From Candidatus Babeliales bacterium (GTDB lineage: Bacteria; Babelota; Babeliae; Babelales; JANWKD01): a stretch of DNA of 64,000 nucleotides. Below, piece by piece: positions 1 through 64,000 of the stretch. Below the pieces are notes generated by a model that was given only the letters and a program-made list of their open reading frames with translations, made no database searches and was not told the DNA's origin. The position numbers and the translations under genes are program-made. How positions within the stretch are numbered: the stretch's first letter is position 1; every line of letters begins with the position of its first letter. The stretch is from NCBI GenBank assembly GCA_963762115.1, contig CAVXJH010000003.1:1-64000 (forward strand), in the 5' to 3' direction.

Positions 1-3000
1 TTTACAAAATTGTATTATCGATGTTCAACAAAATGGTTCAAGCACGTTGAATTTTTTAGTGGTGTCGTTGATGAAAATAAAATTATTCTTACAAGATCCA
101 ACAAATGTTAGTTTTGCAGCATTTAATTCTAAGGCTGAATTGGTTATAGGAACGGGTGCTGATGTAAGTCATACGGTCTATGAAATACTCAATGGGCAAG
201 CAATCGAACGAACACTTAATTAGGTCCCAATTATTATGGTAATAAAGGTACGGTGTATGTAAATCTAAATGCAAATCCAACATTTAATGCAACGCAAGCA
301 TCAAGTAATAATGCTAATTATTTTGTGGTGACTGGCGATTGCACAAAAGATGCAAGCATTAATCTTCTCTCTGATACTTCAGGCCTAAATAATGGTTCTG
401 ACATTCGCGGTTGGGGAATTGATAAAGTTGGTGCTTCAGCATATTTAGCATTTACGTATACGAATAATGATACTTCAGGCCAAGCAGCGCGCGGTTCAAA
501 TAGTGTTATGCAACTTGATGGGTTTAATAACGAAGGTCTTTTTCTTGCTGCAACAAATTCTCCTTTGCCAACAAATACCGTTGCAAAATTAGTCTGGGCG
601 GGTGACACTGATTTATATCGTTCATCGGCAAACACGTTAAAAACAGATGGTAATCTTGTCGTTGGCGGTTTAATGCTGGCTGGTGTCGTGCATAATGAGA
701 ATACGGGATTATTATTGACGTCACTCCGTCTTAATGCCGACGTGAGTCCAAGAGCGGCAATTACTGATAATAAATTAGCAACCATTTCAACGCCGGGAAA
801 AGTTGCCAATTCTGCAACAACAGCAACAAGTGCTAATACACCAAACACGATTGTTTTACGTGATGTGTCAGGTAGTTTTACCGCAAATATAATAACCGCA
901 ACGCTGTAGGTGGTGCATCTCTTGATGTGCTCAAAACTGGTGACACTATGACGGGCAACTTGAATATGGCATTGCAATCGCAAGTACGTTTTCAAGATGG
1001 GACTGGTAGCGGTAATTATGTAGGATTAGATGCACCGCCGACTGTTGGTACTAGTTATACGGTGAATTTACCACCGAATGCACCAACAGTTGGTCAGGTT
1101 TTACAAGCAACATTGCTTTTAGCGACACAATGGGGTTATGCGGGAGGATCGCCTGCTGTTAGTGAAACTTATTATGTATTATTGAGTGGCAGTGATAGCA
1201 ATGATGGTTCATATGCATCGCTTTTTAGAACAGTGAGCCACGTCGTGAATGTTGCAGATAGGTAGTAGTACTTGCTCATCCAATAGTGATTAGTGTTGGA
1301 GGAGGCCTTTTTGTTGAAAATACTTCTGGTGGTCCAATTACTATTACTGCTGATGGGATAAGTATTGTTGGTAGATCTGTTACTGGAACAATACTTGTGC
1401 CTACGACACTTTCTAATAATTTATTTAATTGTAGAATGTCAAACGTTACTTTTTTAAGTTTGACGTTAAACGCGGGTGCTCCGGGTTAACAGCAAGTGGC
1501 TTGAATATGGTTGCTGTAGTTGGCCAAGCTGGATTGAATCAATAGTAGTTTCAGGATTTCAAACAGGACTTTCATTAAATGGATCAGGAGCAGCTCCTAT
1601 TATAGCGCTTGTAATATTATACCGCTTGATAACACCACGGCTGTTTCAGTTAATAATGCGCGTGTTATTGTGGAAAGCTCTCTCTTTTTGGGTGCAACAG
1701 CGGCTCTGACGCCACTCAATATAGTATTTTCAGCGACAGGAGTTAATGCGCTGGTGACCTTATTAGGTAATTCAATGCGATTATTAACGACCGTAGTTTC
1801 AATAACGGGTGGTGCTAATGTACGCATTTTAGGAACTAATTTTGAAACAACGACCACCGGTGTTATAGGTAGTGGGGGTAGTTCAACTGATATTGTTGGT
1901 TGTGATTTTATTATTAATAATGCAAGTTCAACTAATGTTGTTGCATCGGGTGCAAATACTACAATAACTATAGATGGGTGTAATATTGATGGTAATGATG
2001 CAACCTTAACGCCTCAAGGGACAGCAGTTTTAGCTACAACAGCGGCATCTCTATTTGTGTATGCTTCTACAATTCAAAATACAAATATTGGTATGCAATG
2101 TGGCATTGCTGGCGATACTAGTTCAACATGATTCGATCAAATTTTGTGACAAGAAATTGTATTATAGATGTTTTACAGCTTGGCTTCTTCGATCTTTCGT
2201 TTTGCGGGGGGCGTTTTGACACGAACAAGTTAAGTATTGCTAATCTTACTAAGGGGACTTTTTCTCCAATTGACAGAACCACCGGCGAACCAATAATGAT
2301 TGGGAATACTGCTGATGTTGAGCAAACATTATATCAAGTTCTTAATGGGACAAGCTTTATTTCAAAATCTTCAATATCAACCTAATTATTATGGTAATAA
2401 AGGGACTGTGTATGTAAATCCAAATGCTGACCCTACCTTTAATGGTGTTCAAGCATCAAGTAATAATGCTAATTATTATGTAGTGACTGGTGATCGCACG
2501 AAAGATGCGAGTATTAATCTCTTATCCGATACTTCAGGGATTAGTAATGCCGGCAATGGCAGCAACATTCGTGGTTGGGCAATTGATAAAGTTGGCACAT
2601 CAGCAAATTTAGTATTTACGTATACCAATAATGATACTTCTGGACAAGCTGCACGTGGTTCAAATAGTGTTATGCAACTTGATGGTTTTAATAATCAAGT
2701 GCTCTTTCCTCTTGCAACAAATTCTCCTTTGCCAACAAATACGGTGGCAAAATTAGTATGGGCAGGAGATACCGATTTATATCGCTCATCGGCAAACACA
2801 TTAAAGACGGATGGTAATTTTGTTGTTGGTAGTTTAACGCCAGCTGGAGTTGTGCATAATGATGTTAACGGATTATTATCAACTTCGCTTATTGTTAATG
2901 CTGATATTAGTGCAAGTGCTGCAATTACTGATAATAAATTAGCAACAATTTCAACAGCAGGTAAAGTTGCCAATTCAGCAACAACGGCAACAAGTTCTAA

Positions 3001-3620
3001 TACACCAAATACGATTGTTTTACGTGATGGTTCAGGTAATTTCTCAGCGGGTACTATTACGGCAAATTTAACGGGTAATGCGACAACATCTAATACCACC
3101 ACAACAGCAGTTAATTTTACGGGTTTACTTGTCGGTGATGTTACTGGTACCCAAGGTGCAACGGTAGTAAGTTTAGTTGTGGTGGTCAAACTGCGGCAAA
3201 TGTAGCGGCAGGTTCAGTTCTTGCTAACGCAGCAACGAGTGCAAATACGCCAAATGCTCTTGTGAAACGAGATGGTTCGGGTAATTTTATTGCCGGCACT
3301 ATTACAGCAAATTTATCGGGTAATGCAACAACGGCAACATCAGCAACAACTGCCACGACTGCGACAAATTTCACTGGATCATTGGCTGGGGATGTAACGG
3401 AGTACGAAAGGTGCAACGGTGGTAAGCACGGTTGGTGGTCAAACGGCAGCAAATGTAGCGTCAGGTTCAGTTCTTGCTAATGCAGCAACGAGTGCAAATA
3501 CGCCAAATGCTCTTGTTAAACGCGATGGTTCGGGTAATTTTATTGCCGGCACTATTACGGCAAATTTAACGGGGAATGTAACGGGTAATCTTACGGGAAA
3601 TGCAACAACGGCAACGAGTC
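1..3620 (+). pseudogene. Frameshifted 5' portion of a giant fibre/tailspike-like surface protein (start lies outside the window); pseudogene or sequence-error region
   Basis: Overlapping ORF fragments (253-909, 927-1265, 1286-1489, 1670-2131, 2300-3205, 3262-3480, 3419-3760) read as one protein across at least ten frame breaks. Motifs include LKTGDTMTGNL, YYVLLSGSDSNDGS, a Gly/Asn/Thr beta-helix-like stretch and the same VxRDGSGNFxAGTITA repeat as the downstream ORF. Confidence 0.75.
225..3070 (+). repeat. Long internal direct repeat: ~225-905 recurs at ~2380-3070
   Basis: Both copies encode YYGNKGTVYVN...ASSNNANY.VVTGD.TKDASINLLSDTSG...AKLVWAGDTDLYRSSANTLKTDGN...KVANSATTATS with obvious nucleotide similarity. 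Confidence 0.9.
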
Positions 3621-6600
3621 GCAACAACAGCAACAAATTTTACTGGATCATTAGTGGGCGATGTTACTGGTACTCAGGGTGCAACGGTAGTAAGTTCTGT
3701 TGGTGGTCAAACAGCGGCGAATGTTGCGGCTGCTGCTGTTGCAGTAAGTTCTGCTACTAATCTTGATACGCCAAATACTTTAGTAAAGCGTGATGCATTT
3801 GGTAATTTTGCTACTAATAAAATAACGATTGATGGTTCTATAACAAATCCTACTGATGCTGCAACAAAAAGTTATGTTGATACGGCAATATCGGCAGGTC
3901 TTGATGCCAAAACTCCTGCGAATGTTGTAAGTACAAGTAATGTTGCTTTAAGTGGTTTGCAAACTATTGACGGAATAACGTTGGTTGATAGCAATCGGGT
4001 TCTTTTAGTTAATCAAACAAATCCAGTACAAAATGGTTTATGGGTTGCGCATGCAGGCGCATGGACGAGACCTGCTGATTTTGCAACTGGTACGACGGCA
4101 GGACAAGCATATGTGCTTATTTTATCCGGTACCATTAATGCAGGTTCTAGTTGGCTTTGTAACACACCATCGGCAATTATTGATACTGATCCTATTGGAT
4201 TTGCAGAATTTTCATTGCCATCACAAACAACTGGCGCAAATGTTGGCACTGGAGCAGGTCAAATATTTAGAGATAAAACGGGCGTTACTCTAAATTTTAA
4301 AACTATTGCAGCTGGTACTCATATGGTTGTCACTAATAATGCAAATGATGTGACATTGTCAACTGATGCAACAAGTGTTAATACGCCAAATACTCTTGTT
4401 GCTCGAGATGGTTCAGGAAATTTTGCTGCTGGTACTATTACGGCAAATTTATCGGGAAATGCAACAACAGCAACCAGTGCAACAACAGCGACAAATTTCA
4501 CCGGTTCTCTTGTAGGAGATGTTACGGGAACACAAGGTGCAACAGTAGTAAGTACGGTGGGTGGTCAAGCAGCAGCAAATGTTGCATCAGCAACAATAGC
4601 TGCAAATGCAGCAACAAGTAGTAATACGGCAAGTACTATTGTAAAGCGTGATGCATCAGGCAATTTTAGTGCAGGAACTATCACCGCAAATTTATCAGGT
4701 AATGCGACAACGGCAACAAGTGCAACAACAGCTGGTTCAGCAACAAATTTCACCGGTTCTCTTGTAGGAGATGTTACGGGAACACAAGGTGCAACAGTAG
4801 TAAGCACAGTGGGTGGTCAAAGCGCTGCAAATGTTGCATCAGCAACAATAGCTGCAAATGCAGCAACAAGTAGTAATACGGCAAGTACTATTGTAAAACG
4901 TGATGCATCAGGCAATTTTAGTGCAGGAACTATCACCGCAAATTTGACAGGTAATGCTACAACAGCTACAAGTGCAACAACAGCTGGTTCAGCAACTAAT
5001 TTTACCGGATCATTGGCTGGTGATGTCACCGGAACGCAAGGGGCAACAGTGGTTAGTTTTGTTGGCGGCCAAAGTGCAGCGAATGTCGCTGCTGCAACTA
5101 CCTTAGCAAATACTGCTACGAGCAATAATGTGGCAAATACTCTTGTTAAACGTGATGCGTCAGGAAATTTTGCTGCTGGTACGATTACCGCGAATTTATC
5201 TGGTAATGCAACAACGGCAACTTCAGCGACAAATTTTAGTGGGTCATTAGCAGGTGATGTTACTGGAACACAAAGTGCAACGGTAGTGAGTTCTGTTGGT
5301 GGTCAAACGGCCGCTAGTGTTGCTTCTGCAACTATTGCCGCCAATGCTGCAACCAATACCAATACAGCAAATACTATTGTAAAACGTGATGCTTTAGGAA
5401 ACTTTTCTGCTGGCACTATTACGGCAAATCTTACAGGCAATGTCACTGGTAATCTTACGGGTAATGCAACGAGTGCAACAACGGCTGGTTCAGCAACGAA
5501 CTTCACCGGTTCATTGGCTGGTGATGTCACCGGAACACAAGGTGCTACCGTGGTGAGTGCGGTTGGTGGTCAAACGGCAGCAAGTGTTGCTTCAGCTACA
5601 ACGGCAGCTAATGCGGCAACGAGCGCTAATACAGCAGGAACTATTGTTAAACGTGATGGTTCGGGTAATTTTTCAGCCGGCACTATTACGGCAAATTTAT
5701 CAGGTAATGCGACAACAGCAACGACGGCAACGAATGCAACGAATGCAACGACTGCGGTGAATTTTAGTGGATCATTGGTCGGTGATGTAACGGGCACACA
5801 AGGTGCAACGGTCGTTAGTTTTGTTGGTGGTCAAAGTGCAGCAAGTGTTGCTGCGGCGACTACTTTAGCAAATACCGCTACGAGCAATAATGTGGCAAAT
5901 ACGATTGTTAAACGTGATGCATCAGGTAATTTTGCTGCGGGCACGATTACGGCGAATTTAACAGGTAATGCAACAACGGCTACATCGGCGACAAATTTTA
6001 GTGGGTCATTAGCGGGTGATGTAACCGGCACGCAGGGAGCAACGGTGGTGAGTACCGTTGGCGGTCAAAGTGCTACTAATGTTGCCTCCGGCGTTGTGGC
6101 TGCAAATGCGGCAACCAATACAAATACTATAAATACCATTGTTAAACGTGATGCTGCGGGTAATTTTTCAGCAGGTACTATTACGGCAAGTTTAACGGGT
6201 AATGTTACGGGAAATTTGAGCGGAAATGCAACGACTGCAACAACGGCAGGCTCAGCAACGAATTTTACCGGATCATTAGCTGGCGATGTAACCGGAACGC
6301 AAAGTGCAACGGTGGTTAGTTCGGTTGGTGGTCAAACAGCAGCAAGTGTTGCATTAGCAACTACTGCAGCTAATGCGGCAACGAGCGCTAATACAGCGGG
6401 AACTATTGTTAAGCGTGATGGATCAGGTAATTTTTCAGCCGGAACGATAACAGCAAATCTTACGGGGAATGTTACCGGTAATTTGACTGGTAATGCAACG
6501 ACAGCAACGAGTGCAACAACGGCTGGTTCAGCAACGAATTTTACTGGATCATTAGCAGGTGATGTAACAGGAACACAAGGGGCAACCGTAGTTAGTTTTG

Positions 6601-7859
6601 TTGGTGGTCAAAGTGCAGCGAATGTTGCTGCTGCAACTACCTTAGCAAATACTGCAACGAGTAATAATATCGCCAATACCATTGTAAAACGCGATGCATC
6701 AGGCAATTTTGCTGCAGGTACGATTACCGCAACGTTAAATGGTAATGCTACGAGTGCAACAACGGCTGGATCAACAATGAATTTTACTGGATCATTAGCT
6801 GGTGATGTAACCGGCACACAGGGGGCAACGGTGGTTAGTTTTGTTGGTGGTCAAAGTGCAGCAAATGTTGCTTCAGCTACTACGGCAGCTAATGCAGCTA
6901 CAAATGCAAATACAGCAAATACTATTGTGAAACGTGATGCATCAGGTAATTTTTCAGCTGGCACCATTACGGCAAATCTTACAGGAAACGTGACGGGTAA
7001 TTTGAGTGGAAATGCAACAACGGCAACAACTGCCGGATCCACAACAAACTTTACTGGTTCATTAGCTGGTGATGTTATTGGAACGCAAGGTGCAACGGTG
7101 GTGAGCTCTGTTGGTGGACAAACGGCAGCAAATGTTGCTTCAGCTACAATAGCAGCAAATGCAGCAACAAGTAGTAATGCACCAAGTACTATTGTAAAAC
7201 GCGATGCATTTGGTAATTTTAGTGCTGGAACTATTACGGCGTCATTAACAGGCGCTGCGTCATTAAATGTGCTTAAAGCAGGTGATACAATGACTGGTTC
7301 ATTAACATTGCCTGCAGGTACTACAGGAGTGCCATCATTACAATTTTCTGGCAGCACCAATACAGGCTTATCTGCTCCTATTGCAAATACACTTTCATTG
7401 AGTACGAATGCTTTACAAAGAATGAATATTGATACCACAGGAAGTGTTACTTACCAATCAAATTATAAAATGTATGCATATAGATCAACAAATCAAACAG
7501 TAAACAATACAACTGCAACAATTCTTTTCAATACGGTTTTATTGGATCCAAACTCAAATTATAATGCCTCAACGGGAACATATACTGTGCCCGTTGCAGG
7601 AACTTATATGATAAATGTAACAGTAATGGCAACATCGAACGGTGGAGCTGGTGAAACAGTTAATATTGTTAAAAATGGAACGGCAGTCACTGGTGCATCT
7701 GTTGCTCAAACAGCAACTTCGGGGCAATTTCCAATTACAACCTGTGTCTTGCTTAACTTTGCAGCGGGGGATACGATTCAAATTCGGTTTACAACGAGTG
7801 GAAATGAAACGGTAGTAGCGAATAATACGCATGTGGCTATTCATTATATGTCATTTTAA
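3600..7859 (+). CDS. Intact 3' part of giant repetitive fibre/adhesin: phage tail-fibre-like insert, ~85-aa Thr/Ala/Gly/Asn repeats, C-terminal C1q-like domain
   Basis: 1419-aa ORF whose start is not the true start. DAATKSYVD and LSGLQTIDG..RVLLVNQTNPVQNGLW..AWTRPADF are tail-fibre-type motifs. 12 GDV(T/I)GTQ repeats. C-terminal FNTVLLDPNSNYNASTGTYTVPVAGTY matches the C1q pattern. Confidence 0.8.
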   Translation: MQQRQRVATTATNFTGSLVGDVTGTQGATVVSSVGGQTAANVAAAAVAVSSATNLDTPNTLVKRDAFGNFATNKITIDGSITNPTDAATKSYVDTAISAGLDAKTPANVVSTSNVALSGLQTIDGITLVDSNRVLLVNQTNPVQNGLWVAHAGAWTRPADFATGTTAGQAYVLILSGTINAGSSWLCNTPSAIIDTDPIGFAEFSLPSQTTGANVGTGAGQIFRDKTGVTLNFKTIAAGTHMVVTNNANDVTLSTDATSVNTPNTLVARDGSGNFAAGTITANLSGNATTATSATTATNFTGSLVGDVTGTQGATVVSTVGGQAAANVASATIAANAATSSNTASTIVKRDASGNFSAGTITANLSGNATTATSATTAGSATNFTGSLVGDVTGTQGATVVSTVGGQSAANVASATIAANAATSSNTASTIVKRDASGNFSAGTITANLTGNATTATSATTAGSATNFTGSLAGDVTGTQGATVVSFVGGQSAANVAAATTLANTATSNNVANTLVKRDASGNFAAGTITANLSGNATTATSATNFSGSLAGDVTGTQSATVVSSVGGQTAASVASATIAANAATNTNTANTIVKRDALGNFSAGTITANLTGNVTGNLTGNATSATTAGSATNFTGSLAGDVTGTQGATVVSAVGGQTAASVASATTAANAATSANTAGTIVKRDGSGNFSAGTITANLSGNATTATTATNATNATTAVNFSGSLVGDVTGTQGATVVSFVGGQSAASVAAATTLANTATSNNVANTIVKRDASGNFAAGTITANLTGNATTATSATNFSGSLAGDVTGTQGATVVSTVGGQSATNVASGVVAANAATNTNTINTIVKRDAAGNFSAGTITASLTGNVTGNLSGNATTATTAGSATNFTGSLAGDVTGTQSATVVSSVGGQTAASVALATTAANAATSANTAGTIVKRDGSGNFSAGTITANLTGNVTGNLTGNATTATSATTAGSATNFTGSLAGDVTGTQGATVVSFVGGQSAANVAAATTLANTATSNNIANTIVKRDASGNFAAGTITATLNGNATSATTAGSTMNFTGSLAGDVTGTQGATVVSFVGGQSAANVASATTAANAATNANTANTIVKRDASGNFSAGTITANLTGNVTGNLSGNATTATTAGSTTNFTGSLAGDVIGTQGATVVSSVGGQTAANVASATIAANAATSSNAPSTIVKRDAFGNFSAGTITASLTGAASLNVLKAGDTMTGSLTLPAGTTGVPSLQFSGSTNTGLSAPIANTLSLSTNALQRMNIDTTGSVTYQSNYKMYAYRSTNQTVNNTTATILFNTVLLDPNSNYNASTGTYTVPVAGTYMINVTVMATSNGGAGETVNIVKNGTAVTGASVAQTATSGQFPITTCVLLNFAAGDTIQIRFTTSGNETVVANNTHVAIHYMSF
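4370..7255 (+). repeat. Coding tandem repeat, 11 units of ~235-280 bp
   Basis: Unit NF(T/S)GSL(A/V)GDVTGTQ(G/S)ATVVSxVGGQxAAxVA...TIVKRDASGNFSAGTITANL; three further copies at ~3110, ~3370 and ~3640. Confidence 0.95.
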
Positions 7860-7865
7860 AAAATA

Positions 7866-7905
7866 GGCAGGTACGTTTTAATTATTGTACCTGCCATCTT
7901 TTTTT
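7866..7905 (+). terminator. Rho-independent terminator
   Basis: GGCAGGTAC/GTACCTGCC stem followed by a T tract, just after the fibre gene stop. Confidence 0.8.
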
Positions 7906-7955
7906 GTTAATTGACTTGTATGAGCTTATTTTTTTATCAATAAAGTGAGTAAGTA

Positions 7956-9917
7956 ATGAAAAAAATTATATATATACTTTTGGTGATTATGTTTGCGCAT
8001 TCAATGGTTTATTGCATGGATGTTGAACGTATTGAGTATAAATCGAGCGGATTGTTACTATTCTTAGATGACACTGAGCATAATGAGATAGGTGCAGTCA
8101 GTCAGTATTTACTATCGGCAATTCGACAAAAAGCTGGTCCGATAGTTGTTTCAGCTTCTTTGCTTGAAAATATTTTTTCTTTATATTATGAAGCACAAGG
8201 TGATCGAGAATCGGCCGCAGATTTATATATTAAATATGTTAAGGATGTTGAGGATCAAAGCGGAAACATAAAAAAAATAAAAATTTTTTATTTAAAAACA
8301 TTACATTTTGACCCGCGTGAATGGATATTTAAAAAAGTTAGTAATTTTTTATATCTTCTTATTCCTAAAGGATATATACAAGCTTCTTTTCCTGAAATAT
8401 GGATTGACAGAGTTGAGCGCTATGATCCAAGAAATATTTCACAAGTTGAGTTATTGCTCGGGTTAAAAGTAAATCATATGGAAACAGTTGATTTTAAAAA
8501 TATTGTTTCTATAAAAGTAACTCAAAAAGATAATTCGGATTATTTTTTAGATGATCTTTATAATGATGCTACTAAAAAAAGTTCTATTTTTTGTGTTAAA
8601 TCAGATTATAAAAGTCGAGGAGCAAGAAAAATTCCTGTATGGTCATTCTATATGCATGGTCATGGTATTATGCAATATCATAGTAGTAAGCCAGGAATAA
8701 TTGTAGGGTTATCTCATAGAGGCTTTGGAAAATTTTTGGATTTTTCAGAAAATAAAATTGTTACTAGATTGCTTATATATATTTCTTGTTATTCAGCAGG
8801 TATTAGTAATGACATTATTTTTAAAGATGCGGAATCTGGAGTACGGAAAACGTATTCGTTTGCTATAATAACGCAAGCTATTTCTGAAGTGCCAATTAGT
8901 AGTGTGCGAGCTGTGCAATGGTCGAGCGATGGTCGAGCGGAAGTAACGACATTGGCCAATTTTGCCTATTTTTTATCATTAGTTCGAAGTACAGATATTT
9001 TTGATTATATAAAGATAGCAGAATCTTTATTTCCGATTATACCTACAGTGCCATTATTTACGCAAGAACCATGGGGACATGTACCACAAATAAAATTGCC
9101 GGGAATTGAATGGTTTTCTGTGATGGCAAGTAGGCAAGATATCGTTTCGATTGGTTCAATTTTAGCAAAAACGAGAAGTCCAAATAAGCCTCTTGATATT
9201 GTTAATTTTTTTAAATCTAGAGAGGTCAGAAAGAAAGATGATCCGAATAAGAACATGCCATTTGATCCAAAAGCTATTTTGCTCTATGCATCGGTGATTC
9301 CTTTTGAGTTGATTATTAATGCTAGGAATTTGGAGGCGATTATTTCAATGATTCCTGGTGATGCTATTCATGTTATTAAAAAAATTAGTTCTTCCACAAA
9401 AACAGAACAAGAGCTTTTGCAATCTTTTATGAGTATTGCAGGTCTTGAAACTCGAAAAATATTTTTTATTGAAGAACTTAATACATTAAAAAACGTTATT
9501 ATTTATAATGTAACTGAGCCAAAAATTATTCCATTGAGTCGTCGTCGCGGGGAATATCAATTATCGTATCCTGGGATACGTTATTGTTTTGCTTTGTATG
9601 AAAAAAAGTATGAAAAAAATAATATTTTGTATAAAAAAGAAGCAAAGTCTGAAGAGCATGTTGTGCGTGATGCGTCATTTATAAAGGGATATGCTGATTT
9701 ATTGGCAGAAGCGCGTGCATTTAAGGATGAGCCATCATTGCTTAGTAGAGAAAATTTAGAAAAAATGAGCGCAACATTGGCAATCACGCATGAAATAAGA
9801 AAGAAAGCAAAACTTATAAAAAAACAACAAAAGAGTAATGCTTTACAGAAATCATTAGAAGAATTGCAGCAGAAATTAATAGAATTACATGCTAAGCTTA
9901 GTAGGCAAAAAGCCTGA
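7956..9917 (+). CDS. Secreted protein, possible clan CD (caspase/haemoglobinase-fold) cysteine peptidase domain
   Basis: 653 aa; signal peptide ending VYC-MD; WSFYMHGHG and LLIYISCYSAG about 40 aa apart; C-terminal leucine heptad tag. Confidence 0.6.
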   Translation: MKKIIYILLVIMFAHSMVYCMDVERIEYKSSGLLLFLDDTEHNEIGAVSQYLLSAIRQKAGPIVVSASLLENIFSLYYEAQGDRESAADLYIKYVKDVEDQSGNIKKIKIFYLKTLHFDPREWIFKKVSNFLYLLIPKGYIQASFPEIWIDRVERYDPRNISQVELLLGLKVNHMETVDFKNIVSIKVTQKDNSDYFLDDLYNDATKKSSIFCVKSDYKSRGARKIPVWSFYMHGHGIMQYHSSKPGIIVGLSHRGFGKFLDFSENKIVTRLLIYISCYSAGISNDIIFKDAESGVRKTYSFAIITQAISEVPISSVRAVQWSSDGRAEVTTLANFAYFLSLVRSTDIFDYIKIAESLFPIIPTVPLFTQEPWGHVPQIKLPGIEWFSVMASRQDIVSIGSILAKTRSPNKPLDIVNFFKSREVRKKDDPNKNMPFDPKAILLYASVIPFELIINARNLEAIISMIPGDAIHVIKKISSSTKTEQELLQSFMSIAGLETRKIFFIEELNTLKNVIIYNVTEPKIIPLSRRRGEYQLSYPGIRYCFALYEKKYEKNNILYKKEAKSEEHVVRDASFIKGYADLLAEARAFKDEPSLLSRENLEKMSATLAITHEIRKKAKLIKKQQKSNALQKSLEELQQKLIELHAKLSRQKA

Positions 9918-9945
9918 TCAATTCAGACTTTTTGCATTGTTTTAA

Positions 9946-10293
9946 TTATTTGCAGCTTTTTAAGTGATTTTTTAAATCATCTAATTTTTTTTGAGTAGCA
10001 TCGATTAATTCTTGCACTTCTTTGCAACTGAGTTCTTTAGTTGTTTTTTTGCAATGGCCTGCTTCTAATTGCTTTTCCCAATTTGAAATCTTTTTGTTAA
10101 GTTCTTCTTTTTTTTGTAATTTTTTTTCTTTATTGGATTGTTTTGTGGTGTCAATAACAAGGTCATTGAGGAAATTACAGTTTTCCACCTCAGCTTGTTT
10201 TGGATTGGCTGCAGGTTCCGTTGCATTGAGCATGGTTATACTTGTGGTGAATGCAATAGCAGCAGAAAATAATAGTATCACTTTATTTTTCAT
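9946..10293 (-). CDS. Small secreted Lys-rich hypothetical protein
   Basis: 115 aa, signal peptide ending MLNA-TE, GGAG RBS upstream. Confidence 0.7.
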   Translation of the reverse strand: MKNKVILLFSAAIAFTTSITMLNATEPAANPKQAEVENCNFLNDLVIDTTKQSNKEKKLQKKEELNKKISNWEKQLEAGHCKKTTKELSCKEVQELIDATQKKLDDLKNHLKSCK

Positions 10294-11344
10294 GATTTAC
10301 TCCTTTTTTTTGGGGTCTTTTGGTTATTATTTGATGTATTTCTTTAATCAGTTCTTCTAAAATACTTATAAGGTCTTTAGCTTCTGCAAAAAGTATGATT
10401 GATGCTTTATCTTGGGTGAGTGGTAATTTTTTGAAATAAATAGCGGTAATCATTTGTGGGTAGTGCGACAATAATGCTTGTATGATTTCTTTGCTGGCAC
10501 CAAGCATCTTTTTGCGGGCTTTATTGAATAGGGATTTTTTAATATCTTCCTCAAGGCGATAATTTAATTTTTCTAAAATATCAACAAGAGCAGCAGCTTT
10601 TGCTGTGTCACTATAATGAACATTTTTTAAGCATTTGGATTTGAATATTTTTGTGATATTCAGAAAATAAATAAGCTCACTCGAGTTTAACTGTTTATTG
10701 GGTGCAGTTTTTTTTGCCAGATAATAACTATTAAAAAAATCTTTATGGCAGGGTAAAATTGCATCAATAGTTGCTGGTATTCCCAATTTCCATTCGTCTG
10801 GCGTAGAAACGTCTTCATTTATTTTTTTTAATGTCATGCTGATAATAGGACTTATTTTTTTAATATGGTTTGAGATTTCAGTTTTTAATGTGTATGCATA
10901 TTGTAGTTTTTCATGCGAAGAATCTTTTTTGATGAGTTGTTTGATTTTTTCCCGTAGTGAATTTTCTTCTACTAACAAAGAATATTTTTTATGTACGGCG
11001 TTGATAGTGTTTTTAATAAAATCTGTTGTTTCATTTAATTGCGCAACATAATACGCATATCTTTGTGGTGCTTGATTGTTTTCAATAAAGTTGGTAACGA
11101 CTAAATGGCAACATTCAATAAGATTATCCCATTTTTGTAATTCTTCATGGTTTAGACCATTTTTTAGTAATGATCCTTCGGGAAAAGTGGCACTTTTTGT
11201 GGTATCAATAATGCCATAAAGTTCATAAGGCGTTGCTTGCGCGACTGTTTTTTGCATTTCTTCGGTACAAACACCTAAAGCGTTTGCAAAAATCATCAAA
11301 AAAGGCAAAATACGGGGAATGTGTAGTTTTGATGAATTATTCAT
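10283..11344 (-). CDS. Hypothetical helical protein, probable signal peptide
   Basis: 353-aa ORF, AAAGGGG RBS, hydrophobic N-terminus. Confidence 0.7.
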   Translation of the reverse strand: MNNSSKLHIPRILPFLMIFANALGVCTEEMQKTVAQATPYELYGIIDTTKSATFPEGSLLKNGLNHEELQKWDNLIECCHLVVTNFIENNQAPQRYAYYVAQLNETTDFIKNTINAVHKKYSLLVEENSLREKIKQLIKKDSSHEKLQYAYTLKTEISNHIKKISPIISMTLKKINEDVSTPDEWKLGIPATIDAILPCHKDFFNSYYLAKKTAPNKQLNSSELIYFLNITKIFKSKCLKNVHYSDTAKAAALVDILEKLNYRLEEDIKKSLFNKARKKMLGASKEIIQALLSHYPQMITAIYFKKLPLTQDKASIILFAEAKDLISILEELIKEIHQIITKRPQKKGVNHEK

Positions 11345-11450
11345 AAAAATCCCCTTTCATTGCTTTATAAGTATTTATTCTTTTTAATTTAATAATAGCA
11401 AATATAACAGGGTAAAAGCAATGGTTTTAAAAAGACTATTTGTGGGGGGG

Positions 11451-11485
11451 ATGACACCTGAAAATTAGGATATTTCAGGTGTCAT
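11451..11485. terminator. 13-bp inverted repeat downstream of the 11505-12023 gene
   Basis: ATGACACCTGAAA/TTTCAGGTGTCAT; no clear U tract. Confidence 0.5.
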
Positions 11486-11504
11486 TGGAAAATTATAAAG
11501 GTGT

Positions 11505-12023
11505 TTAATCAACTTTTAGATTTTTGCCATCAAAAGAGATTTTGTAATTTTTGAGAGAGGGATTATCGATTTGTATAGGTGCTACATTCGATGCAACTTG
11601 CTTTTTTGTTTTTGGATCACTAATAAAAGGTAATTCGATAACCAGGGTTTCATTAATTGCTTGATTTTTTCTGTTAAAATCAGCAGGTCCGATGTCACCT
11701 TCAATTGAGTTTACAGATTGTATTTCTTGGTCTGTTGGAAGAACTGTTACAGATTTTTTTGGCTTTAAAGTAAATTTAACATTCATATATGGTTGACAGC
11801 CATAATAGTCACAATTGTTATTGCCACCTTTCTGAGTACAAGGCATTCCACTCAGTGTTTTTAGCTTGCAACCAGGTATTGAATAAAATGATGATATAAC
11901 GACCGGATATTTTGTATTGTTAGTAATCTTACTTTTTGTCCACGGTGCATAAAAATCTTCAGCTTGAATATGGCTTATTAGGGGTAATAATCCTAATATT
12001 ATTATAAAATACCTACTTTTCAT
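11505..12023 (-). CDS. Secreted hypothetical protein (beta-rich, 4 Cys)
   Basis: 172 aa, signal peptide ending IQA-ED, AGGAGAG RBS. Confidence 0.75.
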   Translation of the reverse strand: MKSRYFIIILGLLPLISHIQAEDFYAPWTKSKITNNTKYPVVISSFYSIPGCKLKTLSGMPCTQKGGNNNCDYYGCQPYMNVKFTLKPKKSVTVLPTDQEIQSVNSIEGDIGPADFNRKNQAINETLVIELPFISDPKTKKQVASNVAPIQIDNPSLKNYKISFDGKNLKVD

Positions 12024-12238
12024 TATTCTCTCCTGAATTTTTAGTGCTTGACATTTTTCTTTATATATTTTATATTAGCAATTATTTATCAGAATTGGCA
12101 ACGATTTTAAAGGGCTTTTTTTGATAAGTAAGGGTTAGGGAGAAAATAGTGTGTTATCGATTTTGAACAATAAGCAATATTGTGCTATGCTACACACTAT
12201 ATTTTTGTTATTTAAAACTATTTTTTAAGGGATTCATT

Positions 12239-12451
12239 ATGAAACCATCAATTCATCCTGAAAATCATGAAATCACCACTCGTTGTGCTTGTGGTAATTC
12301 ATTTGATACTATGTCAACATTATCAGAAATAAAAACCACGATTTGTTCTGCATGTCATCCTTTTTATACCGGCGAACAAAAGTTCTTAGATACAGCAGGT
12401 AGAATTGAAAAATTCGAGAAGCGGTACAAAAAAGGCGTAACAAAAGCGTAA
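12239..12451 (+). CDS. rpmE: 50S ribosomal protein L31 (zinc-binding type)
   Basis: MKPSIHP..CACG..CSACHPFYTGEQKFLDTAGRIEKF; true start is the ATG at 12239. Confidence 0.97.
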   Translation: MKPSIHPENHEITTRCACGNSFDTMSTLSEIKTTICSACHPFYTGEQKFLDTAGRIEKFEKRYKKGVTKA

Positions 12452-12474
12452 AATAAGATACGATTGGTGTTGGT

Positions 12475-13545
12475 ATGCAAATTAATTGGTCAGAACTCAA
12501 GGCTCGCTACGAAGAAATTAATCAAAAACTTCTAAGTCCGTCACTTGATAATCAACAAAGACAGGAATTGCAACGAGAGCATACCCATCTTTCTACGTTA
12601 CTTAAAATTTATAAACGGATTGAAGAGCTTGAACAATTGCTGAGTTCTTCCCTAGAAGAGTTGGCAAAAAATCAAGGAACTGAATTAGCCGATTTATATC
12701 AAGAAGAAATAACTGAAGCGCAGCAAGCATTACAGCAAAAAAATCAAGAATTGGAGGATATTCTCTTTCCTCCAGATCCTCTTGATAATCGTTCGGTGTT
12801 TTTGGAAATTCGTGCCGGTACTGGCGGACAAGAAGCGGCCCTGTTTGCTGCTGATTTGGTCAAAATGTATACTAACTATGCTTTATCAAAAAGATGGCAT
12901 GTTGAGTTAGCTGATTGCAGTACCACCGATCTTGGTGGTATTCGAGAAGCAATTTTGCATATCGAAGGCAAAGGGGTTTATGGTCATTTGCGCTATGAAT
13001 CGGGCGTGCATCGGGTACAACGCGTACCTAAAACAGAAACGGCTGGTCGTGTGCATACTTCAACCGCAACGGTTGCTGTGTTGCCAGAAGCGCAAGAAGT
13101 TGATGTTGTCATAAATCCTGCTGATTTGCGCGTTGATACGTATCGTGCAAGTGGTGCTGGCGGTCAGCATGTTAATAAAACAGATTCTGCCATTCGTATT
13201 ACGCATATTCCGACGGGCATTGTTGTTGCTTGCCAAGAAGATCGTTCGCAGCACAAAAATAGAGCGAAAGCGATGAAGATGTTGCAATCGCGTATTTTGG
13301 CTGCACAACGAGAAAAGCAAGAAATGGAACAAAGCCAAAAGCGTAAGGAAATGGTAGGCACGGGTATGCGTGCTGAAAAAGTGCGCACTTATAATTTTCC
13401 TCAAAATAGGATTTCTGATCATCAGGTTGATTTAACATTGAAAAATCTTGATGTTGTCATTGAAGGTTCCCTTGATGAAATTATTGACGCATTGATGAAA
13501 AAAGGTCGTGAAGATCGCAAAAAAATGTTATCGCCTACAAAATAA
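12475..13545 (+). CDS. prfA: Peptide chain release factor 1
   Basis: EIRAGTGGQEAALFA, VQRVPKTE (PxT motif), GAGGQHVNKTDSA, RTYNFPQNR; follows rpmE. Confidence 0.97.
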   Translation: MQINWSELKARYEEINQKLLSPSLDNQQRQELQREHTHLSTLLKIYKRIEELEQLLSSSLEELAKNQGTELADLYQEEITEAQQALQQKNQELEDILFPPDPLDNRSVFLEIRAGTGGQEAALFAADLVKMYTNYALSKRWHVELADCSTTDLGGIREAILHIEGKGVYGHLRYESGVHRVQRVPKTETAGRVHTSTATVAVLPEAQEVDVVINPADLRVDTYRASGAGGQHVNKTDSAIRITHIPTGIVVACQEDRSQHKNRAKAMKMLQSRILAAQREKQEMEQSQKRKEMVGTGMRAEKVRTYNFPQNRISDHQVDLTLKNLDVVIEGSLDEIIDALMKKGREDRKKMLSPTK

Positions 13546-13547
13546 TA

Positions 13548-14825
13548 ATGGAATTTTACATGCTACTTTCATATTTTATTGAACATAATCGTTATGGTAA
13601 TCTCATTGGTATTTTTGTGGTGATTTTGATTGCGTTTTTGTGTTCTCGAAAACGATCTGCCATTAATTATAGATTAATTGCTTCTGCATTAAGCATGCAG
13701 GTTCTTATTGCCTTTGGTATTTTAAGAACGAATGTTGGTTTTAACATCGTAAATGCAATAGCGCATGGCGTGACAACTCTTTATAGTTGCGCTGAAAATG
13801 GCGCGCAATTTCTTTTTGGCAACCTTACTAACCCAACAATGGCGTGGGGATTTATTTTTGCTTTCAAAGTGTTACCAATTATCATTTTTTTTGGCGCTTT
13901 GATGTCATTGCTCTTTTATATGGGCATTGTTCAGCGTGTTGTTACGGTGGTGAGTTATGCCATTCGACCAATTTTTGGCACTTCCGGTGCTGAAACAGTA
14001 TGCGCAATTGCCAATAGTTTTTTGGGTCAAACTGAAGCCCCTTTATTAATTCGTAATTATTTACCGCATATGACTAAATCAGAATTGTTGTTAGTTATGG
14101 TAAGCGGAATGGGCACTATTAGCGGCGCTATTTTGGCAGTTTTTGCAGCGATGGGAATTCCTGCTGTGCATTTGTTAACAGCAAGTGTTATGGCTATTCC
14201 CGGTACCATATTGATTGCAAAAATTTTATATCCTGAAACTGAACAACCAGCAACGGCTGCGGGTGTTCAATCTGATGTGCAGAGTCCTGCAAATACTTTT
14301 CTTGATGCCATTGCAATGGGCACCACCGACGGACTTTATTTGGCCCTGAATGTTGCTGCTATGCTTCTTTCTTTTATCTCATTAATAGCATTATTAAATT
14401 TTCTTCTTGCTCTTGGGTCTGGGTATATTAATTCTTTTGTTCTCCATTGTTCTGGCATTGTTCTTCCGCAGCTTTCGCTGGGTCTTATTTTCTCTTATCT
14501 TTTTGCACCGTTTGGCTATTTACTTGGTTTTAGTGGTAACGAAGCATTCATGGCAGGTCAATTGCTTGGCATGAAAGTTACTATTAATGAATTGATTGCT
14601 TATGGTGAGTTATTACGCATGAATTTATCTGAGCGCAGTGTTATTATTATGACTTATGCATTATGTGGTTTTGCAAATTTTTCATGTATTGGCATTCAAA
14701 TTGGTGGTATTGGTGCACTTATGCCAGAAAAGAGAGCTTGGTTAAGTGAATTAGGTTTATTAGCAGTTCTTGGTGGTTCATTATCAAATTTATTATCGGC
14801 AATGATTATTGGTTTGTTGCTTTAA
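13548..14825 (+). CDS. nupC: Concentrative nucleoside transporter (NupC/CNT family)
   Basis: FAFKVLPIIIFF, TSGAE, FLGQTEAPL, INELIAY, YALCGFANFSCIGIQIGG. Confidence 0.93.
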   Translation: MEFYMLLSYFIEHNRYGNLIGIFVVILIAFLCSRKRSAINYRLIASALSMQVLIAFGILRTNVGFNIVNAIAHGVTTLYSCAENGAQFLFGNLTNPTMAWGFIFAFKVLPIIIFFGALMSLLFYMGIVQRVVTVVSYAIRPIFGTSGAETVCAIANSFLGQTEAPLLIRNYLPHMTKSELLLVMVSGMGTISGAILAVFAAMGIPAVHLLTASVMAIPGTILIAKILYPETEQPATAAGVQSDVQSPANTFLDAIAMGTTDGLYLALNVAAMLLSFISLIALLNFLLALGSGYINSFVLHCSGIVLPQLSLGLIFSYLFAPFGYLLGFSGNEAFMAGQLLGMKVTINELIAYGELLRMNLSERSVIIMTYALCGFANFSCIGIQIGGIGALMPEKRAWLSELGLLAVLGGSLSNLLSAMIIGLLL

Positions 14826-14834
14826 GAAATGGCG

Positions 14835-16790
14835 TTAAATATCTCTTGGTAATTTCTTGAATTCAAGTGCAACTTTTGAATAATGTGGTTTATTGCGTGT
14901 TATTGTCTTTACTGCATTTTCTAAAGTTGGCTTGAAATATTCATATAATTCTGGATTGGTTGATTGAAGTTCTTGTCCGTTTTGTGCAATGGCACATAAT
15001 CTTTTAAAAGAATCACCTTTATTCTTTTCAGAAATATCTTCATTAATATGTTGTTGCATAGTATTCAAAATTATAGTTGGAATAACTAATTCATCAGTTA
15101 TTATTTCTGGTGAAGAATCATCTTTTTTATTTTCTACTTTTTTATTTCTGCAGCATGCAAGAAGAGCAGATTTAGTATTTATTTTTAGAGCATTAAGATA
15201 TGAAAGTCCAATTAAGGAATTTTTAAGATTATTGGTGGCAAAGTTGAAAATATCAGAAATTTTTTTATTATTAAATTTTTCTGTGTAAAAAAGAATATTA
15301 AAATACCTTATATCTGAGGCTAAAAATGGATAGTTAAGCTTGTGAAGTGTGGCATGTAATTCATTAATATTGTCCGATATTAGATAATAATATGCTGAAA
15401 AAAATAACATGCGGGCAACTCTTCGTTTACTTATTTCTGACCAAATCTCGCTCATAATTCTATCGGTTGTTGAATTTTTTGGTATAGAACAAAAGGTATT
15501 TTCTTGTCCTTTGTGCAGAAATCCTTCAAATAAGTCGATGTATACTTTAAATTCTGGTAAAGAAACTTCAAGAGTAGTTTTGATTTTATCTTGTTTCAAT
15601 TGTTCTAAGTTTGTATGTAATTCTTCTAAGGAATTAACATTTAAAGATTCTTTTAATAATGCTTTAAAGTGTGATGCAATTTCAGTTACGGTATCTTTAT
15701 CAATATTGTTTTCAAGAATGCATTGTACCCTTGAGGTAACAAGTGATTTTAAACCAAGTTCTTTTTTTTGTAAGAGAAGTTTTCTTAATGTTGAAAAAAT
15801 AGTATTTGGAAGACGTTTATTGGCGTTCATAAAATTAATAAGTTCATCGATGGATTTTTGAGTATATTCGCCGGATATTTCTTGATTTATTTTTGCTTCA
15901 ATTAATTCAGAGATCATCTGATTTATTGGTGTTGATATAGAGTCAGATTCTTGTACTGTTTTATAATGTTCTGCAAGTTGGGTATAACTTTGTTTGATAA
16001 GTACATCTTGAAAAGCTGCTAAAGATTGATTTTTAAAGCGCTCCATTTCTTGTTGTTCTATAAAATCAAAGGATTGATCATTACAAATTGCTCTATAATC
16101 CATAAGAGAGTTTGTGAGATTATTTTGGGAAATAACTGCAGGAAAATATCTTAAAAGAGTAAGCACTGATTGTTTGATAATTATGTCTTTATAATAAGCA
16201 AATCTGCCGAAATTAAGAGAATTGACTTTGATGAGGTTAGTAAGATTGCTAGCATTTTTTATTAGCTGATTAAAATATATTATTTCTTGTATTGAATCAA
16301 AAAGTATAGTAGGTATTTGATTTTCAGTGGGGTAATAAGAAAGACGTCCATAAAAATATAATCCTAGGCATGATGGCGAATACTCATTAGACCAATGTTT
16401 TCTAAGTTTACAATATATAATTTCGCGAAATTGATCTGACAATTGTTCAAGGATTTCATTGATTTTTATTTCTGTTTTTTTAATCTCTTCAAATTTAGTT
16501 TGGGAAATTTCTTTATTAATTCTGTTTAGAATGATTTCTAAAAAATCTTTTACAGGATATTCTTGCGCTAATTCTTGCATTGATAAGGGTTTTTGTTCAA
16601 TCTCTAAACAAGATAAAGATCTATTATTATTAGCTTGAATAATTATTTTCAAATTCTTTATAATAGCGTCGGTTGATAATGATGAAAGACGTATGATGCT
16701 ATGTTTAAAGGAATCGAGTTCTACCCTTAAAGGGTCATCCATACCAGATGCAGAAGATATGAAAAAAAAGGATAAAAAAATTAATAACAT
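14835..16790 (-). CDS. Secreted helical hypothetical protein
   Basis: 651 aa; signal peptide ending ASG-MDD. Confidence 0.75.
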   Translation of the reverse strand: MLLIFLSFFFISSASGMDDPLRVELDSFKHSIIRLSSLSTDAIIKNLKIIIQANNNRSLSCLEIEQKPLSMQELAQEYPVKDFLEIILNRINKEISQTKFEEIKKTEIKINEILEQLSDQFREIIYCKLRKHWSNEYSPSCLGLYFYGRLSYYPTENQIPTILFDSIQEIIYFNQLIKNASNLTNLIKVNSLNFGRFAYYKDIIIKQSVLTLLRYFPAVISQNNLTNSLMDYRAICNDQSFDFIEQQEMERFKNQSLAAFQDVLIKQSYTQLAEHYKTVQESDSISTPINQMISELIEAKINQEISGEYTQKSIDELINFMNANKRLPNTIFSTLRKLLLQKKELGLKSLVTSRVQCILENNIDKDTVTEIASHFKALLKESLNVNSLEELHTNLEQLKQDKIKTTLEVSLPEFKVYIDLFEGFLHKGQENTFCSIPKNSTTDRIMSEIWSEISKRRVARMLFFSAYYYLISDNINELHATLHKLNYPFLASDIRYFNILFYTEKFNNKKISDIFNFATNNLKNSLIGLSYLNALKINTKSALLACCRNKKVENKKDDSSPEIITDELVIPTIILNTMQQHINEDISEKNKGDSFKRLCAIAQNGQELQSTNPELYEYFKPTLENAVKTITRNKPHYSKVALEFKKLPRDI

Positions 16791-16919
16791 GGAAAATCTA
16801 CTAAAGTAATAAAATTTTTTTGCTTATGATAATTTTGATGAATTTTGCATTAGTATATAATTTTTTTTAAAAAAATACTAGCAAGATTATTACATGATGA
16901 GATTAAATTAATAATTTTT

Positions 16920-17933
16920 TTAACTAAAAATTGGTATCGAAAAATCACTTTTGTGCAAATCATTTTCTTCTTTATCCTGTTTAATGAGAAAGGGAATGGG
17001 ATTGTTAGATTTTTTATTTCGTATTATTTCGCTTTGTTCAGGCAAAGTATATTTATTGAGAACCTCTCCTTCTGGTGTTAGAAGAAAAAGTTTTGTGCTA
17101 TCTTGTTCAACGAACAACTCATCGTTTTCAGTTATGCCAATTAAAGTGCCAAAAAGTGTTTTTGCTTTTTGGTTTTTTTGATTAAAAATGGAAATTTTTG
17201 GATAGTCAAGTTTATTGTCAGGATGTTGTAATGCAATGAATTTTGAACCAATTTTAGCATTTATTACAGGAAATCGCGTGTGCATTCTTGTATAATGCCG
17301 GCGATTACTCCAGATATTTTTCCAATGATAATTACGGCCTACTGCATCACAGCTAATAAAACTGTTTTTTCCAAATTGTATCGTTGTTATTGAATTGGTA
17401 TGAATTTTTGGCAGTTCTAATTTACACCTACCTTTTTCAAAACCAACTAATGAAAGAGTTCCATTTTCTTGACCTACTGCAAAATATTCGGAATCACTAT
17501 CAATGGCAACTGCAGTAATTTTGGTTTTAAAGCGAACTTTTTCAATACTGCCTGATTGCATGTTGATAATAAATAATTTGTTATTGGCGCTGAAAATTAC
17601 ATTGTTGCCAAGATGATTAGTTTCAAGAAATGAAAGTGATAGGTGTTTTTTGAAAAGATGAGATAAAATTGTTGCATGATTTTCGCCAATTCTTTTCTGT
17701 ACAAATTGGTATTCTGTTTGCTTGGATAAGAGTAGGACCTTTTCTAAACCAATGAGCGTAGAGCCATGAAGGCTGATGCGTCGGTCATCAACTTTGATAT
17801 TGGATGAAATGGTGGCTATGTGCTTGAAATGTAGGGTGTCTTTTTTGTCAGCATCTATTTTATCGCCATTCATTGCGTGAGTTAATGATGAACAATATAT
17901 AATACTACCTATGAGTGCAAAGCGAATATTCAT
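16920..17933 (-). CDS. Secreted WD40/beta-propeller protein
   Basis: Signal peptide ending THA-MN; ITAVAIDSDSEYFAVGQENGTLSLV and HTNSITTIQF..FISCD WD-type blades. Confidence 0.75.
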   Translation of the reverse strand: MNIRFALIGSIIYCSSLTHAMNGDKIDADKKDTLHFKHIATISSNIKVDDRRISLHGSTLIGLEKVLLLSKQTEYQFVQKRIGENHATILSHLFKKHLSLSFLETNHLGNNVIFSANNKLFIINMQSGSIEKVRFKTKITAVAIDSDSEYFAVGQENGTLSLVGFEKGRCKLELPKIHTNSITTIQFGKNSFISCDAVGRNYHWKNIWSNRRHYTRMHTRFPVINAKIGSKFIALQHPDNKLDYPKISIFNQKNQKAKTLFGTLIGITENDELFVEQDSTKLFLLTPEGEVLNKYTLPEQSEIIRNKKSNNPIPFLIKQDKEENDLHKSDFSIPIFS

Positions 17934-17974
17934 GATTTTTTTCTTAGAGTATACCGTTGTTTGAGAAATGATTA

Positions 17975-18008
17975 ATAAAAGCGCAATTGCTTTTTATGCA
18001 ATTGCGCT
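17975..18008 (-). terminator. Probable terminator downstream of the NADAR gene
   Basis: AGCGCAATTGC/GCAATTGCGCT stem with a short T run on the minus strand. Confidence 0.55.
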
Positions 18009-18070
18009 CTGGTAGCATTATACCCTATAAGTGCAGAATTTTATAGGCAAAATTAACGAATATTCAATAG

Positions 18071-19406
18071 TTATTGTATGATGCAAGCGGCCCTTTTTTC
18101 AGGCGGTGTTAATGCACAAGCCAAATTATTGAGTGATTCGACTAATAATTGTAATTGTTGTGTTAGGTCATTTGAAATAATTTGCTGGGGTGGGTTGTAC
18201 ATAATCTGTGGTTGTTGGATTTGTGGCATTTGTTGAACAGTTTGTATGGGTTTTTGAACTGGTTGAGTTGGCGTTACGCTTTGCCGTGATTTTTGTATAT
18301 AATACGATGTTGGATGTTCTTGATAATTTGTTTCTGGTGCTCCGCGCAATTCATCTCGTACTTGCATTAAAATTTGACCAAGATGATTGCTGCCGGTGTA
18401 ATCTGCTCCAGCGCCGAAAAAACTATCATTACCTTTTGCATCTTCAACTAAAATTCTATTGCCGGTATCGAGTAGTAATTTTTTTAGAATATTGCTTTGT
18501 TTGAACTTTTCACGAACTGCGTGTATCATAAATTGTAGATTAACGCTTTTCCAATCTTGACGTACTTCGGTGCTATTTCTTCGAGCATAATTAAAGGCAT
18601 CTCTTGGCTCTGGTAATATTCTAATTTTTTCTTGTATTGTAGGAAATTCAAATTTCATTGCTTGATAATAATGCTCAGTTGTTGGCCAAACTTTTCCATC
18701 AATAGTAATGTAATTTTTATAAAAATTAGTGAATCCATAATAACTTCCTGGTCCGGTATCGTCATAAAAATATATTGCGCCAGGAATATTTGCCCAATCA
18801 TATTGGCCTTGAATTGTCGTTTGGGGTTGTGATGGAATTTGTTGAATTGGTTGTTGGATTTGTGGTGGTTGTTGAGCGCTTCCTAGTAAGTTTTCAATTC
18901 TTTGTCGATTTTTTTGCAAAATATCTCGTATTGCAGGATCAACGTTAATAGTTTCTTCTCCGCCTTTAAATTTTTTTTTTCGTTATTGGCTGATTGCCTA
19001 AAAAATCTTCGAGTCTAATCCAAGCAAAATTGTCACTGAATTGGGTTCTCGACTCAGCATGGAGTACGCTTCCTTGTATAAATGGTACTTTCACAAAATG
19101 AACATAATCTTCTGTGCCTTGTTTTGTATATTTTATTCAGATCGGACTAATATCTTTTTGTGATAATTGATAGTTTTTCGCTATCTGTTTTGGTAAAAAT
19201 TGTGCAGCAAATCTGTCGGCTTTCATGCTGGAACTTGTTCCATTTCTATTAAAATCAGTCCAAATGTCTGCTTGTGGATCATGTCGCAATAACACTTTCC
19301 AAATGCCGTTATCATTGGCAAAAAGTATAATGCGAGATCGCCAATCTGCTTTTATAGTAAAAGTAATACATATCATAATACTTAAAAATAAACTTTTTAA
19401 TTTCAT
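18071..19406 (-). pseudogene. Interrupted secreted Nudix-like + NADAR (YbiA) fusion with C-terminal CaaX (CIIQ)
   Basis: ORF 19137-19406 (signal peptide, WKVLLRHD..WTDF) continues in frame past the TGA at 19137-19139 as IKYTKQGTEDYVHFVKVPFI..FAWIRLEDF. Removing one A from the A10 run at 18971-18980 joins it to ORF 18071-18919 (FTNFY, WPTTEHYYQAMKF, KFKQ, LLLDTG, NHLGQILMQVRD = NADAR). Confidence 0.8.
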
Positions 19407-20494
19407 AAAATTTCCTTTATATCGTTATTTTTATCTTCAGTAAGCATTGCAATGGTGTTATTGTGTAGTATAGGCAGACCAACAGCTTGATATTCAAGAA
19501 TTTTTGTTGGTCGAGAAGTCCAATTAATGAGATGCTTTTCACGAAAAATAATTCCCGCATCGCACGTAGCAAGGTAATTATATATCGCACTATGAGGTAC
19601 GGTCATGATGGTATAAGATTCTTCAGGAATATTTTTTTGTTCCAAGAGATGTTTAAAACCAGCGACATCTTGCGTTAAAATTAACAAATAACTGTTTGAG
19701 TCTTTTTCTAATTCTTTTTTAAAAAAAACGATTGTTTTTTCAGGGCACTGCCAAGGTTTTAACGAGCCATTATAACAATATACTTGAGCAAAGGGCGAAA
19801 TAGTAAGTTCTGTTCTTGTTGCAGTTCTCCATTCTTGTATTTTTGCTGTTGGAATAGGTGATGGAATATCATTATATGCAATAGTTATGCAGTGTGCAGG
19901 TGTTTGATAGTTGGTTATTAAATGTTCCTTAAGGGCGTTGCTTACTGCCTCAAAATGTACAACAAAATTGTTTTTGGTTGATTGCGTATATACTTTTTTT
20001 TCTAATTGAGCAAAAATAGAAGTGCGCCATTGATGCCACCATTGTTTGAATATATTTTTTTCTTGTGCATGTTCATAAGTATATTCAGCGGCAAGGAGCC
20101 CACGAATTTGCACCGTGAACTGGGTACAATGTTCTGTATTGAGTGCTTTTAAACTGACAAATCCTGCAAGTGGCCCACGAGCAATGATTGAATATGAAGA
20201 AAACTTTTTTAGGTACTGTTTAAGAGCAATAATGGCGGGTATTGAGCTCCATTTGCCTAAAAATGGCAGTTTTTTAAGGCATACTATTGAGGCTATGTTT
20301 TGTGGAATACGTTTTTTGAGATAGGCAGCAGAAGGTATTTTTTTCTCAAAGCTGATAATAATAATTGGTTGCTGAGGGTTCTTTTTTTTATGATTAATTA
20401 ATGGCTCTAAAATTTGACCATCAAAAATTGAATTATTAATGCTGTCATAGAGAATAAAAATGAGAGGTTCTTTTGAGGGATATTTTTTAATCAT
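19403..20494 (-). CDS. Glycosyltransferase, GT-B fold (family 4-like)
   Basis: YCYNGSLKPWQ, YLATCDAGIIFRE, SRPTKILEYQAVGLPIL. Confidence 0.85.
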   Translation of the reverse strand: MIKKYPSKEPLIFILYDSINNSIFDGQILEPLINHKKKNPQQPIIIISFEKKIPSAAYLKKRIPQNIASIVCLKKLPFLGKWSSIPAIIALKQYLKKFSSYSIIARGPLAGFVSLKALNTEHCTQFTVQIRGLLAAEYTYEHAQEKNIFKQWWHQWRTSIFAQLEKKVYTQSTKNNFVVHFEAVSNALKEHLITNYQTPAHCITIAYNDIPSPIPTAKIQEWRTATRTELTISPFAQVYCYNGSLKPWQCPEKTIVFFKKELEKDSNSYLLILTQDVAGFKHLLEQKNIPEESYTIMTVPHSAIYNYLATCDAGIIFREKHLINWTSRPTKILEYQAVGLPILHNNTIAMLTEDKNNDIKEIL

Positions 20495-20984
20495 TACGTG
20501 TGTTACTTTTTTTTTTCAATTTTATTTTAAACGGCAGACCCAAATTTTTTTGCCATTCTCTGATCTCTCTTTTATTATCCAGAGGATTTTCGCGCAAATT
20601 GATTCGTTGGAGTGCGGGGAAATTTTCTCTTAAGATGCACAAGGTTGATTCAGCAATGTGTTCTATTTTATTTTTGCGCAATATGATTCTTTTAAGCGTC
20701 GTACTGGTGATTGATAAAAAGGGGACTTATATCATCAATTGCATTTTTTTTAAATTAAGTTGTGTTCTACCATCAAAATTTAATTTTTCGATGCCATCTA
20801 AATTTGAAATAGATAATTTTGAAAGGGTAATGTTTGTGTTATTGTACATTTTTATTTGATGATTTTTAATGGCTAAAATTTTTGTAATGGAAACATCTTG
20901 AAAAATCTCTTTGCCGCAAAACGTGGTGAATTGCGGCATGAGACAAAAAATGTTTAAAAGTGTAATGAAGTAATTTATTTTCAT
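20487..20984 (-). pseudogene. Interrupted secreted leucine-rich-repeat protein
   Basis: ORFs 20727-20984 and 20487-20681 are in the same frame, separated by one TAA. LRR motifs LSKLSISNLDGIEKL, LKRIILRKNKIEHI, LQRINLRENPL. Confidence 0.75.
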
Positions 20985-20993
20985 AGCATTATT

Positions 20994-22373
20994 TTAATTT
21001 TCTTCTTCACCAGCAAGCCATTCTTCTTCAGGTCTTAATTCTTCTTCTTCTTCACTTTGTGCTTCTAAGAATTTTTCGATAGCTGTTTTAGGAATATATG
21101 CTGAATGAGGTCTTTCTTTTGTAATGTTTTTTAGTCCGCCCAAAACTGCTGCTTGTGTTGAAGCATATTGTGTTGAAGGTTCTTTGCCTATTTCATTAAT
21201 TAATTTTTGATAATATTTTCTTAATGGGGCATTCAAAGTATTTTCAATTTCTTTTTTCTTTGCATTTAACAACTCTAAAATTTTATCCATTTTAACTAGA
21301 GAGCCATTTAAGGGATCTTCAAGTCTTTTTTTTGTATTATCGTGATATTCTTTAGCTTTATTAAGTAAATCTTTTTTTGAATAATCTTTACCAAATTTTG
21401 CTATTTGTTGGCTACTTACTATTTTGCTTGTTGGGATTATAGTTCTTTTAAGGATTTCTTCTGATATGCCTTCAGGCGCTAATTTTTTTATGTAATCATC
21501 GAGTTCTTTTTTGAATCTGCTTATTAAGCCTTTTTTAGGTTCTGATTTTCCTCTGAAGATTTCTACATCATTAATTATTGTGTTGATTAAGTTTAAATCG
21601 GTAATATCTTGGTAGGGTATTGCTAGCACAATATTTTGATCACGATTTTTTGTGGTAATATGATCAAAAAGATTGTTGCTAATTTCAATAATTTTATCGA
21701 TATGTTGTTTATCAGTTTCTTCTTTTGTTGCATAAATTCCTTGACCAGGAAATAAATAATAAGGTGCATTACCTAATTGTTTGATTTTTTTATCATAGTC
21801 TTGCCAATACGGTCTTATTGCTTGCTCTATTTGTTGATTTTTTTCATAATCAGCTTTTATATTTTCGGCTTTTATTAAGTTTATCGAAGCTTTAGAATCC
21901 CATTCTACTTCATTTTTATTATTAAATTGAATACTGTTTTTTGCTTTTTCACCTGGATAATAGATAATTTCATCTTCTGATTTCCTAGAGTTTAAAGCTT
22001 GAATAATTTTATTGAAATCTTGTTCTGTGGGATTTTCTAATCGTGGTCCATAAAGAATAAGATTGTAAAAAGGTGGTTGTGAATTATCAGATGTTAAGCC
22101 AATAAAGAAAAAGGCAAATCCAGATCCTGCATGTGGTGCATAATGTCCTGTTTCATATTTGACAAATTCTGGTGCAGCATCAGAGCGTAAAAATTTTTTT
22201 TGTGAAGGTGTTGTAGCTGGAACCGAAGATTGTTGAAGTTTGTTTGAAAGTGTTTGCAATGAAACAGTAAGATCTCGCAATTTTTTTTGTAATTGCTGCA
22301 TGCCGTGTAAACTAGCTGTTGCAAATGTACTGTACATGATGAATATGAAAAAAAAATTATGTACTTGCTTCAT
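20994..22373 (-). CDS. Secreted hypothetical protein with N-terminal leucine heptad tag and acidic tail
   Basis: 459 aa; AAGGAG RBS; signal peptide ending LHG-MQ. Confidence 0.8.
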   Translation of the reverse strand: MKQVHNFFFIFIMYSTFATASLHGMQQLQKKLRDLTVSLQTLSNKLQQSSVPATTPSQKKFLRSDAAPEFVKYETGHYAPHAGSGFAFFFIGLTSDNSQPPFYNLILYGPRLENPTEQDFNKIIQALNSRKSEDEIIYYPGEKAKNSIQFNNKNEVEWDSKASINLIKAENIKADYEKNQQIEQAIRPYWQDYDKKIKQLGNAPYYLFPGQGIYATKEETDKQHIDKIIEISNNLFDHITTKNRDQNIVLAIPYQDITDLNLINTIINDVEIFRGKSEPKKGLISRFKKELDDYIKKLAPEGISEEILKRTIIPTSKIVSSQQIAKFGKDYSKKDLLNKAKEYHDNTKKRLEDPLNGSLVKMDKILELLNAKKKEIENTLNAPLRKYYQKLINEIGKEPSTQYASTQAAVLGGLKNITKERPHSAYIPKTAIEKFLEAQSEEEEELRPEEEWLAGEEEN

Positions 22374-22449
22374 AAAAACTCCTTATTCCCTTTTTATTAT
22401 TTATTTGCAAACAGCCTAACGTAACTCATTCTTGATGATCAAGAAAATT

Positions 22450-22480
22450 AAAAAAAAGAGGGGAATTTTAAATTCCCCTC
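22450..22480 (-). terminator. Rho-independent terminator
   Basis: GAGGGGAATT/AATTCCCCTC stem followed by a T run on the minus strand. Confidence 0.8.
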
Positions 22481-22491
22481 AAAAACTATCT

Positions 22492-22650
22492 TTAGCGATA
22501 ATCTTCTTTTTCCATTTCAACGCCTGCATATTCTGGGCCTGAAACGCGTTTTTCTTGTACTTCTTCTTGGACGCGTTCAATGTGTGTTGATTTACGGCAA
22601 CCGCTCAAGATACAGATTGAGCATAAAACCATCAAAAATAATTTGTTCAT
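22492..22650 (-). CDS. Small lipoprotein (52 aa), absent from the ORF track
   Basis: Hand translation MNKLFLMVLCSICILSGCRKSTHIERVQEEVQEKRVSGPEYAGVEMEKEDYR*; lipobox LSGC; terminator directly downstream. Confidence 0.75.
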   Translation of the reverse strand: MNKLFLMVLCSICILSGCRKSTHIERVQEEVQEKRVSGPEYAGVEMEKEDYR

Positions 22651-22727
22651 AGCATAACTTTCGTAGTAATGAATTAATCTAATGTTTCCAGTGTAAAAAA
22701 ATATGAGATTTTAACAACTCTTTTTTA

Positions 22728-23897
22728 TTAAATAAGCATGCGAAGATAATTTGCAATAGATAAAATAAAGGCAATGGCAACCGGAGTTTTAACTGGTTTA
22801 AAGCCAAATATCTTGTAAGCAATATTCAAGATCATGAGCACAATTAATACAGGATAACCAATATCGATGATAGGTCCAGAATAGTGCAAAATAGTTGATA
22901 AACCAAAGTTGGAAATAACACCGGTTGCTACCAAAGCGATAATGAGTGCAACTAGATATGAAATCTTATTATTGCATACAATTTTTTGTAAAAATTCTGC
23001 AAAAACAACAGCAAGAGCAATAATAGTTGAATAGCAGGCCATTAAAACAGCGATTGCAATAATGATTGCACCATATTCACCTAACACTCTAAATGAAATT
23101 GCACTGAAAAGTTCACCCTCATTGAGATGTGCTAATCCTTGTCCATGAAAAACACCTAGATAGCTCATACCAATATAAATAAGAGCAAGTAAACTAACGC
23201 CGATAGTGCCTGATTTGAGACCAAGAATAGCAAGCTTGTGTAATGAACTTTCATTATTATGAGGCATTGTTCTTTTCAGCAATGTTAATACTATTGATGA
23301 AAAGAAAATCGCACCAAGTAAATCAAGTGTTTTATAACCAATAATCAAACTATCCATAAATAATTGAGGACCAGTTTCTGTTGCAGTTGTTGCTGTGCCA
23401 GGAAAAAATAATCCTTTGCCAATAATAATAACAAGTGAAACAAGCAATGCAGGACTGATATAATTACCCAGTAAGTTGATAATTTTACTTTCTTTATAAG
23501 TACCTAGAAAAGTGAGTATTAAAAAAATGATACTAAAAATAATAAGAGAAATATTATTCAAAAATGGTGCTGTCATGATATGTGATAAGGTAACAATGCG
23601 AGACATGCCAACAAATGGTCCAATGATGAGCATGCAATATAATAAAAGAAGTGAACCGGGAATGGTGCCAATGCGATTAAAAAATGCTTTATAATCACCA
23701 TTAAAGAGAATGATCGCAATTAAGCCAAGAAGTGGCAAAATAACGCCAGTGATGATAAAACCACTGATGCCCCAAAGGTTTTGATCACCTGATAAAAGAC
23801 CAACACGCAAGGGAAAAATCAAATTGCCTGCACCAAAAAACATAGAAAATATTGCCAAACCGGTTGTTAGTGTTTGTGATTGGAAAAAACGTTTCAT
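22728..23897 (-). CDS. brnQ: Branched-chain amino acid transport system II carrier
   Basis: GLAIFSMFFGAGNLIFP, GYKTLDLLGAIFF, ACYSTIIAL; multi-pass membrane protein. Confidence 0.92.
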   Translation of the reverse strand: MKRFFQSQTLTTGLAIFSMFFGAGNLIFPLRVGLLSGDQNLWGISGFIITGVILPLLGLIAIILFNGDYKAFFNRIGTIPGSLLLLYCMLIIGPFVGMSRIVTLSHIMTAPFLNNISLIIFSIIFLILTFLGTYKESKIINLLGNYISPALLVSLVIIIGKGLFFPGTATTATETGPQLFMDSLIIGYKTLDLLGAIFFSSIVLTLLKRTMPHNNESSLHKLAILGLKSGTIGVSLLALIYIGMSYLGVFHGQGLAHLNEGELFSAISFRVLGEYGAIIIAIAVLMACYSTIIALAVVFAEFLQKIVCNNKISYLVALIIALVATGVISNFGLSTILHYSGPIIDIGYPVLIVLMILNIAYKIFGFKPVKTPVAIAFILSIANYLRMLI

Positions 23898-24016
23898 ATA
23901 AATCCTTAAAAAAAAATCAAATAATATACTATGAGTATAGCAAACATACTCTTATAGAATCTATTGTTTACAAAATAGAAATACGATACATGGGTAGTGA
24001 TTAATATATTCAGCCC

Positions 24017-24166
24017 TTAGGCTGTAATAATTGATATAGGGGAGACCCCAATAGTGCACATAGAAGATAAACATAATGCGCATGACATGAAAGCAGCGGA
24101 TACTTTGTCAGCGTTATGATGTGTAAGGTTATAAGAATAAAAATAGGTTGTTGAATGCCTATTCAT
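24017..24166 (-). CDS. Candidate 49-aa leader ORF upstream of brnQ
   Basis: AAGGAGA RBS then MNRHSTTYFY...MCTIGVSPISIITA*; a promoter-like element lies upstream. Confidence 0.4.
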   Translation of the reverse strand: MNRHSTTYFYSYNLTHHNADKVSAAFMSCALCLSSMCTIGVSPISIITA

Positions 24167-24234
24167 TGAATCTCCTTGTGCGGTAATGCTTTTAAATACG
24201 AAATAAGAACAGCATTATTAATTCTTGATGTTTC

Positions 24235-24263
24235 AGTATAAAAAATTCTTGTGTAGTTTGCAA
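24235..24263 (-). promoter_or_regulatory. Sigma70-type promoter for the brnQ leader
   Basis: Minus strand TTGCAA-17nt-TATACT. Confidence 0.5.
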
Positions 24264-24333
24264 CTATGAAGAGCATTGATTTGTTATGGATACATGATAA
24301 TGTTCTGTATATGGGCAAAATGATCAACTGTTT

Positions 24334-24783
24334 TTAATGATCGGTAGATTTGGGCAATGCTTGTTCATTAACTTTATCTTGAATAAATTGTGTAACTCGA
24401 AGCATATTTTCAATAGTGTCATTAATACGTTGCTCTTGATGATTTTGCAATGGTAATGGTGTGCTTCGCGCTAAATCAATATTTTTCTTTGTATTAATGC
24501 ATTGTAGCACTTGTCTCCATTTGCGCTTTTCACAATCATTACTTTGTTTGATAGCTGCTTGTTGATCTATCTTGGCTTGTAGCGGGTAATATGAACTATT
24601 ATTTCTTGGTTTATAAGTGTTTACTTCATGTGGGCATTTAAAATCATCTTCATATTCATCACAATCAACTTCATCTCCTGAAAAATAATCTTCAGAATCA
24701 TTATTACTTTCTTCCATTGCATTAATTCCTGTGGAAATAAATAACAAGGCGGCAAGTAAGATATAATATTTGTTGTTTTTCAT
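24334..24783 (-). CDS. Secreted hypothetical protein with acidic N-terminus
   Basis: 149 aa; GGAG RBS; signal peptide ending INA-MEE. Confidence 0.75.
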   Translation of the reverse strand: MKNNKYYILLAALLFISTGINAMEESNNDSEDYFSGDEVDCDEYEDDFKCPHEVNTYKPRNNSSYYPLQAKIDQQAAIKQSNDCEKRKWRQVLQCINTKKNIDLARSTPLPLQNHQEQRINDTIENMLRVTQFIQDKVNEQALPKSTDH

Positions 24784-24949
24784 AAAGACTCCAATTTGGT
24801 TAAATTTTAAATCTGTTTTTAGGTAAGCCTATTTAATTAGTATTATCCTATTAGTATATAAAAATTGAAGCGTATATCAATCGCATTGGAGTAATATATA
24901 GGGTAAAGGCATAAAAACGTATGGTTAAAAGGGTTTTATAGGTTTTTGC

Positions 24950-25141
24950 TTTCAAGTAGAATCGATTAATGCTATAAAATATGCCTCTTAATAGTATTAT
25001 TCTCTGTATTTATTATACTATAGAATAATACTATTAAAACGCATATAAATACTATAGAGGGAATATTGTGAATTTAGGGAAAAAAATAACAGTATCATTT
25101 TTTGTTGTATTATTATGCGCAATTTCTATGCATGCAATGGA
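24950..25141 (+). repeat. Promoter+RBS+signal-peptide cassette, copy 1
   Basis: About 80% identical by hand alignment to 35521-35713; similarity ends at GCAATGGA. Confidence 0.9.
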
Positions 25142-27203
25142 GCAACAAGAAAGTCGAGAATATGATTTGTTCAATAGTAAAGAGTCTGAATTAACAAAAG
25201 AATTTGTTCAAAGAAGTACAGATCAAGATGTTATTGTTGCTTTGAGTGATATGTTGGATGAAAAAATTAATGCAACATTACTTAAAGAACCACAGACCCT
25301 TCTTGATGGAATTGTTCAACTGAATCAATTATTGGGTAATTTTGAAGTTAATTTAAAAGGGAGTGATTCTTCATTATTAAGTAATGGTTTGTTGATCAAT
25401 GGCTGTGAAATACCATCATGTCCCTTATTTGTCTTTTGGATGCAAGAGGCATTGAAATTAGTTTTTGAAAATAATAAAAAAGTGAAAAGTCTTATTGCAT
25501 TTGTTGTAGAAAAATTGGCAATGAACGTTACTAAAAGTAACAAAGAAAAGTGTATACAATTATTGAACAATTATTTACCAACAGTTGCTTTGCCGCATAT
25601 AATGAGAAAATTAGAGCCAACGTATGCTTGGTCTGAGTTAACAAATAAATCGGAAGGTACCAATGAAGATATCATTATAAGTTTTAAAAAACTTATAAAC
25701 AAAAATATTAACACAATTCATCTTGAAGCGCCAAAAGGTCTTTTGGATGCTGTTGTACAGCTTAATCAGTTGTTTCGTAATCTTGAAATAAACTTGAACG
25801 AAAGTACTTTTTCGTTTCTTAGTAATGATTTATTAATAAATGGTCATGAAATCCCATCACACTCATCATCGTCTTTTTGGATTCAAGAGGCGCTTCGGCG
25901 TGTTCTTGAAAACAATAAAAAAGTAGAAAAACTTGTTGATTTTGTAATAGAAAGAATAGCGAAAAATGTTACAAGAGATAATCAAAAAAAATGTTTAGAA
26001 CTCGTTAGTAATAAGTTGCCGAGGGTAGTTGCAAAACATGTTGCAAATCGGCTTGCTCATACATATGGTTGGTATAATACAAAAGGATTACATCAAGATT
26101 GGAGAACATCTTCAACTAAGATTAGAAATCTTTTCCCCCTTGATTCTGCAAGGATTGCAGTAAAATTAGGTTTTGGTGACATTAAGATTTTTAATCTTAA
26201 AATAAGAGATTATTTAAAAAACAGAATATTAATGTTTAATAATACCATTTCTTCTTGGGCTTATAACAATAAAAATGTCATTGCAATTGGATTTAGCAAT
26301 GGACGTATAATAACATGGAATATTGATACAGATAAGCGTTTATATTTAGAGGGTGGCGATAAGACAATTATTAATCTTAATTTTTTAGATGATACTACTT
26401 TGGCATCAGGATATAAAAATTGTTTGGTCAAATTTTGGAATGCTTCCACCGGTGATTATTTAAGAACATTTGATCAGGATAGTTTTAATGCAGCGTCAAA
26501 AAGTCAATTTTTCAAATTTTATAAAAACAGTATGCAAAATGTAAGTGCTTTACAACAACTTTATTGGAATAGATTGCTAAGAAGCGATAATAATAATCAA
26601 AAAATGTTTATTTTAAATGATACACAATTTCTTTTTATAAATGATGATTTGTTAGAAATGGGTCTAATGGATCTAAGGACAGTGAAGCAATTGAGTGATT
26701 TAGAGCAAGAAAATGCTAAAAAGTTAACATCATATAAAGGTCACACAGGTAAAATTACTGATATAGCTATGTTAGATGGTTCAACTTTTGCTTCAGCATC
26801 TGAAGATAAAACAATAAAAATATGGGATCTTCAATCAGGAAAATGTAAAAAAACACTTAAGGGTCATCGTAATGAGGTAAGGGCACTTAAAGCAGTAAAT
26901 AGTACAATGCTGGTATCCTCATCATTCCATCGCTTTTCGGCTGTTTCTTTAGATCCTGCAGAGCAGTCAGTAAAAGTATGGAATGTTAATACAGGAAATT
27001 GTTTGCAGACCTTTGACGATTTTAAACAAATGTTAGGAAATATAACTCTTACTGATGATGTGTTAGTAGCTCATAATGGCAATGAAGTGAGAATTATCGA
27101 TATGCCGACTTTTGAACAAACAATTAATTTTTTGGCCAACCGGAATTCAAATAAAAAAGCATCTCAAGAAATAGGAATAAAACAAAGTTGTACAATTGGA
27201 TGA
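25068..27203 (+). CDS. Secreted WD40-repeat protein with duplicated 147-aa N-terminal domain and CaaX-like end (CTIG)
   Basis: Signal peptide ending MHA-ME; GHTGKITDIAML..FASASEDKTIKIWD and GHRNEVRAL..VKVWN canonical WD repeats. Confidence 0.88.
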   Translation: MNLGKKITVSFFVVLLCAISMHAMEQQESREYDLFNSKESELTKEFVQRSTDQDVIVALSDMLDEKINATLLKEPQTLLDGIVQLNQLLGNFEVNLKGSDSSLLSNGLLINGCEIPSCPLFVFWMQEALKLVFENNKKVKSLIAFVVEKLAMNVTKSNKEKCIQLLNNYLPTVALPHIMRKLEPTYAWSELTNKSEGTNEDIIISFKKLINKNINTIHLEAPKGLLDAVVQLNQLFRNLEINLNESTFSFLSNDLLINGHEIPSHSSSSFWIQEALRRVLENNKKVEKLVDFVIERIAKNVTRDNQKKCLELVSNKLPRVVAKHVANRLAHTYGWYNTKGLHQDWRTSSTKIRNLFPLDSARIAVKLGFGDIKIFNLKIRDYLKNRILMFNNTISSWAYNNKNVIAIGFSNGRIITWNIDTDKRLYLEGGDKTIINLNFLDDTTLASGYKNCLVKFWNASTGDYLRTFDQDSFNAASKSQFFKFYKNSMQNVSALQQLYWNRLLRSDNNNQKMFILNDTQFLFINDDLLEMGLMDLRTVKQLSDLEQENAKKLTSYKGHTGKITDIAMLDGSTFASASEDKTIKIWDLQSGKCKKTLKGHRNEVRALKAVNSTMLVSSSFHRFSAVSLDPAEQSVKVWNVNTGNCLQTFDDFKQMLGNITLTDDVLVAHNGNEVRIIDMPTFEQTINFLANRNSNKKASQEIGIKQSCTIG

Positions 27204-27321
27204 TTGGTAAAAAAAATGCCATTCAAAAAAATCAGTTGAAAAATATGAAAGTGTATTTAAAGAAACAACAAAAGAAGAATAAGAAATGATTCTATGCTCG
27301 TCTTTAATCGATAGGAAATTT

Positions 27322-28038
27322 ATGAAAAAATATTTTTTATATACCATGTTATTATCTTTATATCATTATGAATATATCTTTCCCAGGGTAATCATACTAG
27401 ATGAACTAGAAGAATTACACTCTGAGAATACAGAAAAAAAAGCAAGAAATATATTACAAAACACACCTAATGATGTTCTTATTAAGCGTTTAAAAGATTA
27501 CTTTCAGCATTTATCAGAAAAAATGAAACGTCATGAAGATAATGCGCAAAAGAGCGAAGTATTCAAAAATAAAAAGTTATTAACATTTATTGAAATTCTT
27601 GAATATTCAGATATTTTGGTTCAAAAAAACATTCTTGAAGAGGTACTCGATATTTTTTTTCATGAAACATCGGCAAATCCTGATTCCATTTTACCCGTAT
27701 GTAGGCAGGAATATTATTATCGTTTTGGTTGTAATCTTTCTTTATTACAATTAGCTCATTTTGATGCAACTGTTAAAGCTATTAACAGAAAGAAAGGGAA
27801 TGAAGTATTTCAGAGTCTTTTAAGACGGGGAGGAAACCCTTATTTTAAAACAACATTTAAGGATAGAAGCGCCTCAGTGTTTGATGATAATCAAGAACTT
27901 TGCCATCATTATTGTGAAATTAAAAAACACTCCGATGGATCTGATCAGTTTAGGTCATATAAGAGTTCAATGCGTACATTGAATTGTCAAAATGTAAGAG
28001 CTCAAAGAGAACTATTTGAAAAGCATACATGCAAGTAA
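27322..28038 (+). CDS. Hypothetical protein, possible degenerate ankyrin repeat
   Basis: Likely start MKKYFLY at 27322; SLLQLA...EVFQSLLRRGGNPY. Confidence 0.6.
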   Translation: MKKYFLYTMLLSLYHYEYIFPRVIILDELEELHSENTEKKARNILQNTPNDVLIKRLKDYFQHLSEKMKRHEDNAQKSEVFKNKKLLTFIEILEYSDILVQKNILEEVLDIFFHETSANPDSILPVCRQEYYYRFGCNLSLLQLAHFDATVKAINRKKGNEVFQSLLRRGGNPYFKTTFKDRSASVFDDNQELCHHYCEIKKHSDGSDQFRSYKSSMRTLNCQNVRAQRELFEKHTCK

Positions 28039-28069
28039 AAAAAGTAACTAAAGAAATAGAAGGGGAGTC

Positions 28070-28648
28070 GTGATAATTGGTGTTGATGGTAAAAAGCGTT
28101 GCTTTGGTGGTCAGCCAGGCAAAGAATTGCTGGGAAATTATCATGATACAGCGTGGGGTATTCCGGTACATGACGACCATCATTTGTTTGAGATGCTTAT
28201 TCTTGAAGGTGCACAAGCAGGCCTTAACTGGGAAACTATTCTTAAAAGGCAAGATGGCTATCGAAAAGCATTTTATAATTTTGATCCTCATAAGGTTGCA
28301 ATAATGAGTGATAATGAGTTGGATTCTTTGCGTAATAATGAAGGCATTATTCGTAATCGTTTAAAAATTTATGCAACACGCCGAAATGCGCAAGTATTTT
28401 TAAAAATTCAACAAGAATTCGGGTCCTTTGATCGCTATATTTGGAATTTTATTGATAATAAATCAGTTATAGGGCATTGGAAGCGAATTGAAGATATTCC
28501 TTCTACTACCTCAACAAGTGATATTATTTCAAAAGAACTAAAAAAACACGGCATGACTTTTGTCGGTTCTACAATTATATATGCTTACATGCAAGCAATT
28601 GGTATGGTAAATGATCATACTATTGAATGTTGGTGTTATGGTTTATGA
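28070..28648 (+). CDS. tag: DNA-3-methyladenine glycosylase I
   Basis: YHDTAWGIP, LFEMLILEGAQAGLNWETIL, IIRNRLKI, FVGSTIIYAYMQAIGMVNDH. Confidence 0.95.
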   Translation: MIIGVDGKKRCFGGQPGKELLGNYHDTAWGIPVHDDHHLFEMLILEGAQAGLNWETILKRQDGYRKAFYNFDPHKVAIMSDNELDSLRNNEGIIRNRLKIYATRRNAQVFLKIQQEFGSFDRYIWNFIDNKSVIGHWKRIEDIPSTTSTSDIISKELKKHGMTFVGSTIIYAYMQAIGMVNDHTIECWCYGL

Positions 28649-28659
28649 AATGTGTTTGA

Positions 28660-29595
28660 TTAACTCATATTTCTTGCAATAAAAGGTAATATCTTTTGTA
28701 AATCACCTTTAATAAATATATCGTTATCAGATAAATATTTTGGTTTTTTTAAATCAATGGCAATGATTGTTCCTTGGGGATTATTTTCTTTATATTTTGC
28801 CAGAAAGCCTCGGTCATCATGACTTAGGCCGACACAGATAATATAATCAATAGCAAGATAATCTTCTTTTTTGAGTGAATGTAGTGTTTCTGAATAAGCA
28901 AAAATGGGCAAAACACCGGTTCTTTGCTGCAATAAATCTACATTTTCGGTTACAATTGCTGAATTTTTGTTATGAGCGATATCCTTTAATGCATAATGAG
29001 CATCAGTTGGTGAAGATTGGATTGCTGTTTTACAAAACTCAGAAAAAGCATGGGTAATTTTTTCTGGATTTTTCCATGCATTCTTTAAAAAATGCTTTAA
29101 CCCTTTTTTTAGTTCTAAAGATTCTATTAATTCATTCATGGTTGCAACATTTCCTGAAGCAGAAAGTCCGGCGCCGGTATAAAAAATAATTTTTTTAGTT
29201 TTTACTATCTCGAGTAACTGTTCTTGGGTAATTTTTTGTGGACGTGCCTTAGTATGAATTAAAGGATCAGATAAATAGTAGGCTGGAAAGCCGCCTTTAA
29301 AAAGTTGTTTTAATTCATCAAGATCATATAAATAGCTATAGTTATGTGAATATAACGGGATTTTTAACACTTTTATCGCAAAGCCGGCTTTTTGGTTACA
29401 ATAACAAAATGTTATATCCAAAAGGCTTTTTTTTGAAAAAGTAAAACTTGTTTGCCAATTTTTTTCTAGTGCTTTAATTTCTTCATCGGAAATTATTTTA
29501 GGTTTTTCCAAAAGCACATTGGCAAGAAGTGAAGACATTGAAAAAAAAGTAATAAGAAATAGATAATAAATTTTTTTGTGTAATATAATCAGCAT
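28660..29595 (-). CDS. Sir2/sirtuin-like protein with N-terminal signal peptide
   Basis: IFYTGAGLSASG, PTDAHYAL, VTENVDLLQQRTG, IICVGLS; no CxxC zinc subdomain. Confidence 0.8.
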   Translation of the reverse strand: MLIILHKKIYYLFLITFFSMSSLLANVLLEKPKIISDEEIKALEKNWQTSFTFSKKSLLDITFCYCNQKAGFAIKVLKIPLYSHNYSYLYDLDELKQLFKGGFPAYYLSDPLIHTKARPQKITQEQLLEIVKTKKIIFYTGAGLSASGNVATMNELIESLELKKGLKHFLKNAWKNPEKITHAFSEFCKTAIQSSPTDAHYALKDIAHNKNSAIVTENVDLLQQRTGVLPIFAYSETLHSLKKEDYLAIDYIICVGLSHDDRGFLAKYKENNPQGTIIAIDLKKPKYLSDNDIFIKGDLQKILPFIARNMS

Positions 29596-29610
29596 AGGTA
29601 AATCTTTATG

Positions 29611-30513
29611 TTATTTAAACTGTAGAATTAAATTATAATATTTTAAATTTTCTTTATATGCTTCAATACAAATATTTCGATGCTCAAGATTTTCAATCTC
29701 AGAAAAAGTTGGATTATCATTTTGATCTGTTTCATATTCAGATGGTTTGCTAAAACCATTACTTCTAATTGCATCGTTATGCCAATGTTGGGTTGCATCA
29801 CTTTTTTTAAGTTCATGCCATTCACTTTGCCCAGAAAAATTATCACCTAAATCTTGCCAAGTAAGAGCATCTTGTATGAAGGGAATATGGCAATCATCGC
29901 AAAATTTTTTAACTGTTTCTTCTGGATTGGTATAAAGTTCTTCGCTTAGTATAATAGTTATTGGCTTAGTGGAATTTTGCTTTATTCCATAAATAATCTC
30001 ATATAAAGATTTATAGCCAATAACATCGCTAAAAGTATAGTGAGCGTTGTCAGATTCAAATATCTCAAAATTTTGTTGTATTTTTTTATAAAATGAGATC
30101 ACTGCATGATGTGGATTTCGAATTAGAAAAACAAAATAAACATGGGGATTTTTGATAAATTCAGAATCGTTTAAAAGAAAATCTTGAACAGCAAAACTTA
30201 TTTCTTTGACAAAGATTGAAGCGTGTTGTGCATTTTCAAATATATTTTTTTTAACCTCTTCAAAAGTTTTGTAAGCATTTTCATTGAACCAGTCGTTAAC
30301 CGTTTCGGGAGAATTAATGAGATTAAATGCATATTGAGAAGGTTCATTCATAATAAGAAAATCACCGCGAGCTTGCATCATTCGCATAAAAGCAACCGAT
30401 AAAGATCGTGGCGGTGAAATGAAATATATAATTTTGTTGTGTGCGCATACGGATGAAAAAATAAAAGATATAAAAAATAAGAGTAAAATTCTTCTGTAAA
30501 TGAAGTTTTTCAT
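29611..30513 (-). CDS. Sulfotransferase-like P-loop protein with signal peptide
   Basis: Likely start MKNFIYRR; SPPRSLSVAFMRMM, NEP, FLIRNPHHAVISF, WHNDAIRSNGF. Confidence 0.75.
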   Translation of the reverse strand: MKNFIYRRILLLFFISFIFSSVCAHNKIIYFISPPRSLSVAFMRMMQARGDFLIMNEPSQYAFNLINSPETVNDWFNENAYKTFEEVKKNIFENAQHASIFVKEISFAVQDFLLNDSEFIKNPHVYFVFLIRNPHHAVISFYKKIQQNFEIFESDNAHYTFSDVIGYKSLYEIIYGIKQNSTKPITIILSEELYTNPEETVKKFCDDCHIPFIQDALTWQDLGDNFSGQSEWHELKKSDATQHWHNDAIRSNGFSKPSEYETDQNDNPTFSEIENLEHRNICIEAYKENLKYYNLILQFK

Positions 30514-30547
30514 TGTTTCTCTCATAGTAAAATAAAATGTGACAAAT

Positions 30548-31027
30548 TTAGTGAATTTGTATGATATCACCATTAGTTAAATTTTGTAAATCAATGGGTT
30601 TGAGGCTGAATACGGCATTAGGTGTACCGGCGGCTGCCCATCCTTCTTCAAAATTCATTAAATCTTTATCAATAAAAGTTTTGATTGTTTGTTTATGGCC
30701 AATTGGCGGTATGCCACCAATTGCAAACCCGGTTACTTCGCGGGTAAAATCTGCATCTGCTTTTACAATTTTTTCACCAAGTATCGTTTCAATCATTGAT
30801 TCATTTACGCGGTTTGGGCCACTTGCAAGAATAAGAATCGGCGAGTTGCTCTCTTTTGTTTTGAATATGAGTGATTTGACTATTTGATCTATTTTGCATC
30901 CAATTGCTTGTGCTGCTTCTTGAGCGGTTCGTGTGCTTGCTGGAAGTTCAATCACGGTTGTTTGAATTCCTTTTTGATCTAACGCGTTTTGTACGCTTTG
31001 CGCGCTTTTGCTTAATTTTTTATCCAT
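30548..31027 (-). CDS. YbaK/EbsC family aminoacyl-tRNA deacylase
   Basis: STRTAQEAAQAIGC, QIVKSLIF, TGFAIGGIPPIGH, WAAAGTPNAVF. Confidence 0.93.
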   Translation of the reverse strand: MDKKLSKSAQSVQNALDQKGIQTTVIELPASTRTAQEAAQAIGCKIDQIVKSLIFKTKESNSPILILASGPNRVNESMIETILGEKIVKADADFTREVTGFAIGGIPPIGHKQTIKTFIDKDLMNFEEGWAAAGTPNAVFSLKPIDLQNLTNGDIIQIH

Positions 31028-31065
31028 ATTGAAACCTGTTTCTTGTAAAATGAGAAATACAACAT

Positions 31066-32034
31066 TTAAATAATTTCGAAATGGTCCTTCAGGTTGTTTT
31101 TTAATTCATAGTCATCTAAAAAAGAAGCAATTGTTTTGCATCGCTTCATATATTCATCATATTTTTGTGCAGCCAAATGGTCATGAATATTGTTTTGTTT
31201 TAAAGCACTATATAAGTCAGCTGATTGTAGCATCCAGTTTGTCATTGTTCCTGGCTTACCTGTTGCCAATTCATCATCAAGGAGTGTTTTAAACTCATGA
31301 TCAGGTGACCATTGAGCGCCGGTGTTAAGTAACATTTTTACTATTTCCAAACCTATGTCACTGGCAAGAAAGGGAATAAAGGTAAAAGTATGAAACAATA
31401 CGCTTATTCCACGATGATTACGATAATTAGGATCAATACCTAAAGCTAATGTTGCTTTCAATCCAGCAATATTTCCCTGTTCTATGTCAGCAAACAGCTC
31501 ATAATATGCGGCTTGTTTACAGCATATATCAACATTGGAAAGATTTTGATCTGTTATGTGCATAAATAACAAATCTGATTTTTCTTTTCTTTTATATTTT
31601 AATTCTAGTGCATCAACAAAAGGTATTAATTGTTTACAATGAAAGCTAAATCGAAGATTTTGAGTGCAATTTATCATCCAATGTGATTTTAAAAATTGCG
31701 TCATTGTTTCCTGACGTATAATTTCTACATTATTAATTACAAGGCTATCTTCGACTGTATATGGCCATTGTGCATCTGCTTCTAAAAGAAGTTCTAACAA
31801 TTCTAAAGACGTTTGATAATAAAAGTGCTCAAGAAGAACATTTCTCAAAAAAGGAAAGCCGAGGTATTTTTCATTAACATCAAAATCTTGAGCAATTATA
31901 TTTTTGATTTCCTTAACATTACCAAATTTAATTGCTTGATTAAACGATGTTGCCAAATCCTGCTTGTAAGTATTCTCGTGTGCATAAGTTGTGATGATGA
32001 CGGTGATACCCATCAATAACGATAGACATTTCAT
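31066..32034 (-). CDS. Secreted ankyrin-repeat protein (two duplicated ankyrin-pair modules)
   Basis: AIKFGNVKEIKNIIAQDFDVN..LELLLEADAQW and GNIAGLKATLALGIDPNYRNHRG..IVKMLLNTGAQW. Confidence 0.75.
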   Translation of the reverse strand: MKCLSLLMGITVIITTYAHENTYKQDLATSFNQAIKFGNVKEIKNIIAQDFDVNEKYLGFPFLRNVLLEHFYYQTSLELLELLLEADAQWPYTVEDSLVINNVEIIRQETMTQFLKSHWMINCTQNLRFSFHCKQLIPFVDALELKYKRKEKSDLLFMHITDQNLSNVDICCKQAAYYELFADIEQGNIAGLKATLALGIDPNYRNHRGISVLFHTFTFIPFLASDIGLEIVKMLLNTGAQWSPDHEFKTLLDDELATGKPGTMTNWMLQSADLYSALKQNNIHDHLAAQKYDEYMKRCKTIASFLDDYELKNNLKDHFEII

Positions 32035-32329
32035 ACCATTATTTCCTTTATTCTGTTATTTGCCTTGATATAGTCGGGTTAATTAGGTGTAAAGGATACA
32101 GGATAATTGGAACTTTAGCTATTTTTATTTATGATAGAAATGTTAAAAATCTGAATTTATTTTTTATCAAGCAATCCATTAAGATAAGCTTCAAGTTGAT
32201 TTTCATTTGAAAAATGAAGTGACTCCCCTGAATATTCTTTTATTAAATGAGTATATTATTTTTGAGTTAAGAGATGCCAAATTTCAAAAAGATATAGATA
32301 TACAGAAATTGGCTTTTACTTTTTGGGCG

Positions 32330-34391
32330 TTAAAATTCAAGGTTTTTAAAACTTCGTATTTTAATTTTGGCCATCGAATTGCTCATAATTGGCAGTATTT
32401 CTTGTTGTGCGGGGTTGTGGCGCGTTTCAATAACATTTGACATGGCTGTCTTAATGCAACTTGGTAGTGCAGCATAAAGTTTATAAGATTCAGTTGGTAA
32501 TGGATTTCCTGATGGCAAAAATGAATGTATTGTTAACGGTGTTTCTCTGTTATAGCATTGTGCAATAAAAGCTGATTGATTGGCAGAAAGTTTTTTACTT
32601 TTTTTAATCACTTTTTTAGAATTTGCAAAAGGACCTATAAGTAAAATTCTGCTTGCAACAGCTTTTGCGGTATAAAGCCCATTGTTGGCATGAGCGGTTT
32701 CATAGGAAGTTTTTTTATTGACTAATGGTGGCCATGTAGGCCAATGATTAACATTATCAGAGGAAGTGCAATTAAAAATCTCTGTGGAAGTTTCTTGATT
32801 ATGAAGAATAATATGAGGTTTTTGTTTTTTATTGGAAACGAGCATGCCCGACGAGTAGCCCATTTGTGGTAATATATAGATAAAAAAATTTCTTTTTTCT
32901 AGGTCGAAAACATGCATTTCTTGATCAGAACTAGTGACTGGTGTGCCATCAAAAGAGAATTCAAAATTACCGGGGAATTCAGTTGGGAAAGGAATTTTGC
33001 ATGTAAGGGTATATCTTTGATGAGAATTAGTATCTTCTTGAAGATTCCAAAGTTCAATTGTTGCATTGGCATAGTCCCTCCAAGTTTTTTCATCGTGTGA
33101 AATTACAAGAAGATCTTTTGTATGGGGAGTGAAATTAAAATCAATAATAGCTTGTTCACTGGTAATACAATATTTTTTACCAGTTTTGGTATTCATAAGA
33201 GCAATTTCATGAGGGCTGTCAGTAAAATAGGCGAATGTTTTTCCATCAGGAGAAAAACCAAACCGTTTTTTCTTGCTTATAGAGTATCGATAATGAGTTG
33301 CCAATTTTCTTGAAAAATTCTTTAGATCGCTCAAAAAAATTTTCGTTTCTCCGTGATCATTCATAAAGGCTGCAAGCATAGTCCCATCATGATTCATTAT
33401 GGGTTTCCAAAAATGTCCATCAACTCTTTTTAATGGTGTATTTTGAGTTACTTTCCCTATATCAAGGGGATATTCTGTTGAAAAATAATGTATTACTTCA
33501 TCGCCCAGGGCAAATGTAGACTCATCATCGCTCATGCAAAAGAATGTTGAAATTGAATCTGAAAAACATGAGTCGGAATTATAACGTGTATCAATTTCTT
33601 TTACTAACTTGGTAGTTTTAGTGTTCCATAGTTTTAATTTACCTTCTCTATCAAGCGAAATAAGATAAGAATGTTGTGGAGAAAAAGTGATTTTTTCAAA
33701 ACGTTTTTTACTATTTCTTATTAATTTTGTGATTGGTGTAGTTAATTGAGTAATGGGTGAAGCTTTTTCATGAGAACGATTTAGAATGCTTGAGCTTATT
33801 AACGCATCTATTTCTTTAGGAAGTTGTGCATGAAGCGATGCCCATGATTGTTGTGTATATTCTTTTATATGTCGTTTTGCATACGCTGCTTACAGCAGCA
33901 TCTAATAATGATTTGCAAGCAAGATAGTTTGCTGCATCGAGAATTTCTATGAGTTCTTCTTGAGAGCAGGTGTTAAATTGCATAAAAAGATGATCTAAGT
34001 CTTGATATAAGGGGAGGGCTATAAGTTGAAGATATTTTTCTTCTTGTTCATTCTCTTCTTGATCATTTTTAAAAAATGCCTGAGATAAAATAGTGTAGCG
34101 GGTTATTATTGCATCATAACTTTTTAGTAGCGCGATAATTTTTTGTAAGGTCGGTGTTGAAATATTTTGTAAGCAAATTGGCTTATCGCTATTTTCTGTA
34201 AGTTTAATCATTGCATTGAGTTGTGAGCAATGGGCAATTATTTCTTGATCAACTAAAAAAACTGCCTTTTTATCGCCTGATTTCAGGCGAACTTTTTTTT
34301 TTTGTTCTTTGATGACATTTTCTTCCATTGCTTGAACAGATAAAGTATAAAAAACTAAAAGGCTAAAAAATAAAATACGATAGGTAATCAT
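32330..34391 (-). pseudogene. Frameshifted secreted Skp1/BTB + F-box-like + WD40 propeller protein (~686 aa if repaired)
   Basis: N-part: VQA-MEE, VRLKSGD..FLVDQEI, ICLQNISTPTLQKII, LIEILDAANYL. Removing one base near 33890 gives an open frame ..LPKEIDALISSSIL..FSPQHSYLISLDREGKLKLWN.. that runs into ORF 32330-33535. Confidence 0.85.
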
Positions 34392-34552
34392 GAATAGTTT
34401 TCTTTTGGTTATTACAATAATTACTATTTTTTAAAAATAAAACATAATAAACTTTCATAATAATAAGTACATTATTCATGCAATTTGTCAATAAAGTTTA
34501 GTTAGCATTGCTTAATACACAATAAATAGTATCTTTTGACGTTATTGTTTAA

Positions 34553-35356
34553 TTAAAAAAGTTTATAAAATAAACAATCAGGTAATAATTTAAAGAGCCA
34601 TGCAATTAACCGCCAACGATGTGTAATATATGCATGAGAAGATTTACTCTCTATTGCGGCATAAATTTGTTCGGCAGCTTTTTCAGGAGTAGAGCGCCAA
34701 AAACTAATTGATTCGCCCATTGCGGTATCAACAGCTCCAGGTTCAATAGTGGTAATAACAATATTTTTCTTATTACGAATTGCATATGCTCTTAATCCTT
34801 CAAGATAATTAGAAACAAAAGCTTTAGAAGCACTATAAATAGAGGCATCGGGAATTCCTCGCAAAGCAGCAATTGATGAAATGCCAACAAGATGCCCGTA
34901 TCCTTGTTGAAAAAAGTATTGCATAGATTCTTGGGCCAAAGCTGCAAAACCAAGCACATTGACCATTATAGTTTCTTTCTGTTCGTGCCAAGACCACATA
35001 TTCATTGTTCCAACACCGGCATTTAAAATAACAAGATCAACATTTCCCATTTTTTTTATTAATTTTCTTAAGACATTTTGTGAATGCTCCGGTTCTTTAA
35101 TATCCATATAATGAATGTATGATTTTCCCGATAATTCTTGTTGCAATGATTCCAGCAAGTGTTTTCTTCTGCCGGTTAAGCCAACAATATAACCTGATTG
35201 TGATAATTTTTTTGCCAATGCTCTACCAATTCCCGAAGTTGCACCGATAATAATAGCATTTTTTTGGACAAGGGATGTTTTTTTTGAAAAAGATATCAAA
35301 ATTAATAAAGAAAATAGACCAATAATAAAAAATAAAAATAGTTTTTTTTTATTCAT
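34553..35356 (-). CDS. Short-chain dehydrogenase/reductase
   Basis: GATSGIG, LNAG, YSASK, IEPGAVDT; N-terminal membrane anchor or signal. Confidence 0.93.
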   Translation of the reverse strand: MNKKKLFLFFIIGLFSLLILISFSKKTSLVQKNAIIIGATSGIGRALAKKLSQSGYIVGLTGRRKHLLESLQQELSGKSYIHYMDIKEPEHSQNVLRKLIKKMGNVDLVILNAGVGTMNMWSWHEQKETIMVNVLGFAALAQESMQYFFQQGYGHLVGISSIAALRGIPDASIYSASKAFVSNYLEGLRAYAIRNKKNIVITTIEPGAVDTAMGESISFWRSTPEKAAEQIYAAIESKSSHAYITHRWRLIAWLFKLLPDCLFYKLF

Positions 35357-35520
35357 AATAAGCCTTTAGGTTGTAGTGTCCTTTGTATCATATTAGTATA
35401 ATTCTTAAATTGGGTTTCAGATTTGTACCGATCTTTTGGTTTTGCCTTACAAAAGGTAAAATACCTATCTTGACGTTACTGTTTAATTATGTGCTGAAAA
35501 ACAGAAATGACAACCATGTT

Positions 35521-35713
35521 TTTCATGTAGAATCGATTGATGCTATAAAATATGCTTGCTTGTGGTATTATTTTCTATAGCGATTACACTATAGGATAAT
35601 TTTATTAAAGCGCATATAAATAAATATAGAGGGAATTTTATGATTTTAGGGAAAATAATATTAGGACCATTTTTTGTAATTTTATTGTGCACAGCCTCTA
35701 TGTATGCAATGGA
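35521..35713 (+). repeat. Promoter+RBS+signal-peptide cassette, copy 2
   Basis: About 80% identical to 24950-25141, one 1-nt indel. Confidence 0.9.
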
Positions 35714-36158
35714 ATTGGATGATGTGAGTGTTGATAGCGATCCTATGTGGCAGCAGCAGATGCAAGATTGTGAAGAGAAAGGAAAAGAGATTACTAGAAT
35801 GCAAGAAGAACTTAGAAAAAACTATGTACAACAAAAAGAGAAAATGGCTAGAAAGCGTCAAAAAAAAATGGAAGAATTTGACAGAAGAATGCAAGAGGAA
35901 AATGAGAGGCATGATCAGTGGAAGAGAGAGATGGCTGAGGAAGAGTTATCTATTGTAAGAGTGTTAGATGACATAAGAAAAGAGTCGAATCAAAAAATTA
36001 GCTTTGTTATAAGTGAACTTATGAAAGCACATAATACATTCATGAAAGAGAAACAAATTCCCTTCAGTATACGAAAAAAGTTAGTAATTGAAAGCACAAT
36101 AGATGATATTTTAATAATGTTTAAAATGAACGAAGAAAGAATACGAAATCAAAAATAA
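35640..36158 (+). CDS. Secreted charged coiled-coil protein
   Basis: Signal peptide ending MYA-ME; E/K/R/Q/M-rich helix. Confidence 0.8.
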   Translation: MILGKIILGPFFVILLCTASMYAMELDDVSVDSDPMWQQQMQDCEEKGKEITRMQEELRKNYVQQKEKMARKRQKKMEEFDRRMQEENERHDQWKREMAEEELSIVRVLDDIRKESNQKISFVISELMKAHNTFMKEKQIPFSIRKKLVIESTIDDILIMFKMNEERIRNQK

Positions 36159-36247
36159 GTTTTGTAACTTATTTTTTTTCTTGACGTGCTAAGTAAATTT
36201 TTTGTTCTCTAGGTATATAAATTTATACCGAAGGGAGAACACTAACT

Positions 36248-36808
36248 ATGAAAACGCATAGTGTTATTATCAGTATTTTTTGTTGCATTGCAGGATATTG
36301 GGTATATGAGCATTATGTGCCTTGTGTAGCAAGTTCACAGGAGATTATTATGAAATTAACGAGTCCAGCATTTGAGAACCAGTCAAAATTGCCTATTGAT
36401 TATACTTGTCATGGTAAAAATAGTAATCCTCCTTTGCTCATACAAGGTGTGCCTGCAGAAGCAAAAAGTCTTGTTTTGATAATGTCGGATCCGGATGCAC
36501 CACAACCACAACCATGGATTCATTGGGTGCTTTTTAATATTTCTCCAAAAACGACAGAAATTAATGAAGCAGCCCCGCATGCCATGTTAGAAAGTGCTAA
36601 GCGGGGTAAAAATTCTGCACAAACGTTGGAATATTATGGCGCTTGTCCGCCACAAGGTCATGGCATACATCACTATCATTTTATGTTGTATGCTTTAGAT
36701 GAATTGCTAGGTTTGCAAGAAGGTGTTTCGTATGAAGAAATTAAAGAAGCCATGCAAGGACACATAATAGCACAAGCAGATTTAGTTGGTCTTTACGAAA
36801 CGAAATAA
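36248..36808 (+). CDS. YbhB/YbcL family PEBP (Raf kinase inhibitor-like) protein
   Basis: MKLTSPAF, SLVLIMSDPDAP, WIHWVLFNI, YYGACPPQGHGIHHYHFMLYALD. Confidence 0.93.
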   Translation: MKTHSVIISIFCCIAGYWVYEHYVPCVASSQEIIMKLTSPAFENQSKLPIDYTCHGKNSNPPLLIQGVPAEAKSLVLIMSDPDAPQPQPWIHWVLFNISPKTTEINEAAPHAMLESAKRGKNSAQTLEYYGACPPQGHGIHHYHFMLYALDELLGLQEGVSYEEIKEAMQGHIIAQADLVGLYETK

Positions 36809-36815
36809 TGATTTT

Positions 36816-39206
36816 ATGAATTATATAAAAAAGTTACAGGAAATTACGTTACAAGATGTTCCCTTGGTTGGTGGTAAAACAGCGTCATTGGGTGAGATGA
36901 TACGAACGTTATCATCGTCTGGGTTTCGTGTTCCTGATGGTTTTGCTATTACGGCAAAAGCGTATTGGCATTATCTTGATGCTAATCATTTACGTGAAAA
37001 AATTGATAACGTCATGCAAACATTGCCTGATAGTGCCGATGAGCAACAATTGCAAAAAGTTGGCAAAGAAATCAGAGCATTATTTATGCAAGGGACTATT
37101 CCTGAAGATCTCAAACAAGAAATTATAGTTGCTTATAAGCAATTATCAAAAGAATATAATGAGCGTTTATTAGCAGTTGCTGTTCGTTCATCAGCCACCG
37201 CAGAAGATTTGCCAGGGGCTTCGTTTGCAGGGCAGCAAGAGACCTTTTTGCATATTAAAGGTATTGATGCATTGTTGCAAGCATGTAAAGGATGCCTTGC
37301 ATCGCTTTTTACTGATCGTGCAATTGTGTATCGTATTTCAAAAAATTTTGACTATCGAAAAATTGCTCTTACTATTGCTGTGCAAAAAATGGTTAGATCT
37401 GATAAGGCTTGTTCGGGTGTTGGTTTTTCGTTGGATACTGAAACTGGATTTAAAGACGTTATTATTCTTAACGCATCATATGGGCTTGGTGAAGCTATTG
37501 TGCAAGGACAAGTTACCCCCGATGAGTATCATCTTTTTAAACCAACGTTGAAAGAAGGTTATGTAGCAATTATAGCAAAAAAAGTGGGTGGTAAAGAAAA
37601 AAAATTAGTGTATGGAAAAACACAAGAACATCCTACCATGTGGAAAAAAGTTGTTCGCAAAGAACAAAATCAGTTTTGTTTAACTGATGAAGAAATTCTT
37701 GAACTCGGAAAATCAATAATGCTTATTGAAGAACATTATTCTGAACTGCATCAGAAATGGACGCCGATGGATGTTGAATGGGCAAAAGATGGTAATGATG
37801 GATTATTATATATTTTACAAGCTCGGCCAGAAACAGTGCATGCGCTTGAAAATAAGTCTCGATTATTTGAGCAAACTATTTTGAAAACAAAAAATCCAAA
37901 AATTATTTTGCAGGGTCAAAGTATTGGTCAAAAAATTGCGCAAGGAAAAGTAAAAGTAATAGATTCCATACAGCAATTTGCTCAATTTGCTCAAGGCGAT
38001 GTTTTAGTCACCATAATGACTGATCCTGATTGGTTGCCATTGCTCAAAAAAGCGAGTGCTATTATCACGGATTCAGGAGGTCGCACTTGTCATGCAGCAA
38101 TTGTGAGTCGAGAATTAGGAATTCCAGCATTAATTGGCACTAAAAATGCAACAAAAATATTGCAAAATAATGCAGAAATCACGGTTGATTGTAGCCAAGG
38201 AAGCACTGGTTATGTCTATGAAGGTGCGGTTGCATTTGACGTTGAAAAAATTGATATAACGGCATTAGCTAAACCGCCTGTTGATGTTATGGTGAATCTT
38301 GGTGATCCTGCGCAGGCATTTTCTGTTTCACAATTGCCCTATCTTTCGGGGGTTGGATTAGCTCGTTTAGAGTTTATTATTGCTTCATCAATTCAGGTTC
38401 ATCCAATGGCATGTATTCATGATGAAATGATAGTAGATAAAAAAGTGCAAAAAAAAATTAGAAATTGTATGCAGGCATTTTCATCAGGTAAAGATTTTTT
38501 TGTTGATACATTAAGTTATGGGATTGCAATGATTGCAGCGGCGTTTTATCCAAAGCCGGTGTTAGTAAGATTTTCAGATTTTAAAACAAATGAATATAGG
38601 AACTTGTTGGGAGGTTCTTATTTTGAACCTGAAGAAAACAATCCTATGTTGGGATTGCGCGGTGCTTCACGTTATTATAGTTCTTTATATCAAGAAGCAT
38701 TCGCGCTTGAATGCGCTGCTTTAAAAAAGGTACGTGATGAAATAGGCTTAACGAATGTCATCGCGATGATTCCTTTTGTGCGAACAATGGTGGAAGCAGA
38801 AAATGTTATAAGCAGCATGAAGAAAAATGGGTTAAAGCAAAGCCTTGATGGTTTAAGAGTGTATATGATGCTTGAGATTCCTTCGAATGTGATGTTAATT
38901 GATCAGTTTTGTGCGTTGTTCGATGGTTTTTCAATTGGCTCCAATGATTTGACACAATTTACTTTGGCTGTTGATCGTGATTCATCAGTTTTGGCAGATC
39001 TTTTTGATGAACGTGATCAAGCAGTAAAAAAAATGATTTCTTTGGCAATTGCCGGTGCCCTTAAGCATAAAAAACCAATTGGTGTTTGTGGGCAAGCGCC
39101 ATCAGATTATCCTGAAATGGCAGAGTTTTTTATTGATGAAGGAGTCACTTCTTTATCATTGAATCCTGATGCTGTGCTACCATTTTTACTTTCATTGAAT
39201 TCATGA
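36816..39206 (+). CDS. ppsA: Phosphoenolpyruvate synthase (pyruvate, water dikinase)
   Basis: VGGKTASLGEM, VRSSATAEDLP.ASFAGQQET, GGRTCHAAIVSRE, FSIGSNDLTQ; likely start is the ATG at 36816. Confidence 0.96.
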   Translation: MNYIKKLQEITLQDVPLVGGKTASLGEMIRTLSSSGFRVPDGFAITAKAYWHYLDANHLREKIDNVMQTLPDSADEQQLQKVGKEIRALFMQGTIPEDLKQEIIVAYKQLSKEYNERLLAVAVRSSATAEDLPGASFAGQQETFLHIKGIDALLQACKGCLASLFTDRAIVYRISKNFDYRKIALTIAVQKMVRSDKACSGVGFSLDTETGFKDVIILNASYGLGEAIVQGQVTPDEYHLFKPTLKEGYVAIIAKKVGGKEKKLVYGKTQEHPTMWKKVVRKEQNQFCLTDEEILELGKSIMLIEEHYSELHQKWTPMDVEWAKDGNDGLLYILQARPETVHALENKSRLFEQTILKTKNPKIILQGQSIGQKIAQGKVKVIDSIQQFAQFAQGDVLVTIMTDPDWLPLLKKASAIITDSGGRTCHAAIVSRELGIPALIGTKNATKILQNNAEITVDCSQGSTGYVYEGAVAFDVEKIDITALAKPPVDVMVNLGDPAQAFSVSQLPYLSGVGLARLEFIIASSIQVHPMACIHDEMIVDKKVQKKIRNCMQAFSSGKDFFVDTLSYGIAMIAAAFYPKPVLVRFSDFKTNEYRNLLGGSYFEPEENNPMLGLRGASRYYSSLYQEAFALECAALKKVRDEIGLTNVIAMIPFVRTMVEAENVISSMKKNGLKQSLDGLRVYMMLEIPSNVMLIDQFCALFDGFSIGSNDLTQFTLAVDRDSSVLADLFDERDQAVKKMISLAIAGALKHKKPIGVCGQAPSDYPEMAEFFIDEGVTSLSLNPDAVLPFLLSLNS

Positions 39207-39264
39207 TAAAATAAATAAGTAATAAAATTTTTGAATGTACATTAAACACCAATAAGGAGAAACA

Positions 39265-40503
39265 ATAAAAATAAATATTATTATTTTTGTACTTATTTTT
39301 GTTGGTGGGTTGCAATGCATGGAAGATCAAAAAGATTTTTCTTTTTTTTATGATCGTGTGGAAGATTTGGATGCTGTTGAAGCATATCCAAATTCTCCAT
39401 TTTTTGAAATGGATACAGAACAGTCAATGAATTTTCCAAGTATTCAACAAGATGAGCATAAAAATCATGTTGCACAAACACCTATAATTAATCAAAATGT
39501 ATTGTCTGAGATATCTGAACATCCCCTAAAAAAAAGAAAAGCATCTATTTTTGAATCAGAAGGAGTCCCAAGTGATTCAGTTGATGTAAATACTGTTCGT
39601 TTTACTAGAGAATCTAAAAGTCCAAAGAAAAAAATAAAAAAAACTACATTGGAGCATTTTAATGATCCAAGTATTCCCGATGATTTTAAATGTTTCGAAT
39701 GTAAAGTTGGTTATACCGCTAAAAGTGGAAAGAATTATCATTTAAAGCGAGCGCACACAATTTCTCCGAGTAATATGTGTATTGAATGTGGTTTTATAGT
39801 TAGTAAAAATCAAGAAAAAACGCATGGACGTTTTCATGATTCAATTATTTCGGATGAACTTAAATGTTTTGAATGCAAGGTTGGTTTTTTATATAAAAAT
39901 GAGATAAAACAACATTTCATGCAAAAAGTGCATAAAAATTCTAAAAGTTTTGTACCAGAAGAATTTAAAAGTTCCAATCGTCCAAAAAAAATTACCTTGG
40001 ATCGTTTTTATGATCCAAGTACCCCCGATAAATATAAATGTTTCGCATGTAAAGCTGGATTTAAAAATAAAGGTGCAATAAATTATCATTTGGTACAAGA
40101 GCACAAAACTTCTCTTAATAGTACTTGTAAAGACTGTGGTTATATAATCAGCAGAAATGAAGAAAAAGATCATGCGTTTTTTCATGATTCAACTATTTCA
40201 GATGAATTAAAATGTTTTGAATGTAAAGTTGGTTTTCTATATAAGAAAGAAATCAAAAAACATTTGGAACGATCAGTGCATCAAAGTTCTAATACCTGTT
40301 ATTGTGGTTATAAGATTATTTGGAATCGTGCAAAGATACATGAGCTTTTTCATGATTCAACTATTCCAGAGAATCTTAAATGTTTTACGTGTAAGGTTGG
40401 GTTTGAGAAACAAGCTAGAATTAACCACCATTTAATATATGTGCACAAAATTTCTCCCCATACTCCTGAAGCCATAAAATTTTTGGCACAAAAAGGTGCA
40501 TGA
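39265..40503 (+). CDS. Secreted C2H2 zinc-finger repeat protein with NLS-like motifs; apparent ATA start
   Basis: AAGGAG RBS then in-frame ATA-AAA-ATA.. (IKINIIIFVLIFVGGLQC-MED); PLKKRK and PKKKIKK; eight C-x1-2-C..H..H units. Confidence 0.85.
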   Translation: MKINIIIFVLIFVGGLQCMEDQKDFSFFYDRVEDLDAVEAYPNSPFFEMDTEQSMNFPSIQQDEHKNHVAQTPIINQNVLSEISEHPLKKRKASIFESEGVPSDSVDVNTVRFTRESKSPKKKIKKTTLEHFNDPSIPDDFKCFECKVGYTAKSGKNYHLKRAHTISPSNMCIECGFIVSKNQEKTHGRFHDSIISDELKCFECKVGFLYKNEIKQHFMQKVHKNSKSFVPEEFKSSNRPKKITLDRFYDPSTPDKYKCFACKAGFKNKGAINYHLVQEHKTSLNSTCKDCGYIISRNEEKDHAFFHDSTISDELKCFECKVGFLYKKEIKKHLERSVHQSSNTCYCGYKIIWNRAKIHELFHDSTIPENLKCFTCKVGFEKQARINHHLIYVHKISPHTPEAIKFLAQKGA

Positions 40504-40601
40504 AATATTTTAAACATTTTTAAGCGTTTGTATTTTTTTATTTTTATTTTATTCTTAAAGTTGTTTGGTAGATTTAAATGTTATAACAGAAAGAAATACG
40601 C

Positions 40602-41129
40602 ATGAAAAAAATAGTAAAGCAGTTATTTTTAAAAATAATTCTTATTTTTACTGCGTTTGGTATTAATCAACCAGTACGCGCACATAATAATGGTCCGAAT
40701 GGATTGGTTATTGCCGGGGGGATTGTTGTTGGTACAGGATTATTATATATAACGGGTCGTGCGAGTAGTGCATGTATTTATGCACTTGCAAAGCGACGAT
40801 ATGAACCTGAAATGGAATTGTTGCAACGCATGGTTTATAAGCCCAGTGTGTTAGAAGAAGAATTGGTGCCCTATATTCTTGATTGCCATGCGCAAGCAAA
40901 TGAATCGTTCTTTTTCAATCCTGGTATTTATAAAAATTATCCGTTACTTCACTATAAAAAAGACTTGGATGGGTATATCAACTATCTTTGGTATTTACAG
41001 CTTTTTAGACTAGGAACTGATATGCGACAAGAAATCAGTATTTTTATTGATAAGCTTAAAATGATTCGTCGTTATATTGTTACTGATTATAGTTTTGTAA
41101 AAGAACAACGTCAGTTTGACGAACGATAA
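40602..41129 (+). CDS. Secreted/membrane hypothetical protein
   Basis: 175 aa; signal peptide ending VRA-H followed by a Gly-rich hydrophobic segment. Confidence 0.75.
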   Translation: MKKIVKQLFLKIILIFTAFGINQPVRAHNNGPNGLVIAGGIVVGTGLLYITGRASSACIYALAKRRYEPEMELLQRMVYKPSVLEEELVPYILDCHAQANESFFFNPGIYKNYPLLHYKKDLDGYINYLWYLQLFRLGTDMRQEISIFIDKLKMIRRYIVTDYSFVKEQRQFDER

Positions 41130-41137
41130 TAGAAAAT

Positions 41138-41175
41138 AAAAAAAGCTGCAAAGATATATCTTTGCAGCTTTTTTT
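41138..41175. terminator. Bidirectional terminator between convergent genes
   Basis: A7-GCTGCAAAGAT..ATCTTTGCAGC-T7. Confidence 0.9.
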
Positions 41176-41193
41176 GTGATCAAAATTGTTTTT

Positions 41194-41574
41194 TTATTTA
41201 TTTACTGTTTCAACCAATTGAAATTTATTGCCATCAGCATCGGTAAATGTCGCCATTTTTACTTGACCAGGAACTTCGATAATGGGTCCGTGAAAGGTGA
41301 CGCCTTTTGAGGTTAGTGTATCTTTTGCTGTTAGAATATTCTCAACAAGCATAGTTACAACAGCGTTAGAACCAGCTTTTCCGGTACCGCATGATTCATT
41401 TTCTTCACAAATGCCTAATAGCATGCCGCCATCTTTTCCGATTACTTCAAGCCATTTATATTCTTGTGTATATTCGTGCACGATAAGGCCAAGGACTTCA
41501 GTATAAAATTGTTTTGCTTTTTCTAAATCTGAAACGATAATCCAAGAAAGATCCATTCTTTTGACGATTGACAT
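41194..41574 (-). CDS. VOC/glyoxalase family protein
   Basis: IVSDLEKAKQFYTEVLGL, ATFTDADGNKFQLVE. Confidence 0.92.
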   Translation of the reverse strand: MSIVKRMDLSWIIVSDLEKAKQFYTEVLGLIVHEYTQEYKWLEVIGKDGGMLLGICEENESCGTGKAGSNAVVTMLVENILTAKDTLTSKGVTFHGPIIEVPGQVKMATFTDADGNKFQLVETVNK

Positions 41575-41668
41575 AAAATTCCCTTTGTTATAAAAAAATT
41601 TTTATAAAATTAAAAGTATTATTATTATAAACACAGGGTCAAAAATGTCAAAATGCGCTAAAATAGGC

Positions 41669-41929
41669 TTATTTTTCCCATTTTCTTTTGATGGTGAAGT
41701 TACTGATAGGGTCATGATAATGCTTACAATTTTCACAACAACATCGATCGGCCGACCAGGCATATCGTTCACAGTTGCACATGCAAACAACATGTCGATA
41801 ATTTTGATAATTTGGTCCTTCTTTCCTTGAACGATTTTGATTGTCCATGCAGCCGCTATTGGTGAGAGTGAGCATGGTGTTGAGAGAAAAAAAGAGGGCG
41901 ATAAGCCAAATGGATACAGAGGTTTTCAT
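41669..41929 (-). CDS. Small secreted Cys-rich protein
   Basis: 86 aa; GGAGA RBS; signal peptide; VCMCNC..RCCCENCKHYH. Confidence 0.65.
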   Translation of the reverse strand: MKTSVSIWLIALFFSLNTMLTLTNSGCMDNQNRSRKEGPNYQNYRHVVCMCNCERYAWSADRCCCENCKHYHDPISNFTIKRKWEK

Positions 41930-41937
41930 AGAATCTC

Positions 41938-42129
41938 CTATTTGGTAATCGTGGTGATAAAATCAACGACAAGATCTGTGTGTTGATAGGCTTGATAAAA
42001 GTCATCGCCAAAAAAAGGTGGGGAATCTTTTGAAACGTTGCCAATGCATGTAGGACAAGATTTGAGTGGAAAAAAATAAATGGTAAACATGCTCCATGTA
42101 AAGAGTAAAAATAATAATTTGGTTTTCAT
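41938..42129 (-). CDS. Small secreted protein with CPTC motif
   Basis: 63 aa; signal peptide followed by SCPTC; translationally close to the next gene. Confidence 0.6.
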   Translation of the reverse strand: MKTKLLFLLFTWSMFTIYFFPLKSCPTCIGNVSKDSPPFFGDDFYQAYQHTDLVVDFITTITK

Positions 42130-42274
42130 GAGAAGTCCCTTCCGTCGTACACAATTAATTTCATGAGAATTTTTATTCTTGTCTGGTTATAGCATACTTG
42201 AATTAATTTTCAAATTGCAATAATTTAAATAGAGAATAAACGAAATTAATTTTTAGCCGGAGAGTGTTTGGACG

Positions 42275-43192
42275 TTAGAAACCTCGTTCAATGATTTTGG
42301 TTGGTGTATACATAAAAGTATCCATTAATTCTTTGTCTGCTAAGAATTTGGTAACATGCGGTGCATAGTGTGGATCTTGTAAAGCGCAGCCAATAATTGC
42401 TTTTATCCAACCAATAGGATTGCCGATATCATAACGAAGTCCTTGAACTTTATAGGCAAAAACCTTTTCGTTATTGTACATCATTTGGCTGATTGCATCG
42501 GTTAATTGTAGTTCGCCTTTTGCATCAGTTTCAATGGTATCAAGCGCGGCAAATACTTTATAAGAAAGGATATAGCGACCAACAAGGGCAAGGTTTGAAG
42601 GGGCATCTTTTTGATCTGGTTTTTCTAATAAATGTGATACTTGAAAAAGATTGGGAGTGATTTGTTTTTTGATCCCAATAATGCCATACGATGAAGTTTG
42701 GTCAAGCGGAACTTCTTGGACGGCGACAACACTGGCTTTTTCTTGTCGTGCAATTTTTATGAGTTGTGCCATTGCCGATTGTTTGCTGATAATAATTTCA
42801 TCGGGGAGTTGTACGCCAAAGTATTCTTTTCCTATGCAATGGCGGGCTAACCAAACGGCATGGCCAAGGCCAAGTGGTTCATTTTGTCGAATATAATTAA
42901 AGTTTGCTTCTCGGTTGATTTTTTTTATGCCATTGAGGGTTTCAAGAAGACCTCGTTCTTTAAGTAATAGTTCGAGTTCTAAATTAAAATCAAAATGATT
43001 TGCAATTGATTCTTTGTTTTTATTAACGATCATTAAATAATTATTAATGTTTGCTTCCAAAGCTTCTTCAATAATATATTGTATAGCAGGCTTATTGAGT
43101 AATGGAATCATTTCTTTAGGAACTGCTTTTGTGAAGGGGAGGAATCGTGTGCCCAAACCCGCAGCAGGAATAACTGTCTTGATGATATCCAC
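42275..43192 (-). CDS. galU: UTP--glucose-1-phosphate uridylyltransferase
   Basis: VIPAAGLGTRFLPFTKAVPKEM, RQNEPLGLGHAV, EKP, GELQLTDAI. Confidence 0.95.
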   Translation of the reverse strand: MDIIKTVIPAAGLGTRFLPFTKAVPKEMIPLLNKPAIQYIIEEALEANINNYLMIVNKNKESIANHFDFNLELELLLKERGLLETLNGIKKINREANFNYIRQNEPLGLGHAVWLARHCIGKEYFGVQLPDEIIISKQSAMAQLIKIARQEKASVVAVQEVPLDQTSSYGIIGIKKQITPNLFQVSHLLEKPDQKDAPSNLALVGRYILSYKVFAALDTIETDAKGELQLTDAISQMMYNNEKVFAYKVQGLRYDIGNPIGWIKAIIGCALQDPHYAPHVTKFLADKELMDTFMYTPTKIIERGF

Positions 43193-43224
43193 CGAAAACT
43201 CCTTTTTTCAAAAATTAATTTGTA

Positions 43225-44259
43225 TTAAAATTGCTTCAAAAATTCTAGTTTGCCTGATGAAAAAAGCCGAATATCATTGATATGATATTGTAGCATCGTT
43301 AAGCGATCGAGCCCAAAACCGAAAGCAAAACCTGAATATTTATTGGTGTCAATATTACTGCATCTTAGAACATCTGGATGTACAAGTCCAGCTCCTCCTA
43401 TTTCAATCCAACCAGTTCTTTTGCAGATTGAACAACCCTGTTTACAAAATGGGCATGAAACGTCTACTTCGATGCCTGGTTCAACAAAAGGAAAATAACT
43501 TGATCGTACACGAATTTCTAAATCTTCTTTTTCAAAAAACTTTCTAAAAAAAACTTTAATGGTGCCTAGTAAATGTGCTAATGATATGTTTTTATCAATT
43601 ACCAAAAGTTCAATTTGATTAAACATAAAATCATGAGTGGCATCTGTTGCTTCATGACGATATGCTCTTCCGGGCGCTATAACTGCTAAGGGAAGTTCGT
43701 TTTTTTCCATGGTATGAATTTGTACTGGTGAAGTGTGGGTACGCATCAATAATCCAGGGATATCAAGCCATAAAGTATCCCATTCATCACGAGCTGGATG
43801 ATCTTCAGGGATATTTAATGCTTCAAAATTATAGTATTCAGTTTCAACTTCAGGGCCATAGGCAATCGCATAACCCATTGAAATAAAAATGTCTTGAACT
43901 TTTTTATATATATATGAAAGAGGGTGTAGTGTTCCTTTGATTGCGTTGGTTTCATAGGCGGTTACATCGAAAAATTTTTGTTTGAGTATTTGTTGCTCAA
44001 CCATATATTTTTCAAGTTCTGCATTTTTGGCATCAAAAGTGTTTTGTACTTCTTGTTTTAGACTATTCATTGCAGGTCCGACGACTTTTTTTTCTTCCAA
44101 AGAAAGCTCTTTAAGGCGGGGCATTAATTGCGCAATGCTTCCTTGGCGGCCTAGAAAGGTAATTCTAAATTCCTCTAAAGCGTCGAGAGTGGTAATAGTT
44201 TTCAACGTTGAAAGGCATTGTTGTTTTAACTGATTTATTTCTTCTAATAATGGAGGCAT
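43225..44259 (-). CDS. pheS: Phenylalanine--tRNA ligase alpha subunit
   Basis: NFEALNIPEDHPAR, LMRTHTSPVQ, YFPFVEP, GFAFGFGLDRLTML. Confidence 0.97.
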   Translation of the reverse strand: MPPLLEEINQLKQQCLSTLKTITTLDALEEFRITFLGRQGSIAQLMPRLKELSLEEKKVVGPAMNSLKQEVQNTFDAKNAELEKYMVEQQILKQKFFDVTAYETNAIKGTLHPLSYIYKKVQDIFISMGYAIAYGPEVETEYYNFEALNIPEDHPARDEWDTLWLDIPGLLMRTHTSPVQIHTMEKNELPLAVIAPGRAYRHEATDATHDFMFNQIELLVIDKNISLAHLLGTIKVFFRKFFEKEDLEIRVRSSYFPFVEPGIEVDVSCPFCKQGCSICKRTGWIEIGGAGLVHPDVLRCSNIDTNKYSGFAFGFGLDRLTMLQYHINDIRLFSSGKLEFLKQF

Positions 44260-44420
44260 GAAATGTACCTATTGTTTTAAGATGGTTACTTAATGCATTT
44301 ATCCTAACAAACAGAAGAAATATTGGCAAACTGGATTCACAACTTTTAGTCGATTATTATATTGACAAAAATTGTTGGATCTGTACTCTACTTACATATA
44401 TTTCATTCGAATTATAGTAT

Positions 44421-44495
44421 GCCGAGGTAGCTCAGTGGTAGAGCATGTGCCTGAAGAGCACAGTGTCGGTGGTTCGATTCCACTCCTCGGCACCA
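44421..44495 (+). tRNA. tRNA-Phe(GAA)
   Basis: Cloverleaf GCCGAGG/CCTCGGC, anticodon arm TGTGC-CTGAAGA-GCACA, GGTTCGATTCC, encoded CCA. Confidence 0.96.
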
Positions 44496-44518
44496 GCTTT
44501 CGCCAAGGCTTCAGCTGG
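44493..44518. repeat. Short palindromic element overlapping the tRNA 3' end
   Basis: CCAGCT-TTC-GCC-AA-GGC-TTC-AGCTGG nested inverted repeat. Confidence 0.55.
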
Positions 44519-44692
44519 CAGGCCATTTTCCTTAAATTTCATCCCTATTCTCTCGTATTTTTCTCGATAAAACAAAAGCTTTAAAAACTATTGTTGTATT
44601 TGTATGTTTTTTTATTGTAAGGTATTTCTTACATCGCCCTCTAAGATATAAATGCAAAATAAAATAAAAAAAAACAAATATAAAGGAAAAAT

Positions 44693-45073
44693 ATGAAGAA
44701 AATAGTATTTTTTTTTATTATTGCAGCACCAATGATGAATAACGGTATGAAAATGAAAACGCCTCTTCGCAAGGCACATAGCGCGCCTTCTTTATTGCAA
44801 TATGGTCCATTGGTGAAACGTAAATTATCACATGAGCTTGATCCAGGGTCAGTAGCTTTGAGGATATTGTTATATGGAAGAAATTATATAAATGATCATG
44901 AATTAAATGTAGCGGCAAATCAGCTTCATTATTTGGCTGCAAAAGTGAATAATCGTCGTGATTTGCTTGAGGAAAGTAGTGCTTTTTGTTTTGTGGGTAG
45001 GATAGTGCAAGATAAAAAAAGAAAGTTGAATAAAAGAATAGCAATAGAAAAGAGTGAAAACTTGTCGACCTGA
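44693..45073 (+). CDS. Secreted basic hypothetical protein
   Basis: 126 aa; AAGGA RBS; signal peptide ending NNG-MK. Confidence 0.65.
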   Translation: MKKIVFFFIIAAPMMNNGMKMKTPLRKAHSAPSLLQYGPLVKRKLSHELDPGSVALRILLYGRNYINDHELNVAANQLHYLAAKVNNRRDLLEESSAFCFVGRIVQDKKRKLNKRIAIEKSENLST

Positions 45074-45138
45074 GATTGTAATGGTACGTTACTAAAGCAA
45101 ATGCTTGAAGCACTAAAAGATAAAAAAGGATTTTTGAA

Positions 45139-45792
45139 ATGAGGCAGCTTCCTTCCGATAAATATAATGTTGCATGGTTTAAATTAGCAGAATTCGTTGT
45201 GCGCGGCGAAAAAGAACGTGCGCTTGGTCTTTATCGATTGTTGGTGCATTCTTTTGATGATCGTGCTTTGGCATTTCAATTAGAAGGTGACCTGTTATTA
45301 TCTTTTAATGATGCGCCCGCGGCAAAGGAAAAATATTCTTGCGCGGCTGAAGCATATAAATTGGTTGGTCGCTTTATTGAAGCAGCGGCAGTTTATGAAC
45401 ATCTTCATACGTTATCACCAGATCAGGAAGAATTTTCTTATAATTTGTTAGCGCTTTATCAAGAACTTCATATTTCAATACGTTTTGCTATTACCCTTAA
45501 ACAATTATGTGAACTTTATTTAAAGAAAGATAAATTTGATCAGGTTATAGTGCTTCTTGAAAAGCATGAGCTGTTGCTTGAGATGAGTCAAAAAGCGGCT
45601 ATTTATAGTCTCATAACGCTTGATTTGGTCAAAAAACAGAAAAATTCTGAGCAAATAGATACTTTTTTATCGAAAGCAGTTGATTTTCTTATGCTTAGTG
45701 CAGATGCGCAACAGTTGCCAGCTTTTTTAATGAAGCTTGATGCTCTTGATGTTAATTATTATAAAAAAGCTTTGCAATTCATTAAAGAATAA
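45139..45792 (+). CDS. TPR-like helical protein
   Basis: AWFKLAE..ERALGLY, AFQLEGDLLL..AKEKY, GRFIEAAAVYE. Confidence 0.7.
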   Translation: MRQLPSDKYNVAWFKLAEFVVRGEKERALGLYRLLVHSFDDRALAFQLEGDLLLSFNDAPAAKEKYSCAAEAYKLVGRFIEAAAVYEHLHTLSPDQEEFSYNLLALYQELHISIRFAITLKQLCELYLKKDKFDQVIVLLEKHELLLEMSQKAAIYSLITLDLVKKQKNSEQIDTFLSKAVDFLMLSADAQQLPAFLMKLDALDVNYYKKALQFIKE

Positions 45793-45796
45793 CAGA

Positions 45797-48700
45797 TCAT
45801 AACGTAAGTTTTATGCTAATATTTGCTTCTTGCATTGCTTGAATGAAAGCGGGAGAAACGTTAATTGTTTTTTGGGTAAAAAGTTGTAGTTGCTTATTGT
45901 TATCATGAAAAATAAAATGTAATCGCGTTGTTCCTTTTTCTAACTTTTGTTGTATGTTTTGCAAGAACGCTTGATCAAGAGTAGTTGGTAAATGCAATGT
46001 TACAATTTCCGGTGTTGGCCCTTTTTCAAATAATAGTTCAACGGGTACTAAGTGATTAGCTTTTATTTTGCATTTTTGTGTTGCATTGATATCAAGAGTG
46101 CCTTTGACAATAAAAACACTATGTGAGGTAAGAAATTGTTCAACAATAGTGAATAATTTAGGGAATACAATAATTTCTGCCGATGATTCACCATCTTCTA
46201 GTTGTACAAACGCCATTTTATCACCTTTTTTTGTGACAATAACCTTGCTACTTTTAAGTAGTCCGCAGCTGGTTATTATGGGTTCATTTTCTGGTGAAGC
46301 ATTCGTTGCCTTGGTAAGTGCTTGCGCAAAAGAACATAAATTAAGCAATGATAATGTTGTTTTATAGGTATCTAAAGGATGTGCGCTGATGAAGAACCCT
46401 AATACTTCTTTTTCTTTTTCTAATTTTGTTTTGTTATCCCATTCAATGCGTGGTGAAAAGTGGTAGCCTTGCTCAGCTTCTGTATCATTGTTTTCATGAG
46501 CAAAACCAAAAAGATCCATTTGTCCTGTTTGTAATGCTTTTTTCTTTGCAAGAGCATATTCTAATATTTTGGGTAATTCTTCGAACTTTTGTGCGCGATT
46601 GCCAGGCATATCATCAAATGCGCCCGCACAAATTAAATTTTCAATGACGCGTTTATTTGAGGTGCGCAAATCAATGCGTGTGCAAAAATCAAGCAAATCA
46701 ACAAAAGGCTTTTTAGCGCGTTCTTGGATAATATTTTCAAGAGAAATCATACCAATATTTTTTATACCCTTAAGGCCAAATCGTATTGAATGTTCATTTT
46801 CAACAGCAAAATCTATTTTTGATTGATGAATGGCGGGTGGTAAAATAGTAAGATTCATATCCTTTGCTTCTTGCAAATAGAATGACATACTCTCAGTGTT
46901 GGTGGCTTCTAGAGATATTAGGCATGCCATGAATTCTGCAGGAAAATTTGCTTTTAAATATGCCGTTTGATAAGCAATTAATGCATACGCAGCCGAGTGT
47001 GATTTATTAAATCCATAACCAGCAAAATAGGCCATGAGATCAAATAATTCTCCGGCTTTTTTTGCATCGAAATTTCGTGCGATTGATTTTTCTAAGAAAA
47101 TTGCTCGTTGCTCAGCCATTACTTCAGCTTTTTTCTTACCCATTGCGCGTCGTAAAATATCTGCTTCGCCCAGACTATAACCGCCAATAGTGGAAGCAAT
47201 TTTCATCACTTGTTCTTGATAGACAATGACGCCATATGTTTCTTGTAAGACAGGAACAAGTTCAGGGAAGCTATACATAATTTTTTGCCGGCCGTGTTTT
47301 CGTTCAATGAAATCATCGACCATGCCTGAGCCTAATGGGCCTGGACGATACAAGGCGTTGACGGCAATAATATCTTCAAATTTTTCCGGTTGTAGTTTGC
47401 GTAAAACGTCTTTTAATCCTTCAGATTCTAGCTGAAAGACGCCGGACGTTTTTCCTTGGCAAAGTAGGGTAAATGTTTTTGCATCATCAAGGGGGAGTTT
47501 GTCTAAATTTATGCTGACGCCATGATTTTCTTTGATAAGTTTGAGCGCACGATCAATGAGGGTGAGGTTTTTTAAGCCGAGTAAGTCGATTTTTAAAAAG
47601 CCGAGTGTTTCAAGTTCAGTCATGGCATATTGTGTGACCAATTCTGTACTTTTTGAGGGCACATAAACAGGTAAAACTTCATCAATAGGTTCTGGTGAAA
47701 TAACAATACCAGCAGCATGTTTTGAAGCGTGCCGCGTTAACCCTTCAAGCCTGAAAGCAATATCAAAAAGCTTTGCAACCTTTGGATTATTCTCAGCAAG
47801 TTCTTTTAATTTTGGTTCTTGTTCGAGCGCTTCTTTTAAGGTGATTTTTAATTGTTCAGGTATTAATGCAGACAATGCATTAGAGTCTTCAAAGGGCATG
47901 CCTAAAACACGCGCAACATCCTTGAGTACGCCTTTTGCCATCATGGTGCCGAAGGTGATGATTTGTCCTACTTTTTCATGGCCATATTTATCGCGAACAT
48001 AATTGATAACTGCTTCGCGGCCTTCAATACAAAAATCGATATCGATATCAGGCATGCTGATGCGTTCAGGATTTAAAAAACGTTCAAAGAGAAGATTATA
48101 TTTGAGAGGGTCTATGTTGGTAATTTGCAATGCCCAAGCAACTAATGAACCTGCTGCTGAACCGCGACCGGGTCCTACAGGAATACCATTTTTTTTGGAC
48201 CATTGAATAAAATCACCAACTATTAAAAAATAACCAACAAAGCCCATTTTTATAATAAGATCAATTTCTAGATTGAGACGTTCCCAATACTCTGAAGCCT
48301 TTTCAGATTCAATAATTTCATTTGCAATAAGGGCGTTCAGTCCTTTGTTACACAGCTCAGTAAAAAAAGTTTCGGCTGTGTGTTCTTGTGGTATTTCAAA
48401 TTTTGGAAAAAAGAGATTGCCAGTAGCAAAATCGAAGTTACACATATCGGCAATAACGCCACTATTCCAGATTGCTTCGGGATGTTCGGGGAATAATGCT
48501 AACATTTGTTCAGTTGTGCGTACGTGTACACGACAATCGCCAAAGGTAAAACGATCAGGATCGGTAATTTTGTGTTGCGTTTGAATTGAGAGCATGACTT
48601 CGTGTGCTTCGCGATCTTCAGCAGTTAAATAATGACAATCGCCAGCAGCAATCAACTGAACGTTTTTGCGCTCAGCCCAACTATATAACATTGTATTAAG

Positions 48701-49249
48701 TTTAATTTGGTCGGGTTGATCTTCTGGTTGAATTTCAAAATAAAAACGATCTGGACCAAAATGTTCCAAGAACCAATCAATGCGTTTTTCTGCTTCTTCA
48801 AGTTGATTATTCATGAGTAGTGTTGGAATGTGACCACCTAAACATGCTGAAGTGACAATGAGGCCTTCGCTGTGTTGAGCTAGAATGTTATAATCAATGC
48901 GTGGCTTAAAATAAAAGCCTTTTTGAAAAGAAAATGAAATGAGTTTGCAAAGATTTTTATAACCAATTTCATTTTGTACCAACAAAATGAGGTGATAATA
49001 TTTTTTATCAACGGTTTTAATGGTAACATCTTCGGTAAAATATGCTTCCATGCCTAAAATGGGTTTTATGCCAGCTTTTTTACATTTTTGGAAAAATTTT
49101 ACTGCACCAAAAATATTACCATGATCGGTCATGGCGAGTGCTTTGAAGTTGTGCGTTTTTGCAAAATTGACCAATTTATCAATTTGTATGGCGCCATCAA
49201 GCAATGAAAATTCGGTATGTAAATGTAAATGCGTAAAGTGTTGTGACAT
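45797..49249 (-). CDS. dnaE: DNA polymerase III alpha subunit
   Basis: FTHLHLHTEFSLLDG (PHP), GPGRGSAAGSLVA, MPDIDIDF, YGFNKSHSAAY. Confidence 0.98.
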   Translation of the reverse strand: MSQHFTHLHLHTEFSLLDGAIQIDKLVNFAKTHNFKALAMTDHGNIFGAVKFFQKCKKAGIKPILGMEAYFTEDVTIKTVDKKYYHLILLVQNEIGYKNLCKLISFSFQKGFYFKPRIDYNILAQHSEGLIVTSACLGGHIPTLLMNNQLEEAEKRIDWFLEHFGPDRFYFEIQPEDQPDQIKLNTMLYSWAERKNVQLIAAGDCHYLTAEDREAHEVMLSIQTQHKITDPDRFTFGDCRVHVRTTEQMLALFPEHPEAIWNSGVIADMCNFDFATGNLFFPKFEIPQEHTAETFFTELCNKGLNALIANEIIESEKASEYWERLNLEIDLIIKMGFVGYFLIVGDFIQWSKKNGIPVGPGRGSAAGSLVAWALQITNIDPLKYNLLFERFLNPERISMPDIDIDFCIEGREAVINYVRDKYGHEKVGQIITFGTMMAKGVLKDVARVLGMPFEDSNALSALIPEQLKITLKEALEQEPKLKELAENNPKVAKLFDIAFRLEGLTRHASKHAAGIVISPEPIDEVLPVYVPSKSTELVTQYAMTELETLGFLKIDLLGLKNLTLIDRALKLIKENHGVSINLDKLPLDDAKTFTLLCQGKTSGVFQLESEGLKDVLRKLQPEKFEDIIAVNALYRPGPLGSGMVDDFIERKHGRQKIMYSFPELVPVLQETYGVIVYQEQVMKIASTIGGYSLGEADILRRAMGKKKAEVMAEQRAIFLEKSIARNFDAKKAGELFDLMAYFAGYGFNKSHSAAYALIAYQTAYLKANFPAEFMACLISLEATNTESMSFYLQEAKDMNLTILPPAIHQSKIDFAVENEHSIRFGLKGIKNIGMISLENIIQERAKKPFVDLLDFCTRIDLRTSNKRVIENLICAGAFDDMPGNRAQKFEELPKILEYALAKKKALQTGQMDLFGFAHENNDTEAEQGYHFSPRIEWDNKTKLEKEKEVLGFFISAHPLDTYKTTLSLLNLCSFAQALTKATNASPENEPIITSCGLLKSSKVIVTKKGDKMAFVQLEDGESSAEIIVFPKLFTIVEQFLTSHSVFIVKGTLDINATQKCKIKANHLVPVELLFEKGPTPEIVTLHLPTTLDQAFLQNIQQKLEKGTTRLHFIFHDNNKQLQLFTQKTINVSPAFIQAMQEANISIKLTL

Positions 49250-49452
49250 AAAATTTATAGTGCCGTGTAAAAAAATGGAATAGTGAAAGCTTTTTTAGTG
49301 TACTATAAAACAAAAAAAAGCTGAACTAGGAATCCGGAATAATATGCATGAAGCATGAGTTTTTAAACAATAAAATTAATAATGTATTGCAAAATAACGC
49401 AACATCATGGACAATCGAAAAATATATAAAACAGTTTTAAAGGAAGAAAAGC

Positions 49453-50862
49453 ATGATTGCAGATACCGTTTTTAAACAATATGATTTGCGGGGCATTATT
49501 GGTTCTGATTTTCCCTTGGAAGATGTATATGATCTGGGTAAAGCAATAGCTTCATATTTGGTGCATCATGGTCATGGTGTAAAAACGGTTGCAATTGGTG
49601 CAGATGGCAGAATTCATTCCCCTTATATAAAAGAAAAATTATGTGCTGCGTTACAAGATTCAGGATTGAATGTTCTTTTTATTGGCGTTTGTCCAACGCC
49701 GGTTCTCTATTTTTCACTTTTTACTCAACCAGTGCAAGCGGGATTAATGATCACCGCTTCGCATAATGGCAAAGAATATAACGGTATAAAAATTTGTATG
49801 CATAAAGAATCGGTGTGGGGCGATGCAATTCAAGAGATCAAAAAATTATATCACCATCACGCATCGATCAATGACAAAGAGCTGGGTTCTTATGCGGAAC
49901 ATTTCTTAATACCTGACTATATTGTGTGGTTAAAAGAACATTTCAAGCATTTAATTGGGGAGAAGATTTCTGCCGTGATTGATTGTGGTAACGGAGCAGC
50001 CGGCACTGTTTTGCCATCATTAATTAAAGCAATGCAATGGCCAAATGTATATCTGCTTTTTCCAGAAGTTGATGGAAATTATCCCAATCATGAAGCAGAT
50101 CCTACCGTGCCTGAAAATATGAAAGAAGTGAAACATATTCTATTAACCACTAAGGTGCAGCTTGGTATTGGGCTTGACGGCGATTGTGATAGAATGGCTC
50201 CGATGACAAAGCAGGGAGAATTAGTGCAAGGTGATAAATTATTAGCACTTTTTGCGCAAGAAATAGTAAAAAGTCATCCGCATATGCCGGTTGTTTTTGA
50301 TATAAAATGTTCTTCAGGGTTATCGGAATTATTAACCTTGTGGGGTGCGCAATCTATTATGTCGCCTTCGGGTCATTCAATTATTAAAAATAAAATGAAG
50401 CAGCATGATGCGCTTTTGGCAGGTGAATTAAGTTGCCATTTTTTCTTTAAAGATCGTTATTTTGGGTATGATGATGGTATATATTCCATGATGCGTTTAT
50501 TTGAGTTGTTGGTTAATTCGGGTAAATCTTTGCATGATTTATTGGCTGTCTTTCCCAAAAAATATAGTACTTCAGAAATTCGCATTACTTGTTCTGATGA
50601 AAAAAAATTGCATATTGTTGAGGCCGTTAAAAAATCTTTTGAGGAAATGAAAGATATTGAGGTGATGACGATCGATGGAATTCGTGTTATTATGCAACAT
50701 GGGTGGGGAATGTTACGTCCTTCTAATACGCAGCCGGTACTCTGTTTGCGATTCGAAGCTGATTCTCAAGAAGCTCTGCATGACATAAAAAAAGTTTTTT
50801 TAACCCAATTACAGCCTTATTTTGCTACAACCATTTTAGAAGTCATACAAATAGCACCATGA
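49453..50862 (+). CDS. Phosphomannomutase/phosphoglucomutase
   Basis: FKQYDLRG, ITASHN, DGDCDR, GELSCH, RPSNTQP. Confidence 0.95.
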   Translation: MIADTVFKQYDLRGIIGSDFPLEDVYDLGKAIASYLVHHGHGVKTVAIGADGRIHSPYIKEKLCAALQDSGLNVLFIGVCPTPVLYFSLFTQPVQAGLMITASHNGKEYNGIKICMHKESVWGDAIQEIKKLYHHHASINDKELGSYAEHFLIPDYIVWLKEHFKHLIGEKISAVIDCGNGAAGTVLPSLIKAMQWPNVYLLFPEVDGNYPNHEADPTVPENMKEVKHILLTTKVQLGIGLDGDCDRMAPMTKQGELVQGDKLLALFAQEIVKSHPHMPVVFDIKCSSGLSELLTLWGAQSIMSPSGHSIIKNKMKQHDALLAGELSCHFFFKDRYFGYDDGIYSMMRLFELLVNSGKSLHDLLAVFPKKYSTSEIRITCSDEKKLHIVEAVKKSFEEMKDIEVMTIDGIRVIMQHGWGMLRPSNTQPVLCLRFEADSQEALHDIKKVFLTQLQPYFATTILEVIQIAP

Positions 50863-51686
50863 AGAAGATAGGATTACATTTACGTCTTGCGACTAATTTT
50901 ATTGATTTAATTCATCAAGCGCTACGCTTAAATATGTCGTTTTTTCAGTGTTTTTTATTAGATCCAAAAAAAAATAATAAAGCTGATACTATGATGCTTG
51001 ATGAGCGAAAAGCATGTAAAAAGTTGTTGCAGCTTCACCAAGTAAAAGGGTATGTGCATGCATCATATGCCATTAATCTTGCAAGCGGTGTTAGTAATGC
51101 GGGTCTTCATTTTTTAAAAAAAGAGCTGCTTATGGCAAAACAATGTGGCTTTTCAGAAATTGTTTTGCATCCTGGCTCTGCAACAGGATGCGCTGATCGC
51201 TTACAAGGAATTGATAATCTTGTACGGCGTTTGAATATGCTTCTTAAAAATGAAAAATCCATAAAAATAATTCTTGAAAATGCTGCATTTGGTGCTAATT
51301 CGATTGGTGGAGACTTGCAAGATTTCAAACTTGTTCGTTCAAAACTTGACCAACCTGAAAAGGTTGGTTTTTGCATTGATACGGCACATGCCTATGCGTA
51401 TGGTTATGACATTGCCGATGAACAGGAACAGGAATTGTTTATTGATCTTATTGGGCAAACGATAGGTTTTGATGCTCTTTCATTAATTCATTTAAATGAT
51501 ACCAAGGAATTATTGAGTAGTAAGCGAGATCGTCATGATATAATTGGTAATGGCGTGATAGGGGCACATTATTTGAAGCGTTTTATGCATCATGAAAAAT
51601 TGGCATCAATTCCTGTGCTGCTTGAATTACCTTCTTTGCCTGAAGATGAACAAAAAGCTATACTTCATACCGTTAATTCTTGGTAA
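50859..51686 (+). CDS. nfo: Endonuclease IV
   Basis: VHASYAINLAS, VLHPGS, ILENAA, CIDTAHAYA, HLND, DRHD.IG.G. Confidence 0.92.
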   Translation: MKKIGLHLRLATNFIDLIHQALRLNMSFFQCFLLDPKKNNKADTMMLDERKACKKLLQLHQVKGYVHASYAINLASGVSNAGLHFLKKELLMAKQCGFSEIVLHPGSATGCADRLQGIDNLVRRLNMLLKNEKSIKIILENAAFGANSIGGDLQDFKLVRSKLDQPEKVGFCIDTAHAYAYGYDIADEQEQELFIDLIGQTIGFDALSLIHLNDTKELLSSKRDRHDIIGNGVIGAHYLKRFMHHEKLASIPVLLELPSLPEDEQKAILHTVNSW

Positions 51687-51707
51687 CAAAAGAACTATAA
51701 AATAAGG

Positions 51708-52712
51708 ATGCGTATGCGTATTGCAATAAATGGTTTTGGGCGAATTGGCAAAAATTTTTTAAGAACAATTTTGCAAGATAAACAAGCATTAAAAAAAATT
51801 GAAGTAGCTGCCATTAACATTGGCCCGGCTGATAAAAAGCTTGTGGCCCATCAACTCAAATATGACACACTCATGGGCACTTATTCGGGAAAGGTTGCTC
51901 TAGAGGGCGATTATTTGATGGTAGATTCATTAAAAATTCTTATTTTAGCTGAGGCTAACGCCGAACTATTGCCTTGGAAAAAACTTGGTATTGATTGGGT
52001 GGTTGATTGCTCAGGGCATTATACAAAGCGCGAAAAAGCTGCACAGCACTTGAAATCCGGTGCACAAAAAGTACTTATCTCAGCGCCAGCTCACGGTGAT
52101 GATGTGACTATTATTCCTGGGGTAAATGGTGGTTCTTATGATGCTGCAAAACATGCAATTGTTTCTTTGGGTAGTTGTACCACCAATGCTTTCTTGCCAA
52201 TGCTCAAGGTGTTAGATGATGCAGTTGGTCTCAAAAAAATATTTATGACAACAACGCATGCTTATACAAATACTCAAGTATTACTTGATGTTGATATTGG
52301 CGATGCTCGTCGTTCACGTGCTGCTGCACTTAATATTGTGCCTTCTACAACCGGTGCAACGTCAACCGTTGGCAAGGTGTTACCTCATTTGGCTGACATT
52401 GTACAAGGCATGTCAGTTCGTGTTCCGGTGGCAAAAGTTTCGTTACTTGATATAACTTTTGAAGCAAAAAAAGAAGTTTCTGTTGATTTGCTTAATAAAG
52501 CTTTTGAGCAAACTGCATCGACAACAATGCGCGGCATTTTGACAACAACTAAAGAAGAATTAGTTTCTTCTGATTTTGGCGGTAATCCGCATTCAGTTAT
52601 TGTTGATGAAACATTAACGCAAGCAATGGGCACCATGGGAAAAGTTTTTGGGTGGTATGATAATGAATGGGGTTATAGTGAACGCATGAAGGATTTTTTG
52701 TTGATGTTATAA
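51708..52712 (+). CDS. gap: Glyceraldehyde-3-phosphate dehydrogenase, type I
   Basis: AINGFGRIG, GSCTTN, NIVPSTTGA, WYDNEWGYS. Confidence 0.96.
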   Translation: MRMRIAINGFGRIGKNFLRTILQDKQALKKIEVAAINIGPADKKLVAHQLKYDTLMGTYSGKVALEGDYLMVDSLKILILAEANAELLPWKKLGIDWVVDCSGHYTKREKAAQHLKSGAQKVLISAPAHGDDVTIIPGVNGGSYDAAKHAIVSLGSCTTNAFLPMLKVLDDAVGLKKIFMTTTHAYTNTQVLLDVDIGDARRSRAAALNIVPSTTGATSTVGKVLPHLADIVQGMSVRVPVAKVSLLDITFEAKKEVSVDLLNKAFEQTASTTMRGILTTTKEELVSSDFGGNPHSVIVDETLTQAMGTMGKVFGWYDNEWGYSERMKDFLLML

Positions 52713-52865
52713 AGTAATCGTCGCTTTTTTAGAGAAGCAGTTTATTTTTTTAATGCCATGTACAACAAAATCACACAATCTACTTCACAACTGTCCTTTT
52801 TTGCTTTAATCTATAAACGTGATTTTTTTGAATGTCCTTTCTGATTATAGACACTAAAAAATCGT

Positions 52866-52942
52866 GGGCCCATAGCTCAGTCGGTTAGAGCAGTCGGCTC
52901 ATAACCGAAAGGTCCCTGGTTCGAGTCCAGGTGGGCCCACCA
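52866..52942 (+). tRNA. tRNA with CAT anticodon, most likely tRNA-Ile2 (lysidine)
   Basis: GGGCCCA/TGGGCCC acceptor stem, loop CTCATAA, GGTTCGAGTCC, CCA. Paired 1-72 and lack of three consecutive G-C anticodon-stem pairs exclude the initiator; C4-G69/C5-G68 favour Ile2 over elongator Met. Confidence 0.9.
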
Positions 52943-52973
52943 GCTTTCATTTTTAGCAACAGAAAGGCTTGTA

Positions 52974-53678
52974 GTGAGCGAATTTCCCTTCCAAAAATTT
53001 ATTAAGCTTGTTGCATTTGATCAAGGCCTTAGGGCGCTTGAACAACAACTTGCAACAATTGTTTCAGAAATGCATGTTCATGAGGCTGAGGTTGAAAAAC
53101 TTTCAGGCGAGCTAGAAGTTGCAAAAAGGCATAAAGATGCCATGCAGCGAGAAGTTGATCGTCAGGAACATGAAATGGCTGCTTTGCAAAAAAAACAACA
53201 AGAAAAAGAACGTCTGCTCGATAAAACAGTTAATGCACGCGAAAGTCAGTCAATTTATCACGAAATTGCTTTAATTAAGCAAGAGCAATTTGATTTTGAA
53301 GAAAACTTGTTACAAGCATGGCATAAATTGGAAGGCAGTTTGCGTGATTATGCAGCGTTAAAACAAGATTTGGAAAATCGCCTTGCTGCTTTGCAAGAAA
53401 AAATAGCACACAACAAACAACAACAAGAAGTTATTAATCAGGCACTTGTTGAACAGCAAGAAAAACGCCTAGAACAAGAGCAAGGCATTCCTTTAGAATG
53501 GCTCGAAAGATATGCATTAATGCGTCGCACTGTTGCCAATCCTGTGGTGCCGGCTGTTGGAAATAGTTGTGGTGGTTGCTTTTATCAAATAATTGCGCAA
53601 GATTTGGTTAGATTGCGTCATAATGCTTTGTTGCAATGTAAAAATTGTTATCGTTTTCTTTATATGGAAACTATATGA
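52974..53678 (+). CDS. Coiled-coil + C4 zinc-ribbon protein (DUF164/HP0958/CdsZ-like)
   Basis: Long coiled coil then SCGGCF..LQCKNCYRFLY. Confidence 0.88.
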   Translation: MSEFPFQKFIKLVAFDQGLRALEQQLATIVSEMHVHEAEVEKLSGELEVAKRHKDAMQREVDRQEHEMAALQKKQQEKERLLDKTVNARESQSIYHEIALIKQEQFDFEENLLQAWHKLEGSLRDYAALKQDLENRLAALQEKIAHNKQQQEVINQALVEQQEKRLEQEQGIPLEWLERYALMRRTVANPVVPAVGNSCGGCFYQIIAQDLVRLRHNALLQCKNCYRFLYMETI

Positions 53679-54193
53679 AACAAATGAGCTTTTTACATGA
53701 TATTTCTCAAACGCCAGTTGTTCCAGAACCATTATTAGTGGTTACTTGGAAATTGTTTATTGATGGTGCATCGCGCAAAAACCCTGGTAATGCAGGAGCC
53801 GGTGTTTACCTTATGAAAAACGATGAAATAGTCTTTAGAAAAGGATTTTTTCTTGGCTGTAAAACCAATAATCAAGCTGAATATTTAGCGTTGTTGTTGG
53901 GCATATTTTATGCTAAAAAACATGTTCAATCCAAAGATTTACTCACCATATTTTCTGATTCAGAATTATTGGTAAAGCATATGAAGGGTGAGTATAAAAT
54001 ACGAAATGCAGAATTAAAACTGTTGTTTGATTTTGCCTTCGTTTTACTCGATGGATTACATTATTCTTTTTGTCATGTATTACGTGAATATAATGTTCAT
54101 GCAGATGCTTTAGCAAATGAAGGTATTGATAAAAAAATTAAAATTCCTCAGGAGTTTTTTACCTTATTACATGCTCATGGCATTCAAATTTAA
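53675..54193 (+). CDS. rnhA: Ribonuclease HI family protein
   Basis: LFIDGASRKNPGNAGAG, TNNQAEY, SDSELLV, REYNVHADALAN; likely start is the ATG at 53675. Confidence 0.92.
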   Translation: MKQMSFLHDISQTPVVPEPLLVVTWKLFIDGASRKNPGNAGAGVYLMKNDEIVFRKGFFLGCKTNNQAEYLALLLGIFYAKKHVQSKDLLTIFSDSELLVKHMKGEYKIRNAELKLLFDFAFVLLDGLHYSFCHVLREYNVHADALANEGIDKKIKIPQEFFTLLHAHGIQI

Positions 54194-55475
54194 GCGGTTC
54201 TTTTCTTTACCATTAATTCTTTTTTTATGCATTTCACTTAATGTCACTAAATTGCATTCAATTTCAAAAGGTTCTTCTCGATGGTACAATGGGGTTCAAT
54301 TTCTTAAGAATTTGTTTAAAAGACCGACGTTGCACCAAAAATCAACAAAAATTATACCTCTACACAAAATACAACACTATGAACTTGCTGGCACGAAAAA
54401 AACTGTTTCATATTCTATACGCGTTCTTCTTAACGAGAAAAAAAATAATGATGCGTGGGTGCTAGGTTGTGCAAAAGGATTTGTTTTAACCAATGTGCAA
54501 TCTAATTGCAAAAAGCGTTATGCCGAATCATCGTTAAAAATAAGCTTTAAAAATGGCAATCTTATGGTTAATGGCATGAGAATATCCGAAAAACAGATTA
54601 AAATTGATGCTGGCACTGATCATCTCACCTATGAAAATCATGACTACCAAGGATCATTGCTGCTCGTTGTGGAGCAAGGCCATTGTTATGTGATTAACCA
54701 AATTAATTTAGAAGATTATATTTATTCGGTGTTGCGATCTGAGAGTTGGCCGGGTTGGCCATTAGAAGTAAATAAAGCATTTGCTATTGCTTCACGAAGT
54801 TATGCGATGGTAAAATATCTGGAGGGTGTGAAAGGTAAAAAGCCCTATCACATAAAAAATACCAATGCTCATCAAACTTATAATGGATTTCATACAAACA
54901 AGCTTTTGAAGCAAGCGGTTGAAGAAACAACAGGCTTAATTTTAACGCACAATAAAAAACCGATTATTGCCATGTTCGATTGTTGTTGTGGCGATGTTAT
55001 TCCCGCTCATTTAAATACGATTGATTTTAAAAAAGCTCCTTATTTGGCGCGTAAAGTTCCTTGTACTTTTTGCAAATCGAGTAAAATATATCAATGGAAA
55101 TTAGAATTTGATGTTGATGAATTTCAAAAACTTTTACATGTTTCTGGTTATATGGTTAAACAAATAAGAGACATATATGTTGCCAAAAAAGATAAAGCGG
55201 GAGCGGTTGAAGAAATAATTATAAAAGATCACGATAAGAAGCATATTCTCACGGGCAAACAATTTTATGCGATGGTGAGTAAAGTTAAGAGCTTTTGCTA
55301 TTCTGTGTCGAAAAAAGGAAAAAAAATTCACATTGCAGGAAAAGGGTATGGGCATCATTTGGGTATTTGCCAATGGGGTGCGCGTAATATGATTAATCAC
55401 GGTTGGAATTATCAATCCATTTTAGGTTTTTATTATCCTGGAACAACATTTATGAAGTTAACACCACACGCTTAA
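54171..55475 (+). CDS. SpoIID/LytB domain lytic transglycosylase-like protein
   Basis: INQINLEDYIYSVLRSE, KAFAIASRSYA, GKGYGHHLGICQWGA, ILGFYYPG; start uncertain. Confidence 0.9.
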   Translation: MLMAFKFKRFFSLPLILFLCISLNVTKLHSISKGSSRWYNGVQFLKNLFKRPTLHQKSTKIIPLHKIQHYELAGTKKTVSYSIRVLLNEKKNNDAWVLGCAKGFVLTNVQSNCKKRYAESSLKISFKNGNLMVNGMRISEKQIKIDAGTDHLTYENHDYQGSLLLVVEQGHCYVINQINLEDYIYSVLRSESWPGWPLEVNKAFAIASRSYAMVKYLEGVKGKKPYHIKNTNAHQTYNGFHTNKLLKQAVEETTGLILTHNKKPIIAMFDCCCGDVIPAHLNTIDFKKAPYLARKVPCTFCKSSKIYQWKLEFDVDEFQKLLHVSGYMVKQIRDIYVAKKDKAGAVEEIIIKDHDKKHILTGKQFYAMVSKVKSFCYSVSKKGKKIHIAGKGYGHHLGICQWGARNMINHGWNYQSILGFYYPGTTFMKLTPHA

Positions 55476-55493
55476 TAATAAAGGAATAGCGGC

Positions 55494-55958
55494 ATGCCAA
55501 ATTATAAAGGACATTTACTAGGCGGTTTTATTGTATTTATGGTAACGATGCTCTTAGTATATAGTCGTTATCATGTTTCATTGTTTACTGGTCTTGAATG
55601 GGGTTTATGCACTTTATTAGGCGCTCTTTTTCCTGATATTGATACAAAAAGCAAGGGTCAAAAGCTTTTTTATCGATTGCTTTTTATTGTTTTGATTTTT
55701 CTGATTTTTCAACAAAAGTTCCAAGTGGCAGTTTTCATCTGTTTAGCGGGTTTTATACCCCTTTTGGTTAATCATCGTGGCTTATGTCACAACATCCTCT
55801 TCATTCTTTCAATTCCCCTCCTGTTTTCATGGTATTTCTTCTTGTTTTTACCTCATTATAGCCTTCTAATCTTGGGCGATTTGCTCTTTTTTACCCTGGG
55901 TGCCATTTCTCATCTTTGGCTAGATAAAGGCCTTGTTCGCATGTTAAAAGCCTGGTAA
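55494..55958 (+). CDS. Membrane-bound metal-dependent hydrolase (YdjM-like)
   Basis: YKGH, GALFPDID, HRGLCHN, SHLWLD. Confidence 0.88.
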   Translation: MPNYKGHLLGGFIVFMVTMLLVYSRYHVSLFTGLEWGLCTLLGALFPDIDTKSKGQKLFYRLLFIVLIFLIFQQKFQVAVFICLAGFIPLLVNHRGLCHNILFILSIPLLFSWYFFLFLPHYSLLILGDLLFFTLGAISHLWLDKGLVRMLKAW

Positions 55959-55960
55959 AA
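55878..55960 (+). repeat. 83-bp direct repeat, left copy (3' end of the hydrolase gene)
   Basis: 6 mismatches to 57311-57393 by hand alignment. Confidence 0.95.
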
Positions 55961-56080
55961 GTCCTAAATTCACCCCCTTTTGCCCTTATTTTAATAAAGT
56001 ATATAATTAAATATTATTATATAATAAGGATAATATTAATTAATATTACAAATAAACAATTAATTCAATATGGGGGCGTT

Positions 56081-57310
56081 ATGAATTTTTCTATCAAAAA
56101 AACCTTTTGTATTTCTGCTTTACTCTTTTTTGGTGCCTTTTACTCTACCTCTTACTCAGCAAAACCTGAAAGCAAAACCAAAACGTCTGATCCTGTTTTT
56201 TTGCCAACATTAAGTAATCTTAATACCACAACATTCACTATGTTGTCTGAAAAAGATGATCTTTTGCCCGTCAAGGCAATTTCTGAAGTAGTAACTTCGA
56301 TTCATTTTAACTATGAAAAAATGGAACAAATCAATCAAATTGCTCTAAAGAATAAAAATAAATCATTGCGCGCCTATTATACAATTACTAAAGGAATTGA
56401 TTGCCCACAAAAATCAAAGCCTACTTTTATTACCCTTCTTTCAAGAGGATACGCAGATGCGGTTGCTCCTCTGTCGCTTTTACCCCCAAAAAGCTATTTC
56501 AAGCATATGGTTGATTTTATATGTCCTGATTTTAAAGATGCAGGCTCATTACCAAGAAAAGGTGGTGGCGTTTTGAGTACTTATACGGCTTATAGGGATA
56601 ATCTTATTCAAACACCATGCGTTAATTTTGATTATCCTGATACCGATGAGCTTGCAAATTTTGCTCAGCAATTAGATCTCAATTGTTTAAATACAGTTTT
56701 TGAAAATATACCACAGGGCTATACCACTATTGGCTTGGGAACAAGTCGAGGCGCTGTAACATTGCTCAAACGGGAATTAATGAATGAAGGAAAAAACCGT
56801 CCCTGTGCATTAGTTCTTGAATCTCCAATTCTTTCGATTACTGATGTTGCTTCTCAAATTGCGAAAAAATTTGTGTGGAATTTACCCCTCATGCCATCAC
56901 TTGCATATTATACCTTTTGTTTGATTAATCCTGGATTTGATCCCAAAGAAGACAACCTAGAAAATATGCTTGCAACAAAGAAAATTTCCCCCGATTTACC
57001 GATACTATTCGTTCATTTAAAAAATGATCCTACTCTATCTGATAAAGCAATGTTTACTATGGTAAAAGCTCTTGCTTGTTATAATCCTAATATTCATCTT
57101 TTAGTTCTTAACGATACAACAAAGACTGCTCATCACGGCGAGCTACATCACATTGAAGCATTCCAGCACGTTGCTAACACCTTTTATCGTTCTTACAATC
57201 TGCCACACAATGCATTATTAGCTGATAAGGGTGAAAAGTTTTTTGAGATTGCAAAAGAAAACGTATATAAAGCTGCTTCACCAAAAAATTGGCGCCTTGT
57301 TTCGTGTTAA
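56081..57310 (+). CDS. Secreted alpha/beta-hydrolase
   Basis: Signal peptide; GLGTSRGA nucleophile elbow, LVLESP, ILFVHLKND, HHGELH. Confidence 0.8.
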   Translation: MNFSIKKTFCISALLFFGAFYSTSYSAKPESKTKTSDPVFLPTLSNLNTTTFTMLSEKDDLLPVKAISEVVTSIHFNYEKMEQINQIALKNKNKSLRAYYTITKGIDCPQKSKPTFITLLSRGYADAVAPLSLLPPKSYFKHMVDFICPDFKDAGSLPRKGGGVLSTYTAYRDNLIQTPCVNFDYPDTDELANFAQQLDLNCLNTVFENIPQGYTTIGLGTSRGAVTLLKRELMNEGKNRPCALVLESPILSITDVASQIAKKFVWNLPLMPSLAYYTFCLINPGFDPKEDNLENMLATKKISPDLPILFVHLKNDPTLSDKAMFTMVKALACYNPNIHLLVLNDTTKTAHHGELHHIEAFQHVANTFYRSYNLPHNALLADKGEKFFEIAKENVYKAASPKNWRLVSC

Positions 57311-57393
57311 GATTGGCTCTTTTTTACCCTAGGTGCCATTTCTCATCTTTGATTAGATAAAGGCCTTGTTCGTATGTTAAAAGCTTGGTAAAA
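57311..57393 (+). repeat. 83-bp direct repeat, right copy (decayed; TGG changed to TGA)
   Basis: Begins immediately after the stop codon of 56081-57310. Confidence 0.95.
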
Positions 57394-57438
57394 CACCTTA
57401 AATCTGTTATTAATTCAATCATTTATTTCAAATAGAAA

Positions 57439-57466
57439 TTGACTTTATTATTTTTTTCTATAAAAT
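57439..57466 (+). promoter_or_regulatory. Sigma70-type promoter
   Basis: TTGACT-16nt-TAAAAT; conserved in the paralogous upstream region. Confidence 0.65.
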
Positions 57467-57509
57467 TAGTTATATGGCTAACAATTTTATAGAATTTAAA
57501 GGAGTTTTT

Positions 57510-59825
57510 ATGGTGAATAAAAAGACAATATTTTTAGGTGTTTTTGCCGTTTTTGCAATGTTTTTACCTTTGAAGGGTATGGAAGAACGCGGCTCAAAAA
57601 GAAGCTTTGAGCAGGCAAATTCTCAAAAAGAAGAAAAATCTGAAAAGTATAAAAAAGTTAGAACAGAAGCTAATGAGCATGAAGAGTATGTTATTTTGAA
57701 AACATTTGATGGACAAGAAATTCAACTGTTAGCAAAATATGCTCGTTGCTCACAAACACTTTGTTATTATATGGATGCTCCTGAATTTAATTGTTTAGAG
57801 CCAATTTCTTTGTCATATAATTCGGCATTTACTAAAGAAAATTTAGAGTATATAAAAAAGTTATTACTATGTATTTATAACGATAATCAAGATCTTGAGA
57901 TTGATACTGAGTTATTTGTATCAATACTAAAAAGATTGCGTGCGTCTACAGAAGAAGCACAACAATTACATGATATTAATGCTTTTTTAGATTTGGATAA
58001 ACAGTTAACTCGCTTAGTTGCAAAACAAGATAAACCGCCTAAGGGACTTTTTTATTTTTTTGCTGAAGATGGGCAAAAAATAGCAATTGCTAAAGATATT
58101 TTAAAACAATATTCCTATTTTTTTAGGTTGATTAATGCTGGTATGCGAGAATCATGCTCGAAGCAACTTTATACGAATCTTCCTTATCTTGATTTGAAGC
58201 TTTTGATTACTTTATTAAATTATTTTCATTCATATAAACAAGAGATTGCATCATTATTACAAAACGTTGAGGTGAGTGAGGACAAAAAAAGAGAATTACC
58301 AGTTTGCTTGGTGAATGCTATTTGTGCAAAAGTAGAAGAATTATTTGTTGATGATAAGAATGCAATATTGGAAATTATTCAACAAGCCCACCAATGGGAA
58401 CTACATGATGTAGTTAAAGGTTTGATGAAATTTCTTTTAAAAAGGGCATTTGATGAAGACATAGGCGATTTTATGGTAAAACTTTCCCATGAGTATTGCG
58501 ATGATTTTTTTTCCTCTGAAGTAATTAATAAAAAAAATGTTGTAAATGTAGCAAGCATATTTATAAAAAAACTACATGAGCAATTATTAAAAACAGCTTC
58601 GCAAGATGAAAAAGAAACGGGTTGTGAAGTATCGGAAAGTTTTTTAAGAGACACTGCCTTTAAGGGATTAACTTTATTTGTAGATTATTTTAAAAAAGAA
58701 CCTCTAGAAATTGATGCTCTTATACATTTACTTCGCAGTGAATTAGATTTCTTTATTGATAATTATGAAAAAATTATGAGTACCTTAGAAATGTATAATA
58801 AAGATATGGTTGCACCGTTGAATGGTTTCATGAAATCTATTTTAGCTTATTCAATGCGAGGGATACATCAAGCTTTTTACACCAGTGATGGAAGACAATC
58901 GATTGTGGGATTTTTATCGGGAAATCGTTGTATTGTTGCAAATAGTCGCATGGATAATCTTTATGTTTTTAATTATCTAACACGGCAAATAGTTTTAGAA
59001 GATGTTTGCCCAAAAAATGTGCTTGGCTCTGCAACTAATGGAAAAAATGTATGTGTTCAACACAATGATGATACACTTAAAATAATAAAATTTGATGAAA
59101 ACGAATTAAAAATTTCTGATTTTGCAATGCCCGATGTACGAATAATAACAGTGTTAGATGATTATATTGTTGTACAGGATAAACCTCATAATAAGCTTTA
59201 TATTCTGGATGATGGTGGCAAAGAAAAATATTCTTTTGATTTTGATGGAAATAATAGAATTGCAGACTGTCTTTTGCTTAATGAAAATACTTTAATTTTG
59301 TTATTTGATTGTTATATTGCGCAAGTGGATTTTGAGCAAGGTAAAATTTCTATTATTTATAAAAATTTAGAAAATTGTCCGATTGTCCGCGCTGTACGCT
59401 TGAGTGAAGAAAAGTTCATTGTTGGTTATGGTAATGGAAAATTATCAATTTTTAATACTAAGGGTTTTATTGAAGATATTAAATCAAATGATGTCATCGT
59501 GGGTGCTTATAATAATAGTATGATATTATATGTCTTTTTAAATATTTTTATGAATATTGACGGTAATTTTCTTATACAAGCTGTATCGAAGGATGGTCTT
59601 AATGAAGAAGTTAGCTGTTGGGAAACAAGTTCAAGGAAGCATATAGATCAATATTCTTTTCCTAAAAAAGCTCTCTTAAAGGGGGTTCAGGGTGGCTATC
59701 TTGTATTTTTGAGAATGAGCCTTGGAGAATCTGAATGGATTATTCAATTTTCACCTTTAATTGCAACAACCCAAGAGATTGTTGAGCATTTACGAAGATG
59801 TAGTTTTAAGTTTTTATATCAATAA
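57510..59825 (+). CDS. Secreted NLS + Skp1/BTB-like (x2) + beta-propeller protein, paralogue 1
   Basis: AAGGAG RBS; signal peptide ending LKG-MEE; KRSFEQ..KYKKVR; YVILKTFDGQEIQL..ARCSQTL; AEDGQKIAIAKDILKQYSYFFRLINAGMRES; FIVGYGNGKLSIFN. Confidence 0.8.
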   Translation: MVNKKTIFLGVFAVFAMFLPLKGMEERGSKRSFEQANSQKEEKSEKYKKVRTEANEHEEYVILKTFDGQEIQLLAKYARCSQTLCYYMDAPEFNCLEPISLSYNSAFTKENLEYIKKLLLCIYNDNQDLEIDTELFVSILKRLRASTEEAQQLHDINAFLDLDKQLTRLVAKQDKPPKGLFYFFAEDGQKIAIAKDILKQYSYFFRLINAGMRESCSKQLYTNLPYLDLKLLITLLNYFHSYKQEIASLLQNVEVSEDKKRELPVCLVNAICAKVEELFVDDKNAILEIIQQAHQWELHDVVKGLMKFLLKRAFDEDIGDFMVKLSHEYCDDFFSSEVINKKNVVNVASIFIKKLHEQLLKTASQDEKETGCEVSESFLRDTAFKGLTLFVDYFKKEPLEIDALIHLLRSELDFFIDNYEKIMSTLEMYNKDMVAPLNGFMKSILAYSMRGIHQAFYTSDGRQSIVGFLSGNRCIVANSRMDNLYVFNYLTRQIVLEDVCPKNVLGSATNGKNVCVQHNDDTLKIIKFDENELKISDFAMPDVRIITVLDDYIVVQDKPHNKLYILDDGGKEKYSFDFDGNNRIADCLLLNENTLILLFDCYIAQVDFEQGKISIIYKNLENCPIVRAVRLSEEKFIVGYGNGKLSIFNTKGFIEDIKSNDVIVGAYNNSMILYVFLNIFMNIDGNFLIQAVSKDGLNEEVSCWETSSRKHIDQYSFPKKALLKGVQGGYLVFLRMSLGESEWIIQFSPLIATTQEIVEHLRRCSFKFLYQ

Positions 59826-59849
59826 AATATTGTTTATTTCAAATAGAAA

Positions 59850-59877
59850 TTGACTTTTTTGTTTTTTTCTATAGAAT
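59850..59877 (+). promoter_or_regulatory. Sigma70-type promoter (duplicated with the gene)
   Basis: TTGACT-16nt-TAGAAT within a block shared with 57422-57470. Confidence 0.65.
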
Positions 59878-59922
59878 TAGTAATATAGTTATTATTTTAC
59901 GTATTTAAAGGAGTTTTTTATA

Positions 59923-62256
59923 ATGAATAAAAAGACAATATTTTTAAGTGTTTTTGCTGTTTTTGCAGCATTATCACCCTTAAAAGCGATGGAAGAAGAT
60001 AAGCAGGGTTCAAAGAGAAGCTTTGAACAGGTAAATTCTCAAAAAGAGGAAAAGCCTAAAAAGCATAAAAAAGCTAGAACTGAAACTGGTAAGCAAGAAG
60101 AATATGTTATTTTTGCAACATCTGATGAGAAGCAGGTGAGCGTGTTAAAGAGTGTTGCTCAACTTTCACAAACACTGTGTGGTTATTTTGATGATGCTGA
60201 ATTTGATAATTCACAAGCAGTTCCTTTGTCGAGTGATGAAGCATTTACTAAGAAAAATTTAAAATGCATAAAAAAATTATTGATGTGCATTCATAACGAT
60301 AGCAAAGGTCTTGAGGTTGATGCTGAGTTACTTGGATCAATACTAAAAAGATTACGTGCGTCTACCCAAGAAGCGGAACAATTAAGTAAGATTATGAGCT
60401 TTTTAGATTTAAATAAGCAGTTAAATAATGTAATGGTAAATCAACAGAGAGTGCCTGAAAATCAGTTTTGTTTTTTTTCTCACGATAGACAGGGAATGTT
60501 GGTTAAGCAAGAAATACTATTAAGTTACCCTTATTTTCAGAGACTAGTGCAAGCTAACATGCAAGAATCGATTTCTCATAAAATAGTAACAGAATTATCA
60601 TCGGCTGATTTGCAGCTTTTGATTGCTTTATTAGAATATTCTTATCCATATCAACAACAGATGGTAGCATTTCAAGGAAAATTGAGTGATGAGATGCAAA
60701 ACAGCTTGTCAGCTGCTTTTGTAAAGGCTATTCGTGAAAAAACAGAAGAATTGTTTAAAAACGAAGAGAATTCAATAATGGATCTCATTGCGCAAGCTGA
60801 TCAATGGGACCTTCGTCCTTTAGTTAAGGGTTTGATGGCCTTTGTTGTAAATAATGCATCAGAGCAAGATGTGAGTAGTTTTATTGATGAGCTTCCTACT
60901 AGTTATAGAAAAGAGCTTTTCTCTCAAGAAGTAGTAGTTGATCAAAATAATGCGGTAATGTTATGTAGTTCATTCATCAACAGATTGAAAGCAGCATTAT
61001 TAACTGTTTCTCAAAGCGAAAAAGAATGTGAAAAAACAGAAGATTCGTTAAAAGATTTTGCTGTTGATCAACTGACTTTCTTGGTAGATTATTTTAAAAA
61101 GAATCCTCAACAAGTTGATGCTCTTGCTAAGGTGCTTTGTGATCAATTGAATTATTTTATTGATAATTATGAAGCGATTATTAATACCTTAGAAAATTTT
61201 AATAAAGATTTGATTATTCCTTTTAATGCCTTCTTGAAGGTAATGAGTGCACCGATTTTAAAAGATCTTTGGCATGCGAAGGATAACGAAGCAGAATTCC
61301 GCATTATAGGTTATTTATCGGGAAATCATTGTGTTATACATCAAAATGTTTATTCGTCAAAAGAGCCGTCTAAAAATTATATTTTAAATTATTTGACGGG
61401 AGATAAAAGAAGTTTTGATAATTTGTCTGATATGGATATCCTATCAGTAGATCAAAATGTATGTGCCCAAGGTAATAATGATAAACTTACAATCTTGCAA
61501 TGGGATGGAAAACAATTTGGTAGTCCTTTAGATATAACGCGTAGTGATGGATCAGGATTAGTAAAGGTATCAAATAATTGTATTATTATGCGCAATAGAA
61601 TTAATAATACGTTATACGTTTTAGATGATAAGGGCAAAGAAAAAGGCCGTTTTAATTTTGATGGAAATAATAATCACATCGAAAGCTGTTTTTTGCTTAA
61701 TAACAATACATTAATTGTATCATTTGTAGATTTAAATGGTTATAAGCTTGCTCAAATGAGTTTTGATTCATCTGAAATTACCGTGCTTGATGAACAACCA
61801 GCAGGGTCTAAATTTACTTTTATGACACGTTTGAATGAAGAAGAATTTGTTGTTGGCTATTGTAATGGAAAAATATCGATATTTAATAATAAAACAGGTG
61901 TGAGAACTATTCAAGAAGATGATAGTGTTACTGTCGTTGGTATGTATGATCAAATTATTAAAAAACAAATTAGCGTGTCAGCAATTTTTGCTAGTACAAA
62001 TGGTGAGTTTTTTATAACGGTCCGACAACTAGATAATTATTCTGAATATATACTTTGGGAAACAAAATCGGGTGAAAAAATTTCAACCGATAGGTTTAAC
62101 AACAAGATTTATTTAGTAGCTGTTCAAAACGGACATTATATTTTTCTACCATATAATAGCCGTGAATTATTTCATCAGTTTAATCCTTTAATTGCTACCA
62201 CGCAAGAAATTATCGACTATATGCGTAGTAATAATTTTAGGTTTTTAAATCAATAA
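59923..62256 (+). CDS. Secreted NLS + Skp1/BTB-like (x2) + beta-propeller protein, paralogue 2
   Basis: Collinear with 57510-59825 from MNKKTIFL to PLIATTQEI..F.FL.Q; KRSFEQVNSQKEEKPKKHKKAR. Confidence 0.82.
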   Translation: MNKKTIFLSVFAVFAALSPLKAMEEDKQGSKRSFEQVNSQKEEKPKKHKKARTETGKQEEYVIFATSDEKQVSVLKSVAQLSQTLCGYFDDAEFDNSQAVPLSSDEAFTKKNLKCIKKLLMCIHNDSKGLEVDAELLGSILKRLRASTQEAEQLSKIMSFLDLNKQLNNVMVNQQRVPENQFCFFSHDRQGMLVKQEILLSYPYFQRLVQANMQESISHKIVTELSSADLQLLIALLEYSYPYQQQMVAFQGKLSDEMQNSLSAAFVKAIREKTEELFKNEENSIMDLIAQADQWDLRPLVKGLMAFVVNNASEQDVSSFIDELPTSYRKELFSQEVVVDQNNAVMLCSSFINRLKAALLTVSQSEKECEKTEDSLKDFAVDQLTFLVDYFKKNPQQVDALAKVLCDQLNYFIDNYEAIINTLENFNKDLIIPFNAFLKVMSAPILKDLWHAKDNEAEFRIIGYLSGNHCVIHQNVYSSKEPSKNYILNYLTGDKRSFDNLSDMDILSVDQNVCAQGNNDKLTILQWDGKQFGSPLDITRSDGSGLVKVSNNCIIMRNRINNTLYVLDDKGKEKGRFNFDGNNNHIESCFLLNNNTLIVSFVDLNGYKLAQMSFDSSEITVLDEQPAGSKFTFMTRLNEEEFVVGYCNGKISIFNNKTGVRTIQEDDSVTVVGMYDQIIKKQISVSAIFASTNGEFFITVRQLDNYSEYILWETKSGEKISTDRFNNKIYLVAVQNGHYIFLPYNSRELFHQFNPLIATTQEIIDYMRSNNFRFLNQ

Positions 62257-62263
62257 CATTTTT

Positions 62264-62303
62264 TGGAGAGAAAAAGATTGTTTTCTTTTTCTCTCCATTT
62301 TTT
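62264..62303 (+). terminator. Terminator between convergent genes
   Basis: TGGAGAGAAAAAGA/TCTTTTTCTCTCCA stem plus T tract. Confidence 0.8.
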
Positions 62304-62313
62304 ATAAACATGA

Positions 62314-63159
62314 TTAGATATTTTCTGTGGTAGTATGTAGGTCAAATAATCGATAGGCAACTTGAGACGTAGTAGTTGCAATTTCATCGAATGGTGTATT
62401 TCTTACATCAGCTAAATACTGTGCAATGGTAAGAATTTGTGCAGGATTATTTTGCTTGCCTCGAATGTTTTGAGGAGGCAAAAATGGTGCATCGGTTTCA
62501 AGAATAATTTTTTCTAAAGGAACTGTTTTTGCAACGGTACGTACTATTTCATTTTTGGGATATGTTATTGTTCCACCAATGCCCAAAACCATACCAAGCG
62601 CGATAGCTTCATCTGCAAAAGATTGGTTCTCTGAAAAACAATGTATGACACCACGTAATTTTTCTTTTCTGAACTCATCAAGGCAATAGAGTGTTTCATC
62701 AGCAGCATCACGACTATGAACGCTTAATGCTAATCCAAATTCAAGAGCTAATTCGATTTGAGCTTTAAAAGCATCTTTTTGTCGTTGCAAATTATAGCCA
62801 GGATAATGACGATCAATACCGCATTCGCCAATACCAACAATTTTATAATCTTTAAGATTGTTGCTTTTCTTATTATTAAACCATAAAGAGCGCATTTCTT
62901 TTAAATCATTGTGCCATGTTGGTGTGCAATCATTAGGATGAATACCAATTGTTGCAAAACAATTTGAGTAATTTTTTGCTAATTCAACACAATTTTTACT
63001 TTCAATTATACTAGTGCCGACGTTGATAATAAGATGAACGTCGTTATTGTGTGCTTGCTCAATTATGGCTGATGCTAATGCAATTTGAGACGATGTTAGA
63101 AGGACATCAAATTCTTTTTTTACCATCATGTTTATATGACAATGTGTATCAATCAGCAT
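62314..63159 (-). CDS. tatD: TatD family hydrolase
   Basis: MLIDTHCH after an AAGGAG RBS, IGIHP, IGECGID, VHSRDA, IHCFS, ILETDAPFL. Confidence 0.95.
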   Translation of the reverse strand: MLIDTHCHINMMVKKEFDVLLTSSQIALASAIIEQAHNNDVHLIINVGTSIIESKNCVELAKNYSNCFATIGIHPNDCTPTWHNDLKEMRSLWFNNKKSNNLKDYKIVGIGECGIDRHYPGYNLQRQKDAFKAQIELALEFGLALSVHSRDAADETLYCLDEFRKEKLRGVIHCFSENQSFADEAIALGMVLGIGGTITYPKNEIVRTVAKTVPLEKIILETDAPFLPPQNIRGKQNNPAQILTIAQYLADVRNTPFDEIATTTSQVAYRLFDLHTTTENI

Positions 63160-63392
63160 AGAGCTCCTTATAAACAAATTTATACATACTCTTCAATGAT
63201 AATACTTTTTATCTTCTAATGATATTTTTAAGTTTGATTATGATTCAGGTAAGCAATAAAAAGGCCAAAAAATGGTTAAAGTTGACAAACTTTTAAATCA
63301 AATTAGTCTAAACACGAATATCACAGAATAAAAAAGTGAAGTTTTAATGAAGAAGCAGTGTTTTAACCAATATTAAACAGTAGGAGCAACCT

Positions 63393-63671
63393 ATGAATAA
63401 GAGTGAGTTGATAAATTCGCTCAGTGAAGAAACAACTTTTGCAAAAAAAGATGTTTCAAGAGTGTTGGATAGTTTTGCAAGAATTGTTCAACGCACATTG
63501 AAAAAAGGCGATAAATTACAATTAGCGGGATTTGGTACCTTTTGGGTGTCAAGAAGACCTGCTCGTAAAGGTATAAATCCAGCAACCAAGGAACGTATTA
63601 ATCTTCCTGCGATTAACGTACCTAGGTTTAAACCTGGAAAAAATCTTAAAGAGGTTGTTAGATCAGTTTAG
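63393..63671 (+). CDS. hup: DNA-binding protein HU
   Basis: MNKSELI, GFGTF, RPARKGINPATKE, PRFKPGKNLKE. Confidence 0.95.
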   Translation: MNKSELINSLSEETTFAKKDVSRVLDSFARIVQRTLKKGDKLQLAGFGTFWVSRRPARKGINPATKERINLPAINVPRFKPGKNLKEVVRSV

Positions 63672-63709
63672 TGGTATTTTTGACTACGAAACAAAGCTAT
63701 TGCCTGTAC

Positions 63710-63740
63710 AAGGACCGTTTATCGGTCCTTATTTCTTTTC
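63710..63740 (+). terminator. Rho-independent terminator
   Basis: AAGGACCG/CGGTCCTT stem followed by a T-rich tail. Confidence 0.7.
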
Positions 63741-63849
63741 AAAGCAGTTTTTTTTAGGTATTCTTTTCTTTAATGAACTATTTCTATTTTAGTAAGTTCA
63801 TGAGAAAATAGTTTTTTCTTATAAATCTAAGTAATTTTTGAAAAAATAA

Positions 63850-63956
63850 ATGTCATTGCGAGCGTAGCGTGGCAACCCAGATAATAAAGTTAATTCATCA
63901 TATGGAATTTATTAAATTTCTGGATCCCCACGTCACTGCGTTCCTCGGGAAGACAT
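63850..63956. repeat. Degenerate palindromic intergenic element (RPE/REP-like, GTCATTGCGAG...GAC type)
   Basis: GC-rich imperfect inverted arms ATGTCATTGCGAGCGTAGCGTGGCAACCCAGA / TCTGGATCCCCACGTCACTGCGTTCCTCGGGAAGACAT around an AT-rich spacer. Confidence 0.7.
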
Positions 63957-64000
63957 TCAGGAAGGCTACTGTACAAATGATAGATTTGAATTTTTTACGT

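Follow-up and report, generated by a model that had tools for sequence, protein, structure and literature searches.

Host-type exported proteins of a Babeliales (Babelota/TM6) bacterium are predicted to begin, once their leader is removed, with a methionine that is generally followed by an acidic or amide residue. Met occupies position +1 in 41 of 52 ankyrin, WD40 and DnaJ-type (eukaryote-like) proteins and in 1 of 40 envelope proteins (Fisher p 1.5e-14), and the pattern is confirmed throughout the genome. The best reading, to which we give about an even chance, is that the exposed Met provides host-bound proteins with a host-like N-terminus that escapes degradation by the host N-degron pathways. 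No report of a +1 Met rule was found in the literature searched, which consisted of openly accessible main texts.

Genome and prediction of cleavage sites

The bacterium is related to known parasites of single-celled eukaryotes. Babelota as a whole are widespread protist parasites without a type III or type IV system, and their secretome is composed mostly of orphan proteins. The genome analysed here is 95% complete and is labelled G000 among the compared genomes. The window is a stretch of 64,000 nucleotides of this genome. All cleavage sites are predictions of purpose-made scorers and not of SignalP: a generic scorer uses positions (-3,-1) and a second one is a matrix whose training set was the Met class, both being blind to +1/+2. 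The motif [AGSC]-M-[EDNQ] was tallied among the 621 signal-peptide-like proteins of G000.

The twelve genes of the window

A reading of the window from its sequence alone had described 12 genes in which a hydrophobic signal precedes [A/G/C]-M. All 12 ORFs are confirmed with their starts; each has [AGC]-Met behind a hydrophobic leader, with the Met at the predicted cut (Table 1). The Met-class matrix places Met first in 12/12, a result that is partly circular as most of these proteins belong to its training set. The Met-Glu/Asp/Asn/Gln termini named in that reading are found in 11 genes but not in the twelfth, which has Met-Lys. Its link with eukaryote-like domains holds in the window for the five genes with Pfam matches: two WD40, one Skp1/POZ, and weak matches to BIR (E 0.001) and to a propeller. 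At the E 0.001 threshold Pfam matches none of the other seven.

Table 1. Genes of the window with a leader and Met at the predicted cut
Position	Strand	Length (aa)	Product	Leader (aa)	Predicted mature start	Met codon	Remark
7956..9917	+	653	exported protein (predicted)	20	Met-Asp	8016	no Pfam match
14835..16790	-	651	exported protein (predicted)	16	Met-Asp	16742	no Pfam match
16920..17933	-	337	WD40-type propeller protein		Met-Asn	17873	
20994..22373	-	459	exported protein (predicted)		Met-Gln	22301	no Pfam match
24334..24783	-	149	exported acidic protein (predicted)		Met-Glu	24717	no Pfam match
25068..27203	+	711	WD40 protein		Met-Glu	25137	GTG start
33816..34391	-	191	Skp1/POZ-like protein		Met-Glu	34328	
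35640..36158	+	172	exported protein (predicted)		Met-Glu	35709	no Pfam match
39265..40503	+	412	protein with weak BIR-like match		Met-Glu	39319	E 0.001
44693..45073	+	126	exported protein (predicted)		Met-Lys	44747	sole +2 exception
57510..59825	+	771	paralogue of 59923		Met-Glu	57579	
59923..62256	+	777	protein with weak propeller match		Met-Glu	59989	

The WD40 gene at 25068 belongs to a 13-gene family in which every member has +1 Met. A homologue search with the Skp1-like gene returned only the gene itself. The protein encoded at 57510 carries a basic, NLS-like stretch after its mature Met-Glu. The gene at 39265 starts with ATA behind GGAG, no ATG, GTG or TTG being present there; the ORF finder puts its start at 39310 and the leader is lost. 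More generally, gene callers may start such genes at the +1 Met, leaving the leader hidden in the annotation.

Methionine at the predicted cut throughout the genome

The motif is present in 206 of the 621 proteins, versus a mean of 23.6 and a maximum of 40 in 200 within-window shuffles. It occurs in 6/644 internal membrane helices and in 4/606 windows shifted by 40 aa. The generic scorer cuts exactly before Met in 179 of the 263 proteins with a small residue followed by Met, and the Met-class matrix recovers 181/198 in cross-validation. According to these scorers, the sites have the features of Sec/signal peptidase I substrates: A/G/S/C at -1, L/A/S/I/V/T at -3, a basic n-region and a hydrophobic core. 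Position +1 is Met in 221 and Gln in 7 of 424 exported proteins. This Met is followed by E, D, N or Q in 193/221 proteins (E 130, Q 31, D 18), which is the sequence signature of a NatB substrate. Bulky hydrophobic residues occupy +2 in 3/221 of these proteins versus 52/203 non-Met exported proteins, and small residues in 10/221 versus 64/203. NLS-like motifs near the mature start amount to 10% versus 4% (p 0.016). The 263 Met proteins form 194 families, 163 of them singletons, so that Met is kept by selection and does not result from one expansion.

An equal frequency of +1 Met in ordinary periplasmic proteins had been named as an observation that would refute the sequence-only reading. The comparison, run with our own scorers, gave the strong class contrast reported above and so does not refute it; among envelope proteins with cleavable signals +1 Met is seen in 1/22. 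The untrained scorer finds it in 33/52 eukaryote-like versus 1/39 envelope proteins. The envelope proteins of G000 exhibit all kinds of +1 residues. In the 11 eukaryote-like proteins without +1 Met the first residue is mostly a destabilising one (N twice; K, L, D, Q, H, E and Y once each), A and V occurring once each. Many likely host-acting enzymes also lack the Met (HDAC, MavL-like, phospholipases, M3 peptidases), which is present in 6/68 proteins of the class "other".

Relatives and an unrelated endosymbiont

Ankyrin proteins of relatives show the same +1 Met in 22/28, 21/35 and 8/10 cases. The +2 preference is more variable: E/D/N/Q follow the Met in 16/22 proteins of G079, 3/8 of G067 and 1/12 of G048, where a bulky hydrophobic residue follows in 5/12. 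Other relatives have another residue at +1, namely Ser in G040 (9/20) and G069 (6/11) and Ala in G041 (8/12), although cleavage sites in the Ala and Ser families are ambiguous. EM re-fitting of the G040 and G041 cuts left the register ambiguous. The G041 alignment, A-[LM]-P-[AM]-A, can be cut at any of three places, which makes its Ala rule tentative. Ala is moreover a common default +1 residue in Gram-negative bacteria. Free-living controls have Met in 1, Ser in 2 and Ala in 6 of 60 proteins. The ankyrin samples of families f2, f3, f4, f5, f7, f10, f12, f13, f15 and f17 comprise 0-4 proteins each, numbers that do not allow a call.

The unrelated outgroup consists of plasmids of one Holosporales species, the amoeba endosymbiont Ca. 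Paracaedimonas acanthamoebae. Position +1 is Ser in 22/36 and 12/14 of their proteins, and in only 2/12 at a locus dominated by conjugation-like genes. An ankyrin search of plasmids yielded no useful symbiont relatives, and a Rickettsia plasmid stretch, with three doubtful leaders, was uninformative. That the Paracaedimonas plasmids have a Ser version suggests that hosts impose such a rule generally on effectors exported by Sec.

Possible roles in host stability, sorting and capping

The sequence-only reading had offered protection in the host cytosol or a translocation tag as possible roles of the host-like terminus. This interpretation is supported in part, by the class contrast; protection is the best reading and a tag its main rival. 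For protection, the starting point is the leader and Met carried by 16-19% of G000 genes, most densely by those for ankyrin, WD40, DnaJ, Skp1-type and orphan proteins. Ordinary signal peptidase I would cut just before Met in ~220-260 unrelated proteins, which would leave through a type II-like system, the sole protein-secretion machine found in a search for type II, type III and VirB4-type IV systems; the type III and VirB4 markers (PF00771, PF03135) were not found in this 95% complete genome. A degron would result, in the host cytosol, from signal-peptidase cleavage before R, K, H, L, F, W, Y, I, D, E, N or Q (degron classes as in the consulted part of PMC11441550). Met-E/D/N/Q, in turn, would not form a Met-hydrophobic degron, would be trimmed by Met aminopeptidase slowly, if at all, and would be of the NatB type, while the Ser and Ala termini of other lineages would be of the NatA type (classes as in the consulted part of PMC8358657). 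An ATG would be trapped once fixed, as 7/9 of its single-base neighbours encode destabilising residues, and this trap can explain one residue per genome without a receptor. It counts against protection that M/A/S/G/T/V all evade Arg/N-degrons, yet Met is nearly the only one of them found in the eukaryote-like proteins of G000. The mostly destabilising starts of the 11 exceptions, the bulky hydrophobic +2 residues of G048 and the host-acting enzymes without Met count against it as well. The NatB-type +2 of the sequence-only reading is seen in G000 and G079 but not in G048, G067 or the Ser/Ala lineages. Acetylation of the delivered, folded protein by host NatB appears weakened, because of these lineages and because NatA-NatE act co-translationally on the ribosome (PMC8358657, same part).

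A rather unlikely chief role, which would be compatible with stability, is that of a sorting tag read by the type II-like machine or in a second translocation step. It would be a bacterial counterpart of the Plasmodium x-E/Q/D terminus, and lineages would have changed their tag (Met, Ser, Ala) together with its reader. The dominance of a single residue in each genome and the need of hundreds of unrelated folds for a portable signal are in its favour, as are the two secretins, GspC, two GspE-type ATPases and PilM-like protein that Pfam identifies in G000, where GspF and pseudopilins were recognised by eye. In the consulted parts of PMC10653839 and PMC12483598, the mature Plasmodium N-terminus confers export however it is made, and +1 Lys or Asp blocks it. 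However, BamA has +1 Met-Gln in G000 and, by eye, in two more of 29 genomes without being conserved, so Met is insufficient for export. The 11 eukaryote-like proteins lacking Met also speak against a tag. Every residue seen is host-compatible, which a free-floating tag would not require. Type II substrates, besides, are usually recognised as folded surfaces. More doubtful still is a complete bacterial PEXEL-like pathway in which Met-Glu (Ser/Ala in other lineages) is exposed by signal peptidase, capped by a phylum-wide, periplasm-facing acetyltransferase and read by the type II system for the delivery of hundreds of unrelated effectors, with Holosporales doing the same with Ser; if true, the signal for type II secretion would be a linear one, and effectors of uncultured protist symbionts could be predicted from it in general. 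Capping by the bacterium itself as the source of the rule is improbable. On the model of the glutaminyl cyclase of the Bacteroidetes Q-rule, the specificity of an anchored, periplasm-facing RimI/NAT-like enzyme would set the +1 residue of each lineage. A lead for such an enzyme is a conserved membrane-anchored GNAT gene (G000, C6:47313-47894), with orthologues in 51/61 genomes; the N-terminal anchor is always present, in contrast to cytoplasmic RimI, and charge bias orients the domain outward in 23/25. Its best profile matches are NAA30, VipF, RimI and archaeal Ard1, and its best NCBIfam match, rimI (TIGR01575), reaches 55 bits versus a cut-off of 86.4, below RimI membership. But the GNAT fold is matched by acetyltransferases of polyamines and small molecules too, the acetyl-CoA transporter family PF13000 was searched for and not found, and the enzyme would modify envelope proteins as well. 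G041 and G115 have only weak generic matches and G045 and G096 none, yet G115 uses Met and G041 Ala.

Origin of the methionine

The sequence-only reading had also considered Met as the relic start codon of captured ORFs. That it is such a leftover of leader-fused genes without present role, or an internal start for a cytoplasmic form, has very little probability. The proteins of one thymidylate-synthase-like family have their +1 Met 11-30 aa from the core, close to the point at which homologues without a leader begin, and fusion may therefore be the origin of some. As the force maintaining Met, however, a relic start is strongly disfavoured: Met-Glu opens 17/399 cytoplasmic proteins of G000 versus 130/221 mature ones, and 26/58 leader-bearing homologues retain Met-E/D/N/Q on linkers unrelated in length and sequence. 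Shine-Dalgarno-like sites precede 2/263 of these internal ATGs, against 165/263 at the leader starts and 5% when every internal ATG is counted. A role of the ATG as an internal start, or a Kozak-like one, was rejected, Ser codons at -1 showing no AGY (purine) bias and upstream Shine-Dalgarno sequences being almost absent; the GGC/TGC excess before ATG is a genome-wide codon-pair effect. Equally slight is the probability that the bias comes from a dedicated signal peptidase paralogue or from a signal peptidase with a preference for Met at P1'. G000 does have a tandem pair of signal peptidase I genes, but the identity between them is 69%, one match each is seen in G079 and G090, whose Met rules are strong, and envelope proteins of G000 bear all kinds of +1 residues; a dedicated signal peptidase was rejected. 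A PF00717 match is a LexA-like gene and not a signal peptidase.

Significance and comparison with known systems

Among ~600 leader-bearing proteins, +1 Met sets host-type proteins (79%) apart from envelope proteins (2.5%), giving ~220-260 effector candidates in G000, roughly three quarters of them without a Pfam family. It could help to predict effectors of such parasites. Two further questions thereby become accessible to experiment: by what means a type II system copes with hundreds of unrelated substrates, and whether bacterial secretomes are shaped by N-degron control in the host. In Babela massiliensis and Chromulinavorax destructans, members of the same order as G000, signal peptides were reported on 79/126 and 78% of ankyrin proteins and type II/Sec export was proposed for these effectors (PMC4378268, PMC6561590); the main texts of both papers contain no mention of a methionine or post-cut residue rule.

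The Bacteroidetes Q-rule (PMC5837995, PMC10653852) is similar in that a lineage-specific residue follows the signal peptidase I site of hundreds of proteins and is linked to stability. It differs in its residue, Gln instead of Met (or Ser/Ala), Gln being rare in G000 (7/424). The Q-rule covers most substrates, whereas Met marks host-type proteins and spares envelope proteins, and the Q-rule has an inner-membrane modifying enzyme whose putative counterpart here is the candidate GNAT. In the Plasmodium PEXEL pathway, as described in the consulted parts of PMC12483598 and PMC10653839, a cut after a hydrophobic leader likewise exposes x-E/Q/D on hundreds of host-targeted proteins and the first mature residue matters. 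The x-E/Q/D terminus is shared by G000 (E, Q and D counts above). Unlike PEXEL, the predicted route in G000 is that of bacterial Sec/signal peptidase I, without plasmepsin V or PTEX, +1 is fixed as Met and the export role is putative. The RxL motif is absent from G000, whose consensus over -3 to -1, [LAS]-x-[AGSC], has no Arg.

For Listeria p60 and listeriolysin, the N-end rule is said to act on a bacterial protein in the host cytosol. Anthrax lethal factor is a comparable case of one toxin, in which the N-terminus made by signal peptidase decides persistence in the eukaryotic cytosol (consulted part of PMC2518864). These cases concern single proteins, whereas in G000 the rule is genome-wide, involves ~200 families and has a parallel, based on a different residue, in a phylum unrelated to Babelota.

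Predicted +1 methionine in the window and the genome

All twelve ORFs and leader-Met motifs described by the sequence-only reading are present in the window (G000:C3:1-64000) at the positions claimed. The proposed Met-Glu, Met-Asp, Met-Asn or Met-Gln terminus at +1/+2, the first residues after the predicted signal peptidase I cut, is found in 11 of them, but 44693 has Met-Lys. Gene 39265 starts with ATA behind GGAG; either initiation is non-canonical here or the start is damaged. The propeller-like and NADAR genes of the window (see table) may be broken or frameshifted.

The genome (G000; 1.53 Mb, 95% complete) shares 81, 64 and 62% PheS identity with three Ca. Babeliales genomes, the next matches being at most 55%. 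A purpose-written caller gave 1401 genes and a purpose-written, Met-blind detector 621 single-segment leader proteins, some of them false; cleavage sites are predictions by our own scorers, blind to Met or to +1/+2. In 206 of the 621, the motif [AGSC]-M-[EDNQ] lies no more than 16 residues past the hydrophobic core, compared with 23.6 in shuffles (maximum 40 over 200 runs), 6/644 internal helices and 4/606 shifted windows. With a generic (-3,-1) scorer the cut falls exactly before Met in 179/263 cases, and a matrix blind to +1/+2 recovers 181/198 Met sites (five-fold cross-validation). Met occupies +1 in 221/424 well-scoring leaders (background Met 1.85%) and is followed by E (130), Q (31), D (18), N (14), K (7), H (7) or others (14); E/D/N/Q stands at +2 in 58/203 leaders with another +1 residue. 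Every 64-kb block holds at least one such gene, and the Met proteins form 194 families, of which 163 are singletons. The pattern is real and genome-wide in G000. A tandem array of paralogues is listed in the table.

Features with coordinates in G000 (C3, C6, contigs; L120, L134, stretches within them)
Feature	Position	Strand	Description
RimI/NAT-like GNAT	C6:47313-47894 (L120:9838-10416)	+	uncleaved-type N-terminal anchor; predicted periplasm-facing
Signal peptidase I pair	C3:457976-459744		tandem, 69% identical
Paralogue array	C6:349268-359960		12 tandem paralogues, near-identical leaders ending Ala-Met-Gln/Glu; one with C2H2 zinc-finger match
Thymidylate-synthase-family protein	L134:11233-12201 (C6:311151)		signal peptide, unexpected for nucleotide enzyme
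Propeller-like gene	window 32330-33535	-	frame runs well upstream of first start codon without leader
NADAR gene	window 18071-18919	-	frame extends well upstream of first start codon without leader
Fibre-like gene	window 253-7859		near contig start, in pieces; end carries C1q domain (3600-7859)

Proteins carrying the methionine

The Pfam scan used the first 520 aa of 544 leader proteins, drawn from the window plus 60 of the 79 genome pieces; classes were assigned by hand from the matches. The enrichment expected by the sequence-only reading is borne out with our own leader predictions: +1 Met occurs in 41/52 ankyrin, WD40/propeller, DnaJ, Skp1, Sel1 and zinc finger proteins versus 1/40 envelope proteins (binding proteins, DegP, SurA, TolB, PBPs, secretins, Bam, OmpH, thioredoxins and others; p 1.5e-14, counting kin proteins though they are non-independent). 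Other enzymes give 6/68. An untrained scorer gives 33/52 versus 1/39 (1/22 for cleavable envelope leaders). The sole envelope exception is BamA (Met-Gln), which has +1 Met in about 3/29 genomes. Of the Met proteins scanned, 48/205 could be given a Pfam label. The class split is incomplete: +1 Met is absent from nine true ankyrin leaders and from many enzymes that plausibly act on the host. Glutamine synthetase, glucokinase, DNA polymerase I, histone deacetylase and a MavL-like hydrolase, normally cytoplasmic, have signal-peptide-like leaders without +1 Met (L127:11049, L129:10458, L133:5019, L109:6003, L110:13786).

PMC4378268, PMC6561590 and PMC4776705 describe Babeliales (Babelota, TM6) as intracellular parasites of protists with numerous signal-peptide-bearing ankyrin proteins and type II as the sole secretion system detected. 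G000 carries type II-like parts (two secretins, GspC, two GspE-type ATPases, PilM-like); no type III or VirB4 markers were found in this 95% complete genome. Duplicated signal peptidase I genes turn up in several families, and a genome with a strong Met rule can show just one signal peptidase match.

Relatives and an unrelated endosymbiont

Among ankyrin leader proteins of relatives, +1 Met is found in 22/28 (G079), 21/35 (G090), 8/10 (G067), 12/27 (G048) and 2/4 (G115), followed by E/D/N/Q in 16/22, 11/21, 3/8 and 1/12 for the first four. G040 has Met in 1/30 (Ser 7, Ala 7, often then Q-E) and G041 in 5/64 (Ala 18, cut register ambiguous). Random 80-kb samples give +1 Met in 7/13 (G079), 7/26 (G067), 5/18 (G110), 5/22 (G090), 0/12 (G008) and 0/9 (G096), Ser in 9/20 (G040) and 6/11 (G069), and Ala in 8/12 (G041); free-living control loci (n=60) show Met 1, Ser 2 and Ala 6. 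From the ankyrin and sample counts, +1 Met is widespread in Babeliales while an acidic +2 is lineage-dependent. Some families have Ser/Ala, or no rule, in these small samples. In G041 ankyrin loci (L231-L260) and several G000 genes, the leader ends with Pro directly before the Met or Ala (x-P-M, x-P-A), which suggests that the cut follows Pro or that X-Pro is trimmed later.

In one Holosporales species, the amoeba endosymbiont Ca. Paracaedimonas acanthamoebae, considered for its plasmids only (CP008937, CP008939; L338-L340, L343), Ser stands at the predicted +1 of most leader-bearing proteins other than conjugation ones (22/36 and 12/14 leaders; local Ser 12%, controls 9/130). The count falls to 2/12 in a plasmid stretch whose conjugation-like genes were identified by eye.

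Origin and possible role of the methionine

The sequence-only reading had alternatively regarded the Met as a relic start codon, which the data disfavour as the reason for its retention. Cytoplasmic starts in G000 (n=399) are mostly of other kinds (Met-Lys 71, Met-Ile 46, Met-Asn 43), Met-Glu accounting for 17. Among the best 120 of 310 matches to an exported thymidylate-synthase-like family, 58 members bear leaders; 29 of these keep a small residue followed by Met, 26 with E/D/N/Q, unrelated linkers of 11-30 residues separating the Met from the core, and others have Ser, Val, Ala, Ile, Asn or Gln instead. No Shine-Dalgarno or Kozak signal was found at internal +1 ATGs in G000. Some cases may have begun when a leader was fused to an intact gene; retention, judged from these comparisons, is selected. 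The family protein in the table has dozens of Babelota-like leader-bearing homologues (55-76% identity); several database entries starting at the +1 Met are likely mis-called starts.

Eukaryotic Arg/N-degrons include N-terminal R, K, H, L, F, Y, W, I and Met-hydrophobic, and N, Q, D and E via modification (PMC11441550). NatB acts on Met-D/E/N/Q and NatA on Ser/Ala-type termini, both co-translationally (PMC8358657). The residues found (Met-acidic, Ser, Ala) form the host-like set. Met-hydrophobic is avoided in G000 (3/221 versus 52/203 non-Met leaders), as is Met-small (10/221 versus 64/203). On these two grounds we favour, at roughly even probability, a role of the predicted termini in protein survival within the host: predicted cleavage before Met would create a host-like terminus and, with predicted delivery, permit persistence in the host cytosol. 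The +1 residue might instead be a sorting tag for export, a rather unlikely reading kept as a rival because one +1 residue holds a near-monopoly per genome and, in Plasmodium, x-E/Q/D termini decide export whatever the protease (PMC12483598, PMC10653839). Host survival and sorting are compatible and can both hold.

A lead of low probability is that the anchored GNAT acetylates the predicted new termini. The GNAT is single-copy in 51/61 Babelota genomes (with a paralogue at C7:49313 in G000), positive charge is greater before the anchor in 23/25 and a truA-like gene, recognised by eye, adjoins it in 21/25 loci. Its top profile matches are NAA30, VipF, RimI and Ard1. However, the model (pLDDT 92.6) matches protein and polyamine acetyltransferases alike, no PF13000 acetyl-CoA transporter was found and five distant genomes have no clear orthologue.

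Comparison with known systems

Listeria provides single-protein cases of N-end control in the host cytosol. Such control of a terminus made by signal peptidase is known for single toxins (PMC2518864). The G000 rule works like the Bacteroidetes Q-rule (PMC5837995, PMC10653852) but is not a member, its +1 residue not being Gln. It also works like the PEXEL mature terminus but lacks RxL and is not a PEXEL member. Among openly accessible papers, taken without the Babelota supplements such as PMC4378268's signal-peptide table, no report of a +1 Met rule was found.

Follow-up and report, generated by a model that had tools for sequence, protein, structure and literature searches.

A candidate exported C2H2 zinc-finger protein in Candidatus Babeliales and its counterparts across the phylum

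The finger gene and its locus

The window, that is the whole stretch of 64,000 nt analysed here, carries a gene for a 412-aa protein with eight zinc-finger motifs. The gene sits on a 586-kb contig of a metagenome assembly (1.53 Mb, 95% complete, 3.1% contamination). The features of the locus are as follows.

36786..39206, + strand: upstream gene, which probably encodes a PEP synthase-like protein (sequence)
39254..39259, + strand: Shine-Dalgarno-like AAGGAG, 5 nt upstream of the ATA codon (sequence)
39265..40503, + strand: finger gene, 412 aa, likely non-canonical ATA start (reading frame, contig match, start-codon survey)
39265..39318, + strand: predicted Sec signal peptide, 18 aa (hydropathy and N-termini of homologues)
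39319..39474, + strand: acidic/aromatic region, candidate activation region, aa 19-70 (composition)
39523..39546, + strand: basic motif PLKKRKAS, NLS-like (sequence; FPKKRKAS in P0008)
39619..39642, + strand: basic motif SPKKKIKK, NLS-like (sequence; PSVKRKKI at the matching position of P0008)
39636..40283, + strand: internal direct repeat, 2 x 300 nt, 76% identical (self-comparison)
39691..39933, + strand: fingers 1-3, type A followed by a B-A doublet (motif search; 39691-39756, 39778-39837, 39865-39933)
40039..40281, + strand: fingers 4-6, type A followed by a B-A doublet, second copy of the 348-nt duplication (motif search, fingers 5-6 modelled; 40039-40104, 40126-40185, 40213-40281)
40297..40446, + strand: fingers 7-8, a B-A doublet (motif search, model; 40297-40353, 40381-40446)
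40602..41129, + strand: conserved hypothetical gene on the other side of the insertion site (synteny with G001)

A Ca. Babeliales record gives the best match to the PheS encoded in the window (81% identity); the second and third matches come from Babeliales too. Members of this phylum (Dependentiae) are described as protist parasites with an intracellular lifestyle, equipped with T2SS components and with ankyrin, WD40 and F-box proteins (PMC4776705), and signal peptides are abundant among their proteins (PMC4776705, PMC6561590). C. destructans multiplies in the cytoplasm of its host, whose nucleus degrades at a late stage of infection (PMC6561590). The preliminary description of this DNA had proposed action in a host, and the PheS match together with these two sources bears out a host association at the level of the lineage only.

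In G001, a genome of the same genus, homologues of the two flanking genes lie about 100 bp apart with no finger gene between them, while its two finger homologues are located elsewhere in the genome. Since the flanking genes are adjacent in G001, the finger gene is either an accessory insertion here or was lost there. Its GC content is 29.8%, compared with about 34% in the neighbouring genes.

Start codon and signal peptide

The open frame at the locus extends from 39256 to 40503 on the + strand, and no ATG, GTG or TTG precedes its hydrophobic stretch. The signal peptide therefore exists only if the ATA at 39265 is the translation start. The 5-nt spacing between the Shine-Dalgarno-like sequence and this codon is among the commonest in the genome (24 of 159 ATG-started secreted-type genes). 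Signal peptides were called by a rule made for the present analysis, not by SignalP; the one predicted here reaches a hydropathy of 3.98 over 9 residues. Judging from the sequence, cleavage likely takes place before M19, matching the 'xM[E/Q]' pattern of the phylum. The same N-terminus is found in the homologues P0004, P0006, P0008, P0037 and P0063 and in the G001 genes.

A short-read contig (X2 record 5, 39164-39314, depth 2.1) bridges the ATA start with 0 differences. This argues against a sequencing error; it does not amount to a second strain, because the contig possibly derives from the same material as the assembly. The short-read contigs leave 39618-40832, including the finger region, uncovered. 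A signal peptide followed by M[E/D/Q] is encoded by 169 genes of this genome; ATG is the start codon in 159 of them and GTG or TTG in 7, while 3 have none of these codons. The eight-finger gene is the only one of the 169 that combines a clear Shine-Dalgarno sequence with ATA. Because such a start is so rare in this genome, the exported form may be scarce. The signal peptide claimed in the preliminary description is thus intact in sequence and backed by the Shine-Dalgarno motif and the contig match, but it requires a rare start codon in place of a standard one.

An alternative in-frame ATG is present at 39319, with a weak GGTG about 11 nt upstream of it. The database gene call P0002 (284 aa) begins 128 residues later than the ATA start, so that the N-terminus is hidden in this record. 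A promoter scan of the sequence stayed at chance level (8 found, 12 expected).

Organization of the finger array

All eight fingers announced in the preliminary description could be located as C..C..H..H motifs, five of type A and three of type B. Type A fingers have KVGF-like starts and the arrangement C-x2-C-x12-H-x4/5-H. Type B fingers read C-x1/2-C-x11-H-x3-H, in the form C-x1/2-C-x11-H-x2-F-H. The classical spacing C-x2-4-C-x12-H-x3-5-H is found in five of the eight fingers, all of them type A, while the three B fingers fall outside it with an 11-residue core in every case. The five A fingers carry F or Y in the core without exception, with Ile replacing Leu in four of them; the B fingers do not follow this pattern. 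All 32 Cys and His ligands are intact.

The fingers follow each other in the order A-B-A-A-B-A-B-A, separated by linkers of 7, 9, 35, 7, 9, 5 and 9 residues. The existence of two types was therefore correctly recognized before, but this order and the 35-residue gap behind finger 3 mean that they do not alternate strictly. TGEKP linkers are missing from the eight-finger protein and from all 19 multi-finger ORFs of its genome. The net charge of +1.9 per finger is close to the median of 2.0 for fingers of the TGEKP type.

Self-comparison also confirmed an internal duplication. The two 300-nt copies (39636-39935 and 39984-40283) are offset by 348 nt and differ with a dS of 0.51 and a dN of 0.25 (dN/dS about 0.5). 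Among the five A fingers of the gene, pN at helix positions -1, 2, 3 and 6 is 0.59 as compared with 0.22 at other variable positions; the value at these reading positions about equals pS (0.58, n=5).

Predicted fold of the fingers

A Pfam search for zf-C2H2 had been proposed as a check of the finger assignment, and here the eight-finger protein remains below the curated cut-off for PF00096 and PF13465. Its sub-threshold matches include zf-C2H2_2, the best one (E 0.0012), and zf-met/jaz types. A profile built from seven family sequences, without any known eukaryotic row, did retrieve solved C2H2 arrays (Aart, E 7e-10; PRDM9, 2e-9). A viral fold library gave generic C2H2 matches only (best E 7e-4), and the look-alike clusters of the Atlas are likewise generic C2H2 proteins, mainly from arthropods, archaea and viruses.

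The second proposed check, structure prediction, turned out in favour of the assignment, as AlphaFold2 folds fingers 5-8 into four beta-beta-alpha units of predicted C2H2 type (pLDDT 88.7, pTM 0.49). The underlying alignment covered only these four fingers and had 14 rows, and the model is biased because five of them are canonical arrays from relatives. A single-sequence run gave no confident model (pLDDT 34). Confidence stays high where a B finger passes into an A finger (pLDDT 93-97), so that this junction is rigid in the model, but it drops to 70 at the A-B linker, which is loose. In nine proteins we found 16 B-A doublets, 15 of which share the 9-residue linker; an aromatic residue before the last His of the B finger is present in all 16, this being a criterion of the search pattern. 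Given the confident prediction across the B-A junction and the shared linker length, the B-A doublet is likely a structural unit. A Gly precedes the core aromatic residue (Phe) in 17 of 18 A fingers of the family.

The closest structural match of the model is the DNA-bound segment 388-446 of ZFP568 (VIA Z 7.0, rmsd 3.4, 58 aligned residues; Foldseek E 1.5e-4, TM-score 0.36), followed by a next match with Z 2.8. With a Z below 8, the modelled similarity to ZFP568 may reflect merely a common arrangement. Going by residue numbering, the matched range presumably comprises ZF2-ZF3, and on this assumption a spacer role for the B finger would fit. ZF2 of ZFP568 is described in PMC10484683 as a spacer across an AT-rich minor groove. 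Taken together, the predicted fold makes the eight-finger protein a C2H2 protein, while linkers and Pfam score set it apart from Kruppel-type arrays.

Acidic region and basic motifs

The N-terminal acidic/aromatic region noticed earlier is present: residues 19-70 contain 13 D/E, 3 K/R and 9 F/W/Y/L. The first 50 residues of the mature protein have a net charge of -10, a value equalled in 3 of 151 non-finger secreted-type proteins of the same genome.

The two basic motifs PLKKRKAS and SPKKKIKK are also found as described. P0008 has kept both clusters in the same order and ahead of the same F-N-x-P motif, while the surrounding sequence has diverged. The 124-aa pre-finger region contains two K[KR]x[KR] motifs, a number reached in 4 of 1000 shuffles. 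K[KR]x[KR] is an NLS consensus (PMC3946659). Within this genome, though, only 4 of 16 finger proteins have it, compared with 86 of 151 among the remaining secreted proteins. Motifs of NLS class 1/2 are not enriched in the finger proteins here either (2 of 16 compared with 15 of 151). A tri-basic motif occurs in 14 of the 16 finger proteins (shuffle mean 3.2) and in 56 of 151 controls (shuffle mean 38.9), a difference of little weight because the motif was picked after viewing the sequences.

Finger proteins of this genome and its close relatives

This genome contains 19 ORFs with two or more fingers, of which 16 pass the strict signal-peptide rule and 14 form one tandem array (C6:348531-361607). 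Close relatives of the eight-finger protein are few. Used as a query, it found matches in 3 of 61 related genomes, and the family profile in 14 of 261, strong only in G000 and G001. A word-index protein search recovered only the protein itself, and with the profile two homologues. An exhaustive protein search gave 181 matches at E<=0.001, of which seven besides the protein itself were inspected and five used (P0004, P0006, P0008, P0037 and P0063, all with a signal-peptide-like start). The remaining two, P0013 and P0017, were dropped as family members, as they appeared to be generic finger proteins, probably eukaryotic or viral.

The family is not uniform in its details. Two of nine members, P0037 and C6:359936, lack the basic motifs tested, and P0063 has one only within the signal peptide. 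The Leu at +4 is not conserved among the 18 family A fingers (mixed residues), and their reading positions are only modestly more variable than the rest. In the C6 array an excess of variation at the reading positions is seen in fingers 1 and 3, and the relation is reversed in finger 2 (0.17 against 0.31).

Finger proteins across the phylum

Of the phylum's 261 genomes, 81 have PF00096 matches, and in 59 of these the match exceeds the cut-off. The corresponding counts are 1 of 14 for named control genomes and 0 of 50 for unrelated genomes, a set that represents 50 of the 76 loci L021-L096. The same search gave nothing in this genome or in G001, so that 81 of 261 must be regarded as a lower bound. 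Divergent members such as the eight-finger protein escape PF00096, and gene callers assign them wrong starts, so that the finger family is under-counted. At the other extreme, PF00096 matches a G073 protein with an E value of 1e-92, and proteins of both G073 and G108 exceed the curated Pfam cut-off.

We examined a sample of 77 multi-finger ORFs with complete 5' end from 25 genomes, at loci picked around the best Pfam or profile matches; the 77 include at least two ORFs that shadow finger genes on the opposite strand, and these still count in the denominator. An initial signal-peptide rule proved too loose: it accepted 68 of the 77, yet 430 of 768 long ORFs as well. Under the stricter rule used instead, 54 of the 77 finger ORFs pass; the numbers for comparison, taken from this genome, are 212 among 768 long ORFs and 5 among 66 P-loop ORFs. 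TGEKP-like linkers are present in 45 of the 77. An NLS-class motif outside the fingers is found in 16 of the 54 (shuffles: mean 0.46, maximum 2) but in just one of the 23 secreted proteins without fingers that are encoded at these loci; counting one protein per genome, the figure is 6.4 of 23 compared with 0.23 after shuffling. Net acidity over the first 50 residues of the mature finger proteins has a median of 5 (n=39), as compared with 1 in the non-finger secreted proteins (n=23). The layout proposed for the single protein, in which fingers are combined with a signal peptide, an acidic region and basic motifs, recurs across the phylum above controls.

Helix position 2 is one of the base-reading positions of C2H2 fingers. 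Positions -1, 3 and 6 are likewise described as base-reading in PMC11202855. Non-synonymous differences at positions -1, 2, 3 and 6, non-synonymous differences at other variable positions and synonymous differences amount to 0.54, 0.21 and 0.44 in the gene array of G073, to 0.48, 0.35 and 0.22 in that of G108, and to 0.50, 0.31 and 0.33 in that of G109, so that the first value is the highest in each; these values are pairwise and uncorrected, and the paralogues are not independent. The sampled finger proteins of the phylum can be summarized as having signal peptides in most cases, often TGEKP arrays, and the highest variability at the DNA-reading positions.

Our literature searches retrieved no description of zinc-finger effectors in Babelota, although genome papers beyond those covered (Babela, Vermiphilus, TM6SC1) or supplements may mention them. 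The main texts of PMC4776705 and PMC6561590 do not mention zinc fingers or C2H2. A term look-up in the nucleomodulin reviews PMC7819608 and PMC7232420 brought up no C2H2-based bacterial effector; their zinc-finger passages concern host proteins.

Secretion machinery

T2SS-like genes of this genome comprise two secretins, two of GspF type and two of GspE/PilT type. SctV/FlhA, VirB4 and VipB, markers of T3SS, T4SS and T6SS, were not found in this 95%-complete genome, which argues that it has no injection machine. A VKOR gene is present, so exported cysteines could become oxidised; DsbA and DsbB were not found in this genome.

Proposed function and alternatives

Because similar finger genes occur in large numbers in this genome and in many relatives, their products likely mimic transcription factors inside the nucleus of the host. 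For the relatives with Kruppel/TGEKP-type arrays we consider it probable that they are exported mimics of host transcription factors. For the eight-finger protein itself, the chances that it is a host transcription factor imitation exported by Sec and T2SS appear evenly balanced. Its activity would start with low-level translation from the ATA at 39265 and Sec export by means of the signal peptide. The protein could then leave through T2SS-like secretins or in vesicles and reach the host cytoplasm, where importin-alpha would bind both basic clusters and bring it into the nucleus. There, A fingers would read bases, with the short B fingers in the role of spacer or brace. The acidic/aromatic N-terminus might recruit host coactivators and so alter host gene expression.

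Several observations speak against such a simple reading, namely the missing TGEKP linkers, the three fingers with an 11-residue core, the rare ATA, the fact that no T3SS, T4SS or T6SS marker was found, and the frequency of K[KR]x[KR] in other secreted proteins (86 of 151). More broadly, we put forward tentatively, at somewhat less than an even chance, that Babelota (Dependentiae/TM6) possess a large unrecognised arsenal of exported C2H2 factors. These would carry importin-type NLSs and acidic activation regions, and would have been amplified in tandem and retargeted at their base-reading residues like KRAB-ZNFs and PRDM9, in bacteria devoid of an injection system; the present protein would be a divergent branch with a new rigid two-finger module. 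On this view, the bacteria would turn the commonest DNA-binding fold of eukaryotes on the genomes of protists in order to reprogram them. The weight of the finding lies more in the phylum-wide pattern than in one gene.

It is also conceivable, if unlikely, that the protein is exported and acts on the host, but that its doublets bind proteins or RNA as a scaffold, decoy or dimerisation module. The peculiarities of the doublets would suit such a role: the 11-residue core of the B fingers with its aromatic residue before the His (16 of 16), the 9-residue linker (15 of 16), the Gly before the core Phe, a model rigid at B-A and loose at A-B, and sub-threshold Pfam matches of zf-C2H2_2 and zf-met/jaz type. 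The B finger can also be overlaid on the UBZ of polymerase eta (Z 2.8), and dimerising C2H2 fingers are known (PMC12774644). However, the acidic N-terminus and the two basic clusters are features as in transcription factors, the charge per finger is like that of TGEKP types, the closest structural match is a DNA-bound pair, and zf_UBZ gives no match, the Asp for ubiquitin binding being absent.

It is improbable that the gene is decaying in this strain, or that only a cytoplasmic form is made from the ATG at 39319, with the family function holding for the relatives. In favour of this, the ATA start is unique, homologues and paralogues begin with Met, an in-frame ATG with a weak GGTG is available, and the gene is a possible accessory insertion with deviating GC content. 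Nevertheless, 412 codons are uninterrupted behind a strong and well-spaced Shine-Dalgarno sequence, the signal peptide is undamaged, and the complete set of ligands and a dN/dS of about 0.5 are not what decay would leave behind.

A zinc-binding or disulfide-bonded protein of the periplasm or the cell surface is quite improbable. A Sec peptide by itself leads only to the periplasm, markers of injection systems were not found and VKOR is present. Signal sequences are carried by 44% of C. destructans proteins (PMC6561590), and they are therefore not specific to effectors. An envelope location, however, leaves unexplained the enrichment of NLS-class motifs, the TGEKP linkers in 45 of 77 ORFs and the variation at base-reading positions, and DsbA and DsbB were not found.

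Contamination by eukaryotic DNA, or an artefact of the assembly, is highly improbable. In its favour, C2H2 arrays are typical of eukaryotes, the look-alike clusters come mainly from arthropods, archaea and viruses, and the metagenome assembly has 3.1% contamination. Synteny largely refutes it, since the contig of 586 kb places the gene between two bacterial genes that are direct neighbours in G001. The Shine-Dalgarno sequence, the absence of introns, the phylum-style signal peptide, the homologues in G001 and the short-read contig joining upstream intergenic DNA to the gene start also speak against it.

If imitation of host transcription factors is the correct reading, these proteins would join TALEs as a second class of programmable transcription factors that occurs naturally in bacteria, and would account for the control that a parasite with minimal metabolism has over its host. 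A recognition code could predict target sequences in the host and thereby hint at the hosts of uncultured Babelota. The finger proteins also make testable how Sec-signal proteins of Babelota reach the host cell.

Comparison with known systems

The closest profile and structure matches are eukaryotic Kruppel/TFIIIA arrays (PF00096; ZFP568, PDB 5v3j; PRDM9, 5egb; BCL11A). They share with the eight-finger protein the tandem beta-beta-alpha fingers, the spacing of the A fingers and the basic surface, and phylum relatives hold true TGEKP arrays. In contrast to these, the protein described here is encoded by a bacterial gene and has a signal peptide. Its B fingers are shorter by one residue, the B-A doublets are rigid, its linkers of 5-9 residues lack TGEKP and its score stays below the Pfam cut-off.

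UBZ fingers have an 11-residue core and need an Asp in the helix for ubiquitin binding. A B finger overlays UBZ3 of DNA polymerase eta (PDB 3wup; Z 2.8, rmsd 2.6, 31 residues), but the Z value is tied with those of ordinary fingers and the Asp is absent. The zf_UBZ family (PF18439) gave no match at E up to 10, and the B helices read HGRFH, HAFFH and HELFH. Ros/MucR proteins have a single finger in a cytoplasmic globular regulator; eight fingers, a signal peptide and the lack of a ROS_MUCR match in Pfam separate the present protein from them.

The ankyrin, F-box, WD40 and LRR proteins of Dependentiae come from the same lineage and are similar in their signal peptides, family expansion and presumed host targeting (PMC4776705, PMC6561590). 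Their repeats bind proteins, unlike C2H2 arrays. LntA of Listeria is likewise a Sec-secreted, NLS-bearing protein of an intracellular bacterium (PMC7232420). It differs in being all-helical, in binding BAHD1 and in coming from a Gram-positive organism with no outer membrane to cross.

TAL effectors read DNA through repeats, 34-aa helical units, and have an acidic activation domain. Like HsvG/HsvB, those of the AvrBs3 family are bacterial transcription factors that act in the host and carry NLSs (PMC7819608). They are injected into plants by a T3SS, whereas the protein described here has a Sec signal, is built on a C2H2 scaffold of eukaryotic type and belongs to a bacterium whose host is presumably a protist. 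Its repeat unit is a C2H2 doublet, no TAL family appears among its Pfam matches and SctV/FlhA was not found. By analogy, the eight-finger protein would resemble a TAL effector or LntA in its action while belonging to neither.

Finger genes in the same genome and in other Babelota

The genome that contains the window (G000) carries a tandem array of secreted-type finger genes on its contig C6, and further such genes whose finger patterns differ:

G000:C6:348531-361607 (L097), 14 secreted-type finger genes in tandem
G000:C3:494523-495296, C6:326447-327692 and C7:102600-103430, four further multi-finger secreted-type genes

Eleven of the 14 array genes encode a C-terminus with three or four fingers and the basic motif K/R-K/R-R-T-x-E-E, and the B-A doublet type predicted for the main gene (39265-40503) accounts for three. 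Many of the genes end over or against the Shine-Dalgarno sequence of the next one, and a junction sequence is common to many gene ends, which together suggest duplication by unequal recombination. The differing finger patterns of the four further genes suggest that several independent finger families occur within this single genome.

Surroundings of the main gene

Several further ORFs, as well as a hairpin, are found in the window:

31066-32034 (-), ankyrin-like ORF, under the Pfam cut-off
32330-33535 (-), beta-propeller-like ORF, under the Pfam cut-off
33816-34391 (-), signal peptide and a Skp1_POZ domain that clears the Pfam cut-off (E 5.7e-5)
41138-41175, 17-bp hairpin between convergent genes, A and T runs on either side
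41669-41929 (-), 86-aa protein, hydrophobic N-terminus, Cys-rich C-terminus; a Pfam search gave no match

The Skp1_POZ protein may imitate the adaptors of host ubiquitin ligases. The hairpin is likely a bidirectional terminator. GC content is 0.39-0.45 in positions 1-8000 versus 0.30-0.35 across most of the window.

In another Babelota genome, G004 (L147, G004:C1:133464-134351), the open frame that contains the PEP-synthase-like match spans 365 aa versus about 800 aa in relatives; it is possibly split or frameshifted.

Comparison with classical arrays and import signals

Three other Babelota genomes harbor tandem arrays encoding Kruppel proteins with a signal peptide, TGEKP linkers and up to 12 fingers:

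L099 (G073:C1:228000-246000)
L113/L125 (G108:C2)
L126 (G109:C28)

Their products are the most promising choice for testing DNA binding. Immediately before finger 1, the G073 members display a pair of basic clusters separated by about 14 residues, an arrangement that resembles a bipartite NLS. Two finger proteins of a further genome, G063 (L013:376-1938), contain the sequence KRTFLEAF, which fits the importin minor-site motif KRx(W/F/Y)xxAF exactly.
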